Source of the DNA: Cytophagales bacterium
GTDB lineage: Bacteria > Bacteroidota > Bacteroidia > Cytophagales > Spirosomataceae
NCBI GenBank assembly: GCA_013298125.1
Contig: JAAFJP010000033.1
Location: 152 to 64,151 of the forward strand
DNA: 64,000 nucleotides
Reading direction: 5' to 3'
In this document: piece after piece, positions 1 to 64,000 of the stretch
How positions within the stretch are numbered: the stretch's first letter is position 1
How the letters are laid out: each line of letters begins with the position of its first letter
Notes under the pieces: model-generated
Databases searched by the model: none
What the model was told of the DNA's origin: nothing
The model's input: the letters and a program-made list of their open reading frames with translations, nothing else
Translations under genes and position numbers: made by a program

Positions 1-93
1 CGGAAACGGACACTTTTTATTTTTATGAATTATTTTAAAGTATTGATAATCAGATGTTTGAATTAGTTGGTACTGTGTTTGGAGTAGAATAGT

Positions 94-204
94 TAATTTT
101 CAATGCTCAATTTTCAATGTTCAATATTCAAGTTTCTTAAAAAACTGAAAGGGGAGCATTATTTACTTGAACATTGGACATTGAACATTGCTCATTGAAA
201 ATTA
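94..204. repeat. Long imperfect intergenic hairpin, 'caatgttcaa' word family (copy A1)
   Basis: Left arm taattttcaatgctcaattttcaatgttcaatattcaagt (94-133) is mirrored by acttgaacattggacattgaacattgctcattgaaaatta (165-204). The loop is about 30 nt. Confidence 0.85.
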
Positions 205-310
205 TAAAACTCACAATTTCCATTTATCCATGAGAGACAGCCGTTTATCCCAAACATTTTTTAATCAAAAATTATCATTCGTAACATTGAACTATCAAAT
301 TACAAACGCT

Positions 311-1777
311 ATGAATCGTTTTCCCTTATTTCTCTTATTAATTACCTGTTTGACTTTCCAATCGAAAGCCCAAAACGCTATTCAAGCTAATGGTAACGAA
401 ACCAAATTGAGCTTGCAAGAGGCTGTGAACATTGCTCAGAAAAATAATATTTCTGTAAAACAAAGCGAAAATCAAGTTTTGCTGAATAGTTTGCAATTGC
501 AACAATCCAAGTTTAATAAACTGCCCAATGCGAGTGGGAATGTCAATGAATTTTTTAATTTCGGACGTAGCCTTGACCCATTCACGAATACAAATATTGA
601 CCAGAACATCAACTATAATCAGTTAAATGTATCAGGAAATGTTATTATTTTTAATGGCTATCAATTAAAAAATACTATCGCTCAAAATGATATTCTCCTA
701 AAAGCTACGCAATTAGACTTACAGGCAATGAAAGAAAATATTGGTTTACAGGTAGCTCTGGCATATTTGAATATTATGAACGCAGAAGACCAATTGAGTA
801 TTTCTCAAACGCAAACCAATATTACTAAATTACAGATTGAGAGAACAGATAAATTAGTAAAGGCAGGGTCATTACCACAATCTAATCTTTTTGATTTGAA
901 GGCACAATTAGCTCAGGAAGAAACGACGGTAATCAACAATCAGAGTATCTTGGATTTAGCAAAATTGACACTTATCCAATTGTTGAACGATAAGAGTATT
1001 ATTGATGTAGCAGTCGATAGAATCTCTATCCCCACGCCTTCTACTACGGGTTATGAAGCCTCAATAGCGAAGGTCTATGAAGTGGCAGAAGCCAGCCAAC
1101 CCGTCATAAAAGCAGCTGATATGCGAATAAAAGGGGCTGACAAAGGTATAGAAATAGCCAGAGCAGGATTTTTGCCTGTTATTTCGGGAAGCGTCAGTGT
1201 GGGAGCGAATCAGTCGAATGCTCAAAAAGATATTGTTCTACAAGATGTTACAGCTACACGAGATTTGGGTACAGTCAATTTTCAAGGACAAAATATTCCT
1301 TTGGTTGTAACATCAACTTCTAAGGGAGTACCTATTAGAACTGATAATACAACCAACTACTTTACTCAACTTGGCAATACATTCAATTACGGTTTTGGTG
1401 TGAATGCAAATATCCCGATTTTTAGTAGATTTGCCAATAAAACAAACGTTTCAAGAGCCAAAATTCAAAAGGAAAATGCTAATTTGAACGCTCAACAAGC
1501 ACGTTTGACATTAAGACAAAATATCGAACAGGCTTATACGAACTTGACTAATGCCGCTAAAAGATTTGATGCTTTAACCATTCAAGTTGCTGCCTTAGAA
1601 GAATCATTCAGAGCTGCCGAAAGCCGTTTCAATGCAGGAGCAATAGATTTTGTGAGTTATAGTTTACAAAAAACAAATCTCGACAAAGCAAAAGGCAATC
1701 TCGTAGCCGCAAAATATGACTTTATTTTCAGAACTAAAATTTTAGACTTTTATCAAAATAAACCGCTTACCTTTTAA
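311..1777 (+). CDS. TolC-family outer-membrane efflux protein
   Basis: ORF 188-1777. A signal peptide MNRFPLFLLLITCLTFQSKAQ starts at ATG 311, and the 188-310 extension lies in the hairpin repeat. Composition is a two-fold repeated coiled/beta OEP-like pattern. An HlyD-type adaptor gene follows directly. Confidence 0.8.
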   Translation: MNRFPLFLLLITCLTFQSKAQNAIQANGNETKLSLQEAVNIAQKNNISVKQSENQVLLNSLQLQQSKFNKLPNASGNVNEFFNFGRSLDPFTNTNIDQNINYNQLNVSGNVIIFNGYQLKNTIAQNDILLKATQLDLQAMKENIGLQVALAYLNIMNAEDQLSISQTQTNITKLQIERTDKLVKAGSLPQSNLFDLKAQLAQEETTVINNQSILDLAKLTLIQLLNDKSIIDVAVDRISIPTPSTTGYEASIAKVYEVAEASQPVIKAADMRIKGADKGIEIARAGFLPVISGSVSVGANQSNAQKDIVLQDVTATRDLGTVNFQGQNIPLVVTSTSKGVPIRTDNTTNYFTQLGNTFNYGFGVNANIPIFSRFANKTNVSRAKIQKENANLNAQQARLTLRQNIEQAYTNLTNAAKRFDALTIQVAALEESFRAAESRFNAGAIDFVSYSLQKTNLDKAKGNLVAAKYDFIFRTKILDFYQNKPLTF

Positions 1778-1780
1778 ATA

Positions 1781-1870
1781 GTAGGCAGTTATCAGTTTTG
1801 CAGTAGGCAGTTTAAGAATATACTTATTGTCTTGCTCAAACTGCCTACTGCAAACTACTTACTGCAAACT
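1781..1870. repeat. Intergenic hairpin, 'gcagtaggcagt' word family (copy B1)
   Basis: cagttttgcagtaggcagttt (1793-1813) pairs with aaactgcctactgcaaactacttactgcaaact (1838-1870). It starts 3 nt after the TolC stop and ends 8 nt before the next ATG. Confidence 0.85.
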
Positions 1871-1878
1871 AAAAAAAA

Positions 1879-3258
1879 ATGGCAAAGAAATCTTCAAATA
1901 AAATCTGGTGGATACTCGGTGGAGTAGTAGTTCTTTTGGGCGGTGGCTTGGGCATTGCCAAGCAACAAGGCATGATTGGCAAAGAACCATCAACCGAGGT
2001 CGAATTTACGAAAGTTAAAAAGGTCGATATTATCGAACGAGTGTCAGCCTCTGGAAAAATTCAACCCGAGGTTGAAGTAAAACTTTCGCCAGACGTATCG
2101 GGTGAGATTGTAGGTTTGTATGTAACAGAAGGGGATTCTGTGCGTGCAGGACAACTTTTATTAAAGATTAAACCTGATAATTATGAATCACTTTTGGCTC
2201 GTGCAGAAGCACAAGTGAACTCAGCGAAGGCATCCGTTGAGCAGGCAAAATCTGGACAATCTCAGTCAGAATCTCGTTTGCTGAAAGCCAAAATTGACTA
2301 TGACCGTAATAAAAAATTGCACGATGATAAAGTGATTTCAGATGCTGATTTTGACCAGTTCAATTCACAATATTTAGTAGCGAAACAAGATGTAGAATCA
2401 GCCAAAGCTAACGTTTTGGCGGCAGAATTTAATGTAAAAAGTTCGGAAGCAGCCTTGAAAGAAGCACGAACAAATTTAACGAAAACTACCATTTACGCAC
2501 CTCAGAGTGGTACAATTTCAAAATTGAATGTGGAGTTAGGCGAGCGTGTTGTAGGAACATCTCAAATGGCTGGTACTGAGTTACTTAGAATTGCCAATTT
2601 GAATAAAATGGAGGTTCGAGTAAACGTAAATGAGAACGATATTACTCGTGTTTCGATGAATGATACCGTAATTATTGATGTGGACTCATACAGTTCTACG
2701 GGACGTAAATTCAAAGGCTTAGTCTATGAAATTGCGAGTTCCGCCAATGGTTCAAGTGGGTCTTCGGCAGCAGCAGCTATTTCAACGGATGCGGTTACGG
2801 AATTTGAGGTAAAAATTAGAATTTTGCGTTCGTCTTATTCAGATTTAATTGTAGGCAAACGTTCTTATCCGTTAAAGCCTGGTATGACGGCATCAGTAGA
2901 AATTGTTACCAATCGTAAATTAGGTGTTTTGTCTGTTCCGCTTGCATCAGTAACAACCCGTGACCCATCTATGAAAGATATGGGTGAGCCAAAAGAAGGG
3001 GAAGAGGATAATAAACAAGAACCTGAAAAAGTGATTAAGAAAGATAAAATCAAAGAGGTAGTTTTTGTGAAAGATAAAAACAACAAGGCAAAATTAGTTG
3101 AGGTAAAAACGGGTATTTCAGACTTTGAAAACATCGAAATCTTGTCAGGTTTGAAAGATGGAGAAGAAATTATCTCAGGACCATATATTACGGTTTCTAA
3201 GAAATTGAAAGAGGGTGAATTGGTAGAAAAGAAAAAAGTTGAAGAGAAAAAGAAGTAG
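1879..3258 (+). CDS. Efflux transporter periplasmic adaptor (HlyD/MacA-type membrane fusion protein)
   Basis: N-terminal TM anchor (IWWILGGVVVLLGGGLGIA), then biotinyl-lipoyl-like, long coiled-coil hairpin and beta-barrel order. It sits downstream of the TolC-like gene. Confidence 0.8.
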   Translation: MAKKSSNKIWWILGGVVVLLGGGLGIAKQQGMIGKEPSTEVEFTKVKKVDIIERVSASGKIQPEVEVKLSPDVSGEIVGLYVTEGDSVRAGQLLLKIKPDNYESLLARAEAQVNSAKASVEQAKSGQSQSESRLLKAKIDYDRNKKLHDDKVISDADFDQFNSQYLVAKQDVESAKANVLAAEFNVKSSEAALKEARTNLTKTTIYAPQSGTISKLNVELGERVVGTSQMAGTELLRIANLNKMEVRVNVNENDITRVSMNDTVIIDVDSYSSTGRKFKGLVYEIASSANGSSGSSAAAAISTDAVTEFEVKIRILRSSYSDLIVGKRSYPLKPGMTASVEIVTNRKLGVLSVPLASVTTRDPSMKDMGEPKEGEEDNKQEPEKVIKKDKIKEVVFVKDKNNKAKLVEVKTGISDFENIEILSGLKDGEEIISGPYITVSKKLKEGELVEKKKVEEKKK

Positions 3259-3302
3259 TAAATTCTTGCAAAACAATAAATTTAGTTTGGTTTAGGGTTT
3301 AT

Positions 3303-3340
3303 AAAAAAGCCGTCTCAGAGTATCTGGGGACGGCTTTTTT
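3303..3340. terminator. Bidirectional intrinsic terminator
   Basis: aaaaaagccgtc-tcagagtatctgg-gacggctttttt lies between convergent genes (stops at 3258 and 3360). A and T runs flank the stem on both sides. Confidence 0.8.
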
Positions 3341-3359
3341 GTTATGTTATGTATTAGGA

Positions 3360-3908
3360 CTATTTTTTCCCTTCGCCATACTGTTTGGGATAGACCTCTT
3401 TTTGGTACGCTTCCCAATTTCCTTTTTTATAGTGATTATCCCCAAAGAAAGTAATTACCTGATGAAATTGTTGGGCTTCCTGAAAACCAGGAACTGGCTG
3501 AATCATATTGAATTTTTCGTCTAAATAAACAATCGTCGGAAAGCTCATTTTTCCTTGTAAAAGTGCCACGCCAGCCTGATTATAGCCATTTTGCCAAATA
3601 TATTTTTGCGTACCAATCGTGATGGTATCTTTCATTTCAGCATCTAATTTTACGGCATAAAATTTTTCACTAACGAAACTCGCCACTTTTTCGTTCGGGA
3701 AAGTACGTTGGTCCATTACCTTACACCAACCACACCAGCCTGTATAAACATCCACCATGATTTTGCGGGGTTCTTTCTGAGTAGCGGCAAAGGCTTCTTC
3801 TAAGGTCATCCATTGGATTTTTTGCCCTGCGTGCGAGTTAGTAACTTGCGAATTGCCTGCGAAAGCAATTGAAAATGATAATATTAGGGTTAAGAATAAA
3901 GTTCTCAT
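3360..3908 (-). CDS. Secreted thioredoxin-fold protein (thioredoxin_7/DUF255-like)
   Basis: Signal peptide MRTLFLTLILSFSIAFA and a CGWC redox motif (YTGWCGWCKVM). Confidence 0.7.
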   Translation of the reverse strand: MRTLFLTLILSFSIAFAGNSQVTNSHAGQKIQWMTLEEAFAATQKEPRKIMVDVYTGWCGWCKVMDQRTFPNEKVASFVSEKFYAVKLDAEMKDTITIGTQKYIWQNGYNQAGVALLQGKMSFPTIVYLDEKFNMIQPVPGFQEAQQFHQVITFFGDNHYKKGNWEAYQKEVYPKQYGEGKK

Positions 3909-4091
3909 GAATATTAATGATTAAAAGCTAATTCGATGATAATAACGTAATTTCAAACAAAAATAATTCATTTTCCAATGATTAACCAATATTTCTATCA
4001 TTATCCCTCATTTTGAGATTGGGTAATGAAACGAAAACAAACTGAAAATAGTTAGTCTTGTATCAATTTATATGGATGGTAGCAATTAGTT

Positions 4092-4172
4092 AGTTTGCAG
4101 TATGCAGTCTTACCAAAACCAGATGAAGTTTTAATAATCATCCAAATTATCTATTACTGCCTACTGCAAACT
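4092..4172. repeat. Intergenic hairpin, 'gcagtaggcagt' word family (copy B2)
   Basis: agtttgcagtatgcagt (4092-4108) matches the reverse complement of actgcctactgcaaact (4156-4172) at 16 of 17 positions. It uses the same word as the 1781-1870 element. Confidence 0.8.
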
Positions 4173-4204
4173 GATCTTTACTGAATAATTAGACTAAACG
4201 ATTT

Positions 4205-5242
4205 ATGAAAATACTTCACCCCAAAAAAGATAAACTTGTCGAAGCCGAAGAAAACCGCAAGGATTTAGGTTTTGGTACACAAATAAGCGACCCCGACACC
4301 CGACTTCTTAACCGTGATGGCTCTTTCAATGTAAAGCGTGAAGGAGGAACATTTTGGAGTCGCCTCAATGTCTTCAATCGCCTAATGGTGTGTTCATGGG
4401 GGCGTTTTATTGCGTTGATTTTAGGATTTTACTTGACGTTAAACTTGATTTTTGCAGGTATTTATGAAATCGTTGGAGTCGAAAATCTACAAGGTGCAGA
4501 CCTTACTTCGCCCCAAAGTCGATTTATGGATGCCTTCTTTTTTTCATCTCAAACGCTTACTACCGTGGGTTATGGACGTATTGCTCCGATTGGTTTTTGG
4601 GCAAGTGCGGTAGCTGCCATTGAATCTTTGTTGGGACTTTTGATTTTTGCTTTAGCTACCAGTTTGCTTTACGGGCGTTTTTCTAAACCCGTTGCCCGAA
4701 TTTTGTATTCTCAAAATGCTGTTATTGCCCCCTATCTTGATGTCACGGGTTTCATGTTTCGGATTGTCAATGAAAGAGCTAATCAGTTGATTGACTTGCA
4801 GGTAGAAGTGGCGATGTCCATTCTCGAAGATCAGCCCGATGGAAGGAGAATAAGAAGGTATTATAGCTTAGAATTAGAAAGAAACAAAGTTAATTTTTTC
4901 CCCGCAAACTGGACGATTGTTCACCCCATCACTCAGGAAAGCCCCATGTTTGGTTTTGGACAGGAAGAGCTATTGAAACGAGATACTGAATTTTTGATTT
5001 TGATTAAAGCCACCGAAGACACTTTTAACCAAACAGTACATTCTCGTACCTCTTATCACGCACGAGAGATTGTGGCAGGGGCGAAGTTTTCTCCTATGGT
5101 TAGCGATACCATAGGAGCGGGAGTCGCATATCTTGATTTATCTAAATTGTCTGACTACCAAGACGTTACGCTTTCAAGTGAATACATTCCAGAAGTCAAA
5201 GAAAGTGACATTGGAAAACAGAGTGATTATTTTATTGGGTGA
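4205..5242 (+). CDS. Inward-rectifier-type potassium channel (KirBac-like)
   Basis: Two TM helices flank a pore loop with the K+ selectivity filter TTVGYG (SSQTLTTVGYGRIAP). A C-terminal cytoplasmic Ig-like domain region follows. Confidence 0.8.
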   Translation: MKILHPKKDKLVEAEENRKDLGFGTQISDPDTRLLNRDGSFNVKREGGTFWSRLNVFNRLMVCSWGRFIALILGFYLTLNLIFAGIYEIVGVENLQGADLTSPQSRFMDAFFFSSQTLTTVGYGRIAPIGFWASAVAAIESLLGLLIFALATSLLYGRFSKPVARILYSQNAVIAPYLDVTGFMFRIVNERANQLIDLQVEVAMSILEDQPDGRRIRRYYSLELERNKVNFFPANWTIVHPITQESPMFGFGQEELLKRDTEFLILIKATEDTFNQTVHSRTSYHAREIVAGAKFSPMVSDTIGAGVAYLDLSKLSDYQDVTLSSEYIPEVKESDIGKQSDYFIG

Positions 5243-5244
5243 TA

Positions 5245-5775
5245 CTAAACCGTCTCCCAATCGGCTTCTGGCAAATATTCTACCAAGCCCTTCTCGGTTT
5301 TACCAACGGCTACTCTTCCAGATTTTAGGTATTCCAAAATCTCCCAATTTTTCATGTATTGATAAAATTCAGCAATTTCAGCCTCCGTTCCATTTTTTTC
5401 AATCACCACATAATCCAAGCCCCAATGAACCACTTTGGCGTTCCAATCAAGGTTGATTTCTTTGATGTTTAGGGGCGTACCTCCGAGAGGTGTTGCCAAT
5501 TTGAAGAGAGCAATTTCATTGAAAACAATTTCGTGGTCTAAATACCCAAAAACCGCCAAAACATCCACTACTTTACGAATTTGACGAACCAATTTTTCAA
5601 CTGCCTCACGGCTTTCATGTCGCAATACGATTGTGAATCGAGAAACCCCCTTACGCTCTGTTTCACAAACAGTTAGCGATTCGATATTCAATCTTCGACG
5701 AGTAAAAATAATCGTGATTCGGTTCAATAAACCGATAGTATTAGTGGTAAATATGGATAATGTGTATGTTGTCAT
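5245..5775 (-). CDS. ilvN: Acetolactate synthase small (regulatory) subunit
   Basis: N-terminal ACT domain (LSIFTTNTIGLLNRITIIFTRRRLNIESLTV). The gene is in the ilvB/ilvD cluster. Confidence 0.85.
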   Translation of the reverse strand: MTTYTLSIFTTNTIGLLNRITIIFTRRRLNIESLTVCETERKGVSRFTIVLRHESREAVEKLVRQIRKVVDVLAVFGYLDHEIVFNEIALFKLATPLGGTPLNIKEINLDWNAKVVHWGLDYVVIEKNGTEAEIAEFYQYMKNWEILEYLKSGRVAVGKTEKGLVEYLPEADWETV

Positions 5776-5802
5776 TTTGAGTTTGGAATTTTGAGTTTGG
5801 AA
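5775..5802. repeat. Perfect 14-nt tandem duplication (ttttgagtttggaa x2)
   Basis: Unit 5775-5788 is repeated at 5789-5802, immediately upstream of the ilvN start codon on the minus strand. Confidence 0.9.
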
Positions 5803-5833
5803 TGCGGAGTTTTTACATTCCTTATCTAAAATA

Positions 5834-6217
5834 TTATTGTTTATCCCATTCAGAAGGTGAGTCTCCCCAAATTCTTTTCATTTCTTCATTTATTATATCA
5901 TCTTGGAAATCAGATAAATACATTTCATCAGAAACTAATTTGTAATGATTTACCACAGGAAACGGCTCATAAAAATGATGTAAAAGCTGTTTCCATTCTT
6001 GGTATTGTTCTGACTGCCTGAACCCGATGGTATGGTCTTCGAGCGTTTCCCATTTTACTAAAAGGATATATTGAAATTCGTTTTCGAGACAATGTTGTAA
6101 TTCGTGACTGATGTAGCCTTTCATACTACTGATTATCTTTTCGGCTTTTCTGAATTCAGTTATAAAACTGTCTGATTTTGAGGGAATTATATTGAGAATT
6201 GCGACTTCCAGAATCAT
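5834..6217 (-). CDS. Antibiotic-biosynthesis-monooxygenase (ABM/Dabb) domain protein
   Basis: About 100-aa ferredoxin-like ABM pattern (ILEVAILNI...GYISHEL...VKWETLEDH) with an acidic C-terminal tail. It sits between ilvB and ilvN, with a 2-nt gap to the ilvB stop. Confidence 0.6.
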   Translation of the reverse strand: MILEVAILNIIPSKSDSFITEFRKAEKIISSMKGYISHELQHCLENEFQYILLVKWETLEDHTIGFRQSEQYQEWKQLLHHFYEPFPVVNHYKLVSDEMYLSDFQDDIINEEMKRIWGDSPSEWDKQ

Positions 6218-6219
6218 GT

Positions 6220-7962
6220 TTATTCAAGTCTGATACTCGCCACACTCATCCCCGCAGGAACCATTGGGAATACATTTTCCTCTTTTTCACAAACGATTTC
6301 TAATAAATACGGAGTCGTTGCGGCTAACATTTTATCTAATTCTGCCGATAATTCTGCACGGTCAGAAACCTTGTGGGCATCAATGCCAAAACCTTTTGTA
6401 ATGGCAATAAAATCAGGGTTTTGGAGTTCTACGAATGAATAACGATTATCGAAAAACAACTGTTGCCATTGACGAACCATTCCTAAGAAATTATTATTCA
6501 AAATGATGATTTTTACGGGCAAACCACTTTGGGCAATTGTCCCCAATTCTTGAATCGTCATCTGAAAACCACCGTCTCCGATTAAGGCTATTACCTCACG
6601 GTCTGGAGCTCCAACTTTCGCTCCAAAAGCGGCAGGAAGGGCAAATCCCATCGTGCCAGCACCACCCGAAGTGACTAAGGAATTGGGTTTCATGTACTCA
6701 TAATAACGATTGACAATCATCTGATGTTGTCCCACATCTGTAACCGTAACTGCCTCACCCTTAGTCTTTTTCGACAATAAAGCCACCGCTTCGCCCATCT
6801 TAATTTGGTCGCCATCGTGGAATAAATCACGCTTTGAAACCTTCTCAAATTCTATTTCATCGTACCTTTTAAATTCAGCGAGCCATTCAATATGTTTACG
6901 TTCTTTGACCAATGGCAGAAGTGCTTTCAACGCCTCTTTGGCATCTCCCACGACGGGAGCATTTGCCTTCACGTTTTTATTGATTTCGGCAGGGTCGATA
7001 TCGATGTGTACGATTTTGGCTTGGGTGATAAATTTCGATAAATCGCCTGTTACTCTATCATCAAAACGCATTCCGATGGCGATGATTAAGTCGGCTTCGT
7101 CCGTCAAAACATTTGCTCCATAATTGCCGTGCATTCCCAACCAACCGATATAATTTGGGTGATTGTGTGGCAAAGCCGACATTCCCAAGAGTGTTGTAGC
7201 TACTGGAATACCCGTTTTACGAGCAAATTCATCCAATTCTTCTTGGGCTTTGGCAATCAAAATCCCGTGTCCCGCAAAGATGTAGGGCTTTTGGGCAGCA
7301 TTAATCAATTTTGCCGCTTCCTCCACTTGCGATTGCTTCGGAATATACCTCGGACGATAGCTAACTATCTCACTACAAGGCTTATAGAAAAACGGCTTGG
7401 TCATAATATCCGCCTGTGCCGTGCGAGTAATATCCAACAAAACAGGACCTGGGCGACCCGATTCTGCGATATAAAATGCCTTTGCCATGATTTCTGGAAT
7501 CTCGTCAGCATCCGTGATTTGGTAGTTCCACTTGGTCACGGGCATCGACATTCCGATAATATCACACTCCTGAAAAGCATCCGTTCCCAAAAGATTCGCC
7601 TTTACCTGTCCGACCAAACAAACCATGGGCGTTGAGTCTAAAAGTGCATCGGCGATGGGAGTCATCAAATTAGTTGCCCCTGGTCCAGAAGTTACCATCG
7701 CAACCCCCGCCCGACCCGTCATGCGAGCGTAGCCTTGTGCAGCGTGTCCTGCACCTTGCTCGTGACGCACGAGAATGTGTTTGATACGGTCTTGATAGTC
7801 GTAGAGGGCATCGTAGGTAGGCATAATTGCCCCGCCAGGATACCCGAAAATAGTTTTTACATTATTTTCTACTAAACATTGCATGATTGCCTGAGCCCCC
7901 GATAAAAATTTGGGCGTTTCAGTCATGGGCATTTCTGCGGTCATGGTTTGTGTGTTTGCCAT
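6220..7962 (-). CDS. ilvB: Acetolactate synthase large (catalytic) subunit
   Basis: Full-length ThDP enzyme with the ThDP-binding motif GDGGFQMTIQELGT...NN. Typical AHAS N-terminus (GAQAIMQCLVENNVKTIFGYPGGAIMP). Confidence 0.95.
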   Translation of the reverse strand: MANTQTMTAEMPMTETPKFLSGAQAIMQCLVENNVKTIFGYPGGAIMPTYDALYDYQDRIKHILVRHEQGAGHAAQGYARMTGRAGVAMVTSGPGATNLMTPIADALLDSTPMVCLVGQVKANLLGTDAFQECDIIGMSMPVTKWNYQITDADEIPEIMAKAFYIAESGRPGPVLLDITRTAQADIMTKPFFYKPCSEIVSYRPRYIPKQSQVEEAAKLINAAQKPYIFAGHGILIAKAQEELDEFARKTGIPVATTLLGMSALPHNHPNYIGWLGMHGNYGANVLTDEADLIIAIGMRFDDRVTGDLSKFITQAKIVHIDIDPAEINKNVKANAPVVGDAKEALKALLPLVKERKHIEWLAEFKRYDEIEFEKVSKRDLFHDGDQIKMGEAVALLSKKTKGEAVTVTDVGQHQMIVNRYYEYMKPNSLVTSGGAGTMGFALPAAFGAKVGAPDREVIALIGDGGFQMTIQELGTIAQSGLPVKIIILNNNFLGMVRQWQQLFFDNRYSFVELQNPDFIAITKGFGIDAHKVSDRAELSAELDKMLAATTPYLLEIVCEKEENVFPMVPAGMSVASIRLE

Positions 7963-7973
7963 GTTTGTGTTTT

Positions 7974-8616
7974 TTATTCTTGTGATTTTGTTATTTCTTT
8001 CTTAAAACCAATTTCTTTACGATTATTTTCTGGATTCAGTAACTCGTTCAAAACTTGGTGAATGTCATCAATTTGTCCATCATATTTTGATTCTATTTGT
8101 TCAATTTTTTCTTTCAAATCTTTATACCCAAAAGCATATTGACGAATGGCTACAAATGTTCTCATAATAGCAATATTTACCTGCACCGCTTTCATCAATT
8201 TGTCCATCATATTTTGATTCTATTTGTTCAATTTTTTCTTTCAAATCTTTATACCCAAAAGCATATTGACGAATGGCTACAAATGTTCTCATAATAGCAA
8301 TATTTACCTGCACCGCTTTCTCACTTCTGAGTACACTTGAAAGCATGGCAACGCCTTGTTCAGTGAAGACATAAGGTAGTTTTCTTACACCTCCATAATT
8401 GGACAAACTTGATGTCACAAATTGTGACTTCAAGTTTATGTACTCATTATCAGTTAGTTGAAACATAAAGTCTTCTGGAAATCTTGTACTATTCCGTTTT
8501 ACCCCTTGATTCAAAACCTTGGTTTCTACTTCATAAAGTTCTGCTAAATCACTGTCTAACATTACTTTTTGTCCTCTAATTTCATAGATTTTATTCTGAA
8601 TAATCTGTAACTCCAT
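7974..8616 (-). pseudogene. ORF6N-domain (KilA-N-related) protein gene disrupted by a 127-bp tandem duplication
   Basis: ORF 8122-8616 starts with a typical ORF6N N-terminus ([46 protein letters not shown]). ORF 7974-8210 repeats the peptide [41 protein letters not shown] and carries the C-terminus. The two are out of frame because of the duplication. Confidence 0.8.
8065..8318. repeat. Perfect 127-bp direct tandem duplication (2 copies)
   Basis: Copy 1 at 8065-8191 and copy 2 at 8192-8318 read identical by eye. 127 is not a multiple of 3. Confidence 0.9.
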
Positions 8617-8746
8617 TTGTGGTTAATTTTTAGTGGATTAAATTGTATTTCTTTGAGGTCACAAATTGTGACCTCATTTGTAAAGCATTTCAGGCTATAT
8701 TTTTGTACAGTTTTGAAATATTTGATATGATTATTTCAAGAATTCT

Positions 8747-9409
8747 CTATCTTGGTGATTCAACCTCTGGTCTTGGATTATTGATGATGAATTGTAAGCC
8801 AAAATTGATAGGTAAATATGCTTTAGCATTAAATCCATTTTGTGAATTATTTATTCCTGCAAACCAAGTTTGTAAACCAAATCTTTGCTTAACATAATAC
8901 GTTATACCCACATTAAGCGAAAAATTTGAGAAAGATAATCCATTAAAAACCTCTGTTTCAGTATAATCACTACTATTTGATACCGATGTTTCAACATGAA
9001 TATTTGAATGATCTAACCAAAGAAATCCTAAATAATTAACTCCGACAAATGGCGTAAATCGAGTTTTTAAGAAATTATATTGTATTTCAGGTTTAATAAT
9101 GAAAGCCCAACTCTTTTGTGTGGAATAGTAGTCATTATTAGTATTTATTAAAAATCTTTCTAATTTAGTATAGCGAAAAGTCGTGTTTAATCCTATTGCG
9201 AATTTATCGCTCAAATAATAATGAGTTGATATTGGCAATTGAAAATTCATCAATTTATAATTCTCACTTAAACCTACAAAATTATTACCTGAATTATTGG
9301 CAAAACTATCCCACCCAACCGTAGGCGTAATAACCCAATCGCCCTTTTCAGTCTGTGAAAACCCTGATAATGAAATACTTAGTAAAATAATGGTGAGTGG
9401 CTTTTTCAT
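8747..9409 (-). CDS. Outer-membrane beta-barrel (porin-family/OMP_b-brl-like) protein
   Basis: Signal peptide MKKPLTIILLSISLSGFSQ, alternating amphipathic beta-strand pattern and aromatic-rich strand ends. Confidence 0.6.
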   Translation of the reverse strand: MKKPLTIILLSISLSGFSQTEKGDWVITPTVGWDSFANNSGNNFVGLSENYKLMNFQLPISTHYYLSDKFAIGLNTTFRYTKLERFLINTNNDYYSTQKSWAFIIKPEIQYNFLKTRFTPFVGVNYLGFLWLDHSNIHVETSVSNSSDYTETEVFNGLSFSNFSLNVGITYYVKQRFGLQTWFAGINNSQNGFNAKAYLPINFGLQFIINNPRPEVESPR

Positions 9410-9446
9410 TTTGTTGGTAGATTATTGGTTGAAAATGTACATTGAA

Positions 9447-10763
9447 TTATTTGACAAGTGACTGATTATACAAACTGAGTTGGTATTTCTTTAAAACTTC
9501 AACTCTACTATCCAATCTCTCTGGGATAGGATATACTACATTTCTGATTGAAGAGTGTTGATAATCTCCCCGTAAAATATGTTCTTTACCTACCATGATT
9601 TCTTTATTTCTGTCTTCGGCAAGTTGCAGATACCGAATCTGTGAACTTAGCAAATATCCCAATAATAAAACCGTGAGTCCTGCAACTGTATTTTGGATAT
9701 ACTTAGGCTTTTTCCATTTTTCTAAATGGGTTATCAAAATTATCACTGATACAAAAAATATCAAGGTAAATGGCAAACTCAAAACACAGTACCGTCTGGA
9801 TAAACTTTGTCCTGTTCCTTCTACTGCTCTCCCGTAAGCGGTCATTAAACTTGTCAAAATGCCAAACAGTCCAAATGCCATAAAAGGCAATGATTGATAG
9901 AATTTCTCTCGCTCCGATTTATATTGTAAGTAAAACGCTGTGATAATAGTCAATAGCTGTATTACTGAAAATACGATTGCTTTTGAGGGTGTTACGGTTA
10001 AATTATTCGAGAGGAAGGCTAACGAATATGGAATAATTTTCGTTAAATCCATCGTTCTTTCTGTAATTGGGCTGGTAGAGTAATAATTCGTAAAATAGAA
10101 ATACACTTGAACCAACAAGCAGCACAGTACAAAGAGAATATATTGTACCTTCTGAGGTCGGGTTACATTACTAAAAAAGATGAGTAACATCACACACACC
10201 CAAGATAAAAGCCCTGTTACGTAAGAAAGCGTTGCTACATGGACTAAAAAACAACTGATAACTACATTCCTCCAAGTAATTTTCTTCAAAACTATCAGCC
10301 CTCCAAATGTTGCTATGACTGATAAATAATAATTAATTGAAAATCCCATAATGATACTCTCGTAGTTTTTGAAAGAATATATCATCACAAAACACCCCAA
10401 GAACAACACATTCACTACAATCGTACTTTTCGATTCAATAATCTGTTTTAACTCTCTTTTAAAAATAAGATAGAATATAAAAAACATGACCATATTGAAC
10501 GCAACGAGATAAAAGGATTGCCATTTTGTTATCAGTATGACAAAAAGATTTATCAGGTGTGGATATAACATTCTACAATCATTGTGAGGAAAATTCAATA
10601 ACGATAGATTGAGTTCTCCTTTTTGGTACAAATCAACTAAATAAGTCATTTCCCATTCATCAAGCAAAGGAACATTGTGCCGATTGATGTATAAATAAAT
10701 CATCAATGAACTAAACGCTACGATTTCAATGAGTGTGAATAATTTTGAATTTATTGATTGCAT
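9447..10763 (-). CDS. Polytopic inner-membrane protein of unknown function (possibly GT-C-like glycosyltransferase)
   Basis: At least 10 hydrophobic segments. The start is most plausibly ATG 10763 (MQSINSKLF...), because the longer ORF would overlap the ilvD 3' end. Function was not recognised. Confidence 0.55.
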   Translation of the reverse strand: MQSINSKLFTLIEIVAFSSLMIYLYINRHNVPLLDEWEMTYLVDLYQKGELNLSLLNFPHNDCRMLYPHLINLFVILITKWQSFYLVAFNMVMFFIFYLIFKRELKQIIESKSTIVVNVLFLGCFVMIYSFKNYESIIMGFSINYYLSVIATFGGLIVLKKITWRNVVISCFLVHVATLSYVTGLLSWVCVMLLIFFSNVTRPQKVQYILFVLCCLLVQVYFYFTNYYSTSPITERTMDLTKIIPYSLAFLSNNLTVTPSKAIVFSVIQLLTIITAFYLQYKSEREKFYQSLPFMAFGLFGILTSLMTAYGRAVEGTGQSLSRRYCVLSLPFTLIFFVSVIILITHLEKWKKPKYIQNTVAGLTVLLLGYLLSSQIRYLQLAEDRNKEIMVGKEHILRGDYQHSSIRNVVYPIPERLDSRVEVLKKYQLSLYNQSLVK

Positions 10764-10828
10764 AAAGTTTTTATCGTTTGTGTCAAAGGATTTTTGAGTT
10801 TGTAGTAAATCTACGTTGAGGTTTTTTT

Positions 10829-12505
10829 CTACAAATCCGTAACACAACCCAAACTCGCACTACTCACATTCTTGATATATTTTCTCAAAACCCCTTGCTT
10901 GAAAGGCGATTCGATGGGTTTCCAAAGTTTACGTCTTTCCGCTAATTCTTCATCTGAAACGTGAACTTGCAAAACGTTATTTACCGCATCAATCGTAATC
11001 AAATCACCGTCTTTTACCAAGCCGATATTTCCCCCTGACTGTGCTTCGGGCGAAACGTGTCCGACCACAAACCCGTGCGTACCACCTGAAAAACGTCCGT
11101 CTGTAATCATGGCTACTTTATTGCCCAAACCAGCCCCCATAATTGCCGAAGTGGGCTTCAACATTTCGGGCATTCCTGGTCCACCTTTTGGTCCTTCGTT
11201 ACGAATCACAACGACCATACCTTCTTTAATTTCTCCTTTTTCCAAATATTCCATAACTTCCTCTTCACGCTCACAAACTTTGGCAACGCCCTCAAAACGC
11301 TCTCCTTCTTTACCCGTAATCTTTGCCACAGCACCTTCTGTCGCCAAGTTTCCGTAAAGAATTTGCAAGTGTCCCGTGGCTTTCAGAGGCTTTTCGATAG
11401 GGAAAACAATCTTTTGAGCCTCAAAATCTAAACTCGGTACATCCGCTAAATTCTCAGCAATGGTCTTGCCCGTAATGGTCATACAATTTCCATGCAATAA
11501 CCCTTTTTCAAGCAAATACTTCATCACCGCTTGCACACCTCCGATGGCAAGCATATCTTCCATATAATATTTTCCAGAAGGTTTCAAATCAGCAATTAAG
11601 GGCGTACGGTCAGAAATCGCCTGAATGTCTTTCAAGGTAAATTCAACCCCTGCGGCTTGGGCAATTGCTAAATAGTGCAACACGGCATTGGTAGAACCAC
11701 CCAAAGTAATCACAACTGTAAGAGCATTCTCGAATGCCTCACGAGTCATAATATCACGGGGGCAAATATTCTTTTCCAACATATTTTTCATGGCTGCCCC
11801 AATCGCCAAACACTCCGCTTTTTTGCCTTCGTGCGTAGCTGGATAAGTTGAGGAATTAGGCAAAGTCAAACCCATTGCCTCCATTGAACTTGCCATCGTA
11901 TTAGCGGTGTACATCCCTCCACAAGCCCCTGCCCCTGGAATGGCATTCTGAATCACACCTTCATAATCTTCGTCAGAAATCGTCCCTGCGTATTTTTGAC
12001 CCAATGCCTCAAAAGCCGAAATAATATCTAATTTTTTACCTTTATATTCTCCTGTACGAATCGTTCCACCATAAACCAACATCGCAGGACGGTTCAAACG
12101 AGCAATTGCCATCATTGCCCCTGGCATATTTTTATCACAACCCACTACTGCAATCACGCCATCGTACCATTGTCCACCGACTACGTTTTCGATAGAATCA
12201 GCAATAATATCACGGCTTGGCAAGGAGTAACTCATGCCGTCATTACCATTCGTCATGCCGTCCGATACGCCGATGGTATGAAAAATCAAGCCTACCATGC
12301 CATTTTCTTGAATACCTTTTTTTACGTGTACGGATAGTCCGTTCAGGTGCATATTACAAGTATTGCCTTCATAACCCGTACTGGCGATACCAATTTGGGC
12401 TTTTTGCATATCTTCGGTAGTAAGACCGATACCGTATAACATCGCCTTTGCGGCAGGATTGGTTACTTCTTGGGTGAGTGTGCGGGAGAATTTGTTAAGT
12501 TCCAT
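10829..12505 (-). CDS. ilvD: Dihydroxy-acid dehydratase
   Basis: Full-length IlvD/Edd family with motifs [15 protein letters not shown] and HVSPEA. Confidence 0.95.
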
Positions 12506-12517
12506 TTTTTGATAATT

Positions 12518-12552
12518 AAAATAAAAAACCTTCCACGTTGCTGAGAAAGGTC
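12518..12552 (-). terminator. Leader terminator (attenuator stem) upstream of ilvD
   Basis: The minus strand reads gACCTTTC-tcagcaacgt-GGAAGGT followed by TTTTTTATTTT. The ilvD ATG follows about 17 nt after the U-run. Confidence 0.6.
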
Positions 12553-12582
12553 TTATGATGATATATAATTCCTATCTCGTAC

Positions 12583-12636
12583 TCAGATGCTGAGTAGAAT
12601 TAGGACGACAATGATATTTACCGATATTTGATTCAT
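12583..12636 (-). CDS. Candidate ilv leader peptide MNQISVNIIVVLILLSI (17 aa)
   Basis: Hand translation of the minus strand gives atg aat caa ata tcg gta aat atc att gtc gtc cta att cta ctc agc atc tga. 11 of 17 residues are Ile, Val or Leu. The ORF end overlaps a 7-bp hairpin, TACTCAG-cat-CTGAGTA. Confidence 0.6.
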   Translation of the reverse strand: MNQISVNIIVVLILLSI

Positions 12637-12693
12637 CTAATTTTTGAATAAGATTTTTAGCGAATTTTCGCCACAAATTCATTCGATACTTAT

Positions 12694-12726
12694 CAAATAT
12701 ACAGTAGTTTATTTCTTAATTACAAA
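12694..12726 (-). promoter_or_regulatory. Bacteroidota-type promoter for the ilv leader (-33 TTTG / -7 TAtaTTTG)
   Basis: On the minus strand, TTTG (12726-12723) is followed by a 21-nt spacer and TATATTTG (12701-12694). This matches the TTTG-N19-21-TAnnTTTG consensus known for Bacteroidetes sigma-A promoters. Confidence 0.5.
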
Positions 12727-12890
12727 CAAAAACCAAATAATATTTTACAGAATAGTATTTTTACCAATGATTATTTTTTGTAAAGTATCAATAATTCAAA
12801 AGATAATTCTTTAAATAATGAAATTTATTAGTTTTTATTTTGAAAAACACCCGAGATTCAAAAGATAATATTTTTGAAATTAGTTTAATT

Positions 12891-12916
12891 TTATTTAGCG
12901 AAAATTCGCTAAATAA
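12891..12916. promoter_or_regulatory. 26-bp palindrome ttatttagcgaa-aa-ttcgctaaataa (DinB terminator or operator)
   Basis: 12+12 perfect arms lie 5 nt downstream of the DinB-family stop. The core TAGCGAAnnTTCGCTA recurs as tagcgaattttcgcca at 12658-12673. Confidence 0.5.
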
Positions 12917-12921
12917 AATTT

Positions 12922-13476
12922 CTACCATCCTACATACCCCTCTGGAATTATCTCATTCAATCGTAAATAGCAAATGGCTTGTCCACGGTGGTGAATGATG
13001 TGGTTTTCCATGGCATAAAAAAAACGCCATATTTGGATAGTTCCGCCAGCATAATCTTCTGGTTTTAAAAGCGTTTCTGACTTGGTTTCATTGACTACTT
13101 TCAAAACCCACTCATAAAATTTGTGGAGTTCGGTTTCCATTTCTGCCTTTGAAAGTTTTGCCCAAAATGAAGGGGGCGTTTTTTCGTAAGGATTGGGAAT
13201 GCTCAAACGTCCGCACAATTGGGCGGCAGTGTAGATGATGCAATGCACAAATTGCGTACGGAAAGAAAAGGATTCATCGGTATATTTAAAGCCCAATTTC
13301 TCTTCGGGCATTTGGTTGAAAACGGTGATGGTATATTCCTCAGAGCGTTTCCAAGCATCCGTAAATTCAGATTTGAAGCCCAAAAGGTCTTTCTCCATTT
13401 GTCTTTTCCCAAAACTTGGAAGCGTAATTAATCCTGCCGTAAGGGTTTTGAGGAGGGTTTTTCTGGTGATTTTCAT
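12922..13476 (-). CDS. DinB-family (DinB_2) metal-dependent protein
   Basis: Four-helix-bundle DinB pattern with His-rich motifs (FVHCIIY..., NHIIHHRGQ). There is an N-terminal signal-like segment. Confidence 0.65.
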   Translation of the reverse strand: MKITRKTLLKTLTAGLITLPSFGKRQMEKDLLGFKSEFTDAWKRSEEYTITVFNQMPEEKLGFKYTDESFSFRTQFVHCIIYTAAQLCGRLSIPNPYEKTPPSFWAKLSKAEMETELHKFYEWVLKVVNETKSETLLKPEDYAGGTIQIWRFFYAMENHIIHHRGQAICYLRLNEIIPEGYVGW

Positions 13477-13528
13477 ATCTCATTAATTTTGTGCCCAAAT
13501 TTACGACATTATTAGCATTATCTGATTC

Positions 13529-15598
13529 CTACAATTTCACAAAGCTAACCGCACAACCACCTCCCTTCGCCAAGCTCAATTCAAGGGTATTTTTATTAGT
13601 AACAATCTTTTTCTCAATTTTGTAAGCCGCTGGATTAGTTTGCCAATCTGCATTTTCGGCATCTTGATAAATGGTGGCTTCGTACTTGGCGTTATCGTCT
13701 AAAAAGTCTAATTTCAAGCTCGTTTTCCTACTATTTTCATCAGTGATTGCTCCCAAAAACCAGTTAGATTTTCCTTTGGCTTTGCGGGCAATGGTGATAT
13801 AATCTGCGGGTTCGGCTTCTAAAATTTTGGTATCATCCCAATCCACAGGTACGTCTCGGATAAACTGAAAAGCGTCTAAATATTTGTTGAAATTTTCTGG
13901 AAAATCGCCCGCCATTTGCAGTGGGCTGTACATCGTGACGTACAAAGCCAACTGTTTTGCGAGCGTAGTACGTACCCGTGTCTTGCGTGAAGTATCGTAT
14001 TGATTTAACTGAAAATGAAAAAAACCTGGGGTATAATCCATCGGTCCGCCCATCAATCGGGTGAAGGGCAAAATGGTTTCGTGTTCAGGCACGAGTCCCA
14101 AAGTCGGAGCATTGTTAAATTCATTTCCACGGGCGGCTTCGTTGGCAAGCCAGTTTGGGTACGTGCGATGCAAGCCCGTGGGATGCACAGGTTCGTGAGC
14201 CTCAACCATGATTTTGTACTCAGCGGTTTTCTCCGCCACTCGCTGATAATGATTGACCATCCACTGACTATCATGATGCTCGCCCCTCGGAATAATTCGC
14301 CCAACATAACCCGTTTTGACGGTATTCATGTTGTGGTCTTTCATAAACTGATAGGCTTTGTCGAAATAACGCTCATAGTTTGTTGCCGAACCCGATGTCT
14401 CGTGGTGCATGATGATTTTTACGCCTTTTTGTTTGGCATAATCCGTCAAAATATCAATGTTATAATCGCTGTATGGTGTGATAAAATCGAACACATTTTC
14501 TTTCCAATTGCCAAACCAATCTTCCCAACCTTCATTCCAACCTTCTACTAAAACCCCGTCAAAACCGTTTTTTGAGGCAAAATCAATGTATCGTTTTACA
14601 TTTTCGGTATTTGCTCCATGCTTGTTTCCTTCTTTGAACCAATTAGATTTTCCCACGTGCATCTCCCACCACATTCCAATAAATTTTTGCGGTTTTATCC
14701 ATGAAACATCCGTAATTTTTGAGGGTTCGTTGAGGTTCAAAATCATCTTGGAAGATAAAATCTCCGTGGCTTTATCACTCACGATAATCGTCCGCCAAGG
14801 CGTTTGAAAAGGGGCTTGTAAATATGCCTTATTCCCTACGGCATCAGGTACTAAGTGTGAGGTAAACGTGAAGGTTTTTTTATCCAAAGCCAAGTTCATG
14901 GCGGGATAATTAACCAAAGCCGCTTCGTGAATATTGAGATAAATGCCATCGGCAGTTTTCATCATCAAGGGAGTTTGGACAGTATTTGTTCCAATGACCG
15001 CTTGCAGGGCAATATCCTTTTCTTTTTGAGCCGCTTTGAGGGCATCAATTTCACTTAATTTAGTGGTATTGTAGAGATATTCGTTAGTGTCATAATCCCC
15101 AGGAATCCAGAAGGTTTTATGATTTCCTGTTAAATTAAATTGTGTAAGTTCATCGCCCACGATAAAATGCTTGACGGCAGATTCTTGTGGAAATTCATAT
15201 CTAAAACCAATTCCATCATCAAAGATTCTAAAAATAATGTTCAATAAATTTTGAGCATTATTTTTATCTTTTAGTCTGATTTTCAATTCTTTATAATTAT
15301 TCCGAATACTACTCACTTCACCCCAAACAGGTTTCCATGTTTCATCTACACTCGAAGAATCGACATTGACGACATCAAATTTATTGAGAAAGATTTGAGG
15401 TTTATTCAACGAAAAACCAAGTAATGAAGGTTCAATAATGGGTTTGTTTTTGTAAGAAGAAGCATAACTAACGTTTCCATTTTCAGCAATGCTTACTTTC
15501 AGAATGATAGCGTGATTTGGAGAGGAAGAGACAAATGTTTTTTGTGCTAAAAGCATCGTGGAAATGCTTAAAAGACAAATAGTTAAAAATAGTTTCAT
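13529..15598 (-). CDS. Glycoside hydrolase family 97 (SusB-like alpha-glucosidase/galactosidase)
   Basis: About 690 aa. Signal peptide MKLFLTICLLSISTMLLAQ starts at ATG 15598. GH97-typical blocks are present (WIKPQKFIGMWWEMHVGK, IMHHETSG, MVEAHEP). Confidence 0.8.
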   Translation of the reverse strand: MKLFLTICLLSISTMLLAQKTFVSSSPNHAIILKVSIAENGNVSYASSYKNKPIIEPSLLGFSLNKPQIFLNKFDVVNVDSSSVDETWKPVWGEVSSIRNNYKELKIRLKDKNNAQNLLNIIFRIFDDGIGFRYEFPQESAVKHFIVGDELTQFNLTGNHKTFWIPGDYDTNEYLYNTTKLSEIDALKAAQKEKDIALQAVIGTNTVQTPLMMKTADGIYLNIHEAALVNYPAMNLALDKKTFTFTSHLVPDAVGNKAYLQAPFQTPWRTIIVSDKATEILSSKMILNLNEPSKITDVSWIKPQKFIGMWWEMHVGKSNWFKEGNKHGANTENVKRYIDFASKNGFDGVLVEGWNEGWEDWFGNWKENVFDFITPYSDYNIDILTDYAKQKGVKIIMHHETSGSATNYERYFDKAYQFMKDHNMNTVKTGYVGRIIPRGEHHDSQWMVNHYQRVAEKTAEYKIMVEAHEPVHPTGLHRTYPNWLANEAARGNEFNNAPTLGLVPEHETILPFTRLMGGPMDYTPGFFHFQLNQYDTSRKTRVRTTLAKQLALYVTMYSPLQMAGDFPENFNKYLDAFQFIRDVPVDWDDTKILEAEPADYITIARKAKGKSNWFLGAITDENSRKTSLKLDFLDDNAKYEATIYQDAENADWQTNPAAYKIEKKIVTNKNTLELSLAKGGGCAVSFVKL

Positions 15599-15642
15599 GG
15601 AAAAATTTGTTAAAAATGGAATGGTATTGCTCAAAAATAGCA

Positions 15643-15676
15643 AAAAGGCTTTGAATCGTGAAATTCAAAGCCTTTT
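15643..15676. terminator. Bidirectional intrinsic terminator
   Basis: aaaaggctttgaat-cgtgaa-attcaaagcctttttt lies between the 15699 stop and the GH97 start. Confidence 0.8.
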
Positions 15677-15698
15677 TTAAATATTAGGTTCTTATAAT

Positions 15699-15932
15699 CT
15701 ATGCAAAATTCAAAGCATCTTTTTTCATAGCTTCGTAAGCGGCAATCAATTTGTCCATCACTTCAGTTTTACTGCGAATAGAAGCCTTTGTATTTGTTTT
15801 GTATTCTTCTCTTTCCTCTGGGGATAATGTACGTACATATTCGTGCAAACGTGAGGCAATTGCAAGTTTTTCTTCTTGACTTGTGGCTTCACTAATTTGT
15901 TTTTGAAATGATTTTATGATGAGATTATTCAT
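15699..15932 (-). CDS. Small helical hypothetical protein (77 aa)
   Basis: ORF only. Its start overlaps the stop of the upstream 62-aa ORF by 4 nt. Confidence 0.4.
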   Translation of the reverse strand: MNNLIIKSFQKQISEATSQEEKLAIASRLHEYVRTLSPEEREEYKTNTKASIRSKTEVMDKLIAAYEAMKKDALNFA

Positions 15933-16117
15933 AGACTTTCAAGTTCGTTGTTAATGCGTTGAATCAAACCACGATAGTTTATGGCTTTTCTTACAAGGAA
16001 TTCAAAATCTTCGTCACTGTCTTCGGGTAAATAGGCAACGATTTTATCATTTAATTCCAACAGCATTTTTTCTAAAAGTAATTTTAACTCTATTAATTCT
16101 TTCTGATGTTCTTCCAT
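15929..16117 (-). CDS. Small acidic helical hypothetical protein (62 aa)
   Basis: ORF only. It starts 5 nt downstream of the rhomboid stop, and a 4-nt overlap couples it to the next ORF. Confidence 0.4.
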   Translation of the reverse strand: MEEHQKELIELKLLLEKMLLELNDKIVAYLPEDSDEDFEFLVRKAINYRGLIQRINNELESL

Positions 16118-16122
16118 TATAC

Positions 16123-17031
16123 TTATTTCTGCGAAGCTTTAAACAACTTTTGCTTCTCTTCTTTCGTCAAACTTTCATAGCCCGAACGAGAGATTTTATC
16201 CAAAATTTCATCTACCTCATCATCATCTGGATAAGCATTTCCTACACTCGAAGAAGAACTACCAAAGGCAGTTTCTTTTTGACGATGAACAACTTTGATG
16301 CTTGGCTTCTCAGTACGTTTAAAAAGATTTTGGAAAAACTCAATCGTAACATCAATGGGCGTTCCCCAGTCTCTACCCGCTTGTAATTGTTTGATATAAA
16401 TGTACCCTAAAAATGCTCCTCCCAGATGGACAATTTCTCCTCCTGCATTTGTGCTAACCGTACCCGCCAGAGAAAGTAAAAAGTAGAAAAAAGCAATATA
16501 TTTGATACGAACAGGTCCAATCAAGAAGATAAAAAATGTATAATCTGGCATAAGGGTAGCTGCGGCAAACATAATTGCCATCACACTTCCAGAAGCTCCG
16601 ATGATAGAAATATTAACTTGGTCTTTGTAAAAAGGAATAAAATTGAAAATAATCAATGCTAATAATGCTCCAAAAAATGCCCCTAAGATATAGAGGTTTA
16701 CCAATCGACGACTTCCCAAAAACTCTTGGATAATTCCACCAAACCAGTACAATAGCAACATATTGAAAAGGAGATGTAAAGGCACTACGTCATGCAAGAA
16801 AGCATACGAAAGAATTGTCCAAGGATGATATAAGAAAGTACCAAAGGCTGGTTTCAAGCTCAAATAAGAAAGCCCAGAATAAAATAAATCACCACTGTGA
16901 GTGACAATATGTGTACTGACCCATACCATAATCATGACCACATACACTGCCACATTCAACCAGATTAGCTGAATTAAACCGTTGTTACGCTTGGCGAAAG
17001 CGTCTTTGAAGTCATCTAAAATCCCACTCAT
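16123..17031 (-). CDS. Rhomboid-family intramembrane serine protease
   Basis: Six TM segments, GASGSVMAI (GxSG catalytic Ser) and a downstream His (IVHLGGAFLG). Start chosen at ATG 17031 (MSGILDDF). Confidence 0.85.
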   Translation of the reverse strand: MSGILDDFKDAFAKRNNGLIQLIWLNVAVYVVMIMVWVSTHIVTHSGDLFYSGLSYLSLKPAFGTFLYHPWTILSYAFLHDVVPLHLLFNMLLLYWFGGIIQEFLGSRRLVNLYILGAFFGALLALIIFNFIPFYKDQVNISIIGASGSVMAIMFAAATLMPDYTFFIFLIGPVRIKYIAFFYFLLSLAGTVSTNAGGEIVHLGGAFLGYIYIKQLQAGRDWGTPIDVTIEFFQNLFKRTEKPSIKVVHRQKETAFGSSSSSVGNAYPDDDEVDEILDKISRSGYESLTKEEKQKLFKASQK

Positions 17032-17040
17032 GTTTTTGGT

Positions 17041-17105
17041 GATTGGTAATCGGTGATTAATGATTGGTACTCTGAGCTTAGTACCAATCACTAATCACCA
17101 ATTAC
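17041..17105. repeat. Intergenic hairpin, 'gattggt' word
   Basis: gattggtaatcggtgattaatgattggtac (17041-17070) pairs with gtaccaatcactaatcaccaattac (17081-17105). Confidence 0.85.
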
Positions 17106-17166
17106 TATTAACTAAAAGGATAACGTTTTGATTAACAAAAAGTTACAGTATTCAAAAATTTATTTT

Positions 17167-17967
17167 CTAATAAAAACTATCTCGTTTGCTTCCCCACATT
17201 CTAATCAGAATAAAAGCAAAAATCATTCCTCCGATATGAGCAAAATGAGCGACGTTATCGCCTGGCATTCGGCGGATTCCTGCGTAGATTTCGTATAAAG
17301 CATAGAAAGTTACAAAATATTTTGCTTTAACTGGAAAAGGAAATGGGAAAAGCATAAATTCTGTATTTGGAAACAGCAGAGCGAAGGCAGCCATGATACC
17401 AAATCCTGCTCCTGAAGCTCCTACCATTGGCGTATCGATTACATTTTTGAGGAGACTCTCTATCGCATTTTTATATTCTACAACTTGGTCATTGGATATT
17501 ACCAAGTTATTTTCAATTTTTAGAGGATTACCTTCGATACCTAAATTTGAATAAAATTTATTAACAAATGAAACGTAGTTACCTCCCTCTGGATTCAATA
17601 GAAAATTGTTCGCCAAAGTTTCAAGTGGATGAATGTCGTAATATTGAAGAGCCATATAAAATAATCCAGCTCCTACGCCTGTCACAAAATAAAAAATCAA
17701 AAATCTTTTTTCACCCCAAAGCATTTCCAAAGTTGGTCCTAAAAAATATAACCCCAACATATTGAAAAAAATATGTCTTGTATCAGCATGAACAAACATA
17801 TAGGTAACAAACTGAATGGGATTGAATAAACTCGATGAAAAATAGTGTAATCCAAACAAAGAATCAATCATACCATCATATTGTGGATTGATTCGTTGTA
17901 CGATAAATACAATTATATTTATGACAATGATTGCCCTCACAATGGGCGTAAGTTGTGGTGTTCTCAT
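17167..17967 (-). CDS. Rhomboid-family intramembrane serine protease (second paralog)
   Basis: GASGAGFGI catalytic motif, HIGGMIFAF His motif and multiple TM segments. Confidence 0.85.
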   Translation of the reverse strand: MRTPQLTPIVRAIIVINIIVFIVQRINPQYDGMIDSLFGLHYFSSSLFNPIQFVTYMFVHADTRHIFFNMLGLYFLGPTLEMLWGEKRFLIFYFVTGVGAGLFYMALQYYDIHPLETLANNFLLNPEGGNYVSFVNKFYSNLGIEGNPLKIENNLVISNDQVVEYKNAIESLLKNVIDTPMVGASGAGFGIMAAFALLFPNTEFMLFPFPFPVKAKYFVTFYALYEIYAGIRRMPGDNVAHFAHIGGMIFAFILIRMWGSKRDSFY

Positions 17968-17974
17968 TTTTTCA

Positions 17975-18160
17975 GGGATTGGGGATTGGGTAATTTAGGG
18001 ATTAGGTAATTAGGGATTGGGTAATTAGGGATTGGGTAAAAGTCTTACAATTTCAGACTCTTAAAATTGTCTATCTAATCTATTGAAGATATGATTTTCT
18101 TATCAATCCTCTAATCCCTATTTACCCAATCCCTAATCACCCAATTACCTAATCCCTAAA
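17975..18160. repeat. Long intergenic hairpin, 'gggattagggatt' word family (copy C1)
   Basis: The left arm is gggattggggattgggtaatttagggattaggtaattagggattgggtaattagggattgggtaaa (17975-18040). The right arm is atcaatcctctaatccctatttacccaatccctaatcacccaattacctaatccctaaa (18105-18160). It spans almost exactly from the cysS stop to the rhomboid start. Confidence 0.9.
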
Positions 18161-18164
18161 ACAA

Positions 18165-19655
18165 CTACTCCTCATAAGCCCAATCAATACGAGTCTTCAT
18201 GTCCTTGATTACTAAGCCATTAGCCTTGAAGTAAGTCCTGATTTCGTCGATTTTGTCGTATTGTTTAGCTTCTTTGTATTCTTTATACAATGATAACATT
18301 CCTTGGGTGAGAGATTCGATAGAATTATTTTTTTCTTCCAAAATCCCCAAAACATCTTCAATCATTAAGACAAATGTTGACTTCAAAAGGTTGAAAGCTG
18401 TCTCCCCGATTTGTGCCGTTTGTACTTGCCCCATGTACAATTGATTGATTTTTTTCAAGAGATTAAACAAACCCGCAATCGTTACGGCAGTATTTAAATC
18501 ATCATTCAATCCATCATAACATCCTTGAATTCCTTTCTCAATTTCCTGTACTTGTTTTTCATCAATTTCAACAGAATCATCGGCAACGTATTCCATATTT
18601 CTAATGATTCTCAATCCGTTAATCAAGCGTTTATAGCCTTTTTGAGAGGATTTGAGGGCATCATTAGAGAAATCAAGCGTGCTTCTGTATTGAGATTGCA
18701 ACATGAAAAAACGCACCGTCATCGGACTGTACGGTTGTTCTAACAACGGATGAGAACCCGCAAAAAGTTCGGCAGGAAGAAAAGAATTTCCGAGCGATTT
18801 AGACATTTTTTGTCCGTTCACCGTCAGCATATTCGAGTGCATCCAATAGCGTACGGGTTCACGATCATTTGCTCCTTTTGCCTGAGCAATTTCGCATTCG
18901 TGGTGTGGGAATTTTAAATCCATTCCGCCGCCGTGAATATCAAAACTATCGCCTAAGTATTTGGTACTCATGCAAGTACATTCTAAATGCCAACCTGGGA
19001 AGCCTTCTCCCCAAGGCGAATTCCAACGCATCAAATGTTCGGGAGCGGCTTTTTTCCAAAGAGCAAAATCGAGTGGACTACGTTTTTCGCCAACACCGTC
19101 CAAATCACGAGTTTCATTCAATAAATCTTCCAAAATACGTCCTGAAAGTTTACCATATTCTCCGCCTTGTTCGTTGTATTTGGCGATGTCAAAATACACA
19201 GAACCGTTAGATTCGTAAGCTAACCCTTTGTTAATCAGCGTAGTAGTCGTTTCAATTTGTTCAACCAAATGACCCGTTGCAGATGGTTCAATACTTGGAG
19301 GAATGAAATTGAATTGGTCGAGAACCTTATGAAAATCGTTGGTATAACGTTGTACAATTTCCATCGGCTCGAGTTGCTCTAACTTCGCCATTTTTCCGAT
19401 TTTATCTTCGCCTTCGTCACCATCGCCCACCAAATGCCCAACGTCTGTGATGTTACGTACGTAGCGGACTTTATAACCCAAATGCTTTAAATAACGATTC
19501 AAGACATCAAAAGTCATGAATGTACGGACATTGCCCAAGTGGACGTAATTATAAACCGTTGGTCCGCACACATACATACCCACGTGTGGGGCGTTCAGAG
19601 GGGTAAACAATTCTTTTTCTCGACTGAGGGTATTGTATATTTTTAATGGTTGCAT
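18165..19655 (-). CDS. cysS: Cysteine--tRNA ligase
   Basis: Class I signature (CGPTVYNYVHLGN), KMSKS motif (QKMSKSLGN) and Zn-binding Cys/His (HLECT...HHECE). Confidence 0.95.
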   Translation of the reverse strand: MQPLKIYNTLSREKELFTPLNAPHVGMYVCGPTVYNYVHLGNVRTFMTFDVLNRYLKHLGYKVRYVRNITDVGHLVGDGDEGEDKIGKMAKLEQLEPMEIVQRYTNDFHKVLDQFNFIPPSIEPSATGHLVEQIETTTTLINKGLAYESNGSVYFDIAKYNEQGGEYGKLSGRILEDLLNETRDLDGVGEKRSPLDFALWKKAAPEHLMRWNSPWGEGFPGWHLECTCMSTKYLGDSFDIHGGGMDLKFPHHECEIAQAKGANDREPVRYWMHSNMLTVNGQKMSKSLGNSFLPAELFAGSHPLLEQPYSPMTVRFFMLQSQYRSTLDFSNDALKSSQKGYKRLINGLRIIRNMEYVADDSVEIDEKQVQEIEKGIQGCYDGLNDDLNTAVTIAGLFNLLKKINQLYMGQVQTAQIGETAFNLLKSTFVLMIEDVLGILEEKNNSIESLTQGMLSLYKEYKEAKQYDKIDEIRTYFKANGLVIKDMKTRIDWAYEE

Positions 19656-19730
19656 CTATTGCTGAATTGTTGAGGTTTGAGTTGTTGAATTGTAGTAATA
19701 ATTTGACTATCAATAATTTACAACAACATA

Positions 19731-20102
19731 TTATTCATTTGTTTGATATTTTTCTTTTACAAAATTGATAAATTCTTCTACCATTTGTAGGGCTTTATCA
19801 ACTTCTTCTTTACCTATTTCTTCTTCGGGTTCATAATCGGCGTTTTATCTTTCTCTAAATAAGTACCCTAAATATTCACCATAATCCAAGGGTATTTCCT
19901 GTGTTTTGATAAATACTCGACCAAACTCACTGTTTAGTCCTTTATGAGTTTTTGCAACAATTCCCTTTGTAGTTAAAATTCCTTTTGCTAAATAATAATA
20001 TGCGTAATAACATCGGTTCATAGCTCCCCTATATCGTTCATTCTTAGCATCGTCAAAAGTATCTAAGGCTAAATCAAGGCTATTTTTAATGTCTTCATTC
20101 AT
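19731..20102 (-). pseudogene. HEPN-domain toxin gene with an in-frame TAA inside the conserved R..ADY motif
   Basis: ORF 19845-20102 ends ...GYLFRER-TAA. The same frame continues as NADYEPEEEIGKEEVDKALQMVEEFINFVKEKYQTNE to TAA at 19731 (hand translation). Together this gives a 123-codon HEPN-sized protein. Confidence 0.7.
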
Positions 20103-20421
20103 AAACAGTTATTCCTTCTTTTTTAATAAAACGATAAAAAGCCTTTGTGGCGAGTTCATATTTTTTCTGAGAAGCGGCAGACATTGAAACTTCAATATTA
20201 TTTTTTAGCGTGAGATGATATAATAACTTGTAGGTATTTAATAATTCCTTACTCGTTCTTACCTCTTCATCATTCAACAACACCAAAAAATCTATATCTG
20301 ATTCTTCGTTAAAATCTCCACGGGCGTATGAACCGTAGAGAATTATCTTCGACAGGCGGTCTCCATAATGGTTTTTCATGGTTTCCGTAAAATCTTTTAT
20401 GACAAGTGCTTTATCGACCAT
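20095..20421 (-). CDS. Minimal nucleotidyltransferase (MNT) partner of HEPN
   Basis: GS...D.D motif (LYGSYARGDFNEESDIDFLVL). It overlaps the HEPN start by 8 nt. Confidence 0.8.
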   Translation of the reverse strand: MVDKALVIKDFTETMKNHYGDRLSKIILYGSYARGDFNEESDIDFLVLLNDEEVRTSKELLNTYKLLYHLTLKNNIEVSMSAASQKKYELATKAFYRFIKKEGITVYE

Positions 20422-20537
20422 CGTGTTAAGATTTAGTTTCTATCACAAAACTAATAAATTATGATGGAAAGAGAGGGTTTTCGTTTTAAAATGCGTGTAA
20501 AGAGGATAAAAGTTACAGAAGATTTCATAAAATTACC

Positions 20538-20545
20538 TACATTTG
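20538..20545 (+). promoter_or_regulatory. Possible -7 box TAcaTTTG for the sulfatase gene
   Basis: tacatttg lies 20 nt upstream of ATG 20566. No clean -33 TTTG was seen. Confidence 0.3.
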
Positions 20546-20565
20546 AAACTAAAATCATCGTTAAA

Positions 20566-22323
20566 ATGAACCTGACAATACTTAAAATAGTCTTTTTACT
20601 TTTCTTTTTACTAATAGATACGGAAGTCATTTTCGCCCAAACAAAACAACCCAATGTCATCATTTTATTAAGTGACGACCAAGGTTGGGGTGATCTGAGC
20701 ATTAATGGCAATAAAAATCTCAACACGCCCAATATTGATAAATTGGCAAAAAATGGCGTTCAATTTGACCGTTTCTATGTACAACCCGTCTGTTCGCCTA
20801 CTCGTGCAGAGATGCTCACGGGGCGTTATGCTCCTCGATGTGGGGTTTATAGCACTTCGGAAGGTGGCGAGCGGATGAATTTAGATGAAATAACCTTGGC
20901 AGATGTCTTCAAAAAAGCGGGTTATGCCACGGGTGCTTTCGGGAAATGGCACAATGGTATGCAATATCCCTACCACCCAAACGCCAAAGGTTTTGAAGAA
21001 TTTTACGGTTTTTGTTCGGGACATTGGGGAGATTATTTCGATGCTCCAATGGAACATAATGGTAAAATTGTAAAGGGAAAAGGATTTATGACTGATGATT
21101 TGACCAACAGGGCAATGTCGTTCATGGAGAAGAATAAAAATCGTCCGTTTTTGTTATATGTGCCTTTCAATACACCTCATTCGCCCATGCAAGTGCCTGA
21201 TAAATGGTGGGCAAAATTCAAAGATAAACCCTTGGAAATGACCGCCAATGGCGAAGACCAAAACTTCACTCGGGCTACCTTGGCAATGTGTGAAAATTTA
21301 GATTGGAATGTGGGTAGAATCATGCAAAAATTGAAGCAATTGAATTTAGAAGAAAACACCATCGTCATTTATTTTAGTGACAATGGTCCCAATGCCATTC
21401 GTTGGAATGGAGGCATGAAAAGCACCAAAGGCTCAACCGATGAGGGGGGCGTTCGTTCGCCTTTGATTATGCAATTTCCGAAGGTCATTCAGGCAGGTTC
21501 AAAAATTACCCAAATCTCCGCAGCAATTGATTTACTGCCCACCTTGACGGATTTAGCGGGTATTAAACACGAATCTAAAAAGCCCTTAGACGGCATAAGT
21601 TTGAAGCCTTTATTGACCCAAAAATCACAATCGTGGAACGACAGATTATTGTTTTCGTATTGGAACGAAAAAGTGAGCGTTCGGACACAACAATATCGTT
21701 TAGACCATCAAAATAAACTTTACGATATGACCACTGACCCAGACCAAAAGGTTGATGTTTCGATGAATAATTTGGAGGTAACGAACAAACTAAAATTGGC
21801 AGTAAACGATTGGAAATCAGCGGTTTTGGTAGGTATTAAAAACGATGAGAGAGCATTTTCAGTAGGACACTTAGCTTTTAAATATACGCAATTACCCGCC
21901 AGAGATGCCAAGCTCGAAGGAGGCATAAAACGTTCAAGTAAACACCCAAATAGTAGCTTTTTTACGAACTGGAAAACAACAAATGATGCCATCGTGTGGG
22001 ATGTGGAAGTATTGGAAGAAGGAGATTTTGAGGCAGAAATTTATTATACTTGTTCACCCGAAAATGTAGGTTCTATTTTTCAATTATCCCTTAATAATCA
22101 ACAACTTACCTCAAAAGTCACCGAAGCCCACAACCCACCTTTGCGAGGCATGGAGAACGACAGATTTCCACGCATGGAGTCGTATGTGAAGGATTTTAAA
22201 CCAATAAAAATTGGTAGAATTCATCTAAATAAAGGCGTTGGAAAATTAACTTTGAAAGCCTTGGAAGTTAAGGGGGCAGAGGTGATGGATTTTAGGCTTT
22301 TGATGTTGGAGCGGGTGAAATGA
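20566..22323 (+). CDS. Arylsulfatase-family sulfatase with C-terminal beta-sandwich domain
   Basis: Signal peptide starts at ATG 20566 (MNLTILKIVFLLFFLLI...AQ). Formylglycine motif CSPTRAEMLTGR is present, with N-terminal SDDQGWGD metal ligands. Confidence 0.85.
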   Translation: MNLTILKIVFLLFFLLIDTEVIFAQTKQPNVIILLSDDQGWGDLSINGNKNLNTPNIDKLAKNGVQFDRFYVQPVCSPTRAEMLTGRYAPRCGVYSTSEGGERMNLDEITLADVFKKAGYATGAFGKWHNGMQYPYHPNAKGFEEFYGFCSGHWGDYFDAPMEHNGKIVKGKGFMTDDLTNRAMSFMEKNKNRPFLLYVPFNTPHSPMQVPDKWWAKFKDKPLEMTANGEDQNFTRATLAMCENLDWNVGRIMQKLKQLNLEENTIVIYFSDNGPNAIRWNGGMKSTKGSTDEGGVRSPLIMQFPKVIQAGSKITQISAAIDLLPTLTDLAGIKHESKKPLDGISLKPLLTQKSQSWNDRLLFSYWNEKVSVRTQQYRLDHQNKLYDMTTDPDQKVDVSMNNLEVTNKLKLAVNDWKSAVLVGIKNDERAFSVGHLAFKYTQLPARDAKLEGGIKRSSKHPNSSFFTNWKTTNDAIVWDVEVLEEGDFEAEIYYTCSPENVGSIFQLSLNNQQLTSKVTEAHNPPLRGMENDRFPRMESYVKDFKPIKIGRIHLNKGVGKLTLKALEVKGAEVMDFRLLMLERVK

Positions 22324-22428
22324 TAAGGTTTAAAAGGATATATTGAGATTAAAAAACATATTCCAAATTCAATCCAAAACGTTATCTTTGAAAGATAAAC
22401 TCCGGTTTTTACTCAAAAAAACAATTCC

Positions 22429-24000
22429 ATGCAATTAATCAACTACGTAAGAATAAGTAACTTTAAAGGTTTTGGTGAAAATGTGATTATTGATTTTAGC
22501 CAGCCTTCGGTATTGATTGGTCCGAATAATTCTGGTAAAACTACTGTTTTGCAAGCATTAGCCATGTGGAGTGTTGGGATTAAAACGTGGTTTAGGGAAA
22601 AAGGTACTGGGAAAAGTAAGAGTAAAATGGGTAAGAGTATAAACCGACTCAGTATTACACAAGTACCAATTAAGGAATCAAAATATTTTTGGCAGAATGC
22701 AAATGTACGTACTGGTACGGTAAATACAGAACTAAAAATTACGGTTGGGTTAGTATTTAAGGGTGAAATACAGGAATGCACTATGATTTTTACCTACTTT
22801 AATTCTGAGTCTATTTATTGTTTTCCAGAAGATACTTCCAAAAATATAGATGGGCTTTTGGAGTATGCAAGTAACCTTGAAATTAAAATTTTGTATCCAA
22901 TGTCAGGTATTGCTCGTGAAGAACCACTTATTCAAGAGGGACGAATAGATGTATTGGTTGGGCAAGGGCAAACGTCCGAAGTGTTAAGAAATATTTGCTA
23001 TAAAATTGTTGAAAATGATGAAAAAAATCATACTGATGATTGGAAGTTAGTAACAAATTTGATGAAAAAACTTTTCAATATTACCCTTGTGAAACCATAT
23101 TTTAATATGACACAGGGAACTGTTGAATTATCATATCAAACTGATGAAATAAAGAGTAAAAAAGGAAGTTTAGATATTGGTCTCAGTGGACGTGGACAAC
23201 AAGAAATGCTTTTGCTAATTTCTTACTTATATACCCACAAAGGAGCAATATTGTTATTAGATGAGCCTGACGCACACCTTGAAATTTTGAGACAAAAGCA
23301 GGTTTTTAGTGTTTTAAAACATCTTGCAGAAGAAAATGGGAATCAGATTATTATTGCAACTCACTCAGAGGTCATTTTGAATGAAGCTGCTGATAATAAT
23401 TTAATGTTACTTCTTGATAGAGAGGCAATTAATCTTTCAGATTCATCTAAAAAAACCATAAAATCTGCCTTAAAAGATTACGGTTTAGAGCATTATTATA
23501 AAGCAAAAGTTTGTAAATCAATACTTTACATTGAAGGTAATACAGATATTGAAATGTTGAGAGCATTTGCTTTAAAATTAAAACACCTTGCCATTAATTT
23601 ATTGGACGATAAACTTTATTCTTACTATGTAGCTGATAATGAATCCTCGAATTCATTAGAAAACGATATTAATATTGCTTCTGGGTATTATAAAAGTGCC
23701 AAAAATCACTTTCAAGCTATCCAAAAATGTGTATCTGATTTTAAAGGAATTGGTATTTTTGATAATGATAATAGAATGGATGAGTTAAGACCCGAATTAG
23801 CTCTACTTTATTGGCGAAAATATGAATTAGAAAATTACTTTGCTTTACCTTATATAGTTGAAGATTATGTAGCTAAATATTTTGAAAATCATGGTAAAAC
23901 TGAAATTGAATTAGGACCTATTAGAGACGTTACGGTAGAAGCTATTAATCAAGCAATTTTAACAGAATTTTTAAACTCAAATCAAGAAGCTATAAAATGA
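22429..24000 (+). CDS. ABC-type ATPase (AAA_15/21-like) fused to a DUF4435/Toprim-like domain; PARIS(AriA-AriB)/OLD-like candidate defence protein
   Basis: The N-terminal pattern is that of SMC/RecF-like ATPases (VRISNFKGF...). Walker A is GPNNSGKT, the signature-like motif is LSGRGQQE, Walker B is ILLLDEPDAHL and the H-loop is ATHS. The C-terminal third has ILYIEGNTDIEML (Toprim Glu) and GIGIFDNDNR (DxD). Confidence 0.65.
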   Translation: MQLINYVRISNFKGFGENVIIDFSQPSVLIGPNNSGKTTVLQALAMWSVGIKTWFREKGTGKSKSKMGKSINRLSITQVPIKESKYFWQNANVRTGTVNTELKITVGLVFKGEIQECTMIFTYFNSESIYCFPEDTSKNIDGLLEYASNLEIKILYPMSGIAREEPLIQEGRIDVLVGQGQTSEVLRNICYKIVENDEKNHTDDWKLVTNLMKKLFNITLVKPYFNMTQGTVELSYQTDEIKSKKGSLDIGLSGRGQQEMLLLISYLYTHKGAILLLDEPDAHLEILRQKQVFSVLKHLAEENGNQIIIATHSEVILNEAADNNLMLLLDREAINLSDSSKKTIKSALKDYGLEHYYKAKVCKSILYIEGNTDIEMLRAFALKLKHLAINLLDDKLYSYYVADNESSNSLENDINIASGYYKSAKNHFQAIQKCVSDFKGIGIFDNDNRMDELRPELALLYWRKYELENYFALPYIVEDYVAKYFENHGKTEIELGPIRDVTVEAINQAILTEFLNSNQEAIK

Positions 24001-24224
24001 CAACTGGTGAATTACAAAAAGAGTTATTCAAAAATACTATTCTCATTAATAGAAAGGCGAGTCAATTTTTAGATGTCTGCTTTAAAAATATTTCCGAAAA
24101 GTTTAACTTGCCTTTAATGCTCAATAAAGGCAATTATTATGAATTAATATCTTTTATTAATCAAAAAGATATTGAACCAGAAATTAAAGAAAAACTGGAT
24201 TATTTAGTTCAATATTTATCTTAA
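23997..24224 (+). CDS. 75-aa ORF translationally coupled (ATGA overlap) to the ATPase-Toprim gene
   Basis: ORF only. It could be a genuine small partner or the frameshifted C-terminus of the upstream protein. Confidence 0.4.
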   Translation: MTTGELQKELFKNTILINRKASQFLDVCFKNISEKFNLPLMLNKGNYYELISFINQKDIEPEIKEKLDYLVQYLS

Positions 24225-24277
24225 AAATTCCCAACCCAAAATCCCCTATCTTTACAAAAAAATAACCCCCAATCATC

Positions 24278-25453
24278 ATGACCATTATTGAAGTCGCTGA
24301 CGATAAAAAACTTCAACAAGAATTTCTTTTATTACCCGTAAAACTGTACGCCGAAGATGCTAATTGGATTCGCCCGCTCGACCAAGATGTGGAGAATACT
24401 TTTAAGCCCGAAAAGAATAAATATTTCAAACACGGGGAGGCAATTCGCTGGATTTTACAGGATTCCAATGGGCAAACTATTGGGCGGGTAGCGGCTTTTA
24501 TTAACCATGAAACCGCCAACAAAGAAGACCAACCCACGGGTGGAATGGGCTTTTTTGAGTGTATTGAAGAAGAATCTGCCGCTTTTTTGTTGTTTGAAAC
24601 TTGTAAAAATTGGTTGGCTTCCAAAGGCATGGAGGCAATGGACGGTCCCATTAATTTTGGCGAAAGAGACTCCTTTTGGGGGTTGATGATAAAAGGCTGG
24701 CAATACGAGCCAACCTACAAAATGCCGTGGACGAAACAGTATTATATCCAATTTTTTGAGAACTACGGTTTTAAAGATTATTTCCAACAATACATCTACG
24801 TTACGCCCATCAAAGCGGCAACAGTTGCAGACACCGTGGAGGACAAAGCTCGTAAGGTTTACGCCAATCCAGCCTACGATTTTCGACATATTGAAAAGGG
24901 TAAATTAGCCAAATACGGAGAAGATTTCAGAACGATTTTCAATGAGGCTTGGGCGAAATTTCCAGGTGTAAAAGAAATGAAAGAAGAACAAGCTCAAAGT
25001 TTGGTAAACACCATGAAACCTATCATTGACGAGCAACTCACGTGGTTTGCTTACGCAGGGGAGCGTCCGATTGCATTTTTTATCGTTATTCCAGATATTA
25101 ACCAGATTGTCAAACACTTAGACGGAAAATTTGGACTGTGGCAGAAGCTAAAATTCTGGCTTTTGCTCCAACGTGGAGTCATTACTCGTACTTGCGGAGT
25201 GATTTTTGGAGTCGTGCCAGATTTTCAAGGCAAGGGCATTGAGTCGGCAATTGCATTGCGTTTTCGTCAGGCTGGGCGAGACAATCCGCATTATCAATAC
25301 GAGACAATTGACATGAATTGGGTAGGAGATTTTAACCCAAAAATGAACCGTTTTGTATCACAATTAGGTACAACCCGTGACAAAGAATTTATCACCTATC
25401 GTTATCTTTTTGATAGAACGAAAGAGTTTAAGCGTTGCCCGAGAGTTGGGTAG
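24278..25453 (+). CDS. GNAT-like acetyltransferase-fold protein (two-domain)
   Basis: GNAT motif-A-like FGVVPDFQGKGIESAI. This is a family widely seen in Bacteroidota, and the assignment is by recognition only. Confidence 0.5.
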   Translation: MTIIEVADDKKLQQEFLLLPVKLYAEDANWIRPLDQDVENTFKPEKNKYFKHGEAIRWILQDSNGQTIGRVAAFINHETANKEDQPTGGMGFFECIEEESAAFLLFETCKNWLASKGMEAMDGPINFGERDSFWGLMIKGWQYEPTYKMPWTKQYYIQFFENYGFKDYFQQYIYVTPIKAATVADTVEDKARKVYANPAYDFRHIEKGKLAKYGEDFRTIFNEAWAKFPGVKEMKEEQAQSLVNTMKPIIDEQLTWFAYAGERPIAFFIVIPDINQIVKHLDGKFGLWQKLKFWLLLQRGVITRTCGVIFGVVPDFQGKGIESAIALRFRQAGRDNPHYQYETIDMNWVGDFNPKMNRFVSQLGTTRDKEFITYRYLFDRTKEFKRCPRVG

Positions 25454-25455
25454 TA

Positions 25456-25542
25456 TTAGACCACAGATTAAACGGATTTAACAGATTTACACGAATTTTT
25501 TTAATATTTATCCGTGTAAATCCGTCTAATCTGTGGTCTAAT
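25456..25542. repeat. Hairpin between convergent genes ('cacagatt/aatctgtg' words)
   Basis: ttagaccacagattaaacggatttaacagatttacacg (25456-25493) pairs with cgtgtaaatccgtctaatctgtggtctaa (25513-25542). Confidence 0.9.
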
Positions 25543-25548
25543 AATTCC

Positions 25549-26904
25549 CTACAAAACTTTATATCCTTTCCCCGCATCATCAATCACCAGAACCCAATCA
25601 TTGCTATAGCCAACTGCAGGAGGTGTAAACTGCTTCGTTCCTTTGTTTTCAAAAGTCATCATTTCTTTGCTTTTTCCTGTTTTGGGTTCGTACCAAAAAG
25701 CATTCAAAGTCGTTCCAGAAATCTTGCCCAAATTCACCGTAAAAGGCTTTCCTGCGGCTGAATACACGAAAATATAGTCATTTCCACGAGTAGCTTGGAT
25801 TCTTTCAGCGGGTGAATTATTGTTTTCAAGGATAATGGTTTGGTCAGGAATTCTGTCTAAAATTGGACGAGATTCCATGAGTTTTCTTACATATTTCATC
25901 TGATTGGCGGCGGGTAATTCAAGGGCTTCTTGCCAAAAAACGTGCGGATTATTGACGGCAGAACGGTAGGGTGAATAAAATTGCCAAATATCATGACAAC
26001 CATACGTATGCCCAAAAGCCCCCGCAAAAAGGTCTAAATAAGCATATTTCCGAATATCATAGGCACTGGAAACGCCCAAATCATTAGCATTAAAACAAAC
26101 AGGATGGTCTTCATAGATAGGTTCGGCATCCATGACGGGTTTTGTGGGTGTACGATTATACGAACCTTGAATTTTGTCATAAATCGCTTGGTCACGACAA
26201 TGACCGTTTTGGAACATATTAAAGTCCAACCACTCGTCTTGATGAAACCACTCGCCCGAACCTTTTTCGTTGGGTTGTGGGTGAAAACTTATCAACGCAT
26301 TGGCTTGTCCGCCCACACCTTCCACGATTCCAGCCGCCATTTCTCGCCAGATTTTCTCGTGCGTAGCGTTCTGCGGATTGCGGTCACCACCCAAAATCCA
26401 GATAAGATTTTTACGATTTTTATAACGATTACCCAACCATTTTCCGTAGATTTTCGCATTTTCAGGCGTGAAGATTTCAGGTCCATTTCCCCAAGTGGAT
26501 TTCCAAATTTTATCTCCCCAAGTAGGTAAAAAGGCAATGTTCATTCCAAAATCATTTGCCTTATCTATCACATAATCAACGTGTTGAAAATATTTTTCAT
26601 TAGGTTTTGTGGGATCGTCATTTTCCAAAGGCAAATCTCCATAAGGATTTGGCGTGTGTAAACCATCAAATTCTGCAAGGGCTACGGCTTGTACAATCGT
26701 AAATCCCTGTTCAGTACGACGTTTGAAATATTGTTCGGCTTGTTCACGATTCAGGCGGTGAAATAACTCCCAAGCGGTATCACCCATCCAGAAAAAAGGC
26801 TTGCCGTCTTTTAACAAAAAACGTTTATTATCGCTAACTTTAAATTGAGCGAAAACGGATATATTTAACAGCAAGATAACAAATAAAAGTATGTATTTTT
26901 TCAT
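25549..26904 (-). CDS. DUF4038/GH140-like glycoside hydrolase with C-terminal beta-sandwich
   Basis: Signal peptide starts at ATG 26904 (MKKYILLFVILLLNISVFAQ). The block FLLKDGKPFFWMGDTAWELF is typical of DUF4038 (apiosidase-like) proteins. Confidence 0.65.
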   Translation of the reverse strand: MKKYILLFVILLLNISVFAQFKVSDNKRFLLKDGKPFFWMGDTAWELFHRLNREQAEQYFKRRTEQGFTIVQAVALAEFDGLHTPNPYGDLPLENDDPTKPNEKYFQHVDYVIDKANDFGMNIAFLPTWGDKIWKSTWGNGPEIFTPENAKIYGKWLGNRYKNRKNLIWILGGDRNPQNATHEKIWREMAAGIVEGVGGQANALISFHPQPNEKGSGEWFHQDEWLDFNMFQNGHCRDQAIYDKIQGSYNRTPTKPVMDAEPIYEDHPVCFNANDLGVSSAYDIRKYAYLDLFAGAFGHTYGCHDIWQFYSPYRSAVNNPHVFWQEALELPAANQMKYVRKLMESRPILDRIPDQTIILENNNSPAERIQATRGNDYIFVYSAAGKPFTVNLGKISGTTLNAFWYEPKTGKSKEMMTFENKGTKQFTPPAVGYSNDWVLVIDDAGKGYKVL

Positions 26905-27043
26905 TGATTTTTGGGTTGATTTATACAAAGTTATCAATATTGCTATTATTTTTAATCCTATTTTATAGGAAGATTTTTCCTGTCATTTCCTTAAAAAGTC
27001 TTAATATTGATAAATATATTTTAATTCAACGTAATTTTGAACC

Positions 27044-27538
27044 ATGAAATTAAAATCTTTACTCCTAATTTTTCTACTTTGGGCTTGTGATAAGGACGAC
27101 AAGCCCGAAAATCTCATTGCGGAAGATAAAATGGCAATTGTATTAAGTAACATCCATTTGTTAGAATCGTATGTTAATGACTTACATCTGGGCAGCGGGG
27201 ACTCTTCGTTGGTAGTTTACCAAAAAATGAAAGTCGATACCCTCAAAAAATTTGGGTTAGATTCTGCCAACTTCAACAGTAGTCTTAAATATTATATCAT
27301 GAACCCTGATTTATTGAAAAATATTTATACCGAAGTAAAGAAGAATTTAGAGGTACAGAAAAAAAGGATTAATGATTTAGAGGCAAAGAAAAATAAAGCA
27401 TTAGTAAATAAACAGAAATCTACTTCTCTTAAAATATTAGACTCCTTGAAATTAAGGCAATTACCTCGTTTCAAAGAAGATAGTATCAGAAAAAAAATGA
27501 TAAAAATGCACAAGCCCATGAAAATTGGAGTTGTTTGA
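27044..27538 (+). CDS. Lipoprotein (DUF4296-like)
   Basis: Lipobox LLWAC with a Lys-rich C-terminal half. Confidence 0.5.
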   Translation: MKLKSLLLIFLLWACDKDDKPENLIAEDKMAIVLSNIHLLESYVNDLHLGSGDSSLVVYQKMKVDTLKKFGLDSANFNSSLKYYIMNPDLLKNIYTEVKKNLEVQKKRINDLEAKKNKALVNKQKSTSLKILDSLKLRQLPRFKEDSIRKKMIKMHKPMKIGVV

Positions 27539-28576
27539 TTACGAAATTACCTCCTCAATAATACGAATTTGGGTTAAAATCTCTTCAGGTTTTATTAATA
27601 ATTCTTTACCCAGCACTATGTTATCATGCAGGTTTTGGAATAACAAAGCCCAATTTCCCTGTTCGGTTTTAATGATTTCTTGTGTGGCTATCCCTTCTCT
27701 TTCTGAATATAAAATTCCATCTTGTAAATTTGGTTCAATCCCAAAACCTATCTCCTGGGGCATCATACCCGTTTTTAAATGGTCTTCCTGAACGTCAATC
27801 CCGTATTTTACAAAAGAGCCTTTTGTCCCATGAATGATATACCGTGGTGAATTTTCACGAACTAATAAACTTGACTTTAGTGTAACTTTTAACTTCCCAT
27901 AATCTAATCGAATATCAAAAGCATCTTCTATTTCAGAATTTTCTCTCTGTGTAAAAGTATGTCCCCAGACGTGTTGAGGTACACCAAAAAGCACAATCGC
28001 TTGGTCAATAATGTGTGAACCTAAATCATAAATAATTCCACTGGCAGGACTTACCATTTCTTTCCATTTCTTAGGATTCAAGAGTGGTTTAAAGCGATTA
28101 AAGTGGATTTCAAAATTCAATATTTCTCCCAAAGAACCCTCTTTGATTATTTTTTTTACTGTCAAAAAATCAGAATCAAAACGGCGATTCTGAAAAATTG
28201 ATAGGGTCTTTTGTTGTTTTTGGGATAATAAAATTAGTTCTTCGGCTTGTTGAGAAGTTGCTGTAAAAGGCTTTTCAACAAGTACGTGTTTTTTTGCTTG
28301 TAAAACACGTTTAGCGTACTCATAATGTGTAGCGTTAGGAGAACAAATACTAACTAAATCAATCGTTTTATCCCCTAAAACTTCCTCCAAACTACGAGCA
28401 ACTTTCACCGAAGGATAAAACTCCTGCGGATTCTGATTATTGGAGACAATCGTTTTGAGATTGAAATTAGGATTTGTTGCAAAAAATGGTGCTTGCAAAT
28501 ATTTTCCAGATAATCCAAAACCTACAATAGCTACATTAAGCATTTTTTTATTGGGGTTTAAATCAAAAAAGGGCAT
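27539..28576 (-). CDS. Gfo/Idh/MocA-family NAD(P)-dependent oxidoreductase
   Basis: Rossmann N-terminus VAIVGFGLSGK, an EKP motif (VLVEKPF) and a C-terminal alpha/beta domain. Confidence 0.85.
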   Translation of the reverse strand: MPFFDLNPNKKMLNVAIVGFGLSGKYLQAPFFATNPNFNLKTIVSNNQNPQEFYPSVKVARSLEEVLGDKTIDLVSICSPNATHYEYAKRVLQAKKHVLVEKPFTATSQQAEELILLSQKQQKTLSIFQNRRFDSDFLTVKKIIKEGSLGEILNFEIHFNRFKPLLNPKKWKEMVSPASGIIYDLGSHIIDQAIVLFGVPQHVWGHTFTQRENSEIEDAFDIRLDYGKLKVTLKSSLLVRENSPRYIIHGTKGSFVKYGIDVQEDHLKTGMMPQEIGFGIEPNLQDGILYSEREGIATQEIIKTEQGNWALLFQNLHDNIVLGKELLIKPEEILTQIRIIEEVIS

Positions 28577-28577
28577 A

Positions 28578-28609
28578 AAAAAAAGTCCTGATAACTCAGG
28601 ACTTTTTTT
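28578..28609. terminator. Intrinsic terminator
   Basis: aaaaagtcctga-taac-tcaggacttttttt lies downstream of the small lipoprotein gene on the minus strand. Confidence 0.8.
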
Positions 28610-28643
28610 GTGTTCTTTCGAAAGAAACTATAAGGAGTTGATA

Positions 28644-28826
28644 TTACTTCTTAGTAGTATCAGCAGCCATAGCAGCAGCAGTATCAGCAACAGCAGCAGT
28701 ATCAACAGCTACAGTAGTATCTACAGCAACAGCAGTTGAATCAGTTGTACCTTCAGCTTTTTTCTCAGAACAAGCAGCTAATGACATCATTGAAGCTACT
28801 AATGCGAATGCAAAGAATTTTTTCAT
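28644..28826 (-). CDS. 60-aa lipoprotein with Ala/Thr/Asp/Val low-complexity repeats
   Basis: Start at ATG 28826 gives MKKFFAFALVASMMSLAACSEKK (lipobox LAAC), then TAVAVDTTVAVDTAAVADTAAAMAADTTKK. The DNA shows cagcagc/agtatc periodic repeats. Confidence 0.6.
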   Translation of the reverse strand: MKKFFAFALVASMMSLAACSEKKAEGTTDSTAVAVDTTVAVDTAAVADTAAAMAADTTKK

Positions 28827-29126
28827 TTTGTGTGGTGATTTGGGTTTGTAAATCATTACAAATTTATGTACAATTTTAATTCTGTACAAGTAATTATTAA
28901 GAAATTTTAAGGAAATTTTAATAATTGATAAAAATTCTTTCTTTTTGCTTAGATTAAAACGGAATAGTACAATTTTATTCTTAAAATAGTGTAAAGTTTA
29001 ACGATAATTTTAAGATTAATGTCTTAATTTTTGCGGTTTTCAGGAATTGTTTTCTTAGATAAATACTATTTTGCACAAAAAAACCTTTGGTATCAGCGAA
29101 GGTTTCTGGCACTCTGTTTGATATTA

Positions 29127-29615
29127 TTAAGAAACTAATTTTTTCAATCTACTATAAAAACCTGTACTCTTAAAAGTGAAGGTTTTGTGAAGAATATAGT
29201 TAAAAACAAAACTTACGCCCATTCCTACTACCTGACAACTCAACTCATTGATATTCATAGGTTTTGAGAGGAAGGGTAGAGTCATTGTATTTTTCCCAAG
29301 TGATGCTTCTACAAATTTTAGCGTTGTTACTGAAAAGAAAACTGTAATTCCCCACGAACCTGCTGCTACCATCATAAATTTTAACATTTCTCTGCGAGTC
29401 TGATTGGTATTCCTTGCGTCAAAAGCAAACATTTTGGTCAATACAAAACCAACTACAAACGAAATCAAATAAGCCCAAGAAACGGCATCCGTGTAAGGGA
29501 GCTGAAATTTATTCCGTAGAATACTTCCCGCTATCAATTGTACGGCAGCACCCGTTCCTGCGACTAAAAAATAGGCAATGAGGTCTTTTTTATTTAATAA
29601 TTTTGATTTAGACAA
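29127..29615 (-). CDS. GtrA-family membrane protein
   Basis: Four TM segments, typical size, and a C-terminal YILHKTFTF motif characteristic of GtrA-like proteins. Confidence 0.7.
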   Translation of the reverse strand: MSKSKLLNKKDLIAYFLVAGTGAAVQLIAGSILRNKFQLPYTDAVSWAYLISFVVGFVLTKMFAFDARNTNQTRREMLKFMMVAAGSWGITVFFSVTTLKFVEASLGKNTMTLPFLSKPMNINELSCQVVGMGVSFVFNYILHKTFTFKSTGFYSRLKKLVS

Positions 29616-29619
29616 TGTG

Positions 29620-31035
29620 TTAAAAAAGTTTTTTGACTAAATCAGGGGCAATACCCAGGACGATAGTCAAGATGGTTGTGAGGATAAGCGTGTACTTATA
29701 GATGGGTGAAATTTCGATTTTTTCAATATCTCCATTTCTCATATATACGGCAATAATTGGTTTAAAATAATAGTAAATACCCACGGCTGACATCAATATG
29801 GCAACCACTAAAAGGCTTTTAAAAATGCCAGATGGATTTGAAAAAGCATCTGTAAAGATAAAAAACTTTCCGAAGAAACCTGCCGTCAATGGAATTCCCG
29901 CCAATGACAACATCGAAACGGTTAATACAAAAGCTAAGAGAGGGTTATTTTTCGATAAACCGTTTAAAGCATCAAAACTCTCATCGGGCTTTCCTGCCTT
30001 AGATTTTGCTTCTGAAACTAATATCAAAACGGCAAATGCTGAAATCGTTGCGATTGAATAGGCTAATGAATAAAACAACACCGAAGCATTGGTTTCTGGA
30101 CGTTTAGCTAAGACTGTAATCAACAAATATCCTGCGTGCGAGATACTCGAATACGCCAGCATACGCTTGAAACTTTGTTGGTAAACTGCCGTTAAGTTAC
30201 CGATTATCAAAGTTGCCCCAACGATATAGACCATCGGATTTCCCCACGTTCCGTACATATCTGGAAATGAGGTAGATAACAAACGATAAGTAGCAGCAAC
30301 ACCCGCCGTTTTTACAACCGTTGACATGAAGGCAGTAAACAAACTTGGAGCTCCATCATACACATCAGGTGTCCAGAAGTGGAATGGTGCGGCTGAGATT
30401 TTAAATAACAAACCCGCCAACATCATGATTACCCCTGCCGTAAGAATTGGTCCATACAATCCCCCCATTTGTGATTTAGCATCTTTTACGGCTAATCCTA
30501 TTCCGTGAATATCAAATGAACCCGTTGCTCCGTAAACCAAGGCTACGCCAAAAAGTAAAATACCTGTGGCAAATGAACCCATTAAAAAGTATTTCAAAGC
30601 GGCTTCATTTGAACGTAAATTACGCTTGTCTGAACCCGTGAGGACGTACATTGAAACCGAAAGGATTTCTAAGCCCACGAAAAGCATTATCAAGTTTTCG
30701 TAAGTTACCATCATAATTGCTCCCACTAAGGAGAACATCATAATTGCGTAGTATTCGGCTGGGTGAGAATGTTCTTCGTCATCTCCAAATCCTCTTGAAA
30801 TGGCAACTACCAAAAGCCCTGCAAGCAAGATTACTGTTGTAAAATTGATGGATAAGTTATTGGTTCTCAACATATTATTGAACCAAAGATATTCATGGTT
30901 CCAGTCTGTGAAATTCAGACCCAATGCGATGAGAATAAAAATTAGGGTTGCAGGTAATAATATTTTACGGTTGTTCAAAAAACCGAGAAATAAACTACTT
31001 ATTCCAAAAAGTGATAATGCTATAATTGCGTTCAT
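29620..31035 (-). CDS. nuoN: NADH-quinone oxidoreductase subunit N
   Basis: Antiporter-like subunit with about 14 TM segments, last in the nuoK-L-M-N order. Contains the FHFWTPDVY motif. Confidence 0.9.
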   Translation of the reverse strand: MNAIIALSLFGISSLFLGFLNNRKILLPATLIFILIALGLNFTDWNHEYLWFNNMLRTNNLSINFTTVILLAGLLVVAISRGFGDDEEHSHPAEYYAIMMFSLVGAIMMVTYENLIMLFVGLEILSVSMYVLTGSDKRNLRSNEAALKYFLMGSFATGILLFGVALVYGATGSFDIHGIGLAVKDAKSQMGGLYGPILTAGVIMMLAGLLFKISAAPFHFWTPDVYDGAPSLFTAFMSTVVKTAGVAATYRLLSTSFPDMYGTWGNPMVYIVGATLIIGNLTAVYQQSFKRMLAYSSISHAGYLLITVLAKRPETNASVLFYSLAYSIATISAFAVLILVSEAKSKAGKPDESFDALNGLSKNNPLLAFVLTVSMLSLAGIPLTAGFFGKFFIFTDAFSNPSGIFKSLLVVAILMSAVGIYYYFKPIIAVYMRNGDIEKIEISPIYKYTLILTTILTIVLGIAPDLVKKLF

Positions 31036-31047
31036 GTTATTCAGATA

Positions 31048-31125
31048 AGCCCCCTAACCCCCAGAGGGGGAATAACGAGCAAAAAATTATATGACCTCAA
31101 TTCCCCCTCTGGGGGTTAGGGGGCT
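31048..31125. repeat. GC-rich palindromic element (copy E1) between nuoM and nuoN
   Basis: agccccctaacccccagagggggaat (31048-31073) pairs with attccccctctgggggttagggggct (31100-31125) as perfect 26-nt inverted arms. Confidence 0.95.
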
Positions 31126-31126
31126 A

Positions 31127-32581
31127 TTATTTTAAAATAGATAATAATTGACTTACGGCTGGTTCGGTGAATTTCAAAAACATATTTGGGGCGATACCCA
31201 ACCAAATTACCATAAATGACAAAGGAAATAGTACTACTTTTTCAGATAATGTTAAGTCTGCAAAACCGTCTGTGATTTTTGAGGTAATGCCAAACATGGA
31301 CTTCTGAACCATTCTTAACATATAAACCGCTCCTAAGATGATAGTCAATCCTGCGATTGCACCTGCCCAAGCGTTGTATTGATAAACTCCTTTCAATAAT
31401 AAAAATTCACCTACAAATCCGTTGGTTAATGGCATGGCAACTGAACCTAACATTAGGATAATGAAATAGACTGTTAAGTTTGGAGTGGTTTGTGTAATAC
31501 CTCCCAAACGAGCCAATTCACGTGATTTCGTACGTTGTTGGATAATTTCTACGATAAAGAAAAGACCTACTACGTTGATTCCGTGTGCTAACATTTGAAT
31601 TAATGCTCCTTGTACGCCATCAATATTTCTACTAAAAATACCCGCCGCCATCAAGCCTACGTGTGCGAATGATGAGTAAGCGATGAGGCGTTTCATATCT
31701 TTTTGTTGAATCGCAATGATTGAACCATACACAATGCCAATTACCGAAAGAATCACCGCAATCATTCCGTATTTATCAACTGCCAAAGGAACGATTGGAA
31801 GGACAAAACGAATCAATCCATAAGTACCCATTTTCAACATAATACCTGATAATAACATCGTTCCAGCCGTTGGGGCTTCTACGTAAGTATCTGGTTGCCA
31901 AGTGTGGAAAGGGAACAAAGGCATTTTGATAGCGAAGGCAATAAAAAATGCTCCGAATAAATAGCTTTGTTGGGTAATATCTAAGGTTTTGGCGGCAGCA
32001 TAAATTGATTCAAAATCAGATTTATGGGCAATTCCAGCGGTCTGCATATACAAATACACCAAAGCCAACAACATAAATAAAGACCCGAAGATGGTATAAA
32101 CAAAGAACTTGAATGTTACTTTAATACGGTCTTCGCCTCCCCAAATGGCAGCAATAAAATACACTGGAATCAGGGCTACCTCAAAGAAGAAATAGAATAA
32201 GAAAATATCTCTCGCTGTGAATACACCAATCAATGCCGCTTGCATAAACAAGATAAGGGCATAGAAAGTAGGGGCATTTTTATAGTTATTCTTGAAAGTC
32301 GAAAGAATGATGAAAGGAACCATCAAAGTTGTCAGACATACTAAAATCAAGCTGATACCGTCGATACCTACTGAAAATTTGATACCTGCCGAATGAATCC
32401 AGTCGTAGCTCACAGCAAATTGTGAAGTAGCGTTTGGCATAAACGAATGATAGACATACGCACCAAGAATCATCTCTGCAAAAGCAAAAATGGAGGCAAT
32501 CGTTTTAGAATTTTCTCCTTTGGTCGTGAGGGTCAAAAGCCCTGCGATGATGGGGAGGAGAATTAGTGAAATTGTTAGCAT
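31127..32581 (-). CDS. nuoM: NADH-quinone oxidoreductase subunit M
   Basis: Antiporter-like subunit. Contains the FPFHTWQPDTYVEAPTAGTMLLSGIMLK motif. Confidence 0.9.
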   Translation of the reverse strand: MLTISLILLPIIAGLLTLTTKGENSKTIASIFAFAEMILGAYVYHSFMPNATSQFAVSYDWIHSAGIKFSVGIDGISLILVCLTTLMVPFIILSTFKNNYKNAPTFYALILFMQAALIGVFTARDIFLFYFFFEVALIPVYFIAAIWGGEDRIKVTFKFFVYTIFGSLFMLLALVYLYMQTAGIAHKSDFESIYAAAKTLDITQQSYLFGAFFIAFAIKMPLFPFHTWQPDTYVEAPTAGTMLLSGIMLKMGTYGLIRFVLPIVPLAVDKYGMIAVILSVIGIVYGSIIAIQQKDMKRLIAYSSFAHVGLMAAGIFSRNIDGVQGALIQMLAHGINVVGLFFIVEIIQQRTKSRELARLGGITQTTPNLTVYFIILMLGSVAMPLTNGFVGEFLLLKGVYQYNAWAGAIAGLTIILGAVYMLRMVQKSMFGITSKITDGFADLTLSEKVVLFPLSFMVIWLGIAPNMFLKFTEPAVSQLLSILK

Positions 32582-32590
32582 AATTTTTTA

Positions 32591-32959
32591 TTACTTATCA
32601 ATGGGATTTGTAATGTTCAAATCTGGAATGTGTATAAAATCTTTAACGTTTACCGTAACGAGTTCTAAATCATAAAATAAAGCCGTTGCTGCAATTGTGG
32701 CATCTGGCAAATCCATTTTTTTGACTTGTTTTAATCCAATTGCTTTTTGGACTATTTGATGCTGTAAATCCAAAACGTGTAACTGATCAAATATAAATTC
32801 AAAATACAGTTTCTCTTGTTCAGAAATTTTATGATAACCTAAAACCTCAATTTGAGTGATAACAGAAATAGCATTATTTTTATCGAAAATAAGTTTTTTC
32901 AGAAACTCATATTTGGGATTTAAAGAATTAATTAGAATGTTGGTGTCCAATAATTTCAT
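32591..32959 (-). CDS. PIN-domain ribonuclease toxin (VapC-like)
   Basis: N-terminal acidic residue in LLDTNILI, then LPDATIAATAL. Its start overlaps the upstream small-gene stop by 1 nt. Confidence 0.8.
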   Translation of the reverse strand: MKLLDTNILINSLNPKYEFLKKLIFDKNNAISVITQIEVLGYHKISEQEKLYFEFIFDQLHVLDLQHQIVQKAIGLKQVKKMDLPDATIAATALFYDLELVTVNVKDFIHIPDLNITNPIDK

Positions 32960-33183
32960 TAGTCTCTATACGGTAGTTTACGATAATTTCTCTCAGATTT
33001 TTGCCACTCTACGGCATCTCCGAAAGAACTTGGTTCACTAAAAAAGTTCATTGCCCACTCTCTCATTTCATCCTCATTTTTAGGATTTGGGTTTTCAGAA
33101 ATTTCTATTCCTAACTTCTTTGTCAAATCCTTAACTAATGGAATGTCTTTTTCTTCTATTTTAAATGAAATGTATTTTGTCAT
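32959..33183 (-). CDS. Putative antitoxin of the PIN toxin (74 aa)
   Basis: Small ORF overlapping the PIN start. Its C-terminus GDAVEWQKSERNYRKLPYRD is paralogous to the next small ORF. Confidence 0.6.
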   Translation of the reverse strand: MTKYISFKIEEKDIPLVKDLTKKLGIEISENPNPKNEDEMREWAMNFFSEPSSFGDAVEWQKSERNYRKLPYRD

Positions 33184-33195
33184 TGTAGTAAAATA

Positions 33196-33348
33196 TTAAT
33201 TTCTGAAAGGAAGATTTTTATATTTTCTTTGTTCTTTTTGCCATTCGATAATGTCTCCAAGGTAGGAAAAATCTCCTCCTTTCTTAATGATATTCGTAAC
33301 TTTATCATATTTGAGTTTATCAGATAAATCAACTGTAATCATCTTCAT
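33196..33348 (-). CDS. Second antitoxin-like micro-ORF (50 aa, below the ORF-track cutoff)
   Basis: Hand translation gives MKMITVDLSDKLKYDKVTNIIKKGGDFSYLGDIIEWQKEQRKYKNLPFRN. Its C-terminal 20 aa resemble those of the 74-aa protein. Confidence 0.5.
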   Translation of the reverse strand: MKMITVDLSDKLKYDKVTNIIKKGGDFSYLGDIIEWQKEQRKYKNLPFRN

Positions 33349-33360
33349 AATCAGTAATAA

Positions 33361-35298
33361 CTATTTGGAAATCAAAGCCTTCAAGCTATCAACCATCTGA
33401 GAAATATCCGCTCCGAAGAAGCTGATTCCTAAGATTACCACGATAGAAAGTACCATTCCGAAGATATAATTTCCTGTTGTTCCGCTTTGTAATAATCGTG
33501 CTTCGGATGAAAGTGATTTTACGCCTTTTCCAATACCTTCTACGATTAAATCTATTACTAAAAACTCAAATACTGAATGGAAGAAGTTTGATAATGCAGT
33601 GATTGGTTTCACGAAAACAGTATCATAAATTTCATCAACGTAGTATTTATTATAAATCAATTTCTGAATTCCTGAAACTTGGCTGTCTGCCGATGGAACT
33701 GATTTTTTACTTACATAAATCACATAAGCCAATCCTGCCGAAAGAAGTGCAGCAACTACTGAAACAATCATCAACATTTTTTCTAATGATTCATCAACGG
33801 CGGCGTGTTCTACATTTGAATGTGCAAATAAGGGAGCCATAAATGTTGCTAAACTTGAATGCCCATTAAAAATATGTGGTAAATTAAAGAATCCTGCACC
33901 TGCCGAAAATATTGCCAAAATCATCAACGGTGCAGTCATCGTTAGTGGTGATTCGTGCAAATGATGTTTTTGTTCTGACGTTCCTCTGAATTCTCCGAAG
34001 AAAGTTAAAAACAACAAACGGAACATATAAAATGATGTCATTATTGACCCCAAAAGGGCAAAACCCCACATCAATTTATTGTGTTCATAAACATGAGCCA
34101 AAATTTCGTCTTTCGAGAAAAATCCTGAGAACGGAGGAATACCCGAAATAGCAATCGTGGCAATCAAGAAGGTAACAAACGTGATAGGTAATACTTTACG
34201 CAAACCACCCATTTTACGAATGTCTTGTTCGTCCGACATGGCATGAATCACTGAACCTGCCCCGAGGAATAAAAGAGCCTTGAAAAATGCGTGGGTCATT
34301 ACGTGGAAAAACGAAGAAGAATAAGCCATTACACCCAATCCCATGAACATATAGCCCAATTGAGAAACGGTTGAATAAGCCAATACTTTCTTAATATCAT
34401 TTTGGAAAAGACCAATCGAAGCTGCTAAAAGTGCCGTTGCTAAGCCTACCCAAGCCACAATTTCTAAGGTTTCGGGTGCAAGCGAATACATGAAATTTGA
34501 ACGGATAATCATGTAAATACCAGCCGTCACCATCGTAGCTGCGTGTATGAGGGCAGATACGGGCGTTGGACCTGCCATCGCATCGGGCAACCATGTGTAC
34601 AAGGGAATTTGGGCAGATTTTCCCATTGCTCCAACGAATAACAAAAGCGTGATGTAAAATAAAGTTTTGTCTCCCGAAAGATAACCGCCTTCTACCACCG
34701 ACTCTTGAATGCTTGCGTATTCAACTGAACCAAAGTGGCTGATTATCATGAAAATACCTAACAAAAAACCCAAATCACCAATGCGGTTCATGATGAAGGC
34801 TTTGCGGGCGGCATTTCCGTAATTCGTATTTTTATTCCAGAATCCAATCAAAAGATATGAACAAAGTCCAACACCTTCCCAACCGATGAACATCACGACA
34901 TAATTTGACCCCATCACTAACAAAAGCATGAAGAACAAAAAGAGATTGAGGAAAGCAAAGAATTTGCCGAAACCTTCATCGTGGCTCATGTAGCCGATTG
35001 AATAAATGTGAATCAATGAACCTACGCCCGTGATGATTAACAACATCAATAAAGATAATTGGTCAATCAGGAAAGAGAAGGATATATTCAGTTTGCCGAC
35101 AGTTATCCAATCGAAAACGGAAACAACTTGTGGTTTGCCGTCGAATCCGAAGAAAAGCGACAATACGCAAGCAAAAGAAGCTAAGGCAACCCCCGAACTG
35201 ATAATACCAGCCAATGATTTTGGAACATGGCGAAAACCGATTCCATTAATCAAGAAACCAAGAAGAGGAAGAAGTGGAATGAGTGTAATTAAGGACAT
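33361..35298 (-). CDS. nuoL: NADH-quinone oxidoreductase subunit L
   Basis: 645 aa antiporter-like subunit with a C-terminal lateral helix/TM extension. Contains the motif LPDAMAGPTPVSALIHAATMVTAG. Confidence 0.95.
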   Translation of the reverse strand: MSLITLIPLLPLLGFLINGIGFRHVPKSLAGIISSGVALASFACVLSLFFGFDGKPQVVSVFDWITVGKLNISFSFLIDQLSLLMLLIITGVGSLIHIYSIGYMSHDEGFGKFFAFLNLFLFFMLLLVMGSNYVVMFIGWEGVGLCSYLLIGFWNKNTNYGNAARKAFIMNRIGDLGFLLGIFMIISHFGSVEYASIQESVVEGGYLSGDKTLFYITLLLFVGAMGKSAQIPLYTWLPDAMAGPTPVSALIHAATMVTAGIYMIIRSNFMYSLAPETLEIVAWVGLATALLAASIGLFQNDIKKVLAYSTVSQLGYMFMGLGVMAYSSSFFHVMTHAFFKALLFLGAGSVIHAMSDEQDIRKMGGLRKVLPITFVTFLIATIAISGIPPFSGFFSKDEILAHVYEHNKLMWGFALLGSIMTSFYMFRLLFLTFFGEFRGTSEQKHHLHESPLTMTAPLMILAIFSAGAGFFNLPHIFNGHSSLATFMAPLFAHSNVEHAAVDESLEKMLMIVSVVAALLSAGLAYVIYVSKKSVPSADSQVSGIQKLIYNKYYVDEIYDTVFVKPITALSNFFHSVFEFLVIDLIVEGIGKGVKSLSSEARLLQSGTTGNYIFGMVLSIVVILGISFFGADISQMVDSLKALISK

Positions 35299-35313
35299 AT
35301 GTGTTTTATTAAC

Positions 35314-35392
35314 AGCCCCCTAACCCCCGATGGGGGAATTTTAGTCCACAATTATCGGACAAATAAATTCCCCCATCGGGGGTTAGGGGGCT
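35314..35392. repeat. GC-rich palindromic element (copy E2) between nuoK and nuoL
   Basis: agccccctaacccccgatgggggaat (35314-35339) pairs with attcccccatcgggggttagggggct (35367-35392). The termini are the same as E1, and the internal triplet is swapped in both arms. Confidence 0.95.
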
Positions 35393-35396
35393 TTTT

Positions 35397-35726
35397 CTAC
35401 CATTTCAATTTATTCAATAAACCAACGTCAATGGTTTTGATATTTCTGTAAATCATCACGATTATTGCAAGACCGACTGCAACTTCTGCCGCTGCAACTG
35501 CCATGATGAAAAAGACGAAAATTTGACCTGATGGATCAGATTTATACGATGAAAATGCGGCTAACAATAAATTGACGGCATTGAGCATCAACTCAACGGA
35601 CATAAAAATAATAATCGCATTTCGACGAGTCAATACGCCGATGATTCCGATACAAAATAGGGCTGTACTAAACCATATATAATTCTGCAAAGGAACGAGT
35701 CGGATAATGTCAGGTATTTGTTGCAT
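35397..35726 (-). CDS. nuoK: NADH-quinone oxidoreductase subunit K
   Basis: About 100 aa with 3 TM segments and a conserved Glu in TM2 (SVELMLNAVNL). Confidence 0.9.
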   Translation of the reverse strand: MQQIPDIIRLVPLQNYIWFSTALFCIGIIGVLTRRNAIIIFMSVELMLNAVNLLLAAFSSYKSDPSGQIFVFFIMAVAAAEVAVGLAIIVMIYRNIKTIDVGLLNKLKW

Positions 35727-35792
35727 AATGTTTGTTTTTTCGTAATAATTGCAAAAATACGGCTTTGCCTTTAAAATTGAAAAGTTTATCGT

Positions 35793-36659
35793 TTACTTAT
35801 TATTAAAACCTCGCAATTTTATCTCAGTCAGCTTCCTTTTCGTATCCATCGGGAAGTCGCCTTTCATCATCCAATCGTAATAGGATGGTTCTTCTTTTAA
35901 AACTTGAAGGACAGGTTTGCCAGCGTGTTTTCCGAAATTAATTACTTCTACACCGTCTTTATTGAAGGTCATTCGTTGAGCGAAATCGACTAATTTTGAG
36001 GCAGTTATCTCGTGAAGAACGTCCATGTCGTTCTTCACAGGTTCGATTTCTACACCATGAGCATCTTTTATTTTTACGCCTTCGTAATGTTGTACTTGGG
36101 CGTTCAAGACCTCCAAAGTGGCGATAGTATCTGCCTCTGCCGAGTGTGCATCAATCAATTCTTTCTGACAATAGAACTTATACGCCGCTGAAAGATTGCG
36201 AGGTTCCATCAAATGAAAAATTCTTTGGGCATCAATCAAACGGCGATTTTTTACGTCAAAATCAACGTCATTTCTCAAAAACTCTTCTACCAACATCGGC
36301 ACATCGAAACGGTTGGAGTTGAATCCTGCCAAATCACAACCTTCCAAAAACTGAGCCATTGATTTAGCAATTTGCTTGAAATTAGGCTCATTTGCTACAT
36401 CTTCATCATAAATACCATGTACCAACGATGACTCCAAAGGAATAGGCATTCCAGGGTTTACTCGGCGGGTTTTGACCGTTACAGTTCCATCAATATTGGC
36501 TTTGGCAATACTGATTTCGACGATACGGTCTTTAATCATGTTGATTCCCGTGGTTTCTAAATCGAAAACTGCGAGAGGCTTACGGAGTTTTAACTGATGA
36601 GTGAGCATTAAATCTTGTTTGCGGTTGGGAAATTTGATGTAAAATTCCATCAATCGCAA
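35793..36659 (-). CDS. DEDDh 3'-5' exonuclease (DnaQ/epsilon-like) with C-terminal extension
   Basis: Exo I is FDLETTG, Exo II is GFNSNRFDVPML and Exo III is HSAEADT. The true start may be an internal Met (M4 or M18). Confidence 0.8.
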   Translation of the reverse strand: MRLMEFYIKFPNRKQDLMLTHQLKLRKPLAVFDLETTGINMIKDRIVEISIAKANIDGTVTVKTRRVNPGMPIPLESSLVHGIYDEDVANEPNFKQIAKSMAQFLEGCDLAGFNSNRFDVPMLVEEFLRNDVDFDVKNRRLIDAQRIFHLMEPRNLSAAYKFYCQKELIDAHSAEADTIATLEVLNAQVQHYEGVKIKDAHGVEIEPVKNDMDVLHEITASKLVDFAQRMTFNKDGVEVINFGKHAGKPVLQVLKEEPSYYDWMMKGDFPMDTKRKLTEIKLRGFNNK

Positions 36660-36752
36660 AGTTAGCCAAAATAAATCTGAAACGTTGAGGGGTTTGAAAT
36701 CTTCTTTCTAAATTTGGTAAAAATATAGTCCAAAATCCAAAACCCACAAATT

Positions 36753-37367
36753 ATGGCAAACATCAACGTTCTTGGCGAATACAATTTCCCAATCAAATTA
36801 GAGTTCAACATTGGTACATTTTCCAATGATTTTACAGCCACAGATTCTCACGGAAATGTGATTGCATACACCAAACAAAAATTATTCAAGTTCAAAGAAC
36901 ACGTTATCGTTTATGCCGACACTAACCAAACAGAAGTGAAATTTGAAATCAGAGCGGATAAATGGCTTGATTTTAATACTTCATACGCCTTCACGGACAA
37001 AAACGGTATGCCGATTGGAAGGGTTTTGAGAAAAGGTTGGCGTTCGATTTGGAAGGCTCAGTATAACATTCTTGACCATAATGACCAACCTGACTGTAAC
37101 ATCGCAGAAGCCGACCCTTGGACAAAAGTATTAGACGGACTTTTGAGTGAGATTCCAATTTTGGGAATTTTTACGGGATATTTATTTAACCCAACCTATA
37201 ACGTTACCCGACCAGACGGAACACTGATTTGTAAACTGAAAAAAGATGCTTCTTTCTTCGGACGTAAATTTACTATCAGCCAAGAGGACATTTTGCAAGC
37301 AGGCGAAGAAGAAAGAGTACTTTTGAGCTTGATGATGATGGTGTTGTTGGAGAGACGGAGAGGGTAG
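36753..37367 (+). CDS. Hypothetical protein (possibly LURP-one/scramblase-like tubby fold)
   Basis: ORF with repeated beta-strand pattern and a C-terminal hydrophobic helix (LLSLMMMVLLERRRG). The family call is tentative. Confidence 0.35.
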   Translation: MANINVLGEYNFPIKLEFNIGTFSNDFTATDSHGNVIAYTKQKLFKFKEHVIVYADTNQTEVKFEIRADKWLDFNTSYAFTDKNGMPIGRVLRKGWRSIWKAQYNILDHNDQPDCNIAEADPWTKVLDGLLSEIPILGIFTGYLFNPTYNVTRPDGTLICKLKKDASFFGRKFTISQEDILQAGEEERVLLSLMMMVLLERRRG

Positions 37368-37385
37368 GAATATGGTATAAAAGAC

Positions 37386-37422
37386 AAAAACAGGCAATTT
37401 TCAGTCAAATTGCCTGTTTTTA
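37386..37422. terminator. Bidirectional intrinsic terminator
   Basis: aaaaacaggcaatt-ttcagtca-aattgcctgttttta lies between convergent genes. Confidence 0.8.
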
Positions 37423-37489
37423 TGTTAATATATCGAAATATTGAGCTTTTATTTTACACTCAAGGAAGGCTTACACTTGTATTCACCGC

Positions 37490-38323
37490 TCACCTAAACC
37501 GACCCACAATATCAGAATACTTCCGAGCTACTGGTACAATAGAATCGGTTGGCTTCAAATGTAACTTAAAGCCTTGGGCATTACCTGTCACCTTGACTAC
37601 TTTGTCTAAATTAACAATAAAGGAACGATGACACCTTACAATAGATTTTATCTGAATTTGCCCTTCTAATCTTGTCAAACTACTTCTGATTAATTCCTTG
37701 ATAATCTGTTCTTCTTTCAGAAAAACAACCGTCGAATAATTATCACTTGACTCAATATATAACAAATTTAGGGTAGAAATTTCTAATGTATCTTTCTCAT
37801 TTTCAGCTACTAACATCAATTCTAAATGTTGGTTTTTCTCATTTGTGAAAGTAGGTTGAGGGGGTGTGTTGTACTGTTTTAAATGATAAATATAATTGCT
37901 CAATACTATCGCAACCGTTGGGAAAATACCCAGAATAAAAGTGTAACCCACCATGCTGAAAATAGTATAACCACTAAACGGAAATAAGAAAGTTAGCTGG
38001 CTATAAACGATATTGAGAAGAGCAATCGAAAGAAAATTCAACGTAAAAAAGAAAATCTCTCGACCAACCGTCCAGTTTTCTTCTTTGAAGTAATTTGGGA
38101 AGGTTTTAGGAACGATAAAATATAGAAAAAGCATCGTTGCCGAAGTAATAATACCGTAACCTAACAAGGTCAAAACTTTATTAGGAGAATAAAACTCCTT
38201 TATACCAAATGGCTCGAAATAAATCAAAAATAAACCCACAAAAAAACCAGTTCCTAACGAAAGTAAGATTTTTCGCTTGTCAGAATCAGTATGTGGGTAG
38301 GGCTGTTGCAGTATTTTGAGCAT
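37490..38323 (-). CDS. Membrane-anchored LytTR DNA-binding domain protein
   Basis: Four N-terminal TM segments followed by a C-terminal LytTR pattern (YIESSDNYSTVVF...RCHRSFIVNLDKV). Confidence 0.75.
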   Translation of the reverse strand: MLKILQQPYPHTDSDKRKILLSLGTGFFVGLFLIYFEPFGIKEFYSPNKVLTLLGYGIITSATMLFLYFIVPKTFPNYFKEENWTVGREIFFFTLNFLSIALLNIVYSQLTFLFPFSGYTIFSMVGYTFILGIFPTVAIVLSNYIYHLKQYNTPPQPTFTNEKNQHLELMLVAENEKDTLEISTLNLLYIESSDNYSTVVFLKEEQIIKELIRSSLTRLEGQIQIKSIVRCHRSFIVNLDKVVKVTGNAQGFKLHLKPTDSIVPVARKYSDIVGRFR

Positions 38324-38708
38324 AGAGTTTTAAGGATGATTTTTTATTTACAAATATACGTCCATCTGTATCGTTTAAAAAATGTGTTTTAACAAGACTA
38401 AAGAATATATTAACAAATTAAATCTTACACCACAAAACAGTTTTACCACATAAAAATACTCTAAACTCTCCACAAAAATACGCTTGTTTTCTCTATCCTC
38501 TCAAAGAAATATTCAAAAATTGACGTTCATAACAATAAACCGTTTTTTTCGTTAATGAGGTGGTACAAATATTGTATTTATTTTGCCTGTAAATACTGTA
38601 ATACAATCAATTAGCGGTATTTTTATTAAATTGCGTAAAATTATGTCCCGTAGTAGATTCCATAATTTTCAAAAACGATTTTATTTTATGAGTCTCTACC
38701 AAATACCG

Positions 38709-40448
38709 ATGACATTTAGATTAAAAAATACCTTCTCCATTCTGGCTATCTTTTTGATAATCAGTAATTTATCTTTTTCTCAAAAGAAGGAAGCCAAGAA
38801 AAAAGGAGAACCTACTATTTCGGAATTACAAGAGGCAGAATCTTACTTCACGGAAGGCATGAAATTTTACATGATGGAAGACTACGAAAAGGCGATTCCA
38901 TCCTATCAAAAAGCCCTCGAAATCACACCCAACAATGGTGGAATTTTCTATGCTTTGTCCAATAATTATCAAAAATTAAAAGACGAAGAAAAAGCAATTA
39001 TTTTTGCCGAAAAAGCCGTCCAACAAGACCCCGAAAATGCTACTTATAGCGAACTCCTTGCAGACTTGTACGTACGTAAGCGTAAGTATGAAGAGGCAGC
39101 ACGAGTTTATCAAAATCTTATCTCCCAAAATCCCACCAAAGCTGAGTATCACATCGAACAGGCAGCGGTCTATATCTTTGATAATCAGTATGATGATGCT
39201 CTAAAATCGTATGACCGTGCCGAGAGACTAATGGGTGTAAATGAAGAAGTTACCCGTCAAAAACAAATGGTTTTGATGAAAATGGGTAAGGTGGATGATG
39301 CCGTAAAAGAAGGCGAAAAATTAGTAAGTTCCGACCCCGAGGAGATAGAATTTAGTATCGATCAGGCGGAACTTTTGATGTCGAACAAACAAAGCGAAAA
39401 GGCGATTCCGTATCTTGAAAAAATACTAAAAATGAATCCCAACAATGCACAGGCTCATGTGATGTTGGCTCAGTTGTATCAGGAGAAGGGCGACATGGAA
39501 AAATGCAACCGAGAATTGGAATTGGCTTTTGCCGACAATAACCTCGATGCCACTACCAAAGCACGGATTTTGATGGGATATATGGGCATGGTAAAGGACG
39601 ATAAATCGAGAGAAACTGCCTTTAATTTAGTAAAATCTTTGGTAAAACAAAACCCCAACGACCCAAAATCTCATGCGATTTATGGAGATTTATTACTACA
39701 AAAAGGCGACGATAAAGGGGCAAGAGACGAGTATGTGAAGGCGGCGAGATTGGACAAATCTGTCCATGACGTTTGGGGAAATATTATCAACATGGATTTT
39801 AAATTACGTCAGGTTGATAGTGCCATCGTGCATAGTGAAGAGGCGATTGAGGTATTTCCGAATCAATCAGCCTTTTGGTATTTAAACGGCTCGGCATATT
39901 ACCAAAAACGTAATCACAGCAAAGCCGTTGAGTCTCTGGAAGAAGCTCGTAGATTAGCTCCCGAAGGCTCAGATTTGACCCAACATATTTACGCTCTTTT
40001 GGGTGATACGTACAACAGTCTCAACAAACACGAGAAGTCGGATGATGCCTACGAAGCCGCTTTGAAGGAAAATCCAGCGAATGACCATGTATTGAATAAT
40101 TACAGTTATTTTTTATCATTAAGAAAAGAAAAATTAGACCGTGCTGCTCAATTAGCTCAATTATTAGTAGAAAAACATCCAGACGATGCCACGTATTTGG
40201 ACACCTACGCATGGGTTTTGTACGTGATGAAAGACTACAAAAAAGCCAAGCCATTTCTCGAAAGAGCCGCCGAATTGAACGACCAGAAAAAAGATAAAAG
40301 TGGTGTAATTATCGAACATTTTGGCGATGTCCTTTTCCAATTAGGCGAGACTCAAAAAGCCCTCGAACAATGGAAAAAAGCCAAATCAGTAGGCAAAACC
40401 AGTACTTTGATTGATAAGAAAATTGCTGAAATGAAGTTGATAGAGTGA
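38709..40448 (+). CDS. Secreted tetratricopeptide-repeat protein
   Basis: Many TPR units. Signal peptide MTFRLKNTFSILAIFLIISNLSFSQ starts at ATG 38709. The ORF track starts at a TTG at 38583. Confidence 0.75.
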   Translation: MTFRLKNTFSILAIFLIISNLSFSQKKEAKKKGEPTISELQEAESYFTEGMKFYMMEDYEKAIPSYQKALEITPNNGGIFYALSNNYQKLKDEEKAIIFAEKAVQQDPENATYSELLADLYVRKRKYEEAARVYQNLISQNPTKAEYHIEQAAVYIFDNQYDDALKSYDRAERLMGVNEEVTRQKQMVLMKMGKVDDAVKEGEKLVSSDPEEIEFSIDQAELLMSNKQSEKAIPYLEKILKMNPNNAQAHVMLAQLYQEKGDMEKCNRELELAFADNNLDATTKARILMGYMGMVKDDKSRETAFNLVKSLVKQNPNDPKSHAIYGDLLLQKGDDKGARDEYVKAARLDKSVHDVWGNIINMDFKLRQVDSAIVHSEEAIEVFPNQSAFWYLNGSAYYQKRNHSKAVESLEEARRLAPEGSDLTQHIYALLGDTYNSLNKHEKSDDAYEAALKENPANDHVLNNYSYFLSLRKEKLDRAAQLAQLLVEKHPDDATYLDTYAWVLYVMKDYKKAKPFLERAAELNDQKKDKSGVIIEHFGDVLFQLGETQKALEQWKKAKSVGKTSTLIDKKIAEMKLIE

Positions 40449-40588
40449 AGTGGTGAAAAGGGTTAAAGAAGCTGAAAAGGGTTAAAGAAGGTGAAATGAG
40501 GTGAAAGGTTTTCATTCTCTAAAAAATTACCTCCTTTTACCCTTTTCACCTCCTTCACCCTTTTCACCCTTTTCACCTCCTTTCACCC
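40446..40588. repeat. Intergenic hairpin, 'gtgaaaaggg' word
   Basis: The left arm is gtgaagtggtgaaaagggttaaagaagctgaaaagggttaaagaaggtgaaatgaggtgaaagg. The right arm is acctccttttacccttttcacctccttcacccttttcacccttttcacctcctttcaccc. Confidence 0.9.
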
Positions 40589-40606
40589 AAAACGTAACCC
40601 TAAAAA

Positions 40607-41464
40607 ATGAATAAATCGCTCATATTCCTTCTTGCATCCATGTTGTTTTTTGCTTCCTGCAAGCGACAACAGATTAATAAAACTGCCAATACTTCCGTCA
40701 AAGATTCGGTCAATACAACCGTATTTACTCCTCCCGTCATTGTTAAAGATTCTGTCAAGGTTACTACCCCAAATATTCCCGTAAAAGTGGGTGAAAATGA
40801 GGAAGATAAGGTAAAAATTGATGAGATTGATTTTAGGTATTTGAAGGCGAAAGCAAAGGTTTCTTATAAAACACCCAAAGAAAGTCAGAGCTTTACAGTA
40901 GATATTAGGATGAAAAAAGATAGCTTGATTTGGATGAATATTTCTGTTATGGGCTTCACAGGTGCGACAGGACTTTTTGATAAAAATACTGTTAAACTTT
41001 ATGATAAAATTCACGGAGAATATAACGAATATACATACGTAGATTTCTCAGAGAAATTTAATTTTAACGTTAGCTATGATATTCTTCAATCTTTAATCGT
41101 AGGTAATCGTCCTTTTAAGAAAAATAAATCAAGAGTTGTGCGTGAAAATGAATATTATTTATTGAAACAACAACAAGATAAAGTGTTGATTGACAATTAT
41201 ATAGGTGAAAATAAGAAGCTAAAAAAACTACTTTTAACCCAAGAAGATACCAACAATAAATTGACCCTTGACTTTGATGATTTCACGATGTTGAATCAAT
41301 ATTTATTCCCAAATTCGAGTTTGATAACGGTAGATTATAAGTCTAACGAAGACCAAAAGATGTATCAAACAGTAGTAAATATCAAGCACACGAAGGTAGA
41401 GTTATTCGATACACCTCTTGAATTTCCGTTTAAAGTGCCTGAGAAGTTGTTGAAGAAAAATTAA
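40607..41464 (+). CDS. DUF4292-like (LolB-like) outer-membrane lipoprotein
   Basis: Lipobox FFASC. The TPR - DUF4292 - M23 peptidase order is a common Bacteroidota neighbourhood. Confidence 0.6.
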   Translation: MNKSLIFLLASMLFFASCKRQQINKTANTSVKDSVNTTVFTPPVIVKDSVKVTTPNIPVKVGENEEDKVKIDEIDFRYLKAKAKVSYKTPKESQSFTVDIRMKKDSLIWMNISVMGFTGATGLFDKNTVKLYDKIHGEYNEYTYVDFSEKFNFNVSYDILQSLIVGNRPFKKNKSRVVRENEYYLLKQQQDKVLIDNYIGENKKLKKLLLTQEDTNNKLTLDFDDFTMLNQYLFPNSSLITVDYKSNEDQKMYQTVVNIKHTKVELFDTPLEFPFKVPEKLLKKN

Positions 41465-41487
41465 GTATGAATGAGTAATTTAAAATA

Positions 41488-41775
41488 ATGATGTTTGAAA
41501 ATAATCAACAAAGTAATTTGGGACAAAGAAAGCCAATTTTTGAAAAAGCATTCAACGAAGCTGAAATTGCAGCCATGACTTCTGGTGAATATGATAACTA
41601 TCTAAAAAGTTTGATGAAATATATCGAAATGAGGGAAGTAATAAACACGGCTGTTGAAAGTGCTGAAAAAGATAGCTCAAAAAAGATTGCAAGGGAGATG
41701 AAAAAAGATGGAGTTAGCACAGATAAAATTATGAAATATACGGGTTTATCAGAAAAAGAAATTGGCGATTTGTAA
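41488..41775 (+). pseudogene. Remnant resembling the C-terminal tail of an Rpn/PD-(D/E)XK 'putative transposase' family protein
   Basis: The ending ...KKIAREMKKDGVSTDKIMKYTGLSEKEIGDL matches the characteristic HTH-like tail of that family. No nuclease domain lies upstream. Confidence 0.45.
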
Positions 41776-41835
41776 AATGGAAAATAGTTGGAATAGCAAG
41801 TGAAAGAAGCCTTTATAATATTTTAACCACTAAGA

Positions 41836-42840
41836 ATGAAACCAAATCTATTTAATTACGCAACATCTGAATTATCGCAAGACGCATTTATTTGTTGGCT
41901 ATTAGACTGGGCTAACGATAGCAACTCAGAACATGATAGAAACCTAAATCTGTTGGCAAAAACATTTGTTGATGTTCTTCTCAACAAAAAATTAATTAAT
42001 TATAACATCGTTGTAGATAAACAGTTGAAGAATATTGACATTCTTGCAACTATAAATGATAGATATTTTTTAGTAATTGAAGATAAAAAAGGTACTTCTG
42101 AACATTCCAATCAATTGACAAAATATGCCAATCATGCAAAAGAACAGAGTTTAGTTCCAAGACTTGTGTATTTTAAAATGGAAGAACAAAGCAACTGGAA
42201 GAATGTTCAAGAGGCTGGTTTTACTCATTTTAATAGGGAGAAAATGTTGAAGGTGCTAAATACTTATTTTGTTTCAGTACCCGAGAAACTTCAAAATCAT
42301 ATCTTAAAAGATTATTACGATGAATTATTGAAATTAGACCAAGAGATAAATTCATTTAAAACTTTACTGATTCAAAATTGGAATGACAAATCATGGATGG
42401 GTTTTTTCCATAATCTTCAAATGGAATTAGCCGAATTTGAACCAAAATGGAATTATGTTTCTAATCCTTCTGGTGGCTTTTTAGGGTTTTTTTGGAATGA
42501 TACTAAATCAAGTGAGGATAGCCCTATATTTTATTTACAAATTGAACAAACAGGACTTGTAACATTTAGATTTAGATCTGATAATATGGAACAGGATAAG
42601 GTTTACAGGGATATTTTCAAGAATAATTTGCAAATAGTCGCTGAAAAATATCAAATAGAGTTAGTCAATTATGGAGGTCGGGGAAGAATTAGAGATACAA
42701 TGGGTGTACTAAAACTCAATGAAGATTTTATTAAAATTGATAACAATGGTACTATTGACTTTTTAGGCACAGTAACATTCTTGAAGACTATTACAAAAAT
42801 TCTGACTGATTCAGTAAATAAGATGAGTTTATCTCAATAG
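41836..42840 (+). CDS. PD-(D/E)XK nuclease-superfamily protein (PDDEXK_4-like)
   Basis: N-terminal SELSQDAFICWLL, then the core NIDILATINDRYFLVIEDKKGTSEHSNQLTKY (D ... E-D-K). The C-terminal half is unknown. Confidence 0.55.
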   Translation: MKPNLFNYATSELSQDAFICWLLDWANDSNSEHDRNLNLLAKTFVDVLLNKKLINYNIVVDKQLKNIDILATINDRYFLVIEDKKGTSEHSNQLTKYANHAKEQSLVPRLVYFKMEEQSNWKNVQEAGFTHFNREKMLKVLNTYFVSVPEKLQNHILKDYYDELLKLDQEINSFKTLLIQNWNDKSWMGFFHNLQMELAEFEPKWNYVSNPSGGFLGFFWNDTKSSEDSPIFYLQIEQTGLVTFRFRSDNMEQDKVYRDIFKNNLQIVAEKYQIELVNYGGRGRIRDTMGVLKLNEDFIKIDNNGTIDFLGTVTFLKTITKILTDSVNKMSLSQ

Positions 42841-42948
42841 AAGTTATAACATCAAAGACTAACAAAAAACCAAAATCCCATAAACGCAAAAAAACATATC
42901 CCCCCCCAAAAGGCAGCCCTGAAATTTATTTCTGGACTGCTTCTTGTT

Positions 42949-44169
42949 TTGTTGTGCCTATCCCTCACAGACACGCAGGCACAGCGAAGACGTAAGTCAA
43001 ACCGTCGGGCGAGGTTGGAGGCTGCCAAGCGTGATAACCTCCAAAAGATTCAGGAAATCAATAAAATTATTGAAAAAACAGAGCAAAAGAAAGAGGTTAG
43101 CGTCGGCAAACTCAATGCCATTGGCGAGCGTATCAATAAGCAAACCAAACAGATTGATATTATCTCCGAAAACCAGCAACTCCTTGAAAATGAGGCACAA
43201 GAACTCACCCGTGTAACCACAGAACTCTCAGGGAATCTCGAAAAATTGAAAGAAGAATATGCCAAGATGATTTATGCTTCGGCAAAGACCAGTAATAAAT
43301 TCAACAAGCTGAGTTTCTTGTTTTCTTCGGCAAATTTTAATCAATTAGTTCGTCGTTATAAATACCTCCAACAATACTCCAAAGCCCGTGAAAAACAGGC
43401 AGTTCTCATCCAAAAAGTACGCACAGAACTTTTGGCAGAACAGGTAAACGTATTGCGTAAAAAACAAGAGCAAGAGTCTGTTTTGCGTGAAAAAATTACG
43501 GAAACTCAAAACTTACAGACCCTCAAAGGTAAGCAATCGAGTGTGGTGAGTCAGTTAAATCAAAAAGAAAAAGCCCTCAAAAATCAACTGGCGAGCAATA
43601 AACAAGCCGTTGAACGATTGGAGAATATGATTGCGAGAATCGTTGAAAGAGAAATCAGACGCTCGCAAGAACGTGAACGCAAGGACGAAGCCAAGTCAGA
43701 ACCATCCAACAACAACAACAAAGCTATCGCCATGACTGCCGAAGAAAGTAAACTGGCGACCTCCTTCTCTGCCTTACGTGGGCGTATGCCTTGGCCCGTG
43801 GGTTCTGGGTTCATTTCTGACCATTTTGGAGTTCACAATCACCCTGTTTTGAAAGGGATTAAAACTAATAACAACGGCGTGGATATTCAGACCAGTGCGG
43901 GTAATGATGTGAAGGTGGTTTATGATGGCGTTGTACAGTCGGTAGTGTCAATCCCTGGGGCAAATATGATTGTGGCGGTTCAGCACGGAGATTATTTTAC
44001 GGTGTATAGCAAACTCTCAAACGTCAATGTTTCGACAGGACAAAAAATTAGCTCAGGACAAAAAATTGGCGTAGTAGCCACCGACAATGACGGTACATCA
44101 GAAATCAATTTTCAGGTTTGGAAAAATTTTGATAAGATTAATCCAGAGAAGTGGTTGAGGGGGAGATGA
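42949..44169 (+). CDS. M23-family peptidoglycan metalloendopeptidase with N-terminal coiled coil (EnvC-like)
   Basis: A long coiled-coil region precedes a LytM domain (HPVLKGIKTNNNGVDI...AVQHGDYFTVY). The start is uncertain because the frame is open back to 42850 with no ATG (see findings). Confidence 0.8.
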   Translation: MLCLSLTDTQAQRRRKSNRRARLEAAKRDNLQKIQEINKIIEKTEQKKEVSVGKLNAIGERINKQTKQIDIISENQQLLENEAQELTRVTTELSGNLEKLKEEYAKMIYASAKTSNKFNKLSFLFSSANFNQLVRRYKYLQQYSKAREKQAVLIQKVRTELLAEQVNVLRKKQEQESVLREKITETQNLQTLKGKQSSVVSQLNQKEKALKNQLASNKQAVERLENMIARIVEREIRRSQERERKDEAKSEPSNNNNKAIAMTAEESKLATSFSALRGRMPWPVGSGFISDHFGVHNHPVLKGIKTNNNGVDIQTSAGNDVKVVYDGVVQSVVSIPGANMIVAVQHGDYFTVYSKLSNVNVSTGQKISSGQKIGVVATDNDGTSEINFQVWKNFDKINPEKWLRGR

Positions 44170-44299
44170 AAGTTGTTAAGTTTCAAAGTTATTAAGTTGA
44201 TAAATGAGTGGCAGAATTTTGCCCAGTTTAATTACTTAAAACTTAGCAACTTTGTAAGCCCAAAACCTAACAACTTAGAAACTTAGTAACTTAACAACT
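44170..44299. repeat. Intergenic hairpin, 'aagttgttaagtt' word
   Basis: aagttgttaagtttcaaagttattaagtt (44170-44198) pairs with taacaacttagaaacttagtaacttaacaact (44268-44299). Confidence 0.85.
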
Positions 44300-44482
44300 C
44301 CCTTTGGCATTCTTTTTGAACTTAGCCTTTAAAAGATTCTCAGATAACATGGATTATTGCAAGAGATTTTATAATTTTGCAGTCCGATTTTAATTCACGG
44401 AGATTCAATCAGTTAATGGTCTTTAAAATTTGATTTTATTCCTTACAAAAAGACTATTAATCATTAACAATAAAACCAACCA

Positions 44483-45160
44483 ATGGCAAAGAAAGAAGTA
44501 GTAGAAAAATCATCACTTGAATTTTTAGAAAGTGCTGAGGGCTTACAACAAGAGATAAGCAAAGTTCAAACAACAGTAGAAAAAAATAAAAACGTTATTT
44601 ATGGCGTTGCAGGAGCTTTGTTATTGGCTGTTGTGGGTTATTTTGGATACAAATATTACACAACATCACAAGACGAAGAAGGTCAAGCGAAGTTGTTTAA
44701 TTCAGTTTATAAATTTGAGGCAGATTCAAACAAAGTTGCTGCCAAAGAAATGTCAAAAATTGCGGGTGATTTTGGTGGAAACACAGGAAACTTAGCCAAT
44801 TTTTATGCAGGCGTTGCCAACTTGAAAGAAGGTAAATATGATGCAGCAATTGACCAATTAAAATCTTTCAGTAGCTCTGATTTATTAGTTCAGGCTCGTG
44901 CTTACTCATTAATCGGGGATGCTTATTCTGAAAAGAAGGCTTACGGAGATGCGGTTGATTATTACAGAAAAGCATCAGAATATAAGGCTAACAAATTCTT
45001 TACGCCATCGTATATGATGAAATTAGCGATAGCACTCGAAGCCAACAAAGAACCCAAAGAGGCGTTGGCAGTTTATACTGAAATCGTAGAAAAATACGCT
45101 CAGTCTCCAGAGGCAATAAGTGCTAAGAAATACAAGGCGATTTTGGAAGGAGCTGAGTAA
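44483..45160 (+). CDS. Membrane-anchored TPR-like protein (YfgM-like)
   Basis: Single TM segment (VIYGVAGALLLAVVGYFGY) followed by TPR-like helices. It lies upstream of ribH. Confidence 0.6.
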   Translation: MAKKEVVEKSSLEFLESAEGLQQEISKVQTTVEKNKNVIYGVAGALLLAVVGYFGYKYYTTSQDEEGQAKLFNSVYKFEADSNKVAAKEMSKIAGDFGGNTGNLANFYAGVANLKEGKYDAAIDQLKSFSSSDLLVQARAYSLIGDAYSEKKAYGDAVDYYRKASEYKANKFFTPSYMMKLAIALEANKEPKEALAVYTEIVEKYAQSPEAISAKKYKAILEGAE

Positions 45161-45172
45161 TTTAGCATTAAA

Positions 45173-45302
45173 AATGAATAGTTAATAGTTGATTATCAAT
45201 GATTTAGCTATTTTATATAAACTTAGTAGAAAAGGAATAGAGCTGATGTTCTGTTCCTTTTTTCTTTTAAAACTATTACTTTTTCACTATTAACTATTCA
45301 TT
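45173..45302. repeat. Intergenic hairpin ('aatgaatagttaatagt' arms) enclosing a terminator-like inner hairpin
   Basis: aatgaatagttaatagtt (45173-45190) pairs with cactattaactattcatt (45285-45302). The inner hairpin is aaaaggaatag-agctgatgtt-ctgttcctttttt. Confidence 0.85.
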
Positions 45303-45307
45303 AAATC

Positions 45308-45811
45308 ATGTCCTCAGCACATAAAAACCTCAGTATTTTTTCAACTGATAATTTACCAGATATTAGTAAAAGACGTTTTGCCATTATTACGGCAGAATGG
45401 AACGCAGAAATAACTTATGCCCTTACGGCAGGAGCAATTAAAACCCTTTTGGCACACGGAGCATTATCAGAAAATGTAGTTAGGGTAACTGTTCCTGGGA
45501 GTTATGAATTGACTTTTGCGGCTCAAAAAATGGCTCAAAAATATACGATTGATGCCGTTATTTGTATCGGTTGTGTGATTCAGGGCGAAACAAAACATAA
45601 TGACTATATCAATCATGCCGTTGCTCAGGGATTAACTAATGTGAGCTTGAAATACGATAAACCTGTGATTTTTGGGGTACTAACTCCAAATACCGAACAG
45701 CAAGCCCTTGATCGAGCGGGAGGAATTCATGGAAACAAAGGAGATGAGGCAGCAATAACAGCAATAAAAATGTTGGCGTTTCAGCCTGAAAGAAGTGATT
45801 TACCTTTTTAG
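45308..45811 (+). CDS. ribH: 6,7-dimethyl-8-ribityllumazine synthase
   Basis: Typical length and motifs (RFAIITAEWNAEIT, VPGSYELTF, GVLT...QALDRAG). Confidence 0.9.
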   Translation: MSSAHKNLSIFSTDNLPDISKRRFAIITAEWNAEITYALTAGAIKTLLAHGALSENVVRVTVPGSYELTFAAQKMAQKYTIDAVICIGCVIQGETKHNDYINHAVAQGLTNVSLKYDKPVIFGVLTPNTEQQALDRAGGIHGNKGDEAAITAIKMLAFQPERSDLPF

Positions 45812-45818
45812 AATTTCT

Positions 45819-45861
45819 TAGATTCGATGTTTGTTTTTATGAAAAGCGACCATCGAATCTA
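45819..45861. terminator. Inverted repeat between convergent ribH and MoxR genes
   Basis: tagattcgatg-(21 nt)-catcgaatcta. The right arm overlaps the MoxR stop codon. Confidence 0.5.
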
Positions 45862-46818
45862 TCTACCAATTGCGACTTTTCTAAGAATGGTATCAATGAC
45901 TTGCATCGTATTGATACCGTCTGCCTCGGCTTCATAATTCAGCATAATTCTGTGATTGAGTACATCGGGGGCGATTTCTTTAATGTCTTCGGGAAGTACA
46001 TAATCACGTCCGTCGAGGTATGCAAGCACTTTTGAGGCTAAATTCATGTTGATACTTGCACGGGGAGAAGCTCCAAATTGCACGTAACGTGCTTCTTCAC
46101 GCAAGCCATAATCGCCAGGTTTGCGAGTGGCAAAGATTAATTCAATAATGTACTTTTCTAAGGTTTCAGAAATGGTAATATTATTGATTTCTTTCCTGAT
46201 AGTAAAAATATCTTGCTTCGTTAAAATAGCCTTGGGCTGATAGCTGAACTCCATATTCGACATCTTCCTCATTACTTCCAACTCTTGGTCTTTATTCAGA
46301 TAATCCACAAAAACTTTTAGCATAAATCTGTCCACCTGAGCTTCGGGCAAGGGAAACGTACCTTCTTGTTCCACAGGGTTTTGCGTAGCCAATACCAAGA
46401 AAGGTTTGTCTAAAAAATAAGTCTCATCGCCAATGGTAACTTGCTTTTCCTGCATGGCTTCTAACAAGGCTGACTGCACCTTGGCAGGGGCTCTATTTAT
46501 CTCATCGGCAAGAATGATATTGGCAAAAATAGGACCTTTTTTTACTTCAAAATCATCCAATTTACGACTATAAATCATGGTTCCGATAAGGTCGGCGGGG
46601 AGTAAGTCGGGCGTGAACTGAATACGGTGAAAATGTAAATCTAAAATTTTAGATAAAGTATTGATTGCTAAGGTTTTAGCAAGCCCAGGTACGCCTTCCA
46701 AAAGGACGTGTCCACCCGTAAAAAGACCAATCAGGAGGCGGTTTGTCAATTTTTCGTGACCAACCACTACCTTGCCCATTTCATCAAAAACTAATTGTAT
46801 TTTTTCTCGTGAAGTCAT
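45859..46818 (-). CDS. MoxR-family AAA+ ATPase
   Basis: Walker A is GVPGLAKT and Walker B is ILADEINRA. Contains the typical MoxR AAA_3 plus lid domain. Confidence 0.9.
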   Translation of the reverse strand: MTSREKIQLVFDEMGKVVVGHEKLTNRLLIGLFTGGHVLLEGVPGLAKTLAINTLSKILDLHFHRIQFTPDLLPADLIGTMIYSRKLDDFEVKKGPIFANIILADEINRAPAKVQSALLEAMQEKQVTIGDETYFLDKPFLVLATQNPVEQEGTFPLPEAQVDRFMLKVFVDYLNKDQELEVMRKMSNMEFSYQPKAILTKQDIFTIRKEINNITISETLEKYIIELIFATRKPGDYGLREEARYVQFGASPRASINMNLASKVLAYLDGRDYVLPEDIKEIAPDVLNHRIMLNYEAEADGINTMQVIDTILRKVAIGR

Positions 46819-46888
46819 GTGTGGGTTTTCAAAGCATCGTGCTATTTGATAACAATTTTACGAAAAAAAAACCGCAAGAACAATCATA

Positions 46889-47008
46889 AGAGAAGGGAGA
46901 AAGGAAAAAGGGAGGAATGAAAACAGTAAAAACTAAATGTTTATCCTGTCTCCGTTCCTCCCTTTTTATATTTGTTCTGTCTCCATTCCTCCTTTTTTCC
47001 CTTTCTCC
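46889..47008. repeat. Intergenic hairpin, 'ggagaaagg/cctttctcc' word
   Basis: agagaagggagaaaggaaaaagggaggaatgaaaacag pairs with ctgtctccgttcctcccttttt...ctgtctccattcctccttttttccctttctcc. It generates two spurious ORFs (46829-47026 on - and 46917-47114 on +). Confidence 0.85.
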
Positions 47009-47703
47009 TACAAAAGATAATACCAATCCATCACCTCATCAGGCTGAATTTTTAGGACATTGCTCAGAACTAAAAGTACCAATGTTCTTGACGCTAACCA
47101 AGTCGGAATTTTAGCAATTTCTGAGAATTTTTCTATCGTAATCTTTTGGTTATCAGATAGATATTCCATTAATATTTTTTCTTTGTCTCCGTAAGTAAAT
47201 TTTATTCCGTCCTCATTTTCACGCCTCAGAATCTGTTTTACTTCCCGACTCGCCTGTACGGAACGGTCTTGTACACGTACGTACGCCTTACCATTTTCTT
47301 CGTTTTCGAGTTGGACATAATGGGGTTTTTCTTGACTTTTTGGAATGTTGAACACTAACACATCTCGCTCGTCGGTGATGGCAATTCTTTCGAGGTCGTA
47401 ATTGATGGGAGGGAAACAATTTCGTTCAATAGCACGTACCAGCATATATTCTTCTTCATCGACAAACTTTAAGCCTGGGATGGTTTTATCATCACCCACA
47501 CCCACCAAAAGTTTTCCTCCTTTGGTATTGGCAAAAGCGACGATTTCACGGATGATTTTTTCGGGATGATTGGCTTTGAGTTTGAATTCGAGAGAAGTTC
47601 CCTCTCCCTGCCGAACCAGATTTTTTAGCTCCTTTACGTTCATATCCGACACACGGCTATGACTGTCTGTTTTCTCGAAGTAGGCTGCAAGTCCTTGATT
47701 CAT
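47008..47703 (-). CDS. AlbA_2 (Schlafen-like 'divergent AAA') domain protein with C-terminal wHTH-like region
   Basis: The block GEGTSLEFKLKANHPEKIIREIVAFANTKGGKLLVGVGDD is characteristic of AlbA_2 domains. Confidence 0.65.
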   Translation of the reverse strand: MNQGLAAYFEKTDSHSRVSDMNVKELKNLVRQGEGTSLEFKLKANHPEKIIREIVAFANTKGGKLLVGVGDDKTIPGLKFVDEEEYMLVRAIERNCFPPINYDLERIAITDERDVLVFNIPKSQEKPHYVQLENEENGKAYVRVQDRSVQASREVKQILRRENEDGIKFTYGDKEKILMEYLSDNQKITIEKFSEIAKIPTWLASRTLVLLVLSNVLKIQPDEVMDWYYLL

Positions 47704-47833
47704 AGTAATTTATGATTTAGGTATGCTGATTGATTATGGAAGGATTGAATAAAGATACTCAATAATTTAATACAAATTTTGAAAAATCTATAAAAAATTA
47801 TTTTAATAGAATACTAATTCAATAGACTTTATA

Positions 47834-47841
47834 TATCTTTG
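47834..47841 (+). promoter_or_regulatory. Possible -7 box TAtcTTTG upstream of cysH
   Basis: tatctttg lies 40 nt upstream of ATG 47882. A small hairpin tcgaaac-ttct-gtttcga sits in the leader. No clean -33 was seen. Confidence 0.35.
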
Positions 47842-47881
47842 CAAAATAATGTAAATCGAAACTTCTGTTTCGAGTAGTTTT

Positions 47882-48562
47882 ATGGAAGAATTAATCTCAA
47901 CATTAGAAAGCTTTTCCCTCGAAGACAGCTTAAAATATATCACCGAAAACTATAAAAATGTAGTTTTCTCAACGTCTTTCGGACAAGAAGACCAAGTGAT
48001 TACGGATGCTATTTTTCGTAACAACTTGAACATTAGAGTATTTACCTTAGACACAGGTCGTTTATTTCAAGAAAGTTACGAATTGATGGATTCGACCAAA
48101 ACGAAGTATAAAAAAGAATTTGAAACTTATTTCCCAAATACTTCAAAGGTAGAAGCCTTGGTGAAGGAAAAAGGTTTCAACAGTTTTTATTTTTCTGTAG
48201 AAAATAGAAAAGAATGCTGTTTTATTCGTAAAATTGAACCTTTGAAACGGGCTTTGGCAGGAGCTGAAATTTGGATTACAGGTTTGCGTTCGGAACAATC
48301 TGAAAATCGTGCCGATATGAAAATTGTGGAATGGGACGAAGGCAATAAAGTGATAAAATTCAATCCATTAATTCACTGGACTTACGAGCAAGTGCTTGAT
48401 TACCTGAAACTTAACCGTGTGCCAGATAACCCGCTTCACCGAAAAGGGTTTATCTCAATCGGTTGTCAGCCTTGTACACGTGCCATTCAGGAGGGTGAAA
48501 ATCCAAGAGCTGGACGCTGGTGGTGGGAAGAGTCTCAGAAGGAATGTGGGTTGCATAGTTAA
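47882..48562 (+). CDS. cysH: Adenylylsulfate/phosphoadenylylsulfate reductase (thioredoxin-dependent), Fe-S (APS-reductase) type
   Basis: PAPS_reduct fold with the C-terminal catalytic ECGLH. A Cys pair plus CxxC (RKECCF...GCQPCT) is typical of [4Fe-4S] APS reductases. Confidence 0.85.
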   Translation: MEELISTLESFSLEDSLKYITENYKNVVFSTSFGQEDQVITDAIFRNNLNIRVFTLDTGRLFQESYELMDSTKTKYKKEFETYFPNTSKVEALVKEKGFNSFYFSVENRKECCFIRKIEPLKRALAGAEIWITGLRSEQSENRADMKIVEWDEGNKVIKFNPLIHWTYEQVLDYLKLNRVPDNPLHRKGFISIGCQPCTRAIQEGENPRAGRWWWEESQKECGLHS

Positions 48563-48579
48563 GTTTTTGAAAAGTTTTT

Positions 48580-48706
48580 TAATTTATAACTTTCAATGTT
48601 CAATACCCAATGTTCAATGTTCAAGGGTAAAAGTATATACCAGTTTATGTGAAGATAAATCTCACTTGAATATTGTAAATTGAACATTGTACATTGAGAA
48701 TTATTA
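48580..48706. repeat. Intergenic hairpin, 'caatgttcaa' word family (copy A2) between cysH and cysD
   Basis: taatttataactttcaatgttcaatacccaatgttcaatgttcaag pairs with cttgaatattgtaaattgaacattgtacattgagaattatta. Confidence 0.85.
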
Positions 48707-48735
48707 TTTTAAGTTTAAGATTTTAGTAGAAAAAT

Positions 48736-49650
48736 ATGAATTCTAATACCCCAAAACACGGATACTTCCCTCGTGAACTTGAAGATGAAGCCATTTACAT
48801 CATGCGTGAAGTGGCGGCTCAGTTCGAGAAACCTGCCCTTCTTTTTTCAGGTGGGAAAGACTCTATAACCCTTGTCCGTTTGGCTCAGAAGGCATTTTAC
48901 CCTGGAAAAATCCCTTTTCCATTGGTTCATGTCGATACGGGTCATAACTTCCCAGAAACCATCGAGTTCCGTGATTGGCTTGCCAAAGAAACAGGGGCGG
49001 AGTTGATTGTTCGATACGTACAAGACTCTATCAATCAAGGAAAAGCTAAGGAAGAAACGGGCAAATATGCTTCGAGAAATGTGCTTCAAACGGTTACACT
49101 TTTGGATGCTATCGAAGAGTTCAAATTCGATGCTTGTATCGGTGGAGCAAGACGTGATGAAGAAAAAGCTCGTGCCAAAGAACGTATTTTCTCGGTTCGT
49201 GATGACTTCGGTCAGTGGGATGCTAAACGCCAACGTCCTGAGCTTTTCGATATGTTGAACGGACGAATTGCTATTGGTGAAAACGTGCGAGTTTTCCCAA
49301 TTTCAAACTGGACAGAATTGGACGTTTGGAATTATATCAAGGAAGAAAAAATGGCGATTCCTTCGATTTATTATTCTCATAAACGCCAAGTGATTGAGCG
49401 TGACGGAATGTTATGGGCTGATTCTGAACACCTTAACAAAGATGCAGACGAAATTCCATTTGAAGCAACTGTACGTTTCAGAACTGTTGGCGACATGACT
49501 TGTACTGCCGCCGTAGCTTCGGAAGCGGTTGAATTAGATGATATTATCGGAGAAATTCTTTCGGCAGAAATCTCAGAACGTGGTGCCAGAATCGACGATA
49601 AACGCTCGGAAGCCGCCATGGAAAAACGTAAACAACAAGGATATTTTTAG
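48736..49650 (+). CDS. cysD: Sulfate adenylyltransferase subunit 2
   Basis: PP-loop SGGKDS. Full-length CysD pattern ending ...KRKQQGYF. Confidence 0.95.
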   Translation: MNSNTPKHGYFPRELEDEAIYIMREVAAQFEKPALLFSGGKDSITLVRLAQKAFYPGKIPFPLVHVDTGHNFPETIEFRDWLAKETGAELIVRYVQDSINQGKAKEETGKYASRNVLQTVTLLDAIEEFKFDACIGGARRDEEKARAKERIFSVRDDFGQWDAKRQRPELFDMLNGRIAIGENVRVFPISNWTELDVWNYIKEEKMAIPSIYYSHKRQVIERDGMLWADSEHLNKDADEIPFEATVRFRTVGDMTCTAAVASEAVELDDIIGEILSAEISERGARIDDKRSEAAMEKRKQQGYF

Positions 49651-49653
49651 AGT

Positions 49654-50907
49654 ATGGACATTTTAAGAATTGCAACCGCAGGTTCTGTTGATGATGGCAA
49701 AAGCACATTAATCGGACGACTTTTATACGAAACAAAGTCAATTACCAAAGATAAAATTGAGGCTCTCGAATCTGCCTCAAAACGTAAGGGTCTGGATTTT
49801 CTTGACCTTTCTCTCCTCACGGACGGACTCATCGCTGAACGTGAACAAGGCATTACAATTGATGTGGCGAATATTTATTTCTCAACGCCACAACGTAAAT
49901 ATATCATTGCGGACACGCCTGGACACTTCGAGTACACCCGTAATATGGTTACTGGTGCGTCCAATACGAAGGTTTCGATGATTCTGATTGATGCTCGAAA
50001 TGGTGTTTTGGAACAAACTTTTCGCCACTTTTTCATTGCCTCGATGCTTCGCATCCCGAAGGTGATTGTGTGCGTGAATAAGATGGATTTAGTGGGATAT
50101 TCAGAGGAACGTTTCAATGCGATAAAGTCTGATATTCAGGCAATTGCGGATAAAGTTTCGTTTGATGGACAAGAAGTTACGTTTATCCCGATGTCCTCAT
50201 TATACGGTCAAAATCTTTCTATAAAATCAACAGAAATGCCTTGGTTTGGAGGCAATTCACTATTAGAGGAATTGGAACAATTCGATTCGCAATTTGAAAT
50301 CGTAAATCTTAAACCCGCCCGTTTTCCAGTTCAGTTTGTAGTTAGACCCAAAACCGAAGAGTTCCACGATTATAGAGGTTATGCAGGAAAAATCGCTTCG
50401 GGGACGTTTTCAGTCGGAGAGGAGATTACGGTTTTGCCAACTGGACAATCCTCAAAAATTGCTACAATCGAGAAATTCGGAACGCAATTACAAACCGCAG
50501 GAGCAAAAGAATCTGTCGTGATAACGTTGGAAACTGACGTGGACGTTTCTCGTGGAAATATGTTGGTGAAAGCTAATAATCAACCCAACCAGTTGAAAGA
50601 AATTACAGCAAGAATTTGCTGGATGGACTCTCAGGCATTGGTTTCGGGCAGAACGTATATTCTTCAACATGGCATCAATGACTCAAAAGCAAAGATTATT
50701 TCCTTGAATTCCAAGATAGATGTCGTGAACCAAGAGACGATTGAAAGTGGTATTTCAGAATTGAAATTGAATGAAATTGGGGAGATTACTTTGAAAACAG
50801 CCAAGCCAATTTTTGCCGATAAGTACGAAGATAACCCTGCCAACGGAGCATTTATTTTGGTGGACGACCAGACAAATTCTACGGTTGGGGTTGGGTTTGT
50901 TTTGTAG
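49654..50907 (+). CDS. cysN: Sulfate adenylyltransferase subunit 1 (GTPase), without APS-kinase domain
   Basis: G1 is AGSVDDGKST, G3 is DTPGH and G4 is NKMD. At 417 aa it has no CysC fusion. Confidence 0.95.
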   Translation: MDILRIATAGSVDDGKSTLIGRLLYETKSITKDKIEALESASKRKGLDFLDLSLLTDGLIAEREQGITIDVANIYFSTPQRKYIIADTPGHFEYTRNMVTGASNTKVSMILIDARNGVLEQTFRHFFIASMLRIPKVIVCVNKMDLVGYSEERFNAIKSDIQAIADKVSFDGQEVTFIPMSSLYGQNLSIKSTEMPWFGGNSLLEELEQFDSQFEIVNLKPARFPVQFVVRPKTEEFHDYRGYAGKIASGTFSVGEEITVLPTGQSSKIATIEKFGTQLQTAGAKESVVITLETDVDVSRGNMLVKANNQPNQLKEITARICWMDSQALVSGRTYILQHGINDSKAKIISLNSKIDVVNQETIESGISELKLNEIGEITLKTAKPIFADKYEDNPANGAFILVDDQTNSTVGVGFVL

Positions 50908-50932
50908 AAGGAAGCTATTATATTTGTTACAG

Positions 50933-50969
50933 AATCACTCTTTCATTGGTTTGGGAGAGTGATTTTTTT
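50933..50969 (+). terminator. Intrinsic terminator after cysN
   Basis: aatcactct-ttcattggtttggg-agagtgatt followed by ttttttt. Confidence 0.75.
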
Positions 50970-50989
50970 AATCTTAAAATCATAAAATC

Positions 50990-51208
50990 ATGCAAACGCT
51001 CACGATTCAGACCAATAATAGCCATGCCATTGGACTTTTAGAGGAATTGGCAGCTTTGAATTTAATTGAAGTAATTAACAAATCTGTTAGTTCATCAAAA
51101 AAGACAAAACTTTCAGACAGATTATGGGGTAGTATTTCTTCGGAAACAGCGAAAAAAATGAACGAAGAACTTGAACAAACCAAAAACGAATGGGAAAGAG
51201 ATATTTAA
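50990..51208 (+). CDS. Putative antitoxin (72 aa) of the downstream PIN toxin
   Basis: Small ORF overlapping the PIN ORF by 19 nt. Its C-terminus is ...NEWERDI. Confidence 0.55.
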   Translation: MQTLTIQTNNSHAIGLLEELAALNLIEVINKSVSSSKKTKLSDRLWGSISSETAKKMNEELEQTKNEWERDI

Positions 51209-51567
51209 TAGATACCAACATAATTATTGATTTTTCAGAAAATAGATTGCCCCTAAATGCAAAGCTATTTGTAGCTGAAATCATTGATAATGAACCAAAT
51301 ATCTCAATTATCAACAAAATAGAACTATTGGGATTTTCGTTGGTAACACCCGAAATTATTGAGTTTACAGATTCTACAAATATTATCAATTTGACAGAAG
51401 ATATTGCTAATCAGACTATTAGCCTTCGCAAAAAACGTAAAATCAAACTCCCAGATGCCATCATTGCAGCTACGGCATTGGTCTATAAACTAACATTAAT
51501 CTCTCGAAACGCTAAGGATTTTGATGTAATTGATGGATTGGAGTTTATCAACCCTTATGAGTTATAA
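51190..51567 (+). CDS. PIN-domain ribonuclease toxin (VapC-like), paralog of 32591-32959
   Basis: YLIDTNIIID at the N-terminus and LPDAIIAATAL shared with the nuo-embedded PIN protein. Confidence 0.8.
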   Translation: MGKRYLIDTNIIIDFSENRLPLNAKLFVAEIIDNEPNISIINKIELLGFSLVTPEIIEFTDSTNIINLTEDIANQTISLRKKRKIKLPDAIIAATALVYKLTLISRNAKDFDVIDGLEFINPYEL

Positions 51568-51612
51568 AAACCCATTTACTTTATTTAGGTTTACTAACAA
51601 AACCCAAATCTT

Positions 51613-52833
51613 ATGTCTCAGCCTCTCTCTTTCCTCTGCATTTCAACCTTTTTTAAAGGCAATGAATTCTTACGCTCGTGCAAACAGGCGGGTAATACCG
51701 TTTATCTTTTAACCAATAAAAAATTAGAAGATAAACCTTGGGTCAGGGAGTTTATCGATGAGATTTTCTATGTCGAAGAAAAACCAGATGGGACGTTTGA
51801 CATCAACCAAATCGTAGCTGGGCTTGCCTACATGATGCGGGCGAAAAAAGTGGATAGAATCGTTGCATTGGACGATTTTGATGTTGAAAAGGCCGCTCAT
51901 TTGCGTGAGCATTTCCGTATTCCAGGCATGGGACAAACCACGGGAAGGCATTTTAGAGACAAGTTGGCGATGCGGATGAAAGCCCAGGAAGCTGGCATAA
52001 AAGTACCGATGTTTTCAAGTCTTTTCAATGACCAAGATATTGTAGAATATGCTCAAAAAGTGAGGTTCCCAGTAGTCGTAAAACCACGTTCTGAGGCATC
52101 GGCAACGGGTATCAAAAAGGTGCATAATACAGAGCAATTATGGGAAGTGATCCATCAACTCGGAGACCGTCGGCATGAGTATTTAGTGGAGCAATTCCGT
52201 CCTGGGGATGTTTTTCATGTGGATTCCTTGTCGGTAGAAGGAAAAATTATTTTTACTCGTTGCAATCAATACCTCTCGACTCCGATGGAAGTTGCCCACG
52301 GTGGCGGAATCTTTCGTTCAGTAACTGTGCCTTTTGGTTCAAAAGACGACAAGGCTCTTCAAAAAGCCAATGCTCAGGTTATGAAAGCCTTTGGGATGAA
52401 TTATTCCGCCAGTCATTCTGAGTTTATCAAAGATCACGAAACAGGAGAAATTATCTTCTTAGAAACAGCCTCACGAGTAGGTGGAGCAAATTTAGCCGAA
52501 ATGGTTGAAGCATCTTCGGGCATAAATCTTTGGCGAGAATGGGCAAAAATTGAAACCGCTATGGCAAAGGGAGAAAGCTACGTTTTGCCATCTGTCGAGA
52601 ACAATTATTCAGGCATCGTTATCTCATTATGTCGTCATGAACATCCTGATACACAGAGCTTTACGGATTCAGAAATTTATTGGCAAATTGATAAAGAATA
52701 TCACATTGGCTTCATCGTGAAGGCAGATAATCGAGAGAGAATTATAGAATTATTAGACCATTATGCCCAGCGAATTTATCAGGATTTTCACGCCTCTGCA
52801 CCAGTGCCTCAGAACCCGCATTTGGAGCATTGA
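51613..52833 (+). CDS. ATP-grasp domain protein
   Basis: ATP-grasp core pattern (FPVVVKPRSEASATGIKKV, EYLVEQF, FLETASRVGGA). Confidence 0.7.
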   Translation: MSQPLSFLCISTFFKGNEFLRSCKQAGNTVYLLTNKKLEDKPWVREFIDEIFYVEEKPDGTFDINQIVAGLAYMMRAKKVDRIVALDDFDVEKAAHLREHFRIPGMGQTTGRHFRDKLAMRMKAQEAGIKVPMFSSLFNDQDIVEYAQKVRFPVVVKPRSEASATGIKKVHNTEQLWEVIHQLGDRRHEYLVEQFRPGDVFHVDSLSVEGKIIFTRCNQYLSTPMEVAHGGGIFRSVTVPFGSKDDKALQKANAQVMKAFGMNYSASHSEFIKDHETGEIIFLETASRVGGANLAEMVEASSGINLWREWAKIETAMAKGESYVLPSVENNYSGIVISLCRHEHPDTQSFTDSEIYWQIDKEYHIGFIVKADNRERIIELLDHYAQRIYQDFHASAPVPQNPHLEH

Positions 52834-52838
52834 GGAGA

Positions 52839-53726
52839 TTACTTCCTCTTATAAAAATACAATTTGGGAGATGTTTTATTATTTCCTTCCTCACTAAGCG
52901 TATAATATCCTGAGCCATCTTGGGCAAAGCAAAGACCTTCGCCTTGGGGTTCGGCGGCGTAAGGTTGTATTTTGGGTGTACGTTTCAAAGCCTCTGGAAT
53001 TGTCTCGTTTGCATTACGCCTCCAGTGAAAAATTTGTAGATAATTTTTAATGATAATTTCTTGATTATCAACCGATACGTTCCCATCAACGATGTACAAA
53101 GGACTTCCTGCACCGTTAGAGAAAGTCAATTCTTGCACAAACTCAGCGGTATTAGTTTGCGTAAAAGATTGTGGATAAGGCAGACGGTAAAGTCGTTTTG
53201 AAGATTCTCTTTTTGAGATGATAAAAATGTCTTTGGAAGATTGATCAATCAAAAATGCCTCCGCATCTTTTGCTCCGTCAGCATATTTGTAGGTAATTTT
53301 TTGGACGTTTTTTAACGTATTTGATTGAAGCGTTGCGGTGGTAATCTCAGGTTCTGGAACACGATAAATTGCACAGGTCGGAAACTCGGCATTATTATCT
53401 CCAATTTCACCGACATAAATAAAAGAACCTTCGGGAAATTGAGCCATTCCAATCGCCTCCCAATCACGGTTGATAGTTCCTTCTAAGTAAAATTCTCGAG
53501 TGCCTTTTCCGTTGGCATCCATTGAGAAGATTCTATTTTTATCTCCACTGTCGTTGTGCGTCCAAAGTAAGCCCTTGTTTTTATAACTTGCTACAATGCC
53601 CGAGGCTTCGTCAATTTCTTTATTTTCGATTATGCCTAAATCTTGGACATCATTGAAATTATCAGAAGGAGGCATTATCATTTCGGAACATGATATACAC
53701 AGAAATAATAAGAGGTATTTTTTCAT
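52839..53726 (-). CDS. Lipoprotein, possibly beta-propeller (SdiA-regulated/phytase-like) fold
   Basis: Lipobox LFLCISCS. Motifs EASGIV...WTHNDSGD...DWEAIG...GEIGDN are present. The family assignment is tentative. Confidence 0.4.
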   Translation of the reverse strand: MKKYLLLFLCISCSEMIMPPSDNFNDVQDLGIIENKEIDEASGIVASYKNKGLLWTHNDSGDKNRIFSMDANGKGTREFYLEGTINRDWEAIGMAQFPEGSFIYVGEIGDNNAEFPTCAIYRVPEPEITTATLQSNTLKNVQKITYKYADGAKDAEAFLIDQSSKDIFIISKRESSKRLYRLPYPQSFTQTNTAEFVQELTFSNGAGSPLYIVDGNVSVDNQEIIIKNYLQIFHWRRNANETIPEALKRTPKIQPYAAEPQGEGLCFAQDGSGYYTLSEEGNNKTSPKLYFYKRK

Positions 53727-53731
53727 AGTTT

Positions 53732-55108
53732 TTACGAAAGGTCCCGACTCACATCATCAATCTCAATAATCGGAGTTACTTTCACTTTTTTAATTCTTCG
53801 GGTATCAACAGAGGCAATTCTGAATCTGAATTTCTCATGTTCAATTTCTTCGCCTGCATGAGGCAAACGAGTAAACAATTCGATGATTAATCCACCCAGC
53901 GACTCACTTTCACCTCTGACTTTATCAAAATAATCGTTCTCTACATCTAACGCACGACACACATCGTTTAGTGCAACTTTTCCCTCAAATTCATACGAAC
54001 CGTCAGGAAATTTAACATAGCCTAAATCCTCAACGTCCGATTCGTCGTGAATATCTCCCACGATTTCCTCAATAATATCTTCCATCGTTACGATGCCTTC
54101 GGTCTCACCGTATTCATTCACTACGATTGCCATGTGAACCCTTTTTTCCTGAAAATCGTACAATAAATCATCAATTTTCTTGCTCTCAGGAATAAAAAAT
54201 GCAGGTCTGATTAATTCTTGCCAGTTAAATTTTTCGTCTTTTTCAATATGTGGCAAAAGGTCTTTGATGTATAAAACTCCATCAATTTTATCAATCGTTT
54301 CTTTAAAAACAGGTACACGGGAATACCCTGATTTATTGATTTTGTCCATTAATTCATGGAAATCATAAGTAAAATCAAAGGCATCAATATCTCTCCGAGA
54401 ACGCATCACACTTTTGGCAGAAATACTCCCAAAATTGACGATTCCCTTCAAAATATCCTTTTCTTGCTCAGTCGTATCTTTCCCAGTCGTGATTTCCAGA
54501 GCATGATTCAGTTCATCAGCCGTGATGGAATATCCTTTACGCTCAACCCGTTTTTCGATGATATTACTGATTCCCAATAACAGAGACGAAAGTGGACTGA
54601 AAATGGTTGTCGCAACGCTGATTAATGAGGCAGTTATTTTTGCAAAACGAAGATTATTCTGTTGAGCCCACACTTTCGGGATTAATTCTCCGAAGAATGT
54701 GATGATAAAAGTTACCCCAACTAATAAAATCAGGGTTGCAATCAAGCCTTCTTTTTCTTTTTCACCCACAATTTGCTCAGTCATATACGTCGCAATCGTG
54801 ATGAACGTAATATTGACTAAGTTTATGAAAATCAGGAGGGTAGCCAATAAAAGTTGGGGCTTATCTAAGAGTTTCGCAATCGTACGCTCACTACCACTCT
54901 CGCTCTCACGACAGGCAGTACGTTCTTCAGCAGAAAGGGAGAAAAAGGCAACTTCTGAACCCGCCAAAAGGGCAGACAGAAGCAATAAGCCTACCAGAAC
55001 CAAAGCATTGATTCCATAGACACTATATGAAGAAGAGGTGTTTTCAACCTGTATTTGTGCCAAAAACACCCAAATCGGGTGAGCTTCGTCGGATAATCGT
55101 GTTTCCAA
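53732..55108 (-). CDS. gldE: CNNM/hemolysin-family protein (DUF21 - CBS pair - CorC_HlyC), GldE-like
   Basis: The domain order was recognised. The mutY-ssb-gldE neighbourhood is the arrangement known from Flavobacterium johnsoniae. Confidence 0.7.
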   Translation of the reverse strand: METRLSDEAHPIWVFLAQIQVENTSSSYSVYGINALVLVGLLLLSALLAGSEVAFFSLSAEERTACRESESGSERTIAKLLDKPQLLLATLLIFINLVNITFITIATYMTEQIVGEKEKEGLIATLILLVGVTFIITFFGELIPKVWAQQNNLRFAKITASLISVATTIFSPLSSLLLGISNIIEKRVERKGYSITADELNHALEITTGKDTTEQEKDILKGIVNFGSISAKSVMRSRRDIDAFDFTYDFHELMDKINKSGYSRVPVFKETIDKIDGVLYIKDLLPHIEKDEKFNWQELIRPAFFIPESKKIDDLLYDFQEKRVHMAIVVNEYGETEGIVTMEDIIEEIVGDIHDESDVEDLGYVKFPDGSYEFEGKVALNDVCRALDVENDYFDKVRGESESLGGLIIELFTRLPHAGEEIEHEKFRFRIASVDTRRIKKVKVTPIIEIDDVSRDLS

Positions 55109-55114
55109 GGGTAT

Positions 55115-55270
55115 TGGGGGGTTTTGGGATTGGGTTAGGAAAAGTTAAAATAATTTTCAATTTCCAATGTTCAATAATCAATGTTCAAGTATTTGACATT
55201 CAACCACTTAAACATTGATTATTGAACATTGAGTATTGAAAATTATCTTCACTTTTCCCCAATCCCTAAA
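55115..55270. repeat. Nested two-word hairpin (outer 'gggattggg' word, inner 'caatgttcaa' word, copy A3)
   Basis: The outer pair is tttgggattgggttaggaaaagt against acttttccccaatccctaaa. The inner pair is ataattttcaatttccaatgttcaataatcaatgtt (from 55150) against aaacattgattattgaacattgagtattgaaaattat (to 55247). Confidence 0.9.
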
Positions 55271-55738
55271 TTAAAATGGTAAATCATCGCCACCTTCACC
55301 GCCAGCGTTTGTATCAAACTCAGGGGCTGGGGCAGCTACTTGTGCAGGGGCAGGACGTGGAGCTTGTGCCTGTGGGGCGGGAGCTGAACCGCCTTCTTGA
55401 TTATCTCTACGACTTCCTACCAAAGTCAAAGTTGTTCCTCTAATTTTCACCGCCTTACGCACAATTCCTTCCTTATCTGTATATTCTTCTGTTCTGATTT
55501 TGCCTTCTACATACGCAGAATCGCCTTTATGGAGATATTGTTCGGCAATATTTGCCAAATTATCCCAAAGCTCAATTCTGTGCCATTCGGTTTGTTCTAC
55601 TCTTACGCCTTCTTTGTTGTTATATGCCTCAGAGGTAGCAATACTGAATGAAGCGACTTTTGAGCCACTTGGTAAAGAACGAACCTCTGGGTCTGAACCG
55701 AGGTTTCCTAATAAAATTACTTTGTTTACGCCAGCCAT
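55271..55738 (-). CDS. ssb: Single-stranded DNA-binding protein
   Basis: OB-fold N-terminus (NKVILLGNLGSDPE), a Pro/Ala/Gln-rich linker and an acidic tail DDLPF. Confidence 0.95.
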   Translation of the reverse strand: MAGVNKVILLGNLGSDPEVRSLPSGSKVASFSIATSEAYNNKEGVRVEQTEWHRIELWDNLANIAEQYLHKGDSAYVEGKIRTEEYTDKEGIVRKAVKIRGTTLTLVGSRRDNQEGGSAPAPQAQAPRPAPAQVAAPAPEFDTNAGGEGGDDLPF

Positions 55739-55761
55739 TTTGTGGTTTTAGTTTAAATTAA

Positions 55762-56838
55762 TTATGAATTTAGTGAAAAAATAAAGGATTCCAAAAAGTT
55801 ATTCACCAAAGTCGATTTTGGCAAATCATCTACCTCATCAATTGAGTACCATTTCAAATCCGAGGGCAAATCTAATACAAAATTATTATTAAGTTCAACT
55901 CGCCAGAAGCGAGTTTGTATCTTTTGGTGGGTCAAAACGTGCGTATAAATCTCTGATTTATATTTAATTAAGGAATTTTCCAAAATATTTTTTAAAAAAT
56001 TATCTTCCGCCTCAATTTCCTCCAATAATTCCACATTTTCCGTAAATTCCTTCAAATAAAAATCATACATCCCAGCCCAAACGTCCTTCTGGGTACGCTC
56101 GTGCATGACAAATTTACGATTTTGTTCAATCACAAAATAATTAAAAAATCGTTCTCTGACTTTTATTTTTTTAGATTTTACAGGCAACATTCCTACTCGT
56201 CCTGTCGCATTTGCCACACATTCCATAGCCAGCGGACAAAACATACAATTAGGCATTCCAGGCGTACATTGCGTTGCTCCAAATTCCATAATTGCTTGAT
56301 TGTGCGTATCTGAATCACTTTCTGGCAAAACTGATTCGGCAATTTTTGTAAAAACTTTCTTAGCTTCATTGCTCGCAATATCAGTCTCTTCTCCAAAAAC
56401 TCTGGAAAGTACCCGATAAACGTTTCCGTCTAACACCGCCACTTTTTCACCAAAAGCAAAAGAGGCAATCGCCGCCGCCGTGTATGTGCCTATGCCTTTT
56501 AGTTTTAGTAATTCATTATAATTATCAGGGAATTCACCACCGTAATTTTCAACCACCATTTTGGCGGTGGTATGCAGATTTCTTGCACGTGAATAATAGC
56601 CCAAGCCTTGCCAAAGCCTCAACACATCCTTTTCATCAGCCGAAGCTAAATCTTGAACCGTTGGGAAAGTTTCGATAAATTTAAAATAATACGGCATTCC
56701 TTGCACCACCCGAGTCTGTTGCAGAATTACCTCCGAAAGCCAAATGAAATAAGGATTATGAATATTTCGCCAAGGCAAATCCCGTTTGTGGACATTGTAC
56801 CAAGCGGTTATTTTTTGAGAGAAAAAATGGGGTTCCAT
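55762..56838 (-). CDS. mutY: A/G-specific adenine DNA glycosylase
   Basis: HhH-GPD domain, Fe-S cluster loop (C..C..C...C in QCTPGMPNCMFCPLAMEC) and a C-terminal NUDIX-like domain. ATG 56838 (MEPHFF...) is preferred over the ORF-track start at 56868. Confidence 0.9.
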   Translation of the reverse strand: MEPHFFSQKITAWYNVHKRDLPWRNIHNPYFIWLSEVILQQTRVVQGMPYYFKFIETFPTVQDLASADEKDVLRLWQGLGYYSRARNLHTTAKMVVENYGGEFPDNYNELLKLKGIGTYTAAAIASFAFGEKVAVLDGNVYRVLSRVFGEETDIASNEAKKVFTKIAESVLPESDSDTHNQAIMEFGATQCTPGMPNCMFCPLAMECVANATGRVGMLPVKSKKIKVRERFFNYFVIEQNRKFVMHERTQKDVWAGMYDFYLKEFTENVELLEEIEAEDNFLKNILENSLIKYKSEIYTHVLTHQKIQTRFWRVELNNNFVLDLPSDLKWYSIDEVDDLPKSTLVNNFLESFIFSLNS

Positions 56839-56911
56839 TATAGATTGATGAAGTTTCTTACAATTCAATATAGACTCTAATTTAAGCCCATATTTTGGAT
56901 TTTAGATGTTT

Positions 56912-56932
56912 GCCGAAAGCCGAAAGCCGAAA
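56912..56932. repeat. Perfect heptamer tandem repeat (gccgaaa x3)
   Basis: gccgaaagccgaaagccgaaa is followed by gcctacggc. It lies in the mutY/HU divergent intergenic region. Confidence 0.9.
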
Positions 56933-57179
56933 GCCTACGGCTGACCAAACTCCCAAATGTCTAATAATTAAGCAATTACAAAAAAAAAGTTACAATATTT
57001 ATTTTTTGTTTCTTTTATAATTAAAACCAAAGCCGTACCTTTGTGTCCCCTAAGAATAAAGGGTATGTGAGAATATAGGTAAAAACCGCTAATAAAACCC
57101 CTAACGTATTCATTCTCAGTTATTAACATACGCAACCATTATTAGTATAACATATTTTTTAACTTAAATTTTTCAACAA

Positions 57180-57464
57180 GTGACTAAAGCAGACGTTATC
57201 GTAGAAATCGCCGACAAGACTGGCATCGACAAAGCAGATGTATCAAGTGCAATTGAGTCTTTTTTCTCAGTAATTAAGGACAATCTTGCAAAAGGAGAAG
57301 CCGTTTACGTAAGAGGTTTCGGTAGTTTTGTAAACAAAAAAAGAGCTCATAAAATTGCTCGTAACATCTCAAAAAATACTACAATTGAGATTCCAGAACA
57401 CTTTATCCCAAGCTTCAAGCCTGCAAAAACATTCGTTGAGCAAGTGAAAACTAACGCAAAATAA
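57180..57464 (+). CDS. HU-family DNA-binding protein
   Basis: GTG start. HU/IHF pattern (VYVRGFGSF...R.ARN....I..P....P.FKP). Confidence 0.9.
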   Translation: MTKADVIVEIADKTGIDKADVSSAIESFFSVIKDNLAKGEAVYVRGFGSFVNKKRAHKIARNISKNTTIEIPEHFIPSFKPAKTFVEQVKTNAK

Positions 57465-57465
57465 T

Positions 57466-57587
57466 GTAGTTATTGGTTACTGGTTGATTAGTTATTAGTT
57501 TTTTGTTATTTGTGTAATTCTTAAATAAGTTTTCATATTTTACAGATAACCAATAACCAATCAACCAACAACCAATCAACCAATAAA
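57466..57587. repeat. Intergenic hairpin, 'ttggtt/aaccaa' word
   Basis: gtagttattggttactggttgattagttattagtt pairs with agataaccaataaccaatcaaccaacaaccaatcaaccaataa. It begins 1 nt after the HU stop and ends 5 nt before the next ATG. Confidence 0.85.
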
Positions 57588-57592
57588 AACCT

Positions 57593-58447
57593 ATGCAAAA
57601 GTCTTTTATAGTAATCATTGTCATAGCACTTGCCACAATTGGCGGACTTTATAGCCTTCCGAAAGTGGTAGTAAACAATGAGAAAAAGACCCTACAACAA
57701 CCCGAAAAAGAAAATCCCGCTGCTACTGCCAACCGTGATAAAAATGTGAAAGCTGATGCTCCAGCGGTATCAGAAAACCATAGCGAGTCACTAACCGCAG
57801 AACAGCAAAAGGTAATTAGTAATTTGAGGGACGTTTACACCAAAGCCAACGGCAAAAGCAAGATTAAATCTGCCGATGAATTAATTGTACAATTTGTGAA
57901 GTATAACCGTTACGACAGTGCGGCACATTATGCAGAAGAAGTTGTGAAAATTGAACCTTCGGAAAACAATTTGATGAAAGCGGGAGGTTTGTATTACGAA
58001 GCCTTTACTTATTCTCTTCAACAAGATAAGACTGCAAAAATGGGTGAAAAAGCCCGTGAAATTTATCAAAAAGTTTTAGACCAAAATCCCAATAATCTTT
58101 TGGCTAAAACGAATATGGCAATGACCTATACCGCAACCCAGACTCCCATGCAGGGAATTATGATGTTGCGTGATGTTATTGCCAAAGAACCAGACTACGA
58201 ACCAGCATTGTTCAGTTTGGGGATTCTCTCGATACGGTCTAACCAGTTTGGAAAAGCCGTGGATAGATTCAAGCAAATTCTTAGAAATAACCCGTCGAAC
58301 ATTAAAGCGGCATTAAATTTGGGATATTGTTTGGCAGAATTAGATAGAAAAGAAGAAGCAAAGCCCATCCTTGAACAAGTCCTCGCCAACAGCAAAGACC
58401 CACAAGAAAAAGCCGCTGCCAATGAGATTTTGTCTAAATTAAAGTAA
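57593..58447 (+). CDS. Membrane-anchored tetratricopeptide-repeat protein
   Basis: N-terminal TM segment followed by TPR units. Confidence 0.7.
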   Translation: MQKSFIVIIVIALATIGGLYSLPKVVVNNEKKTLQQPEKENPAATANRDKNVKADAPAVSENHSESLTAEQQKVISNLRDVYTKANGKSKIKSADELIVQFVKYNRYDSAAHYAEEVVKIEPSENNLMKAGGLYYEAFTYSLQQDKTAKMGEKAREIYQKVLDQNPNNLLAKTNMAMTYTATQTPMQGIMMLRDVIAKEPDYEPALFSLGILSIRSNQFGKAVDRFKQILRNNPSNIKAALNLGYCLAELDRKEEAKPILEQVLANSKDPQEKAAANEILSKLK

Positions 58448-58454
58448 GGTGTGA

Positions 58455-58489
58455 TTTGGGGATTAGGGATTGGGAAATTAGGGATTAGG
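58455..58489. repeat. 'gggattaggg' word array (C-family), direct copy 1
   Basis: tttggggattagggattgggaaattagggattagg. The same orientation is seen at 59061-59096. Confidence 0.85.
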
Positions 58490-58601
58490 TTTTTAAAAAA
58501 TTAAAAATCCTCTCTTTATAATACTGAAAACTAAAATCTAACCGAAGCGACGGTCGCATCGACATAAAATAAATTATTTAACATTTAAAACTTTTAAAAT
58601 C

Positions 58602-58691
58602 ATGCCTTGCGGAAAGAAAAGAAAGAGACACAAGATCTCAACGCACAAAAGAAAGAAGCGTCTTAGAAAGAACAGACATAAGAAGAAATAG
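58602..58691 (+). CDS. 29-aa highly basic micro-protein, ribosomal protein bS22-like
   Basis: Hand translation gives MPCGKKRKRHKISTHKRKKRLRKNRHKKK. It resembles the KKRRKRM.KKKHRKLLR.TR core of bS22, which is known from mycobacterial and Bacteroidetes ribosomes. Confidence 0.65.
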   Translation: MPCGKKRKRHKISTHKRKKRLRKNRHKKK

Positions 58692-58693
58692 AT

Positions 58694-58808
58694 TTAGGTT
58701 TTAAGGGAAAAGTCATAAGTCTTTAAGTCATAAGTCGTAAGAAATACCTCGGTAAAAAATCTTACGACTTGTGACTTACGACATACGACTAATTTTCTAA
58801 AACCTTTA
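58694..58808. repeat. Hairpin, 'gtcataagtc/gacttacgac' word
   Basis: ttaggttttaagggaaaagtcataagtctttaagtcataagtcgtaag pairs with cttacgacttgtgacttacgacatacgactaattttctaaaaccttta. Confidence 0.9.
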
Positions 58809-58810
58809 TA

Positions 58811-58851
58811 AAAACAGGCAAAATTCAGCTAATGAAATTTGCCTGTTTTTG
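58811..58851 (+). terminator. Intrinsic terminator
   Basis: aaaacaggcaaa-ttcagctaatgaa-atttgcctgtttttg. The stem sequence is nearly the same as in the 37386-37422 terminator. Confidence 0.75.
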
Positions 58852-59060
58852 TCGTTTTTGTGAGATTGTTGTCTTGAAAAGATAATTTAATTGCTTAACG
58901 TTTTCATTATCAAACGATTAAGTAATTATCGGTTATGACAATTGCTACTATTTGGGAATTATTGGAAAATATTTCTTCTGTTAAACCAAAGCAAGTCACC
59001 CACATTTAAAAGTCAATCTAAGAAAAATATTATAGACAAAATTTTTCCTTTAATTATTCA

Positions 59061-59096
59061 TTTAGGGATTAGGAATTGGGGATTGGGGATTAGGGT
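59061..59096. repeat. 'gggattaggg' word array (C-family), direct copy 2
   Basis: tttagggattaggaattggggattggggattaggg. Confidence 0.85.
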
Positions 59097-59290
59097 TCAG
59101 TGTCATTGCTGAAAACCTAATTAATCCAATAACTATGTTTCCTACTAACCTACTCTTAATAATTTTCCTAATTCAGAAATCGAAATTTCTTTTTCTCAAT
59201 AGGCTCGAACGTATCTATAATTAATTGATTATTAGGGACTTACCTCAAAACACTCACGCCGACAAATCTTCCCATTTTTGTCCATTCTAA

Positions 59291-60862
59291 ATGCTAAATT
59301 CACCTGTGAGTAACGAATTAATTATCAATTCGACTCCCAAAGGTGACCGTATTGCTTTGTTGCAAGACAAACGCATTGTGGAATATCACTTAGAGGAGTC
59401 CGAACCACACTTTTCTGTTGGAGACATTTATCTCGGAACAGTCAAGAAGATGGTAACGGGATTGAACGCTGCGTTTATTGATATTGGCTATGAAAAGGAT
59501 GCTTTTCTCCACTATCACGACTTAGGTCCGAACGTCAATTCCCTAAACAAATTTACGAAGGAAGTCATCGCCGAAAGAATAAAATCTGGGCGTTTAGATA
59601 ACTTCAAATTAGAGCCAGAGATTGATAAGCACGATAAAATTGATAAGGTATTGAATAAAAATACCCCAATTTTGGTGCAAGTCGTCAAAGAACCCATTTC
59701 AACCAAAGGACCTCGTTTGTCGTGCGATATTTCTATTGCGGGACGTTACACGGTGCTTGTACCTTTCTCGAATGGGGTAAATATCTCGAAAAAAATTACG
59801 GCAAAAACCGAACGCCAACGTCTGCAAAGACTGATGTCTTCGATTAAACCTGCCAATTTCGGGGTAATTGTTAGAACCGTAGCCGAAGGCAAAGAAGTAG
59901 AGGAATTGGATAAAGACCTCCGTGAATCTATTGCCAAATGGGACGCTGGAATGGCTGCCCTGAAAAGTGCTAAACCACGTGATAAAATAATCGGTGAGAT
60001 GAGTCGTGCGACTTCAATGTTGCGAGATTTATTGAACGAAAATTTTGATAGTGTAGTCGTAGATACGCCTGAATTGTATCAGGAAGCCCGTAATTATGTC
60101 TTGAATATTGCTCCTGACAAAGAAAAAATTGTCAAGTTGCACCAAGGCAAAAACAAGGTTTTTGAACAATTAGGCATCGAAAAACAGCTCAAAATGTTGT
60201 TTGGGCGTTCGGTAAGTTTGCCACAAGGCGGTTATTTGATTGTTGAGCATACAGAGGCATTGCACGTAATTGATGTCAATTCGGGCAATAAATCGAACAG
60301 CGAAGACGACCAAGAAGCAACGGCTTTGAGCGTAAACCGAGAGGCAGCCAAAGAGATTGCTCGTCAGTTGAGATTGCGAGATATGGGTGGAATTATCGTC
60401 ATCGACTTTATTGATATGAAGAAGGCTGAGAACAAGAAGGCTATTCAGGACATCATGAAGGACGAGATGAAAACTGACCGTTCAAAATACACAATTTTGC
60501 CTTTGACGAAGTTTGGTTTGATGCAAATTACTCGCCAGCGGGTACGTCCAGAAATGAACGTAGTAACGGCAGAAAATTGCCCTGCCTGCGGAGGAACTGG
60601 AAAAATCACAGCAAGTATTGCGATTTCAGATGTAATTGAGCATCATTTAGAGCATATCTTAGAAAAGCAAAACGAGAAAAAACCAACGATTATCCTGCAT
60701 CCGTTCTTGTATGCGTATTTCTCAAAAGGATTTCCATCGAAGCGAATGAAGTGGTTTTTCAAGTATAAAACTTGGGTAAATCTGATTCAAGATACGTCAT
60801 TCGGAATTACGGATTTCAAGTTTTTGAATGACCATAACGAACCGATTGAGTTGATTGGATAA
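59291..60862 (+). CDS. rng: Ribonuclease E/G family endoribonuclease
   Basis: N-terminal S1 domain (VGDIYLGTVKKM) and catalytic core blocks (HVIDVNSG, GGIIVIDFIDM, Zn-link CPACGG). Confidence 0.9.
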   Translation: MLNSPVSNELIINSTPKGDRIALLQDKRIVEYHLEESEPHFSVGDIYLGTVKKMVTGLNAAFIDIGYEKDAFLHYHDLGPNVNSLNKFTKEVIAERIKSGRLDNFKLEPEIDKHDKIDKVLNKNTPILVQVVKEPISTKGPRLSCDISIAGRYTVLVPFSNGVNISKKITAKTERQRLQRLMSSIKPANFGVIVRTVAEGKEVEELDKDLRESIAKWDAGMAALKSAKPRDKIIGEMSRATSMLRDLLNENFDSVVVDTPELYQEARNYVLNIAPDKEKIVKLHQGKNKVFEQLGIEKQLKMLFGRSVSLPQGGYLIVEHTEALHVIDVNSGNKSNSEDDQEATALSVNREAAKEIARQLRLRDMGGIIVIDFIDMKKAENKKAIQDIMKDEMKTDRSKYTILPLTKFGLMQITRQRVRPEMNVVTAENCPACGGTGKITASIAISDVIEHHLEHILEKQNEKKPTIILHPFLYAYFSKGFPSKRMKWFFKYKTWVNLIQDTSFGITDFKFLNDHNEPIELIG

Positions 60863-60880
60863 GTTTGATTTCGTCGTTAT

Positions 60881-60920
60881 AAAAAAGCCTGATTTTCATT
60901 TGAAAGTCAGGCTTTTTTTT
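60881..60920 (+). terminator. Intrinsic terminator after the RNase E/G gene
   Basis: aaaaaagcctgattttcatttgaaagtcaggctttttttt. Confidence 0.8.
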
Positions 60921-60957
60921 ATTTGCTCTTCTATTGTGTTCAAAAAGCTATATTTTT

Positions 60958-61019
60958 CTGAATCAGGTTTTACAAGATTCAATCCTAAAAATCCTTAAAT
61001 CTTGTAAATCCTGATTCAG
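60958..61019. repeat. 22-bp inverted repeat downstream of the Rpn-like gene
   Basis: ctgaatcaggttttacaagatt-(18 nt)-aatcttgtaaatcctgattcag, with 21 of 22 positions complementary. Confidence 0.9.
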
Positions 61020-61024
61020 ACAAG

Positions 61025-61927
61025 TTATTGCTTCTCGTTAAGTCTTCGTAAAAGTTCAGCAATTTGTTTATCCTTTTCAGACAATGCTTGGTCTTTTTCT
61101 TTAATCTCTTTCGATTGTTTTACTAATCTCGCTCGAAGTTTTTCTGTCATTGCTTCAAATGTTCTCCATGCTTCTTGTTCGTTTTCTATTTTTTTTCTTT
61201 CCTCTGGATTTGTACCCGAAAGATGCAAAATATCGGTTATCGTCATTAAATCATCATCGTCTGGAATATGATTAAATTCTTTAATAATTTTCTTGTCGTC
61301 AATAAAATTTGATTGTTCAAAAACACTTAAAAGTTTATCTAAACGTGTTTGATAACGGTTGGTTATTCTTCCTACTTGAACTACAAAACTGTCATGCGTA
61401 AGTTTTTCCACAAAATCACTTCTATCATCAATAATTTTTTTATCAATTAAATCCCAGTAGTTTCGCTCAACTTTTATACAAGGAGAAGATATTTCTGGTA
61501 ATTTAAAGCCTAAAATATAAATAGTCGTGATTGGTAAAACAACTTTTTCTTCGTTAATAATATCTTCTTTTTTATACTGTTCACCCAAATAGTTACGAAA
61601 ACGCAACAAGTCTATTTCGTTATTTGCTTTTTGTATTTCAATCAATATTTTTTTTATTTCACCATTATTGGTTCTAATGGTAGCAACAAAATCAAGTCGA
61701 TAAACTCTAATTGAAAGGCGTTCCAGTACTCTTTGTTCAAGAGCCTCTCGCATAGCGGGGTCGTTTATATCAAACTCTCTTTCTCCTTCATAAGTATATT
61801 CTTGTGGTTTTACTTCAATCGTTTCAACATCTTCTCCCAAAAGCGTCCCAATAAAGAATTTGGCAACTTTATTGTTTTCCATCATTCGTTTGAAAACCAC
61901 ATCATATATTGGATTGGCAATTATCAT
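61025..61927 (-). CDS. Rpn-family PD-(D/E)XK nuclease ('putative transposase/invertase' TIGR01784-like)
   Basis: Characteristic N-terminus NPIYDVVFKRMMENNKVAKFFIGTLLGE, then ...RLDFVA...EIQK (D...E.K). A coiled-coil C-terminus follows. Confidence 0.65.
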   Translation of the reverse strand: MIIANPIYDVVFKRMMENNKVAKFFIGTLLGEDVETIEVKPQEYTYEGEREFDINDPAMREALEQRVLERLSIRVYRLDFVATIRTNNGEIKKILIEIQKANNEIDLLRFRNYLGEQYKKEDIINEEKVVLPITTIYILGFKLPEISSPCIKVERNYWDLIDKKIIDDRSDFVEKLTHDSFVVQVGRITNRYQTRLDKLLSVFEQSNFIDDKKIIKEFNHIPDDDDLMTITDILHLSGTNPEERKKIENEQEAWRTFEAMTEKLRARLVKQSKEIKEKDQALSEKDKQIAELLRRLNEKQ

Positions 61928-62064
61928 TATTCTGTCTTATTAATGTTGTACAAATTTAAGTATATTTTTTGAGTCTTCAAGTTTGTGTGATAAAACGGGT
62001 ATTTTAAGCATAATTCTTTCTGAGGAGTTCAGCCTTTTTATTTTCCAAAATCAACGTTTTTCGC

Positions 62065-62072
62065 TACCTTTG
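62065..62072 (+). promoter_or_regulatory. Possible -7 box TAccTTTG upstream of the SprT-like gene
   Basis: tacctttg lies 22 nt upstream of ATG 62095. Confidence 0.35.
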
Positions 62073-62094
62073 TCATAGGTCATTACTCCAAAAA

Positions 62095-62700
62095 ATGAAC
62101 AAAGACTTAGCCATTTTTCAACAATATTTTCCAGAAACTACCGTCCAATTTTGTTACAATCTTTGGAAGGAATATCAGTTTAAATTTAAGATTACTCGCC
62201 CTCGACAATCGAAGTTGGGGGATTACTGTTACCGTCGTGATAAAGGGCATCAAATTACGGTGAATGCTAATCTGAATCCATATTCTTTTTTAGTAACTTA
62301 TATTCACGAAGTAGCTCATTTACAGACTTTTAAGCAATATGGTAATAAGCCTGAACCACACGGAAAAGAATGGAAACGACATTTTAGAGAGACCTTTCAG
62401 CCTCTGTTGAAACCTGAAATTTTACCTACGGAATTGATTATTCCACTGTCTGAATACCTCAAAAATCCATCTGCCACAACCCAAGGAGCAAGTCCATTGA
62501 TGGTGGCTTTGCGAAAATTTGATACGCATACAGACACGGATTCAAGCACCTTAGCGAGTTTGCAGGCAGGAGATAATTTTGAACTCAACGGACGTATTTT
62601 TACGAAAGGAGAATTACGCAGAACTCGCTTTTTGTGTACGGATAGACAGACGGGCAAACGTTATGTGATTTCCACTAATGCTTTGGTGAAGAAGGTTTGA
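62095..62700 (+). CDS. SprT-like zinc metalloprotease domain protein
   Basis: HEVAHL (HExxH) followed by EPHGKEW, which is typical of SprT-like proteins. Confidence 0.7.
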   Translation: MNKDLAIFQQYFPETTVQFCYNLWKEYQFKFKITRPRQSKLGDYCYRRDKGHQITVNANLNPYSFLVTYIHEVAHLQTFKQYGNKPEPHGKEWKRHFRETFQPLLKPEILPTELIIPLSEYLKNPSATTQGASPLMVALRKFDTHTDTDSSTLASLQAGDNFELNGRIFTKGELRRTRFLCTDRQTGKRYVISTNALVKKV

Positions 62701-62752
62701 TAATTTTGAGTTCATTTTATCGTTTAATGGTAACACAATCTTACTGAACATT

Positions 62753-64000
62753 TTGAAAAAAATACTACAACATAACTTTCTCTTTTTTATCCTCATCTTC
62801 GCCCATAAAACTGTCGCCCAAAACTCAGTTTTAGTCAAAGGTGAATGGATAAAAATTAGCGTAGTTTCTTCTGGTATTCATAAAATTGATGCTAATTTTC
62901 TTCAAAAATCGGGGCTAAATCTGGCTCAAATTAATCCTCAGAATATCAAAATTTATGGCAATGGTGGAGGAATGTTACCCCAAGCCAATGACATAAACAG
63001 AGCCAAGGATTTAATCGAAAATGCTATTTCAGTAGAAGGAGAAGCCGATGGAAGGTTTGATAATCAGGACTTTATCTTGTTTTATGGTCAAAGTCCACAT
63101 ACGATTTCGTATGATTCTCTGGCAAAATCTTTCAAACATCAATTCAATATATATTCTGATACTACCTTTTATTTTTTGACGGTTTCTGAGACAAAAGGAT
63201 TACGCATCAAAGACCAAAATTCTATCACTACAAGCCAAGAAATCACGGCTTTTGATGATTATGATTTTCATGAAATTGACCGTAAAAATATTCTCGCCCA
63301 AGCACCCTTCGCAGGTTCGGGGCGTGAGTGGGTAGGCGAAGAATTTTCTGGCAATGCCGAACAAATTTTTACCTTCAATTTCTCAGGAATTCAAGCTAAT
63401 TCTTCCCTAAAAATTACGGCTTCGATGGCTGCCTCAGCTTTTGGGCAGACGGAATTTGCTTTAAAAGCCAACGGTCAATCAGTTGGGACGATTCCAATAA
63501 ATTACATTGGGTCAGACCGTTACGATTATAAATCAGCATTTTCTGTCAAAAATTTCACGCTCAATTCTGATAATTTTACCAATACCAACAATTTGAAAAT
63601 TGGTTTTACGTATGACCGTAAATCACTCTCGGCGGGCGTGGGCTACTTGAATTATGTAGGTGTACAAGCGGTCAGAAATCTGAAATTATATGGAAATCAA
63701 ACCATTTTTCGGTCTTTGGAAAGTTTGAAATTTAAAACTTCCAAGTTTGTTCTAAGCGAATCTTCCACAAACTTAAAAATCTGGGATATTTCTAATCCAC
63801 AAGTTCCTCAAAATCAGATTTATACTGTCCAAAATCAAAAAATTAATTTTGGCGTAAATACATCAACTTTAAAGGAATTTATTGTTTTTAATAATGCTAA
63901 TTTCCTTGAACCTGTTTCTGTTCAGAAAATCAATAATCAGAATTTACGTAATCTTGAAGTGCCTGATTTAGTGATAGTTACTTCTGAAATTTTGAGAAAA
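62753..64000 (+). CDS. porU: Type IX secretion system sortase PorU (C25 peptidase family), 5' partial (runs off window)
   Basis: An open frame runs from TTG 62753 (MKKILQHNFLFFILIFAHKTVAQ signal) to the window end. The N-terminal block SVLVKGEWIKISVVSSGIHKID...IKIYGNGGGMLPQAN...DFILFYGQSPH is characteristic of PorU. Confidence 0.7.
   Translation, partial: MKKILQHNFLFFILIFAHKTVAQNSVLVKGEWIKISVVSSGIHKIDANFLQKSGLNLAQINPQNIKIYGNGGGMLPQANDINRAKDLIENAISVEGEADGRFDNQDFILFYGQSPHTISYDSLAKSFKHQFNIYSDTTFYFLTVSETKGLRIKDQNSITTSQEITAFDDYDFHEIDRKNILAQAPFAGSGREWVGEEFSGNAEQIFTFNFSGIQANSSLKITASMAASAFGQTEFALKANGQSVGTIPINYIGSDRYDYKSAFSVKNFTLNSDNFTNTNNLKIGFTYDRKSLSAGVGYLNYVGVQAVRNLKLYGNQTIFRSLESLKFKTSKFVLSESSTNLKIWDISNPQVPQNQIYTVQNQKINFGVNTSTLKEFIVFNNANFLEPVSVQKINNQNLRNLEVPDLVIVTSEILRK

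Follow-up and report, generated by a model that had tools for sequence, protein, structure and literature searches.

The long word hairpins found between genes in a 64-kb window of a Cytophagales genome (Bacteroidota, Spirosomataceae) are probably fast-evolving intergenic palindromic repeat elements made of tandem heptamer units, a Bacteroidota counterpart of the cyanobacterial STRR hairpins with REP-, REPIN- and MITE-like behaviour. They are DNA-level palindromes in several families that are dispersed within and between related genomes, and their two arms evolve in concert. On sequence evidence, a role of the word hairpins as a gene-control device is not demonstrated. The window is the whole stretch of DNA that was analysed, and all window counts refer to its 64 kb.

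Long hairpins in the intergenic DNA

Inverted-repeat scans and folding gave 17 long imperfect hairpins in the window, spanning 63-198 nt and making up about 21% of its intergenic DNA. This agrees with the at least 16 intergenic hairpins of the preliminary description, whose observation of word hairpins is confirmed as real. Inverted-repeat matches were intergenic in 27 of 32 cases, though intergenic DNA is 14.7% of the window (P = 3e-18), and the hairpins themselves were absent from coding DNA. The real hairpins had inverted-repeat scores of 45-156, compared to a mean of 21.5 and a 99th percentile of 35 in shuffled 300-nt windows, and the fold z-scores of the window spacers went down to -21. 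The arms consist of tandem word arrays and matching reverse-complement arrays. Their loops span 3 to about 94 nt, not the 15-65 nt first given. Since about 10 word arrays in the window are unpaired, the hairpin architecture is frequent, not constant as had been proposed. Unpaired arrays include GGGATTA heptamers at 58459..58489 (missing at the same position in relative L087), TTAGGGA at 59062-59095 and GCCGAAA at 56912-56935. The gene names used here agree with Pfam matches; the likely start of tolC is the ATG at 311, not the TTG at 188, and the start of the second rhomboid gene is probably 17031.

Heptamer words and families

The words had been listed with mixed lengths. Their arrangement in arrays held up, with arrays detected by TRF in both arms, but the unit lengths did not, as the words are mostly heptamers (7-8 nt units). 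The autocorrelation of the arms was 0.48 at lag 7 against a background of about 0.27, with harmonics at 14-15 and 21-22, and in most arms the periods reported by TRF were 7, 14 and 15. Nor are the words unique to each locus, as had been thought, since several families have more than one copy in the window and also occur in relatives, at sites that are not orthologous. The AATGTTC family has three window copies, at 94..204 upstream of the OEP/TolC gene, at 48578..48712 in the cysH-cysD spacer and at 55138-55258, where the copy is nested within the outer GGGATTGGGG stem of the ssb-gldE spacer hairpin (55109..55270; 63 pairs, z = -15). These copies can be aligned end to end at unrelated loci, and their termini are conserved and palindromic at all three (TAATTTTCAAT...ATTGAAAATTA); no target-site duplications were evident on aligning them.

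The CCCCC unit occupies two window sites, each time as an inverted doublet. In the nuoM-nuoN spacer (31048..31125) the REP-like unit GCCCCCTAACCCCC-AGA-GGGGGAAT forms an inverted pair with 26 bp perfectly paired, and a second inverted pair of the GCCCCCTAACCCCC-type unit (NNN = GAT/ATC) lies in the nuoK-nuoL spacer (35311..35395). The unit was also found in at least 120 metagenome contigs, mostly singletons among the matches listed. The GCAGTAG family is present at two window sites as well. A GCAGTAG/GCAGTTT hairpin (1779..1871) fills the tolC-hlyD spacer from 1 nt past the stop to 7 nt before the ATG, and a weaker hairpin of the family (4091..4173) sits 32 nt ahead of a K+-channel gene, in a divergent gap; it is the sole exception to 3'-end placement. 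The GGGATTA word occurs at four sites, among them the GGGATTA/GGGTAAT hairpin (17967..18164), which occupies all 197 nt between cysS and the rhomboid gene (72 pairs, z = -13.8). Members of the GGTGATT, AAGTCAT and CCCCC families were detected at non-orthologous sites in relatives. For example, the GGTGATT/GGTAATC heptamer hairpin lies between two rhomboid genes in the window (17034..17117) and a hairpin of this family is carried in the HU spacer of relatives L088 and L090.

Further hairpins with heptamer words are those of TTGGTTA/AACCAAT in the HU-TPR spacer (57472..57586), AAGTCAT (58696..58805), which follows the stop of a conserved 29-aa basic ORF and precedes a conserved canonical terminator (58808-58852), and AATAGTT before ribH (45173..45302). 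Longer periods were found in the ACAGATTTA hairpin of a convergent gap (25445..25552, period 9), in the GGTGAAAAGGG-type hairpin of the TPR-DUF4292 spacer (40452..40587, period 9-10/19), whose first word contains the TGA stop, and in the AAGTTGTT hairpin (44171..44299, period 8), which begins right after the stop of an M23 peptidase gene and has a -7 promoter motif downstream. A GGAGAAAGG/GGAGGAATG hairpin separates the Schlafen-AlbA_2 and MoxR AAA genes (46893..47003), and a long hairpin in another convergent gap (60945..61033) adjoins the canonical terminator at 60878-60921.

In the 5' arms G prevails on both strands (181 G vs 75 C), which the repeat-element model does not explain. A scan of 40 of the 57 window proteins showed no transposase or other mobilising gene and no match of the PF01797 type (RAYT, Y1 HUH transposase), and no IS element was seen in the window.

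Placement relative to genes, terminators and promoters

Nine spacers between gene pairs were compared, namely tolC-hlyD, cysS-rhomboid, nuoM-nuoN, nuoK-nuoL, TPR-DUF4292, the one before ribH, cysH-cysD, ssb-gldE and HU-TPR. The distance from stop to hairpin base was 1-12 nt and from base to start 2-29 nt, and nearly the entire spacer is taken up by the hairpin. The tight flanking by stop and start reported earlier was reproduced at 20 nt or less on both sides in eight of the nine, and the location inside the nuo, cysHD and tolC-hlyD operons was likewise upheld. In seven of nine pairs the hairpin is nearer the stop than the start, and in the hairpin-filled spacers each ATG is preceded by a short unpaired A-rich leader. 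The placement had also been called constant, but the hairpin at 4091-4173 lies in a divergent gap and others lie in convergent gaps. A long inverted repeat was present in 20% of the convergent gaps, in 5.4% of the co-directional ones and in 2.5% of the divergent ones (convergent vs divergent, P = 5e-5), and their frequency per kb was about 10-fold higher in convergent than in divergent gaps. No strand bias of pairing stability was found in the window (8 vs 7) and no sense-strand pairing bias across 97 loci (17 vs 19 hairpins, P = 0.6); G-U pairs numbered 32 on the sense strand vs 42 on the antisense strand.

A U-run after the hairpin was absent in all nine spacers. Canonical terminators with a stem and U-run exist elsewhere in the window (e.g. 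28578-28609, 37384-37423, 50931-50966 and 58808-58852), and a terminator consensus scan matched, among the word hairpins, only sub-hairpins of the CCCCC units. The hairpin at 58696..58805 stands upstream of the conserved canonical terminator, and that at 45173..45302 holds a canonical G+C stem with U-run in its loop. As motif evidence only, the Bacteroidetes -7 promoter motif TAnnTTTG was present in 0 of 9 hairpin-filled spacers vs 8 of 8 divergent gaps. These features are in line with the earlier statement that the hairpins are not simple terminators, and judged by them the word hairpins are not ordinary Rho-independent terminators.

Evolution at orthologous spacers

At the HU-TPR spacer a hairpin was present in all eight relatives examined, with words drifting as an xGTxATT series, and the lengths in the window and in L093 differ by exactly 7 nt. 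The mean duplex energy was -29.8 kcal/mol for arms paired with their own partner and -18.0 kcal/mol for cross-pairing between relatives, indicating that the arms co-vary as the words drift, a point that the preliminary description had put up for checking. The ssb-gldE spacer is variable in sequence between close relatives with its structure kept, and the same was found in the 3' UTR after the small basic ORF, where both genomes compared have a hairpin. The persistence at HU-TPR and the small basic ORF hints at selection for structure beyond mere tolerance.

Hairpins were gained, lost and replaced at orthologous spacers between identical flanking proteins. L087 has a GGGATTA-type hairpin in place of the AAGTCAT hairpin of 58696..58805, and L007 carries a hairpin at a site where the window has a gap of 5 nt. 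In many Bacteroidota the nuoK-nuoL spacer measures 1-30 nt. In the closest relatives, which lack the window hairpin, it shows weak structure, and the big hairpins at this spacer in Hymenobacter and in the window are independent. In relatives L001 and L007, the nuoL and nuoN starts are immediately preceded by TAACTGA arrays. The window contains no such array, only two near-matches (two mismatches each) vs 0.6 expected.

Proposed explanation and alternatives

The hairpins could set the transcript ends of this lineage, either as intrinsic terminators that do without a U-run and may be bidirectional, or as strong attenuators. They lie directly 3' of stop codons, their symmetry could let them work in both directions, and the excess in convergent over divergent gaps would fit. 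We nevertheless regard this as very unlikely in view of the missing U-runs, the canonical terminators used in the same genome, the word hairpins upstream of one such terminator and enclosing another, and the several hairpins inside the nuo and cys operons lacking a downstream promoter motif, where full termination would silence essential downstream genes. The same lack of a promoter motif would suit a translational coupling or re-initiation device, in which the folded mRNA sets the stop of gene n beside the start of gene n+1. On terminating, a ribosome would need to open about 8-12 bp at the end of the stem, which would free the A/C-rich leader of the following cistron. Downstream translation would then depend on upstream translation without Shine-Dalgarno pairing. 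The short distances to stop and start, the position nearer the stop and the unpaired leaders all speak for coupling, which was already proposed for the STRR hairpins (PMC2670836). However, insertion into a 10-30 nt spacer would yield equally tight geometry, pairing shows no sense-strand bias, and the nuo genes of the closest relatives are expressed with no such hairpin in place. The same elements also follow terminal genes, precede a real terminator and occupy convergent gaps and one divergent gap, and we find such a device quite unlikely.

Local mutation offers another origin, in which in-place slippage and template switching alone would keep the arms, and the hairpins would be neutral junk with no mobility or effect. 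The drift series at the HU locus, the length difference of one 7-nt unit to L093, the absent strand bias and the absence of a transposase among the proteins scanned are as expected for such a by-product. It is made unlikely by alignable copies with conserved termini at three unrelated loci, by families shared with non-orthologous sites of relatives, by unrelated words at one identical position in two relatives and by the spread of the CCCCC unit across so many contigs. A strict 7-nt period common to unrelated words might also reflect protein-binding arrays, each heptamer binding one OB-fold (Csp/S1-like) or nucleoid protein for RNA chaperoning or DNA organisation. With CspB, each heptamer takes one protein (discussed in PMC4679880), BIMEs offer an analogy in that they bind gyrase and IHF, and the TAACTGA arrays of relatives stand directly before nuo starts. 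The word diversity is, however, too great for one sequence-specific binder, and most arrays are in duplexes, which OB-fold proteins do not bind, making this highly improbable. We also consider it rather improbable that coupling was selected lineage-wide, with the stem unzipped by a ribosome that terminates 1-4 nt away from its base, or that a dedicated heptamer-array machinery is shared horizontally among Cytophagales, filamentous Cyanobacteria and Beggiatoaceae. If coupling were true, the terminating ribosome would unzip the stem and license the start codon held across its base, with no Shine-Dalgarno pairing, and slippage would do little to disturb a zipper whose arms are tandem words.

As palindromic repeat elements, which is the explanation we favour, the hairpins would derive from heptamer arrays that lengthen and shorten through replication slippage. 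Complementarity of the arms may be kept by arm-to-arm template switching (quasi-palindrome correction) or by transposition as a unit, and some families would spread to new sites, with existing hairpins preferred; hairpins also nest in one another. They accumulate just past stops, in operon spacers and in convergent gaps and are rare in promoter-bearing divergent gaps, the sites of accumulation being places that tolerate insertions. The closeness of stop and start would thus go back to insertion into spacers of the size seen in hairpin-less lineages, 1-30 nt, after which selection would have preserved the A-rich initiation leader. Because these spacers are without a promoter motif, the hairpins in operons would be co-transcribed and fold as long stem-loops. 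By analogy with REP/BIME and Correia elements, these would most likely block 3' exonucleases or offer RNase III sites, and would also attenuate in part, a side-effect that may be retained at some loci, e.g. 3' of HU, of ssb and of the small basic ORF.

Comparison with known systems

REP, BIME and REPIN sequences resemble the window hairpins as extragenic palindromes outside coding DNA that favour gene 3' ends and operon spacers, are co-transcribed, as predicted for the window hairpins in operons, and show presence/absence polymorphism between strains. Inverted doublets forming a larger hairpin are common to both, here in the CCCCC family only. Known effects of REP/BIME are mRNA stabilisation and attenuation. 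REPs are, however, single conserved units of 20-40 bp, whereas tandem heptamer arrays of many words were found here, and their RAYT transposase was not found among the proteins scanned. The Correia/NEMIS elements of Neisseria and the ERIC/IRU elements of enterobacteria are MITE-like palindromes of about 100-150 bp beside genes that, as predicted here, are transcribed as long stem-loops, and these are RNase III substrates or affect mRNA stability. Each forms one family, whose inverted termini are defined and which has a TA duplication; no target duplication was recognisable here, and the heptamer substructure seen here is not shown for them.

Heptamer direct repeats, TAACTGA and others, have been described in Beggiatoaceae, Cyanobacteria and five Bacteroidetes (MacGregor 2015, PMC4679880), and heptanucleotide LSSRs by Mrazek 2007 (as cited in PMC4679880). 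The former are intergenic arrays that often end a few nt before a start codon and have a patchy phylogenetic distribution, as here, where TAACTGA itself marks the orthologous nuoL/nuoN starts in relatives and not in the window. They are direct and described as unstructured, whereas most long arrays of the window are paired with an inverted array.

The closest counterparts are the STRR (short tandemly repeated repetitive) hairpins of 7-bp repeats between co-transcribed genes of filamentous cyanobacteria, e.g. hupS-hupL, for which roles in transcript stability, translational coupling and termination were speculated (PMC2670836). In both systems 7-bp tandem units let the spacer fold as a hairpin, the location is between co-transcribed genes or at 3' ends, and the sequence varies between close relatives with the structure kept. 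The hosts differ (Cyanobacteria there, Cytophagales/Spirosomataceae here), and here the stems reach 60-70 bp, nest and include a G/C-rich REP-like family. The window words are also different from CCCCAGT and others, which we take to be the STRR words; the likeness is one of architecture by description. The preliminary description knew of no described class, but both STRR hairpins (PMC2670836) and Bacteroidetes heptamer arrays (PMC4679880) had been published. We regard the hairpins as belonging to a known kind, with STRR-like architecture in a different phylum.

Long intergenic hairpins of the window

The long intergenic hairpins of the window are heptamer-based, family-structured palindromic repeat elements with fast turnover. 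Their presence was confirmed with an inverted-repeat finder, by folding of every intergenic gap and by local alignment of each 300-nt window to its own reverse complement. Seventeen long hairpins with spans of 63-198 nt were found, or about 1 per 4 kb; together they covered about 1.9 of the 9.4 kb that are intergenic, or about 21%, and spacer fold z-scores went down to -21. Inverted-repeat matches were intergenic in 27 of 32 cases, compared to an intergenic share of 14.7% of the window (P = 3e-18). No Rfam family matched the window at gathering thresholds.

The tight spacing from stop and start codons that had been noticed in nine co-directional gene pairs (tolC-hlyD, cysS-rhomboid, nuoM-nuoN and nuoK-nuoL among them) was borne out. 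The outermost stem lay 1-12 nt past the stop codon and 2-29 nt before the start codon, and was thus nearer the stop, with median distances of 3 nt on the stop side and 12 nt on the start side. The preliminary description had called placement and architecture constant, but one hairpin was located in a divergent gap and about 10 arrays were unpaired. The measured loops were 3 to about 94 nt long, beyond the 15-65 nt first given.

Over all 17 window hairpins the 5' arms contained 181 G against 75 C, with G in excess in 12 of 17. Since the elements are palindromes, this bias is the same on both strands, so that the 5' arm is G/U-rich and the 3' arm C/A-rich in any transcript. A transcription-related bias, with the G-rich arm facing the upstream gene, was rejected because the 5' arm of a palindrome is identical on both strands. 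The G-richness was absent from the pooled hairpins of other genera.

Heptamer words and families

The hairpin words are heptamer arrays. The self-match fraction of all arms was 0.48 at lag 7 against a background of about 0.27, with a shoulder at lag 8; harmonics followed at 14-15 and 21-22, and most arms had a TRF period of 7, 14 or 15. The words had been thought to differ from locus to locus; instead, families recurred at several sites in the window. Three AATGTTC hairpins (94-204, 48578-48712 and 55138-55258) could be aligned over their whole length; their termini (TAATTTTCAAT...ATTGAAAATTA) were conserved and their central loops unrelated. GCAGTAG was present at two window sites and GGGATTA at four. 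The hairpins of the nuoM-nuoN (31048-31125) and nuoK-nuoL (35311-35395) spacers were inverted doublets of one REP-like unit, GCCCCCTAACCCCC-NNN-GGGGGAAT (the CCCCC unit), which matched at least 120 low-G+C metagenome contigs. Its 3-nt core was complementary between arms in 13 of 27 metagenome copies, among which TTT/TTC dominate, so that co-variation is poorly gauged; the two rare cores of the window (AGA/TCT and GAT/ATC) were complementary.

Elements were also nested. An AATGTTC element lay within a GGGATTGGGG stem at 55109-55270, an AAGTCAT hairpin lay within the remnants of a TTAGG-type stem, and the hairpin at 45173-45302 surrounded a canonical terminator. No transposase was found among the 40 of 57 window proteins scanned.

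Turnover of hairpins in related genomes

Exact-protein look-ups yielded no match for ssb and cysH and one short contig for ribH, so orthologous spacers were compared at the nuoK, HU, ssb (in relative L088) and RNase-G-leader loci. Metagenome contigs with identical NuoK had wholly different nuoK-nuoL spacers. In a set of 80 genomes, this spacer was 1-30 nt long in many Bacteroidota and 54-78 nt long and weakly structured in the three closest relatives; large hairpins occurred in it independently in Hymenobacter, other Cytophagales and the window. A Bacteroidota MAG (L007) carried a hairpin where the window had a convergent gap of just 5 nt. The 843-nt leader of the RNase E/G gene, compared between the window and its relative L087, aligned as conserved blocks broken by word arrays. 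Directly past the stop of a 29-aa basic ORF stood an AAGTCAT hairpin in the window and a GGGATTA-type hairpin in L087, both preceding one conserved canonical terminator. The GGTGATT family (17034-17117 in the window) filled the HU spacer in relatives L088 and L090, and the AAGTCAT and CCCCC families were found at other places in L087. A hairpin was kept after ssb and after the small basic ORF in two genomes each. Long inverted repeats were present in 20% of convergent, 5.4% of co-directional and 2.5% of divergent gaps, which is the distribution known for REP-type elements.

The 29-aa ORF (MPCGKKRKRHKISTHKRKKRLRKNRHKKK; 58602-58691, plus strand) is extremely basic and conserved, and lies within the gap before the RNase E/G gene in a nearly invariant block common to the window and L087. 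It had no Pfam or NCBIfam match, and we presume a resemblance to small bS22-type ribosomal proteins. The only public contig encoding an identical RibH (L217, from SRR9948923, 1-130) stops 130 nt upstream of ribH, within the hairpin, suggesting that the hairpins break short-read assemblies.

RNA-level function or DNA-level repeat

The HU-TPR spacer contained a hairpin in all eight relatives encoding an identical HU. Its word drifted among TTGGTTA, GTTATTA, GGTGATT and GGTAATT, one relative had the unrelated TTTGAAA, and the length difference between the window and relative L093 was exactly one heptamer. A left arm paired with its own right arm at a mean duplex energy of -29.8 kcal/mol, compared with -18.0 kcal/mol across groups, and the value fell to -3 to -10 in cross-pairing with the TTTGAAA variant. 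Arms thus co-varied while words drifted at this spacer, the pattern that the preliminary description had proposed to look for. Such co-evolution fits either selection on the RNA or DNA-level conversion from arm to arm. Selection on the sense RNA would tolerate G-U pairs and not A-C mismatches, making the sense strand more stable. In the window, the sense strand was more stable in 8 hairpins and the antisense strand in 7, with 32 G-U pairs in sense and 42 in antisense, and when 96 loci were added to the window the numbers were 17 and 19 (Wilcoxon P = 0.6). Neither stability nor G-U counts gave a signal of sense-strand RNA selection, and this symmetry favours conversion. Turnover, replacement, dispersed families, nesting, strand symmetry and gap-class distribution are evidence that the hairpins are DNA-level repeat elements.

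As previously argued, the hairpins are not ordinary terminators, no U-run following any of them in the nine pairs; canonical stem and U-run terminators were located at 28578-28609, 37384-37423, 50931-50966, 58808-58852 and 60878-60921. The Bacteroidetes -7 motif TAnnTTTG was found in 8 of 8 divergent gaps and in 0 of 9 hairpin-filled spacers. Judged by this motif, nuoL, nuoN and the other genes 3' of hairpins must presumably be co-transcribed with their upstream neighbours. Scans with generic sigma-70 and terminator models missed the word hairpins and performed no better on the window than on shuffled sequence. The closeness of stop and start codons had been suggested as a possible basis for coupling or re-initiation. 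At the nuo sites the two flanks sum to 13-19 nt, which is the whole spacer size in hairpin-free lineages, and a palindrome of 80-190 nt inserted into a short operon spacer would produce the closeness automatically. The position nearer the stop fits purifying selection on an A-rich initiation leader. Structural coupling of adjacent cistrons via the hairpin would be physically plausible, since a terminating ribosome must melt the stem base, and re-initiation may be regarded as a minority possibility.

Genes and start codons

NuoL of the window was 94% identical to that of the L007 MAG and 84% identical to those of Arcicella rosea and Flectobacillus roseus, which assigns the window to a genome of Cytophagales/Spirosomataceae, with a G+C content of about 36%. 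Pfam upheld the gene names assigned earlier, namely OEP/TolC, HlyD, CysS, two rhomboids, NuoK/L/M/N, TPR proteins, RibH, CysH, CysD, SSB, a GldE-like CNNM/CBS protein and HU, and placed an RNase E/G gene at 59291. The ATGs 3' of hairpins look genuine, having sensible N-termini and a short unpaired A-rich leader. The starts of tolC and the second rhomboid gene were probably called wrongly, an ATG at 311 being likelier for the former and 17031 the probable start of the latter. Hairpins thus mislead start-codon calls, and they could also pass wrongly for terminators or small RNAs.

Several other features were observed. The 8-nt overlap of a HEPN-domain gene with a nucleotidyltransferase gene (19845-20421, minus strand; flanked by cysS and a sulfatase gene) points to a HEPN/MNT toxin-antitoxin module. 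An insertion between nuoL and nuoM, within the complex I operon, holds a likely toxin-antitoxin pair, namely a PIN-domain gene and a 74-aa ORF that overlaps it (32591-33183, minus strand), with a 50-aa paralogous fragment upstream; the same place held a 75/77-aa ORF in relatives L002-L006 and also a PIN gene in L004 and L005. An ORF6N-domain gene and two ORFs of 220 and 466 aa without Pfam match (8122-10847, minus strand) lie between ilvD (10829-12505) and ilvB (6220-7962) and have apparently been inserted into the operon for branched-chain amino acids. The ORF6N-domain gene (8122-8616, minus strand) has its 3' end within a perfect tandem duplication of 127 bp (8065-8320; 2.0 copies, 100% identity), which either arose recently or results from misassembly; as 127 is not a multiple of 3, the C-terminus should change.

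Comparison with known systems

The preliminary description knew of no comparable element class, but related ones have been published. Cyanobacterial short tandemly repeated repetitive (STRR) sequences are "usually made up of 7 bp repeats" and form hairpins, according to a paper on hydrogenase proteases of cyanobacteria (PMC2670836), and intergenic heptamer arrays were described in Beggiatoaceae, Cyanobacteria and five Bacteroidetes (MacGregor 2015, PMC4679880). Mrazek, as relayed in PMC4679880, found that among long simple repeats heptanucleotides are the most frequent, with polymerase slippage as a possible cause. The literature searched contained no account of the hairpin form from Cytophagales. 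Direct TAACTGA arrays were seen in the relatives L007 (9900-9945 and 13440-13500) and L001 (3455-3490), ending a few nt before the nuoL/nuoN start codons, an arrangement like that described for the TAACTGA system of Beggiatoaceae (PMC4679880); the window contained none.

Heptamer-word hairpins of a similar kind were found in Dyadobacter, Hymenobacter, Larkinella, Spirosoma and a Cytophagales MAG. Arrays of period 7/14/21 were patchy over Bacteroidota loci, being dense in Adhaeribacter, Larkinella, Ravibacter and the window's lineage and absent at the Aquirufa and Arcicella rosea loci. Long near-perfect hairpins by the nuo operon of Spirosoma, Larkinella and Hymenobacter (L014, 3516-3607; L038, 6544-6633; L056, 3342-3443 and 6307-6387) had arms that were not tandem words, such as TTTTTGTCATGCTGACGAAGGAAGCATC... 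and TGTCATTCCGAGCAAAGCGAGGAATC....

Heptamer-repeat hairpins have been regarded as a curiosity of heterocystous cyanobacteria. The same architecture, dense in this Cytophagales window and patchy elsewhere in Bacteroidota, makes it possible to study, in a second and genetically distant group, what generates 7-nt arrays and how long intercistronic stem-loops affect polycistronic mRNAs under non-Shine-Dalgarno initiation. The closest relatives of the hairpins are the cyanobacterial STRR hairpins, with REP/REPIN-like behaviour.

Follow-up and report, generated by a model that had tools for sequence, protein, structure and literature searches.

Does the interval from 22429 to 24224 of this 64,000-nt stretch of Cytophagales DNA (hereafter the window) hold a two-gene defence module, or one gene that has been broken? 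A preliminary description, made from the letters alone, had placed here a compact 523-aa fusion of an ABC ATPase and a DUF4435/Toprim-like domain, coupled to a 75-aa ORF that was either a third component or a frameshifted tail, and had ranked the pair as the best candidate in the window for an uncharacterised defence module. We consider it probable that the locus is a single frameshifted gene of a PARIS/OLD-like ATPase-Toprim family, and that this copy is likely a pseudogene.

One gene in two reading frames

Both ORFs, their overlap and every quoted motif were found where they had been placed. The first ORF occupies 22429..24000 (+, 523 aa) and the second 23997..24224 (+, 75 aa), and the TGA of the former is overlapped by the ATG of the latter, as ATGA. 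The features that bear on their relation are as follows.

22429..24000, + strand: codons 1-523 of the disrupted gene, covering the ATPase and most of the Toprim/helical domain; ends at a TGA made by the frameshift
23990..23991, + strand: frame-shifting 10-nt deletion; the window joins CAAGAAGC directly to TATAAAATG where the orthologs read CAAGAGGCATTGAGAAGTTATGAAATG
23997..24224, + strand: 75-aa ORF, the C-terminal tail of the disrupted gene, read in a shifted frame; equals residues 527-602 of intact orthologs and holds the last four helices
24048..24149, + strand: NRKASQF (K547, S549) and LNKGNYYELI (K571), tail residues invariant in the family alignment
23768..23769, + strand: in-frame 6-nt deletion right behind the DxD motif, turning FDNDNANR of five orthologs into FDNDNR

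The gene is real, since homologs at 85-89% identity score E = 0 and hundreds more are found at greater distance. Of the 120 best homologs, almost all measure 595-605 aa and the closest (87-89% identity) 602-603 aa; they read through the junction of the two ORFs as one uninterrupted protein. In tblastn, ortholog residues 1-526 fell in the frame of the 523-aa ORF and residues 526-603 in that of the 75-aa ORF, which is 85-87% identical to the ortholog tails and whose helices lie at 532-601 in the AF2 model. A nucleotide alignment with five intact orthologs revealed a 10-nt gap after position 23990, and the 75-aa ORF is therefore a frameshifted tail. On this comparison of sequences, 22429-24224 is one gene for a single-chain protein of ~600 aa, not two genes. 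The 523-aa length, which had made the fusion look markedly short, is in part an artefact of truncation; the intact protein would have ~602 aa, which is still below the 694-position AriAB profile and near class 1 OLD (P2 Old, 586 aa).

Could the 75-aa ORF nevertheless be a genuine, conserved small partner of the 523-aa protein? The one observation in favour of a third component is the ATGA overlap. The homologs, however, continue across this region as a single protein, the ORF equals an ortholog segment, it matches no Pfam or PADLOC family, and no small downstream gene is conserved among 80 loci. Given the homolog lengths, the two-frame tblastn result and the gap relative to the orthologs, we rejected this explanation as virtually impossible and kept the other alternative of the preliminary description, the frameshifted tail. 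The apparent oddity of the locus, a compact 523-aa fusion with a coupled small ORF, is thus explained away by the 10-nt deletion.

State of the copy in the window

The main product would stop at residue 523, without the last four helices, which hold K547, S549 and K571 (ortholog numbering). Since the frameshift removes these helices together with three family-invariant residues, the copy in the window is, judged from its lesions, most likely a recently inactivated pseudogene. As a working module it is accordingly a weak candidate, and its ranking as the best one in the window does not hold for this probably inactive copy. Two adjoining features belong to the same patch.

20095..20421, - strand: MNT-type nucleotidyltransferase gene, intact (Pfam NTP_transf_2, 2e-12; PADLOC PDC-S09, 1.5e-31)
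19731..20102, - strand: HEPN gene interrupted by one TAA stop (19845-19847) where the ortholog has CAA

The decayed HEPN/MNT pair that had been noted next to the gene is indeed present, in the form of an intact MNT gene and a HEPN gene truncated by one TAA, beyond which the HEPN frame is conserved on to 19731. The GC content of the ATPase gene is 0.30, compared with 0.40-0.42 in flanking core genes, and close relatives differ from one another at this site. We see here an accessory patch in decay, in which two adjoining defence- or toxin-type genes carry one lesion each.

Is the deletion itself real? It is known from a single assembly, and the 523-aa product (P0001) is represented by one member on one contig. 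This would fit an assembly or sequencing artefact, in which case the organism would hold an intact gene for a working protein of ~600 aa. The unbroken catalytic motifs fit an artefact as well, and so does purifying selection on the tail, which is as strong as elsewhere (dN/dS 0.03-0.04, vs 0.07-0.09 for the remainder of the gene) and gives no sign of relaxed constraint, despite the inferred inactivation. We still hold an artefact to be unlikely. The 10-nt loss is not in a homopolymer, and its ends resemble a short direct repeat (GAAGC / GAAGT), which is typical of replication slippage and not of a base-calling error. Moreover, the in-frame 6-nt deletion is a second slippage-type lesion in the same gene, and the independent nonsense codon in the adjoining HEPN gene fits a truly decaying patch.

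A real deletion need not abolish function: as read from the sequence, a working protein could still arise through the ATGA overlap or by -1 slippage on A_AAA_TGA. In such a split gene, the ATGA-coupled 523- and 75-aa products would reassemble, or a -1 slip of tRNA-Lys would rejoin the frames in a product ~3 aa shorter. The start of the tail ORF does overlap the stop codon, a -1 shift at ATA-AAA-TGA gives AAA-ATG-ACA, which is exactly the tail frame, and the tail is under unrelaxed constraint and, in the model, makes up its own set of helices. Yet no other member of the family is split, nearly all being uninterrupted at the usual length; the ATG is unconserved (KKI in P0002, KMT in the window); a run of four A's is weak as a slippery site; and the break falls within a confidently modelled helical region. 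We regard a functional split as very unlikely, and a pseudogene remains the preferred reading of this copy.

An ATPase head joined to a Toprim-like domain

What would the intact gene encode? The motifs of the predicted protein are distributed as follows.

22429..23418, + strand: ABC-type ATPase head, aa 1-330 (AAA_15 / AAA_21 / SMC_N, by Pfam and Foldseek)
Residues 8-15, + strand: RISNFKGF, seen in the translation
22519..22542, + strand: Walker A, GPNNSGKT, aa 31-38, family-invariant
23182..23205, + strand: ABC signature-like LSGRGQQE, aa 252-259, with G254, R255 and G256 invariant
23251..23280, + strand: Walker B and D-loop, LLLDEPDAHL, aa 275-284, from the family alignment
23356..23367, + strand: H-loop, ATHS, aa 310-313, from the family alignment
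23521..23547, + strand: Toprim strand 1, ILYIEGNTD, aa 365-373, with the predicted catalytic Glu and Asp (E369, D373), by alignment
23758..23772, + strand: DxD of Toprim strand 3, FDNDN, aa 444-448 (D445, D447), aligning with VDQD of AriB
23821..23841, + strand: YELENYF motif (E, N and Y invariant), aligning with Y(S/A)IEN of AriB/DUF4435

The assignment of the N-terminus to the ABC ATPases, first made from its motifs, was borne out by Pfam, with matches to AAA_15 (3.6e-21, 76.7 bits, cut-off 32.1), AAA_21 (3.6e-20, 73.7 bits, cut-off 27) and SMC_N (1e-12). The top PADLOC match was AriA (9e-23), with aa 4-316 covering profile positions 3-372 of 373. A Foldseek search with the full-length model returned the heads of PtuA, GajA, OLD (these three at 1e-11) and SMC; in this search the ATPase head dominates and the C-terminus is left uninformed. 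In an alignment of 52 family members, G31, P32, N33, N34, G36, K37, T38, G254, R255, G256, E279, P280, D281, A282, H283, L284 and H312 are invariant or nearly so, and hence the motifs are not chance matches. The AF2 monomer has a short insertion in the ATPase (helices 170-216) and no long coiled coil.

The C-terminal ~270 aa form a domain of Toprim type. Its nearest relative in these searches is AriB/DUF4435, with OLD and GajA more distant; the homology is remote only. In AriB, the Toprim two-metal acidic residues are E26, D30, D88, E90 and E122 (PMC11464382). The spacings E369-x3-D373 and D445-x-D447 equal those of AriB E26/D30 and D88/E90, and E468/E470 follow in YELENY; all of these are invariant or at least 90% conserved in the family, and E369, D445, E470, N471 and Y472 are (near-)invariant in the 52-member alignment. 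The acidic motifs align to FEGDDD, VDQD and IEN of O42 AriB, and ILYIEGNTD aligns in addition with VEGKTE of P2 Old. Based on spacing and conservation, we predict that the C-terminus carries the Toprim two-metal acidic residue set. The model of this domain (pLDDT 91.8) places the Glu after strand 1 and the DxD after strand 3.

Family-level sequence models do not recognise the domain directly. At E <= 10, neither Pfam nor PADLOC gave a match to the C-terminal 193 aa of the window protein, alone or joined with the tail (268 aa), and Pfam returned noise only for seven ortholog C-termini. PF14491 (DUF4435), which the PARIS detection rule of Rousset et al. 2022 applies at 27 bits, had no match in the C-terminus of the window protein, whether or not the tail was included (E <= 10), none in the seven ortholog C-termini, and is not among the families listed for 38 divergent fragments (E <= 0.1). 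PF20469 (OLD-like_TOPRIM) is absent from the window protein and close orthologs and stays sub-threshold in four divergent members, namely P0175 (20.7 bits, cut-off 23.2) and three of the 38 fragments. A C-terminal sequence profile had no relevant match among PDB chains and did not find AriB, though it is in the PDB; P0147 and P0209 as single sequences gave spurious PDB matches only, one of them to a TEV-site tag.

The divergent fragments point to AriB. The PADLOC AriB profile matches nine of the 38 (best 1.8e-6), the best match of an ATPase-free fragment being P0147 (aa 83-216 vs profile positions 46-183 of 236), and AriAB matches 20 of the 38, up to 1e-19, in alignments that run through the Toprim region (P0267 aa 2-208 vs positions 334-545 of 694, 7e-13). 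The ATPase-free fragments match AriB/AriAB only, bar one match to the Toprim part of a GajA profile and a stray PbeC (E 0.0025). In hhalign, a C-terminal profile scored 27.5 against 87 AriB (PF14491) proteins, a value reached by none of 150 permuted controls (14.0 +/- 2.2), in a collinear alignment over EGxxD, DxD and EN that keeps the three acidic motifs in order; the probability is low (7%), although the score tops the permuted controls. Against 115 Old C-terminal regions, only 22 columns aligned (E 0.016), covering the Glu strand only; taken alone, this comparison would have pointed to an absence of homology. With the P2 Old C-terminal region, the score was 22.5, reached by one of 150 permuted controls, and a full-length profile matched P2 Old with a probability of 84%, extending into the Toprim Glu strand of Old. 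AriB itself matches the OLD Toprim at an HHpred E of 0.02 only, over ~60 aa (Rousset et al. 2022).

In structural comparison, the best PDB neighbours of the C-terminal model were OLD C-terminal regions, as weak matches (6nk8_A, E 0.042, prob 0.92, TM 0.32/0.41; 6njw, prob 0.82). For this domain alone every Foldseek match had E > 0.04, AriB (8UX9) was outside the top 50, and BFVD gave no match. Of the DUF4435/Toprim C-terminus proposed in the preliminary description, remote homology to an AriB-type Toprim domain thus stands, whereas formal membership of PF14491 does not; the structural comparison recovered OLD, weakly, and did not place AriB among the top 50.

A widespread family beside PARIS, OLD and PrrC

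Is this architecture common? We place the protein in a large clade of the OLD-like ATPase-Toprim superfamily that has no name of its own. The clade comprises at least 721 clusters (50% identity), and at least 497 of its loci lie in species-representative genomes, across many bacterial phyla and one archaeal MAG. In public sources its members bear generic ATPase labels only, e.g. 'AAA family ATPase'. ORF clustering at 80 loci found no conserved partner gene: no neighbour cluster occurs in more than nine of the 80, and the largest (nine loci) is an artefact of antisense ORFs in high-GC genomes. The flanking ORFs spread over 141 Pfam families, with ResIII, HsdS, MmeI, HSDR_N, PIN and Uma2 as the commonest neighbours; TIR, BrnT, methylase/NspV and PIN are seen as well. 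Three loci (L022, L045, L073) show the order hsdM-hsdS-gene-...-hsdR, and a type I hsdS or hsdR is adjacent in ~10 more; type I R-M is thus found at ~13 of 72-80 loci. About one-sixth of the loci belong to a type I R-M operon or adjoin one, and about five-sixths have no R-M gene nearby. Housekeeping-looking contexts exist (L006, with murB and a glycosyltransferase). A fixed housekeeping synteny across the family, which the preliminary description had named as evidence against a defence role, was not seen; the context is variable and enriched in R-M and toxin genes. The gene stands alone; many genomes carry it within a type I R-M operon or next to one. No R-M system lies beside it in the window, and type I R-M embedding is absent in close relatives too.

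[quoted passage not shown] AriA is the top PADLOC match of the family head, the C-terminal region of divergent members is picked up by the profiles of both AriAB and AriB, and AriB shares the collinear EGxxD, DxD and (Y)xxEN(Y) motifs. Both PARIS, which guards against anti-restriction (PMC12707154), and the family occur in defence-type contexts, the latter often embedded in type I R-M loci. The differences are considerable, however. DUF4435 fails to match the family at any threshold tried, and no PADLOC model spans the whole window protein, AriAB matching it at 3.2e-17 (60.5 bits) in two stretches with partial cover (the best, aa 256-384 vs profile positions 313-452 of 694). AriA has ~55 kDa, compared with an ATPase part of ~330 aa in the family, and its coiled-coil and IS1/IS2 insertions build a hexameric propeller (PMC11464382) where the family model has a short helical hairpin. 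AriB is the tRNA-cleaving effector of PARIS; because the effector of the family is tethered, it could not be released as free AriB is.

Class 1 OLD (P2 Old, Thermus scotoductus OLD, Vibrio cholerae OLD, E. coli YbjD) resembles the family in that one gene, coding for ~530-600 aa, joins an ABC ATPase at the N-terminus to a Toprim at the C-terminus and needs no partner gene (PMC10568477, PMC7049728). We weighed whether the family might consist of DNA nucleases of the class 1 OLD type, or of ATPase-nucleases with a housekeeping role in DNA repair, and not of PARIS-like, tRNA-targeting abortive-infection proteins. Size and architecture fit, including the single gene without a fixed partner (P2 Old, 586 aa; PMC10568477); OLD C-terminal regions are the best, if weak, structural neighbours; the alignment with P2 Old is collinear and reaches the Toprim Glu strand; sub-threshold PF20469 matches occur; and many loci have ordinary metabolic neighbours. 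Several results argue for AriB instead. The C-terminal profile does better against AriB than against the P2 Old C-terminal region (none vs one of 150 controls), the ATPase-free fragments match AriB/AriAB nearly exclusively, and the YxxENY motif is common to the family and AriB, not Old, as the C-terminal helical bundle is also AriB-like, not Old-like. PF20469 is found in 120 of 120 P2 Old relatives, against the four sub-threshold matches in the family, and the profile-profile match to the Old C-terminal region is confined to the 22 columns mentioned. The enrichment of R-M and toxin genes and the varying gene position speak against housekeeping. We hold an OLD-type or repair function to be doubtful; judged from sequence, the substrate may be tRNA or DNA.

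Two further systems share parts of this design. In PrrC/RloC, too, one chain carries an ABC/SMC-like NTPase head and, behind it, a C-terminal nuclease. The prrC gene sits inside a type Ic R-M locus (PMC12707154), a restriction-locus slot comparable to the one that the family gene takes up in L022, L045 and L073, where it lies between hsdS and hsdR and shares their strand. By analogy, a PrrC-like logic, i.e. a suicide nuclease backing up restriction, seems likely. PrrC differs in having an anticodon-nuclease domain and not a Toprim-like one, and no PrrC/RloC-type model matched in Pfam, NCBIfam or PADLOC scans. Gabija GajA (class 2 OLD) is an ATPase-Toprim protein too, and many of the PADLOC profiles for GajA match the window protein, with E-values of 1e-13 to 1e-16 and, in some cases, as far as residue ~385. 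A UvrD-like GajB is absent downstream in the window, where the next gene encodes a 391-aa protein without a Pfam match, and no UvrD family is among the recurrent neighbours in the 80 loci; with no GajB, Gabija was ruled out.

How might such a protein act? Its ~330-aa ABC head would be followed by a ~270-aa nuclease domain made of a Toprim core, with the predicted two-metal acids E369, D373, D445, D447 and E468/E470, and a helical bundle. By analogy with PARIS, OLD and PrrC, whose mechanisms we take from PMC11464382, PMC12409363, PMC10568477 and PMC12707154, the head would dimerise or oligomerise and thereby restrain the tethered nuclease. A phage-derived cue, possibly an anti-restriction protein or lost R-M activity, would alter the ATPase state, and the freed Toprim nuclease would cut tRNA or DNA, leading to growth stop and aborted infection. 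That the gene has been inserted time and again into type I R-M operons suggests a guardian role similar to that of PARIS and PrrC, which can be tested. We speculate, with considerable reserve, that the family is an unrecognised, widespread single-chain 'restriction guardian', i.e. a compact PARIS-like ATPase-Toprim protein repeatedly recruited to the slot of PrrC between hsdS and hsdR, which senses anti-restriction or loss of R-M, is activated by a conformational change and cleaves tRNA, the split allele being perhaps partly functional via a -1 slip.

In summary, the window gene is a broken member of an uncatalogued PARIS/OLD-like family of compact single-chain proteins, and the family is of more interest than this copy. 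Since its effector escapes the Pfam DUF4435 and OLD-Toprim models and no PADLOC model spans the whole protein, defence-annotation pipelines may miss or mislabel it. If the guardian role is true, a tethered effector would be activated by conformational change, unlike the release from the AriA6:AriB3 propeller. A small head with a tethered nuclease would offer a simpler model of how ABC ATPases gate Toprim effectors.

Two reading frames of one, probably broken, gene

Both ORFs, their ATGA overlap and every motif quoted in the preliminary description were located exactly as stated there.

22429..24000, + strand: ORF1, 523 aa
23997..24224, + strand: small ORF, 75 aa, its start overlapping the ORF1 stop as ATGA
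23768-23769 (gap after 23768): second lesion, an in-frame 6-nt deletion turning FDNDNANR into FDNDNR directly after the Toprim DxD (alignment against L001-L005)

Because the 523-aa product has hundreds of homologs, the closest with E = 0 at 85-89% identity, the gene at 22429..24224 is real. The quoted motifs coincide with the invariant columns of the family alignment (n=52): GPNNxGKT, GRG, EPDAHLE, H312, E369, D445 and E470-N471-Y472. Nearly all of the best 120 homologs are 595-605 aa long (the nearest 602-603 aa), and tblastn of three homologs against the window placed residues 1-526 in the ORF1 frame and residues 526-603 in the small-ORF frame at 79-87% identity. The 75-aa ORF had been read either as a third component or as a frameshifted tail; single-chain homologs and the position of their tail in the small-ORF frame contradict the former, and the two tblastn frames, together with a 10-nt gap after 23990, bear out the latter. 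The small ORF encodes the C-terminal tail of the gene that starts as ORF1.

In a nucleotide alignment with the genes of five intact close orthologs (L001-L005; 84-85% identical), the window gene shows three gaps, of 3, 6 and 10 nt. The 3-nt gap is common to some of these orthologs. The 10-nt gap after 23990 shifts the reading frame; here the window reads CAAGAAGC and TATAAAATG on the two sides of the gap, and the orthologs read CAAGAGGCATTGAGAAGTTATGAAATG. With low probability this deletion is an assembly artefact, as the allele is carried by one contig only. Short direct repeats bound both the 6-nt and the 10-nt deletion, however (TAATG-type repeats at the former), a signature of replication slippage and not of homopolymer miscalls.

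Through the 10-nt deletion the main product loses its last 75-80 residues; the catalytic motifs are unaffected. In the model the tail accounts for the final four helices of a bundle predicted with confidence, and it holds three family-invariant residues (K547, S549 and K571, ortholog numbering). Against the orthologs the tail has a dN/dS of 0.03-0.04, no higher than the remainder of the gene (0.07-0.09); since synonymous divergence is near saturation, this says only that the lesion either arose recently, is no real lesion or is tolerated. Less probably, the split gene still works by translational coupling and reassembly of the two fragments. Speculatively, a -1 slip on A_AAA_TGA could partly rescue it: the junction at 23991-23999 reads ATA-AAA-TGA, and a tRNA-Lys slip on A_AAA would give AAA-ATG-ACA, the frame of the tail ORF, making a low level of full-length protein conceivable.

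The adjacent HEPN/MNT pair is decayed, as had been described.

19731-20102, - strand: HEPN gene, interrupted at 19845-19847 by a single TAA nonsense codon (CAA in the ortholog)
20095-20421, - strand: MNT partner gene, intact

The HEPN gene is not frameshifted; its TAA falls within the R-x-x-A-D-Y region, and past it the frame remains open and conserved over a further 37 codons, to the normal stop. That two toxin-type genes side by side each carry a single, independent lesion suggests a real, recent inactivation. The window locus is probably a broken copy of the family gene; the frameshift accounts for the features that had seemed unusual, and the family behind the gene still merits attention.

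An ATPase head joined to a probable remote AriB-type Toprim

Residues 1-330 of the window protein match Pfam AAA_15 (3.6e-21), AAA_21 (3.6e-20) and SMC_N (1e-12) and are, by these profiles, an ABC-type ATPase, in line with the RecF/SMC-style N-terminus recognised earlier. This part drives all of the best PADLOC matches of the protein, namely AriA (9e-23), NsnB, MAD3, AriAB, Old and many GajA and PtuA profiles; none of the PADLOC models spans the protein from end to end. When the intact ortholog P0002 was modelled by AlphaFold (pLDDT 83), a structure search with the result returned the heads of PtuA, GajA, TsOLD, retron-Eco8 and SMC at about 1e-11.

The C-terminal 270 aa gave no direct match in Pfam or PADLOC, nor by sequence in PDB. 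Modelled alone, with very high confidence (pLDDT 91.8, pTM 0.88), the domain consists of a beta-alpha-beta-alpha-alpha-beta-beta core and, after it, seven helices; the invariant Glu ends strand 1 and the DxD ends strand 3, an arrangement characteristic of Toprim domains. In PDB, this model came closest to the C-terminal, Toprim-bearing regions of class 2 OLD proteins, followed by TsOLD and GajA, none of them a significant match (at the top 6nk8 with E 0.04 and prob 0.92, and 6njw with prob 0.82); a BFVD structure search found nothing. With the C-terminal profile as query, an exhaustive HMM search reached at least 721 representative clusters, 414 of them at E <= 1e-10, and in nearly all the domain occupies residues ~330-590 of 550-600-aa proteins.

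To which Toprim group does this domain belong? Pfam supports membership of neither DUF4435 (PF14491) nor OLD-like_TOPRIM (PF20469): among the divergent family members scanned (P0175 and 38 C-terminal fragments), DUF4435 was never matched, OLD-like_TOPRIM gave sub-threshold matches to P0175 (6e-4 over aa 359-409) and 3/38 fragments, and DUF3226 was matched by 3/38. Remote homology to AriB was found both by PADLOC profiles and by hhalign. The fused AriAB profile matches 20/38 fragments, a larger number than the roughly ten still holding any ATPase sequence, and the stand-alone AriB profile 9/38, the best at 1.8e-6 (P0147, a fragment without the ATPase part, aa 83-216 against profile positions 46-183 of 236). 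The AriAB alignments run collinearly across the Toprim region (P0267 aa 2-208 against positions 334-545 of 694, 7e-13; P0209 aa 8-215 against positions 354-559, 5e-11). ATPase-free fragments matched, at E < 0.05, only AriB, AriAB, the Toprim part of one GajA profile and a stray PbeC.

For hhalign, a 125-member alignment of the C-terminal domain was compared with an 87-member PF14491 alignment built from two AriB sequences in the supplement of Rousset et al. 2022 (PMC9122126). The score was 27.5 (E 0.005), against 14.0 +/- 2.2 (maximum 20.0) for 150 column-permuted controls and 15.1 for the reversed profile. With greedy extension, a single collinear alignment paired LY(V/I)EGxTD with FVFEGDDD, (I)FDxD with FVDQD and YE(L/I)ENY with YSIEN. 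The C-terminal regions of 115 P2 Old proteins scored 22.5, a value reached by 1/150 controls, and the Old ATPase part a null-like 15.3. AriB itself matches the OLD Toprim at an HHpred E of only 0.02, over about 60 aa, and also matches DUF3226 (Rousset et al. 2022, PMC9122126); a weak Old match is thus expected of a PARIS-type Toprim. We conclude from these profile comparisons that the domain is probably a remote AriB/DUF4435-type Toprim outside current Pfam family boundaries, and that it appears closer to AriB than to Old. The proposed DUF4435/Toprim C-terminus survives as a remote AriB-type domain and fails as a Pfam DUF4435 match, and the ranking of OLD/Gabija as more distant than PARIS agrees with the two scores.

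Genomic context of the window copy and the family

20461-22323, + strand: sulfatase gene (Pfam Sulfatase 1e-59), flanked by MNT and the ATPase gene
24278-25453, + strand: 391-aa ORF without Pfam match, kept immediately downstream of the site in close relatives L001-L004
L004 6258-7814 and L005 2679-4235: SLFN_AlbA_2/HATPase_c_4/Fic-like (Fic-like_C) gene, just downstream of the intact ATPase-Toprim gene

The nearest relatives carry the gene at the same site, between cysS and the conserved 391-aa gene, which looks like a core gene. HEPN/MNT is present there in L001-L003 and absent from L004 and L005, whose SLFN_AlbA_2 gene is a further accessory gene at this hotspot. The sulfatase occurs in the window and in none of L001-L005 at this site, so that the interval from cysS to the 391-aa gene acts like a small hotspot of variable content. 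The gene has a GC content of 0.30 (28.7% over 23001-24000), whereas cysS and the 391-aa gene have 0.40-0.42 and the window as a whole 36.9%, a difference that would fit acquisition by horizontal transfer.

Relatives occupy at least 497 loci among species-representative genomes, in Bacteroidota, Planctomycetota, Acidobacteriota, Verrucomicrobiota, Pseudomonadota, Chloroflexota, Spirochaetota and others, and in a Bathyarchaeota MAG. The gene stands alone: clustering all ORFs of 80 family loci yielded no conserved partner. Neighbours already differ in the nearest Cytophagales genome (smpB), and 122 directly flanking ORFs hit 141 Pfam families, led by ResIII (5), Methylase_S (4) and AAA_21 (3), then MmeI, HSDR_N, PIN, Uma2 and SLFN_AlbA_2 (2 each). 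Mapping with EcoKI proteins and an HsdR-like cluster placed type I R-M genes near the family gene in about 13 of 72-80 loci. In three genomes distant from that of the window, the gene lies inside the operon:

L022, 4691-14745, one strand: hsdM-hsdS-gene-...-hsdR, family gene inside type I R-M operon
L045, 6956-15309, one strand: hsdS-gene-...-hsdR, likewise inside
L073, 1298-10289, one strand: hsdS-gene-...-hsdR, likewise inside

Elsewhere hsdS lies directly upstream (L020, L069) or an HsdR-like gene directly adjoins (L035, L070, L075, L085, L088, L089). Other contigs bring TIR-PPR, BrnT, AAA_14/DUF4143, a cytosine methylase with NspV, or PIN; ordinary-looking surroundings also occur (murB and a glycosyltransferase in L006). 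The family is clearly linked with defence genes, and the fixed housekeeping synteny that would have spoken against a defence role was not found among these varying neighbours.

On two long contigs, a ~1060-1095-aa protein with TIR_2 and many PPR repeats is encoded directly upstream of the family gene (L007 3631-6822, L009 1883-5170). Such a bacterial TIR-PPR fusion is unusual; L007 comes from a GenBank MAG assembly, and NCBI names its family protein Candidatus Aminicenantes.

Relation to known systems

PARIS keeps AriB sequestered by an AriA hexamer until Ocr or Ptr triggers its release, and an AriB dimer then cleaves tRNA-Lys, tRNA-Thr and tRNA-Asn (PMC11464382, PMC12409363). The fused AriAB form is the closest known case to the family. 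The ATPase head falls far short of AriA in size, however, and has no long coiled coil in the AlphaFold model, so a PARIS-type propeller with effector release seems unlikely. The architecture equals that of class 1 OLD proteins, single-chain ATPase-Toprim DNA nucleases (PMC7049728, PMC10568477, PMC12392090). In L022, L045 and L073 the gene occupies the same slot as prrC in EcoprrI; PrrC is an hsd-embedded ATPase-nuclease activated upon inhibition of restriction (PMC12707154).

In the most likely model, drawn by analogy with these three systems, the ABC head would control the tethered Toprim nuclease, a phage cue would unleash it, and the nuclease would then cause growth arrest. The analysis shows what the two domains are, that the catalytic residues are conserved, that the gene stands alone and that it is linked to R-M; trigger, substrate, oligomeric state and an abortive outcome are inferred. 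The kind is already known, that of OLD-like ABC ATPase-Toprim defence nucleases, and the names that public sources give to family members are all generic ATPase labels ('AAA family ATPase', 'predicted ATPase'). More notable than the broken copy in the window are the family itself and its repeated placement within type I R-M operons.
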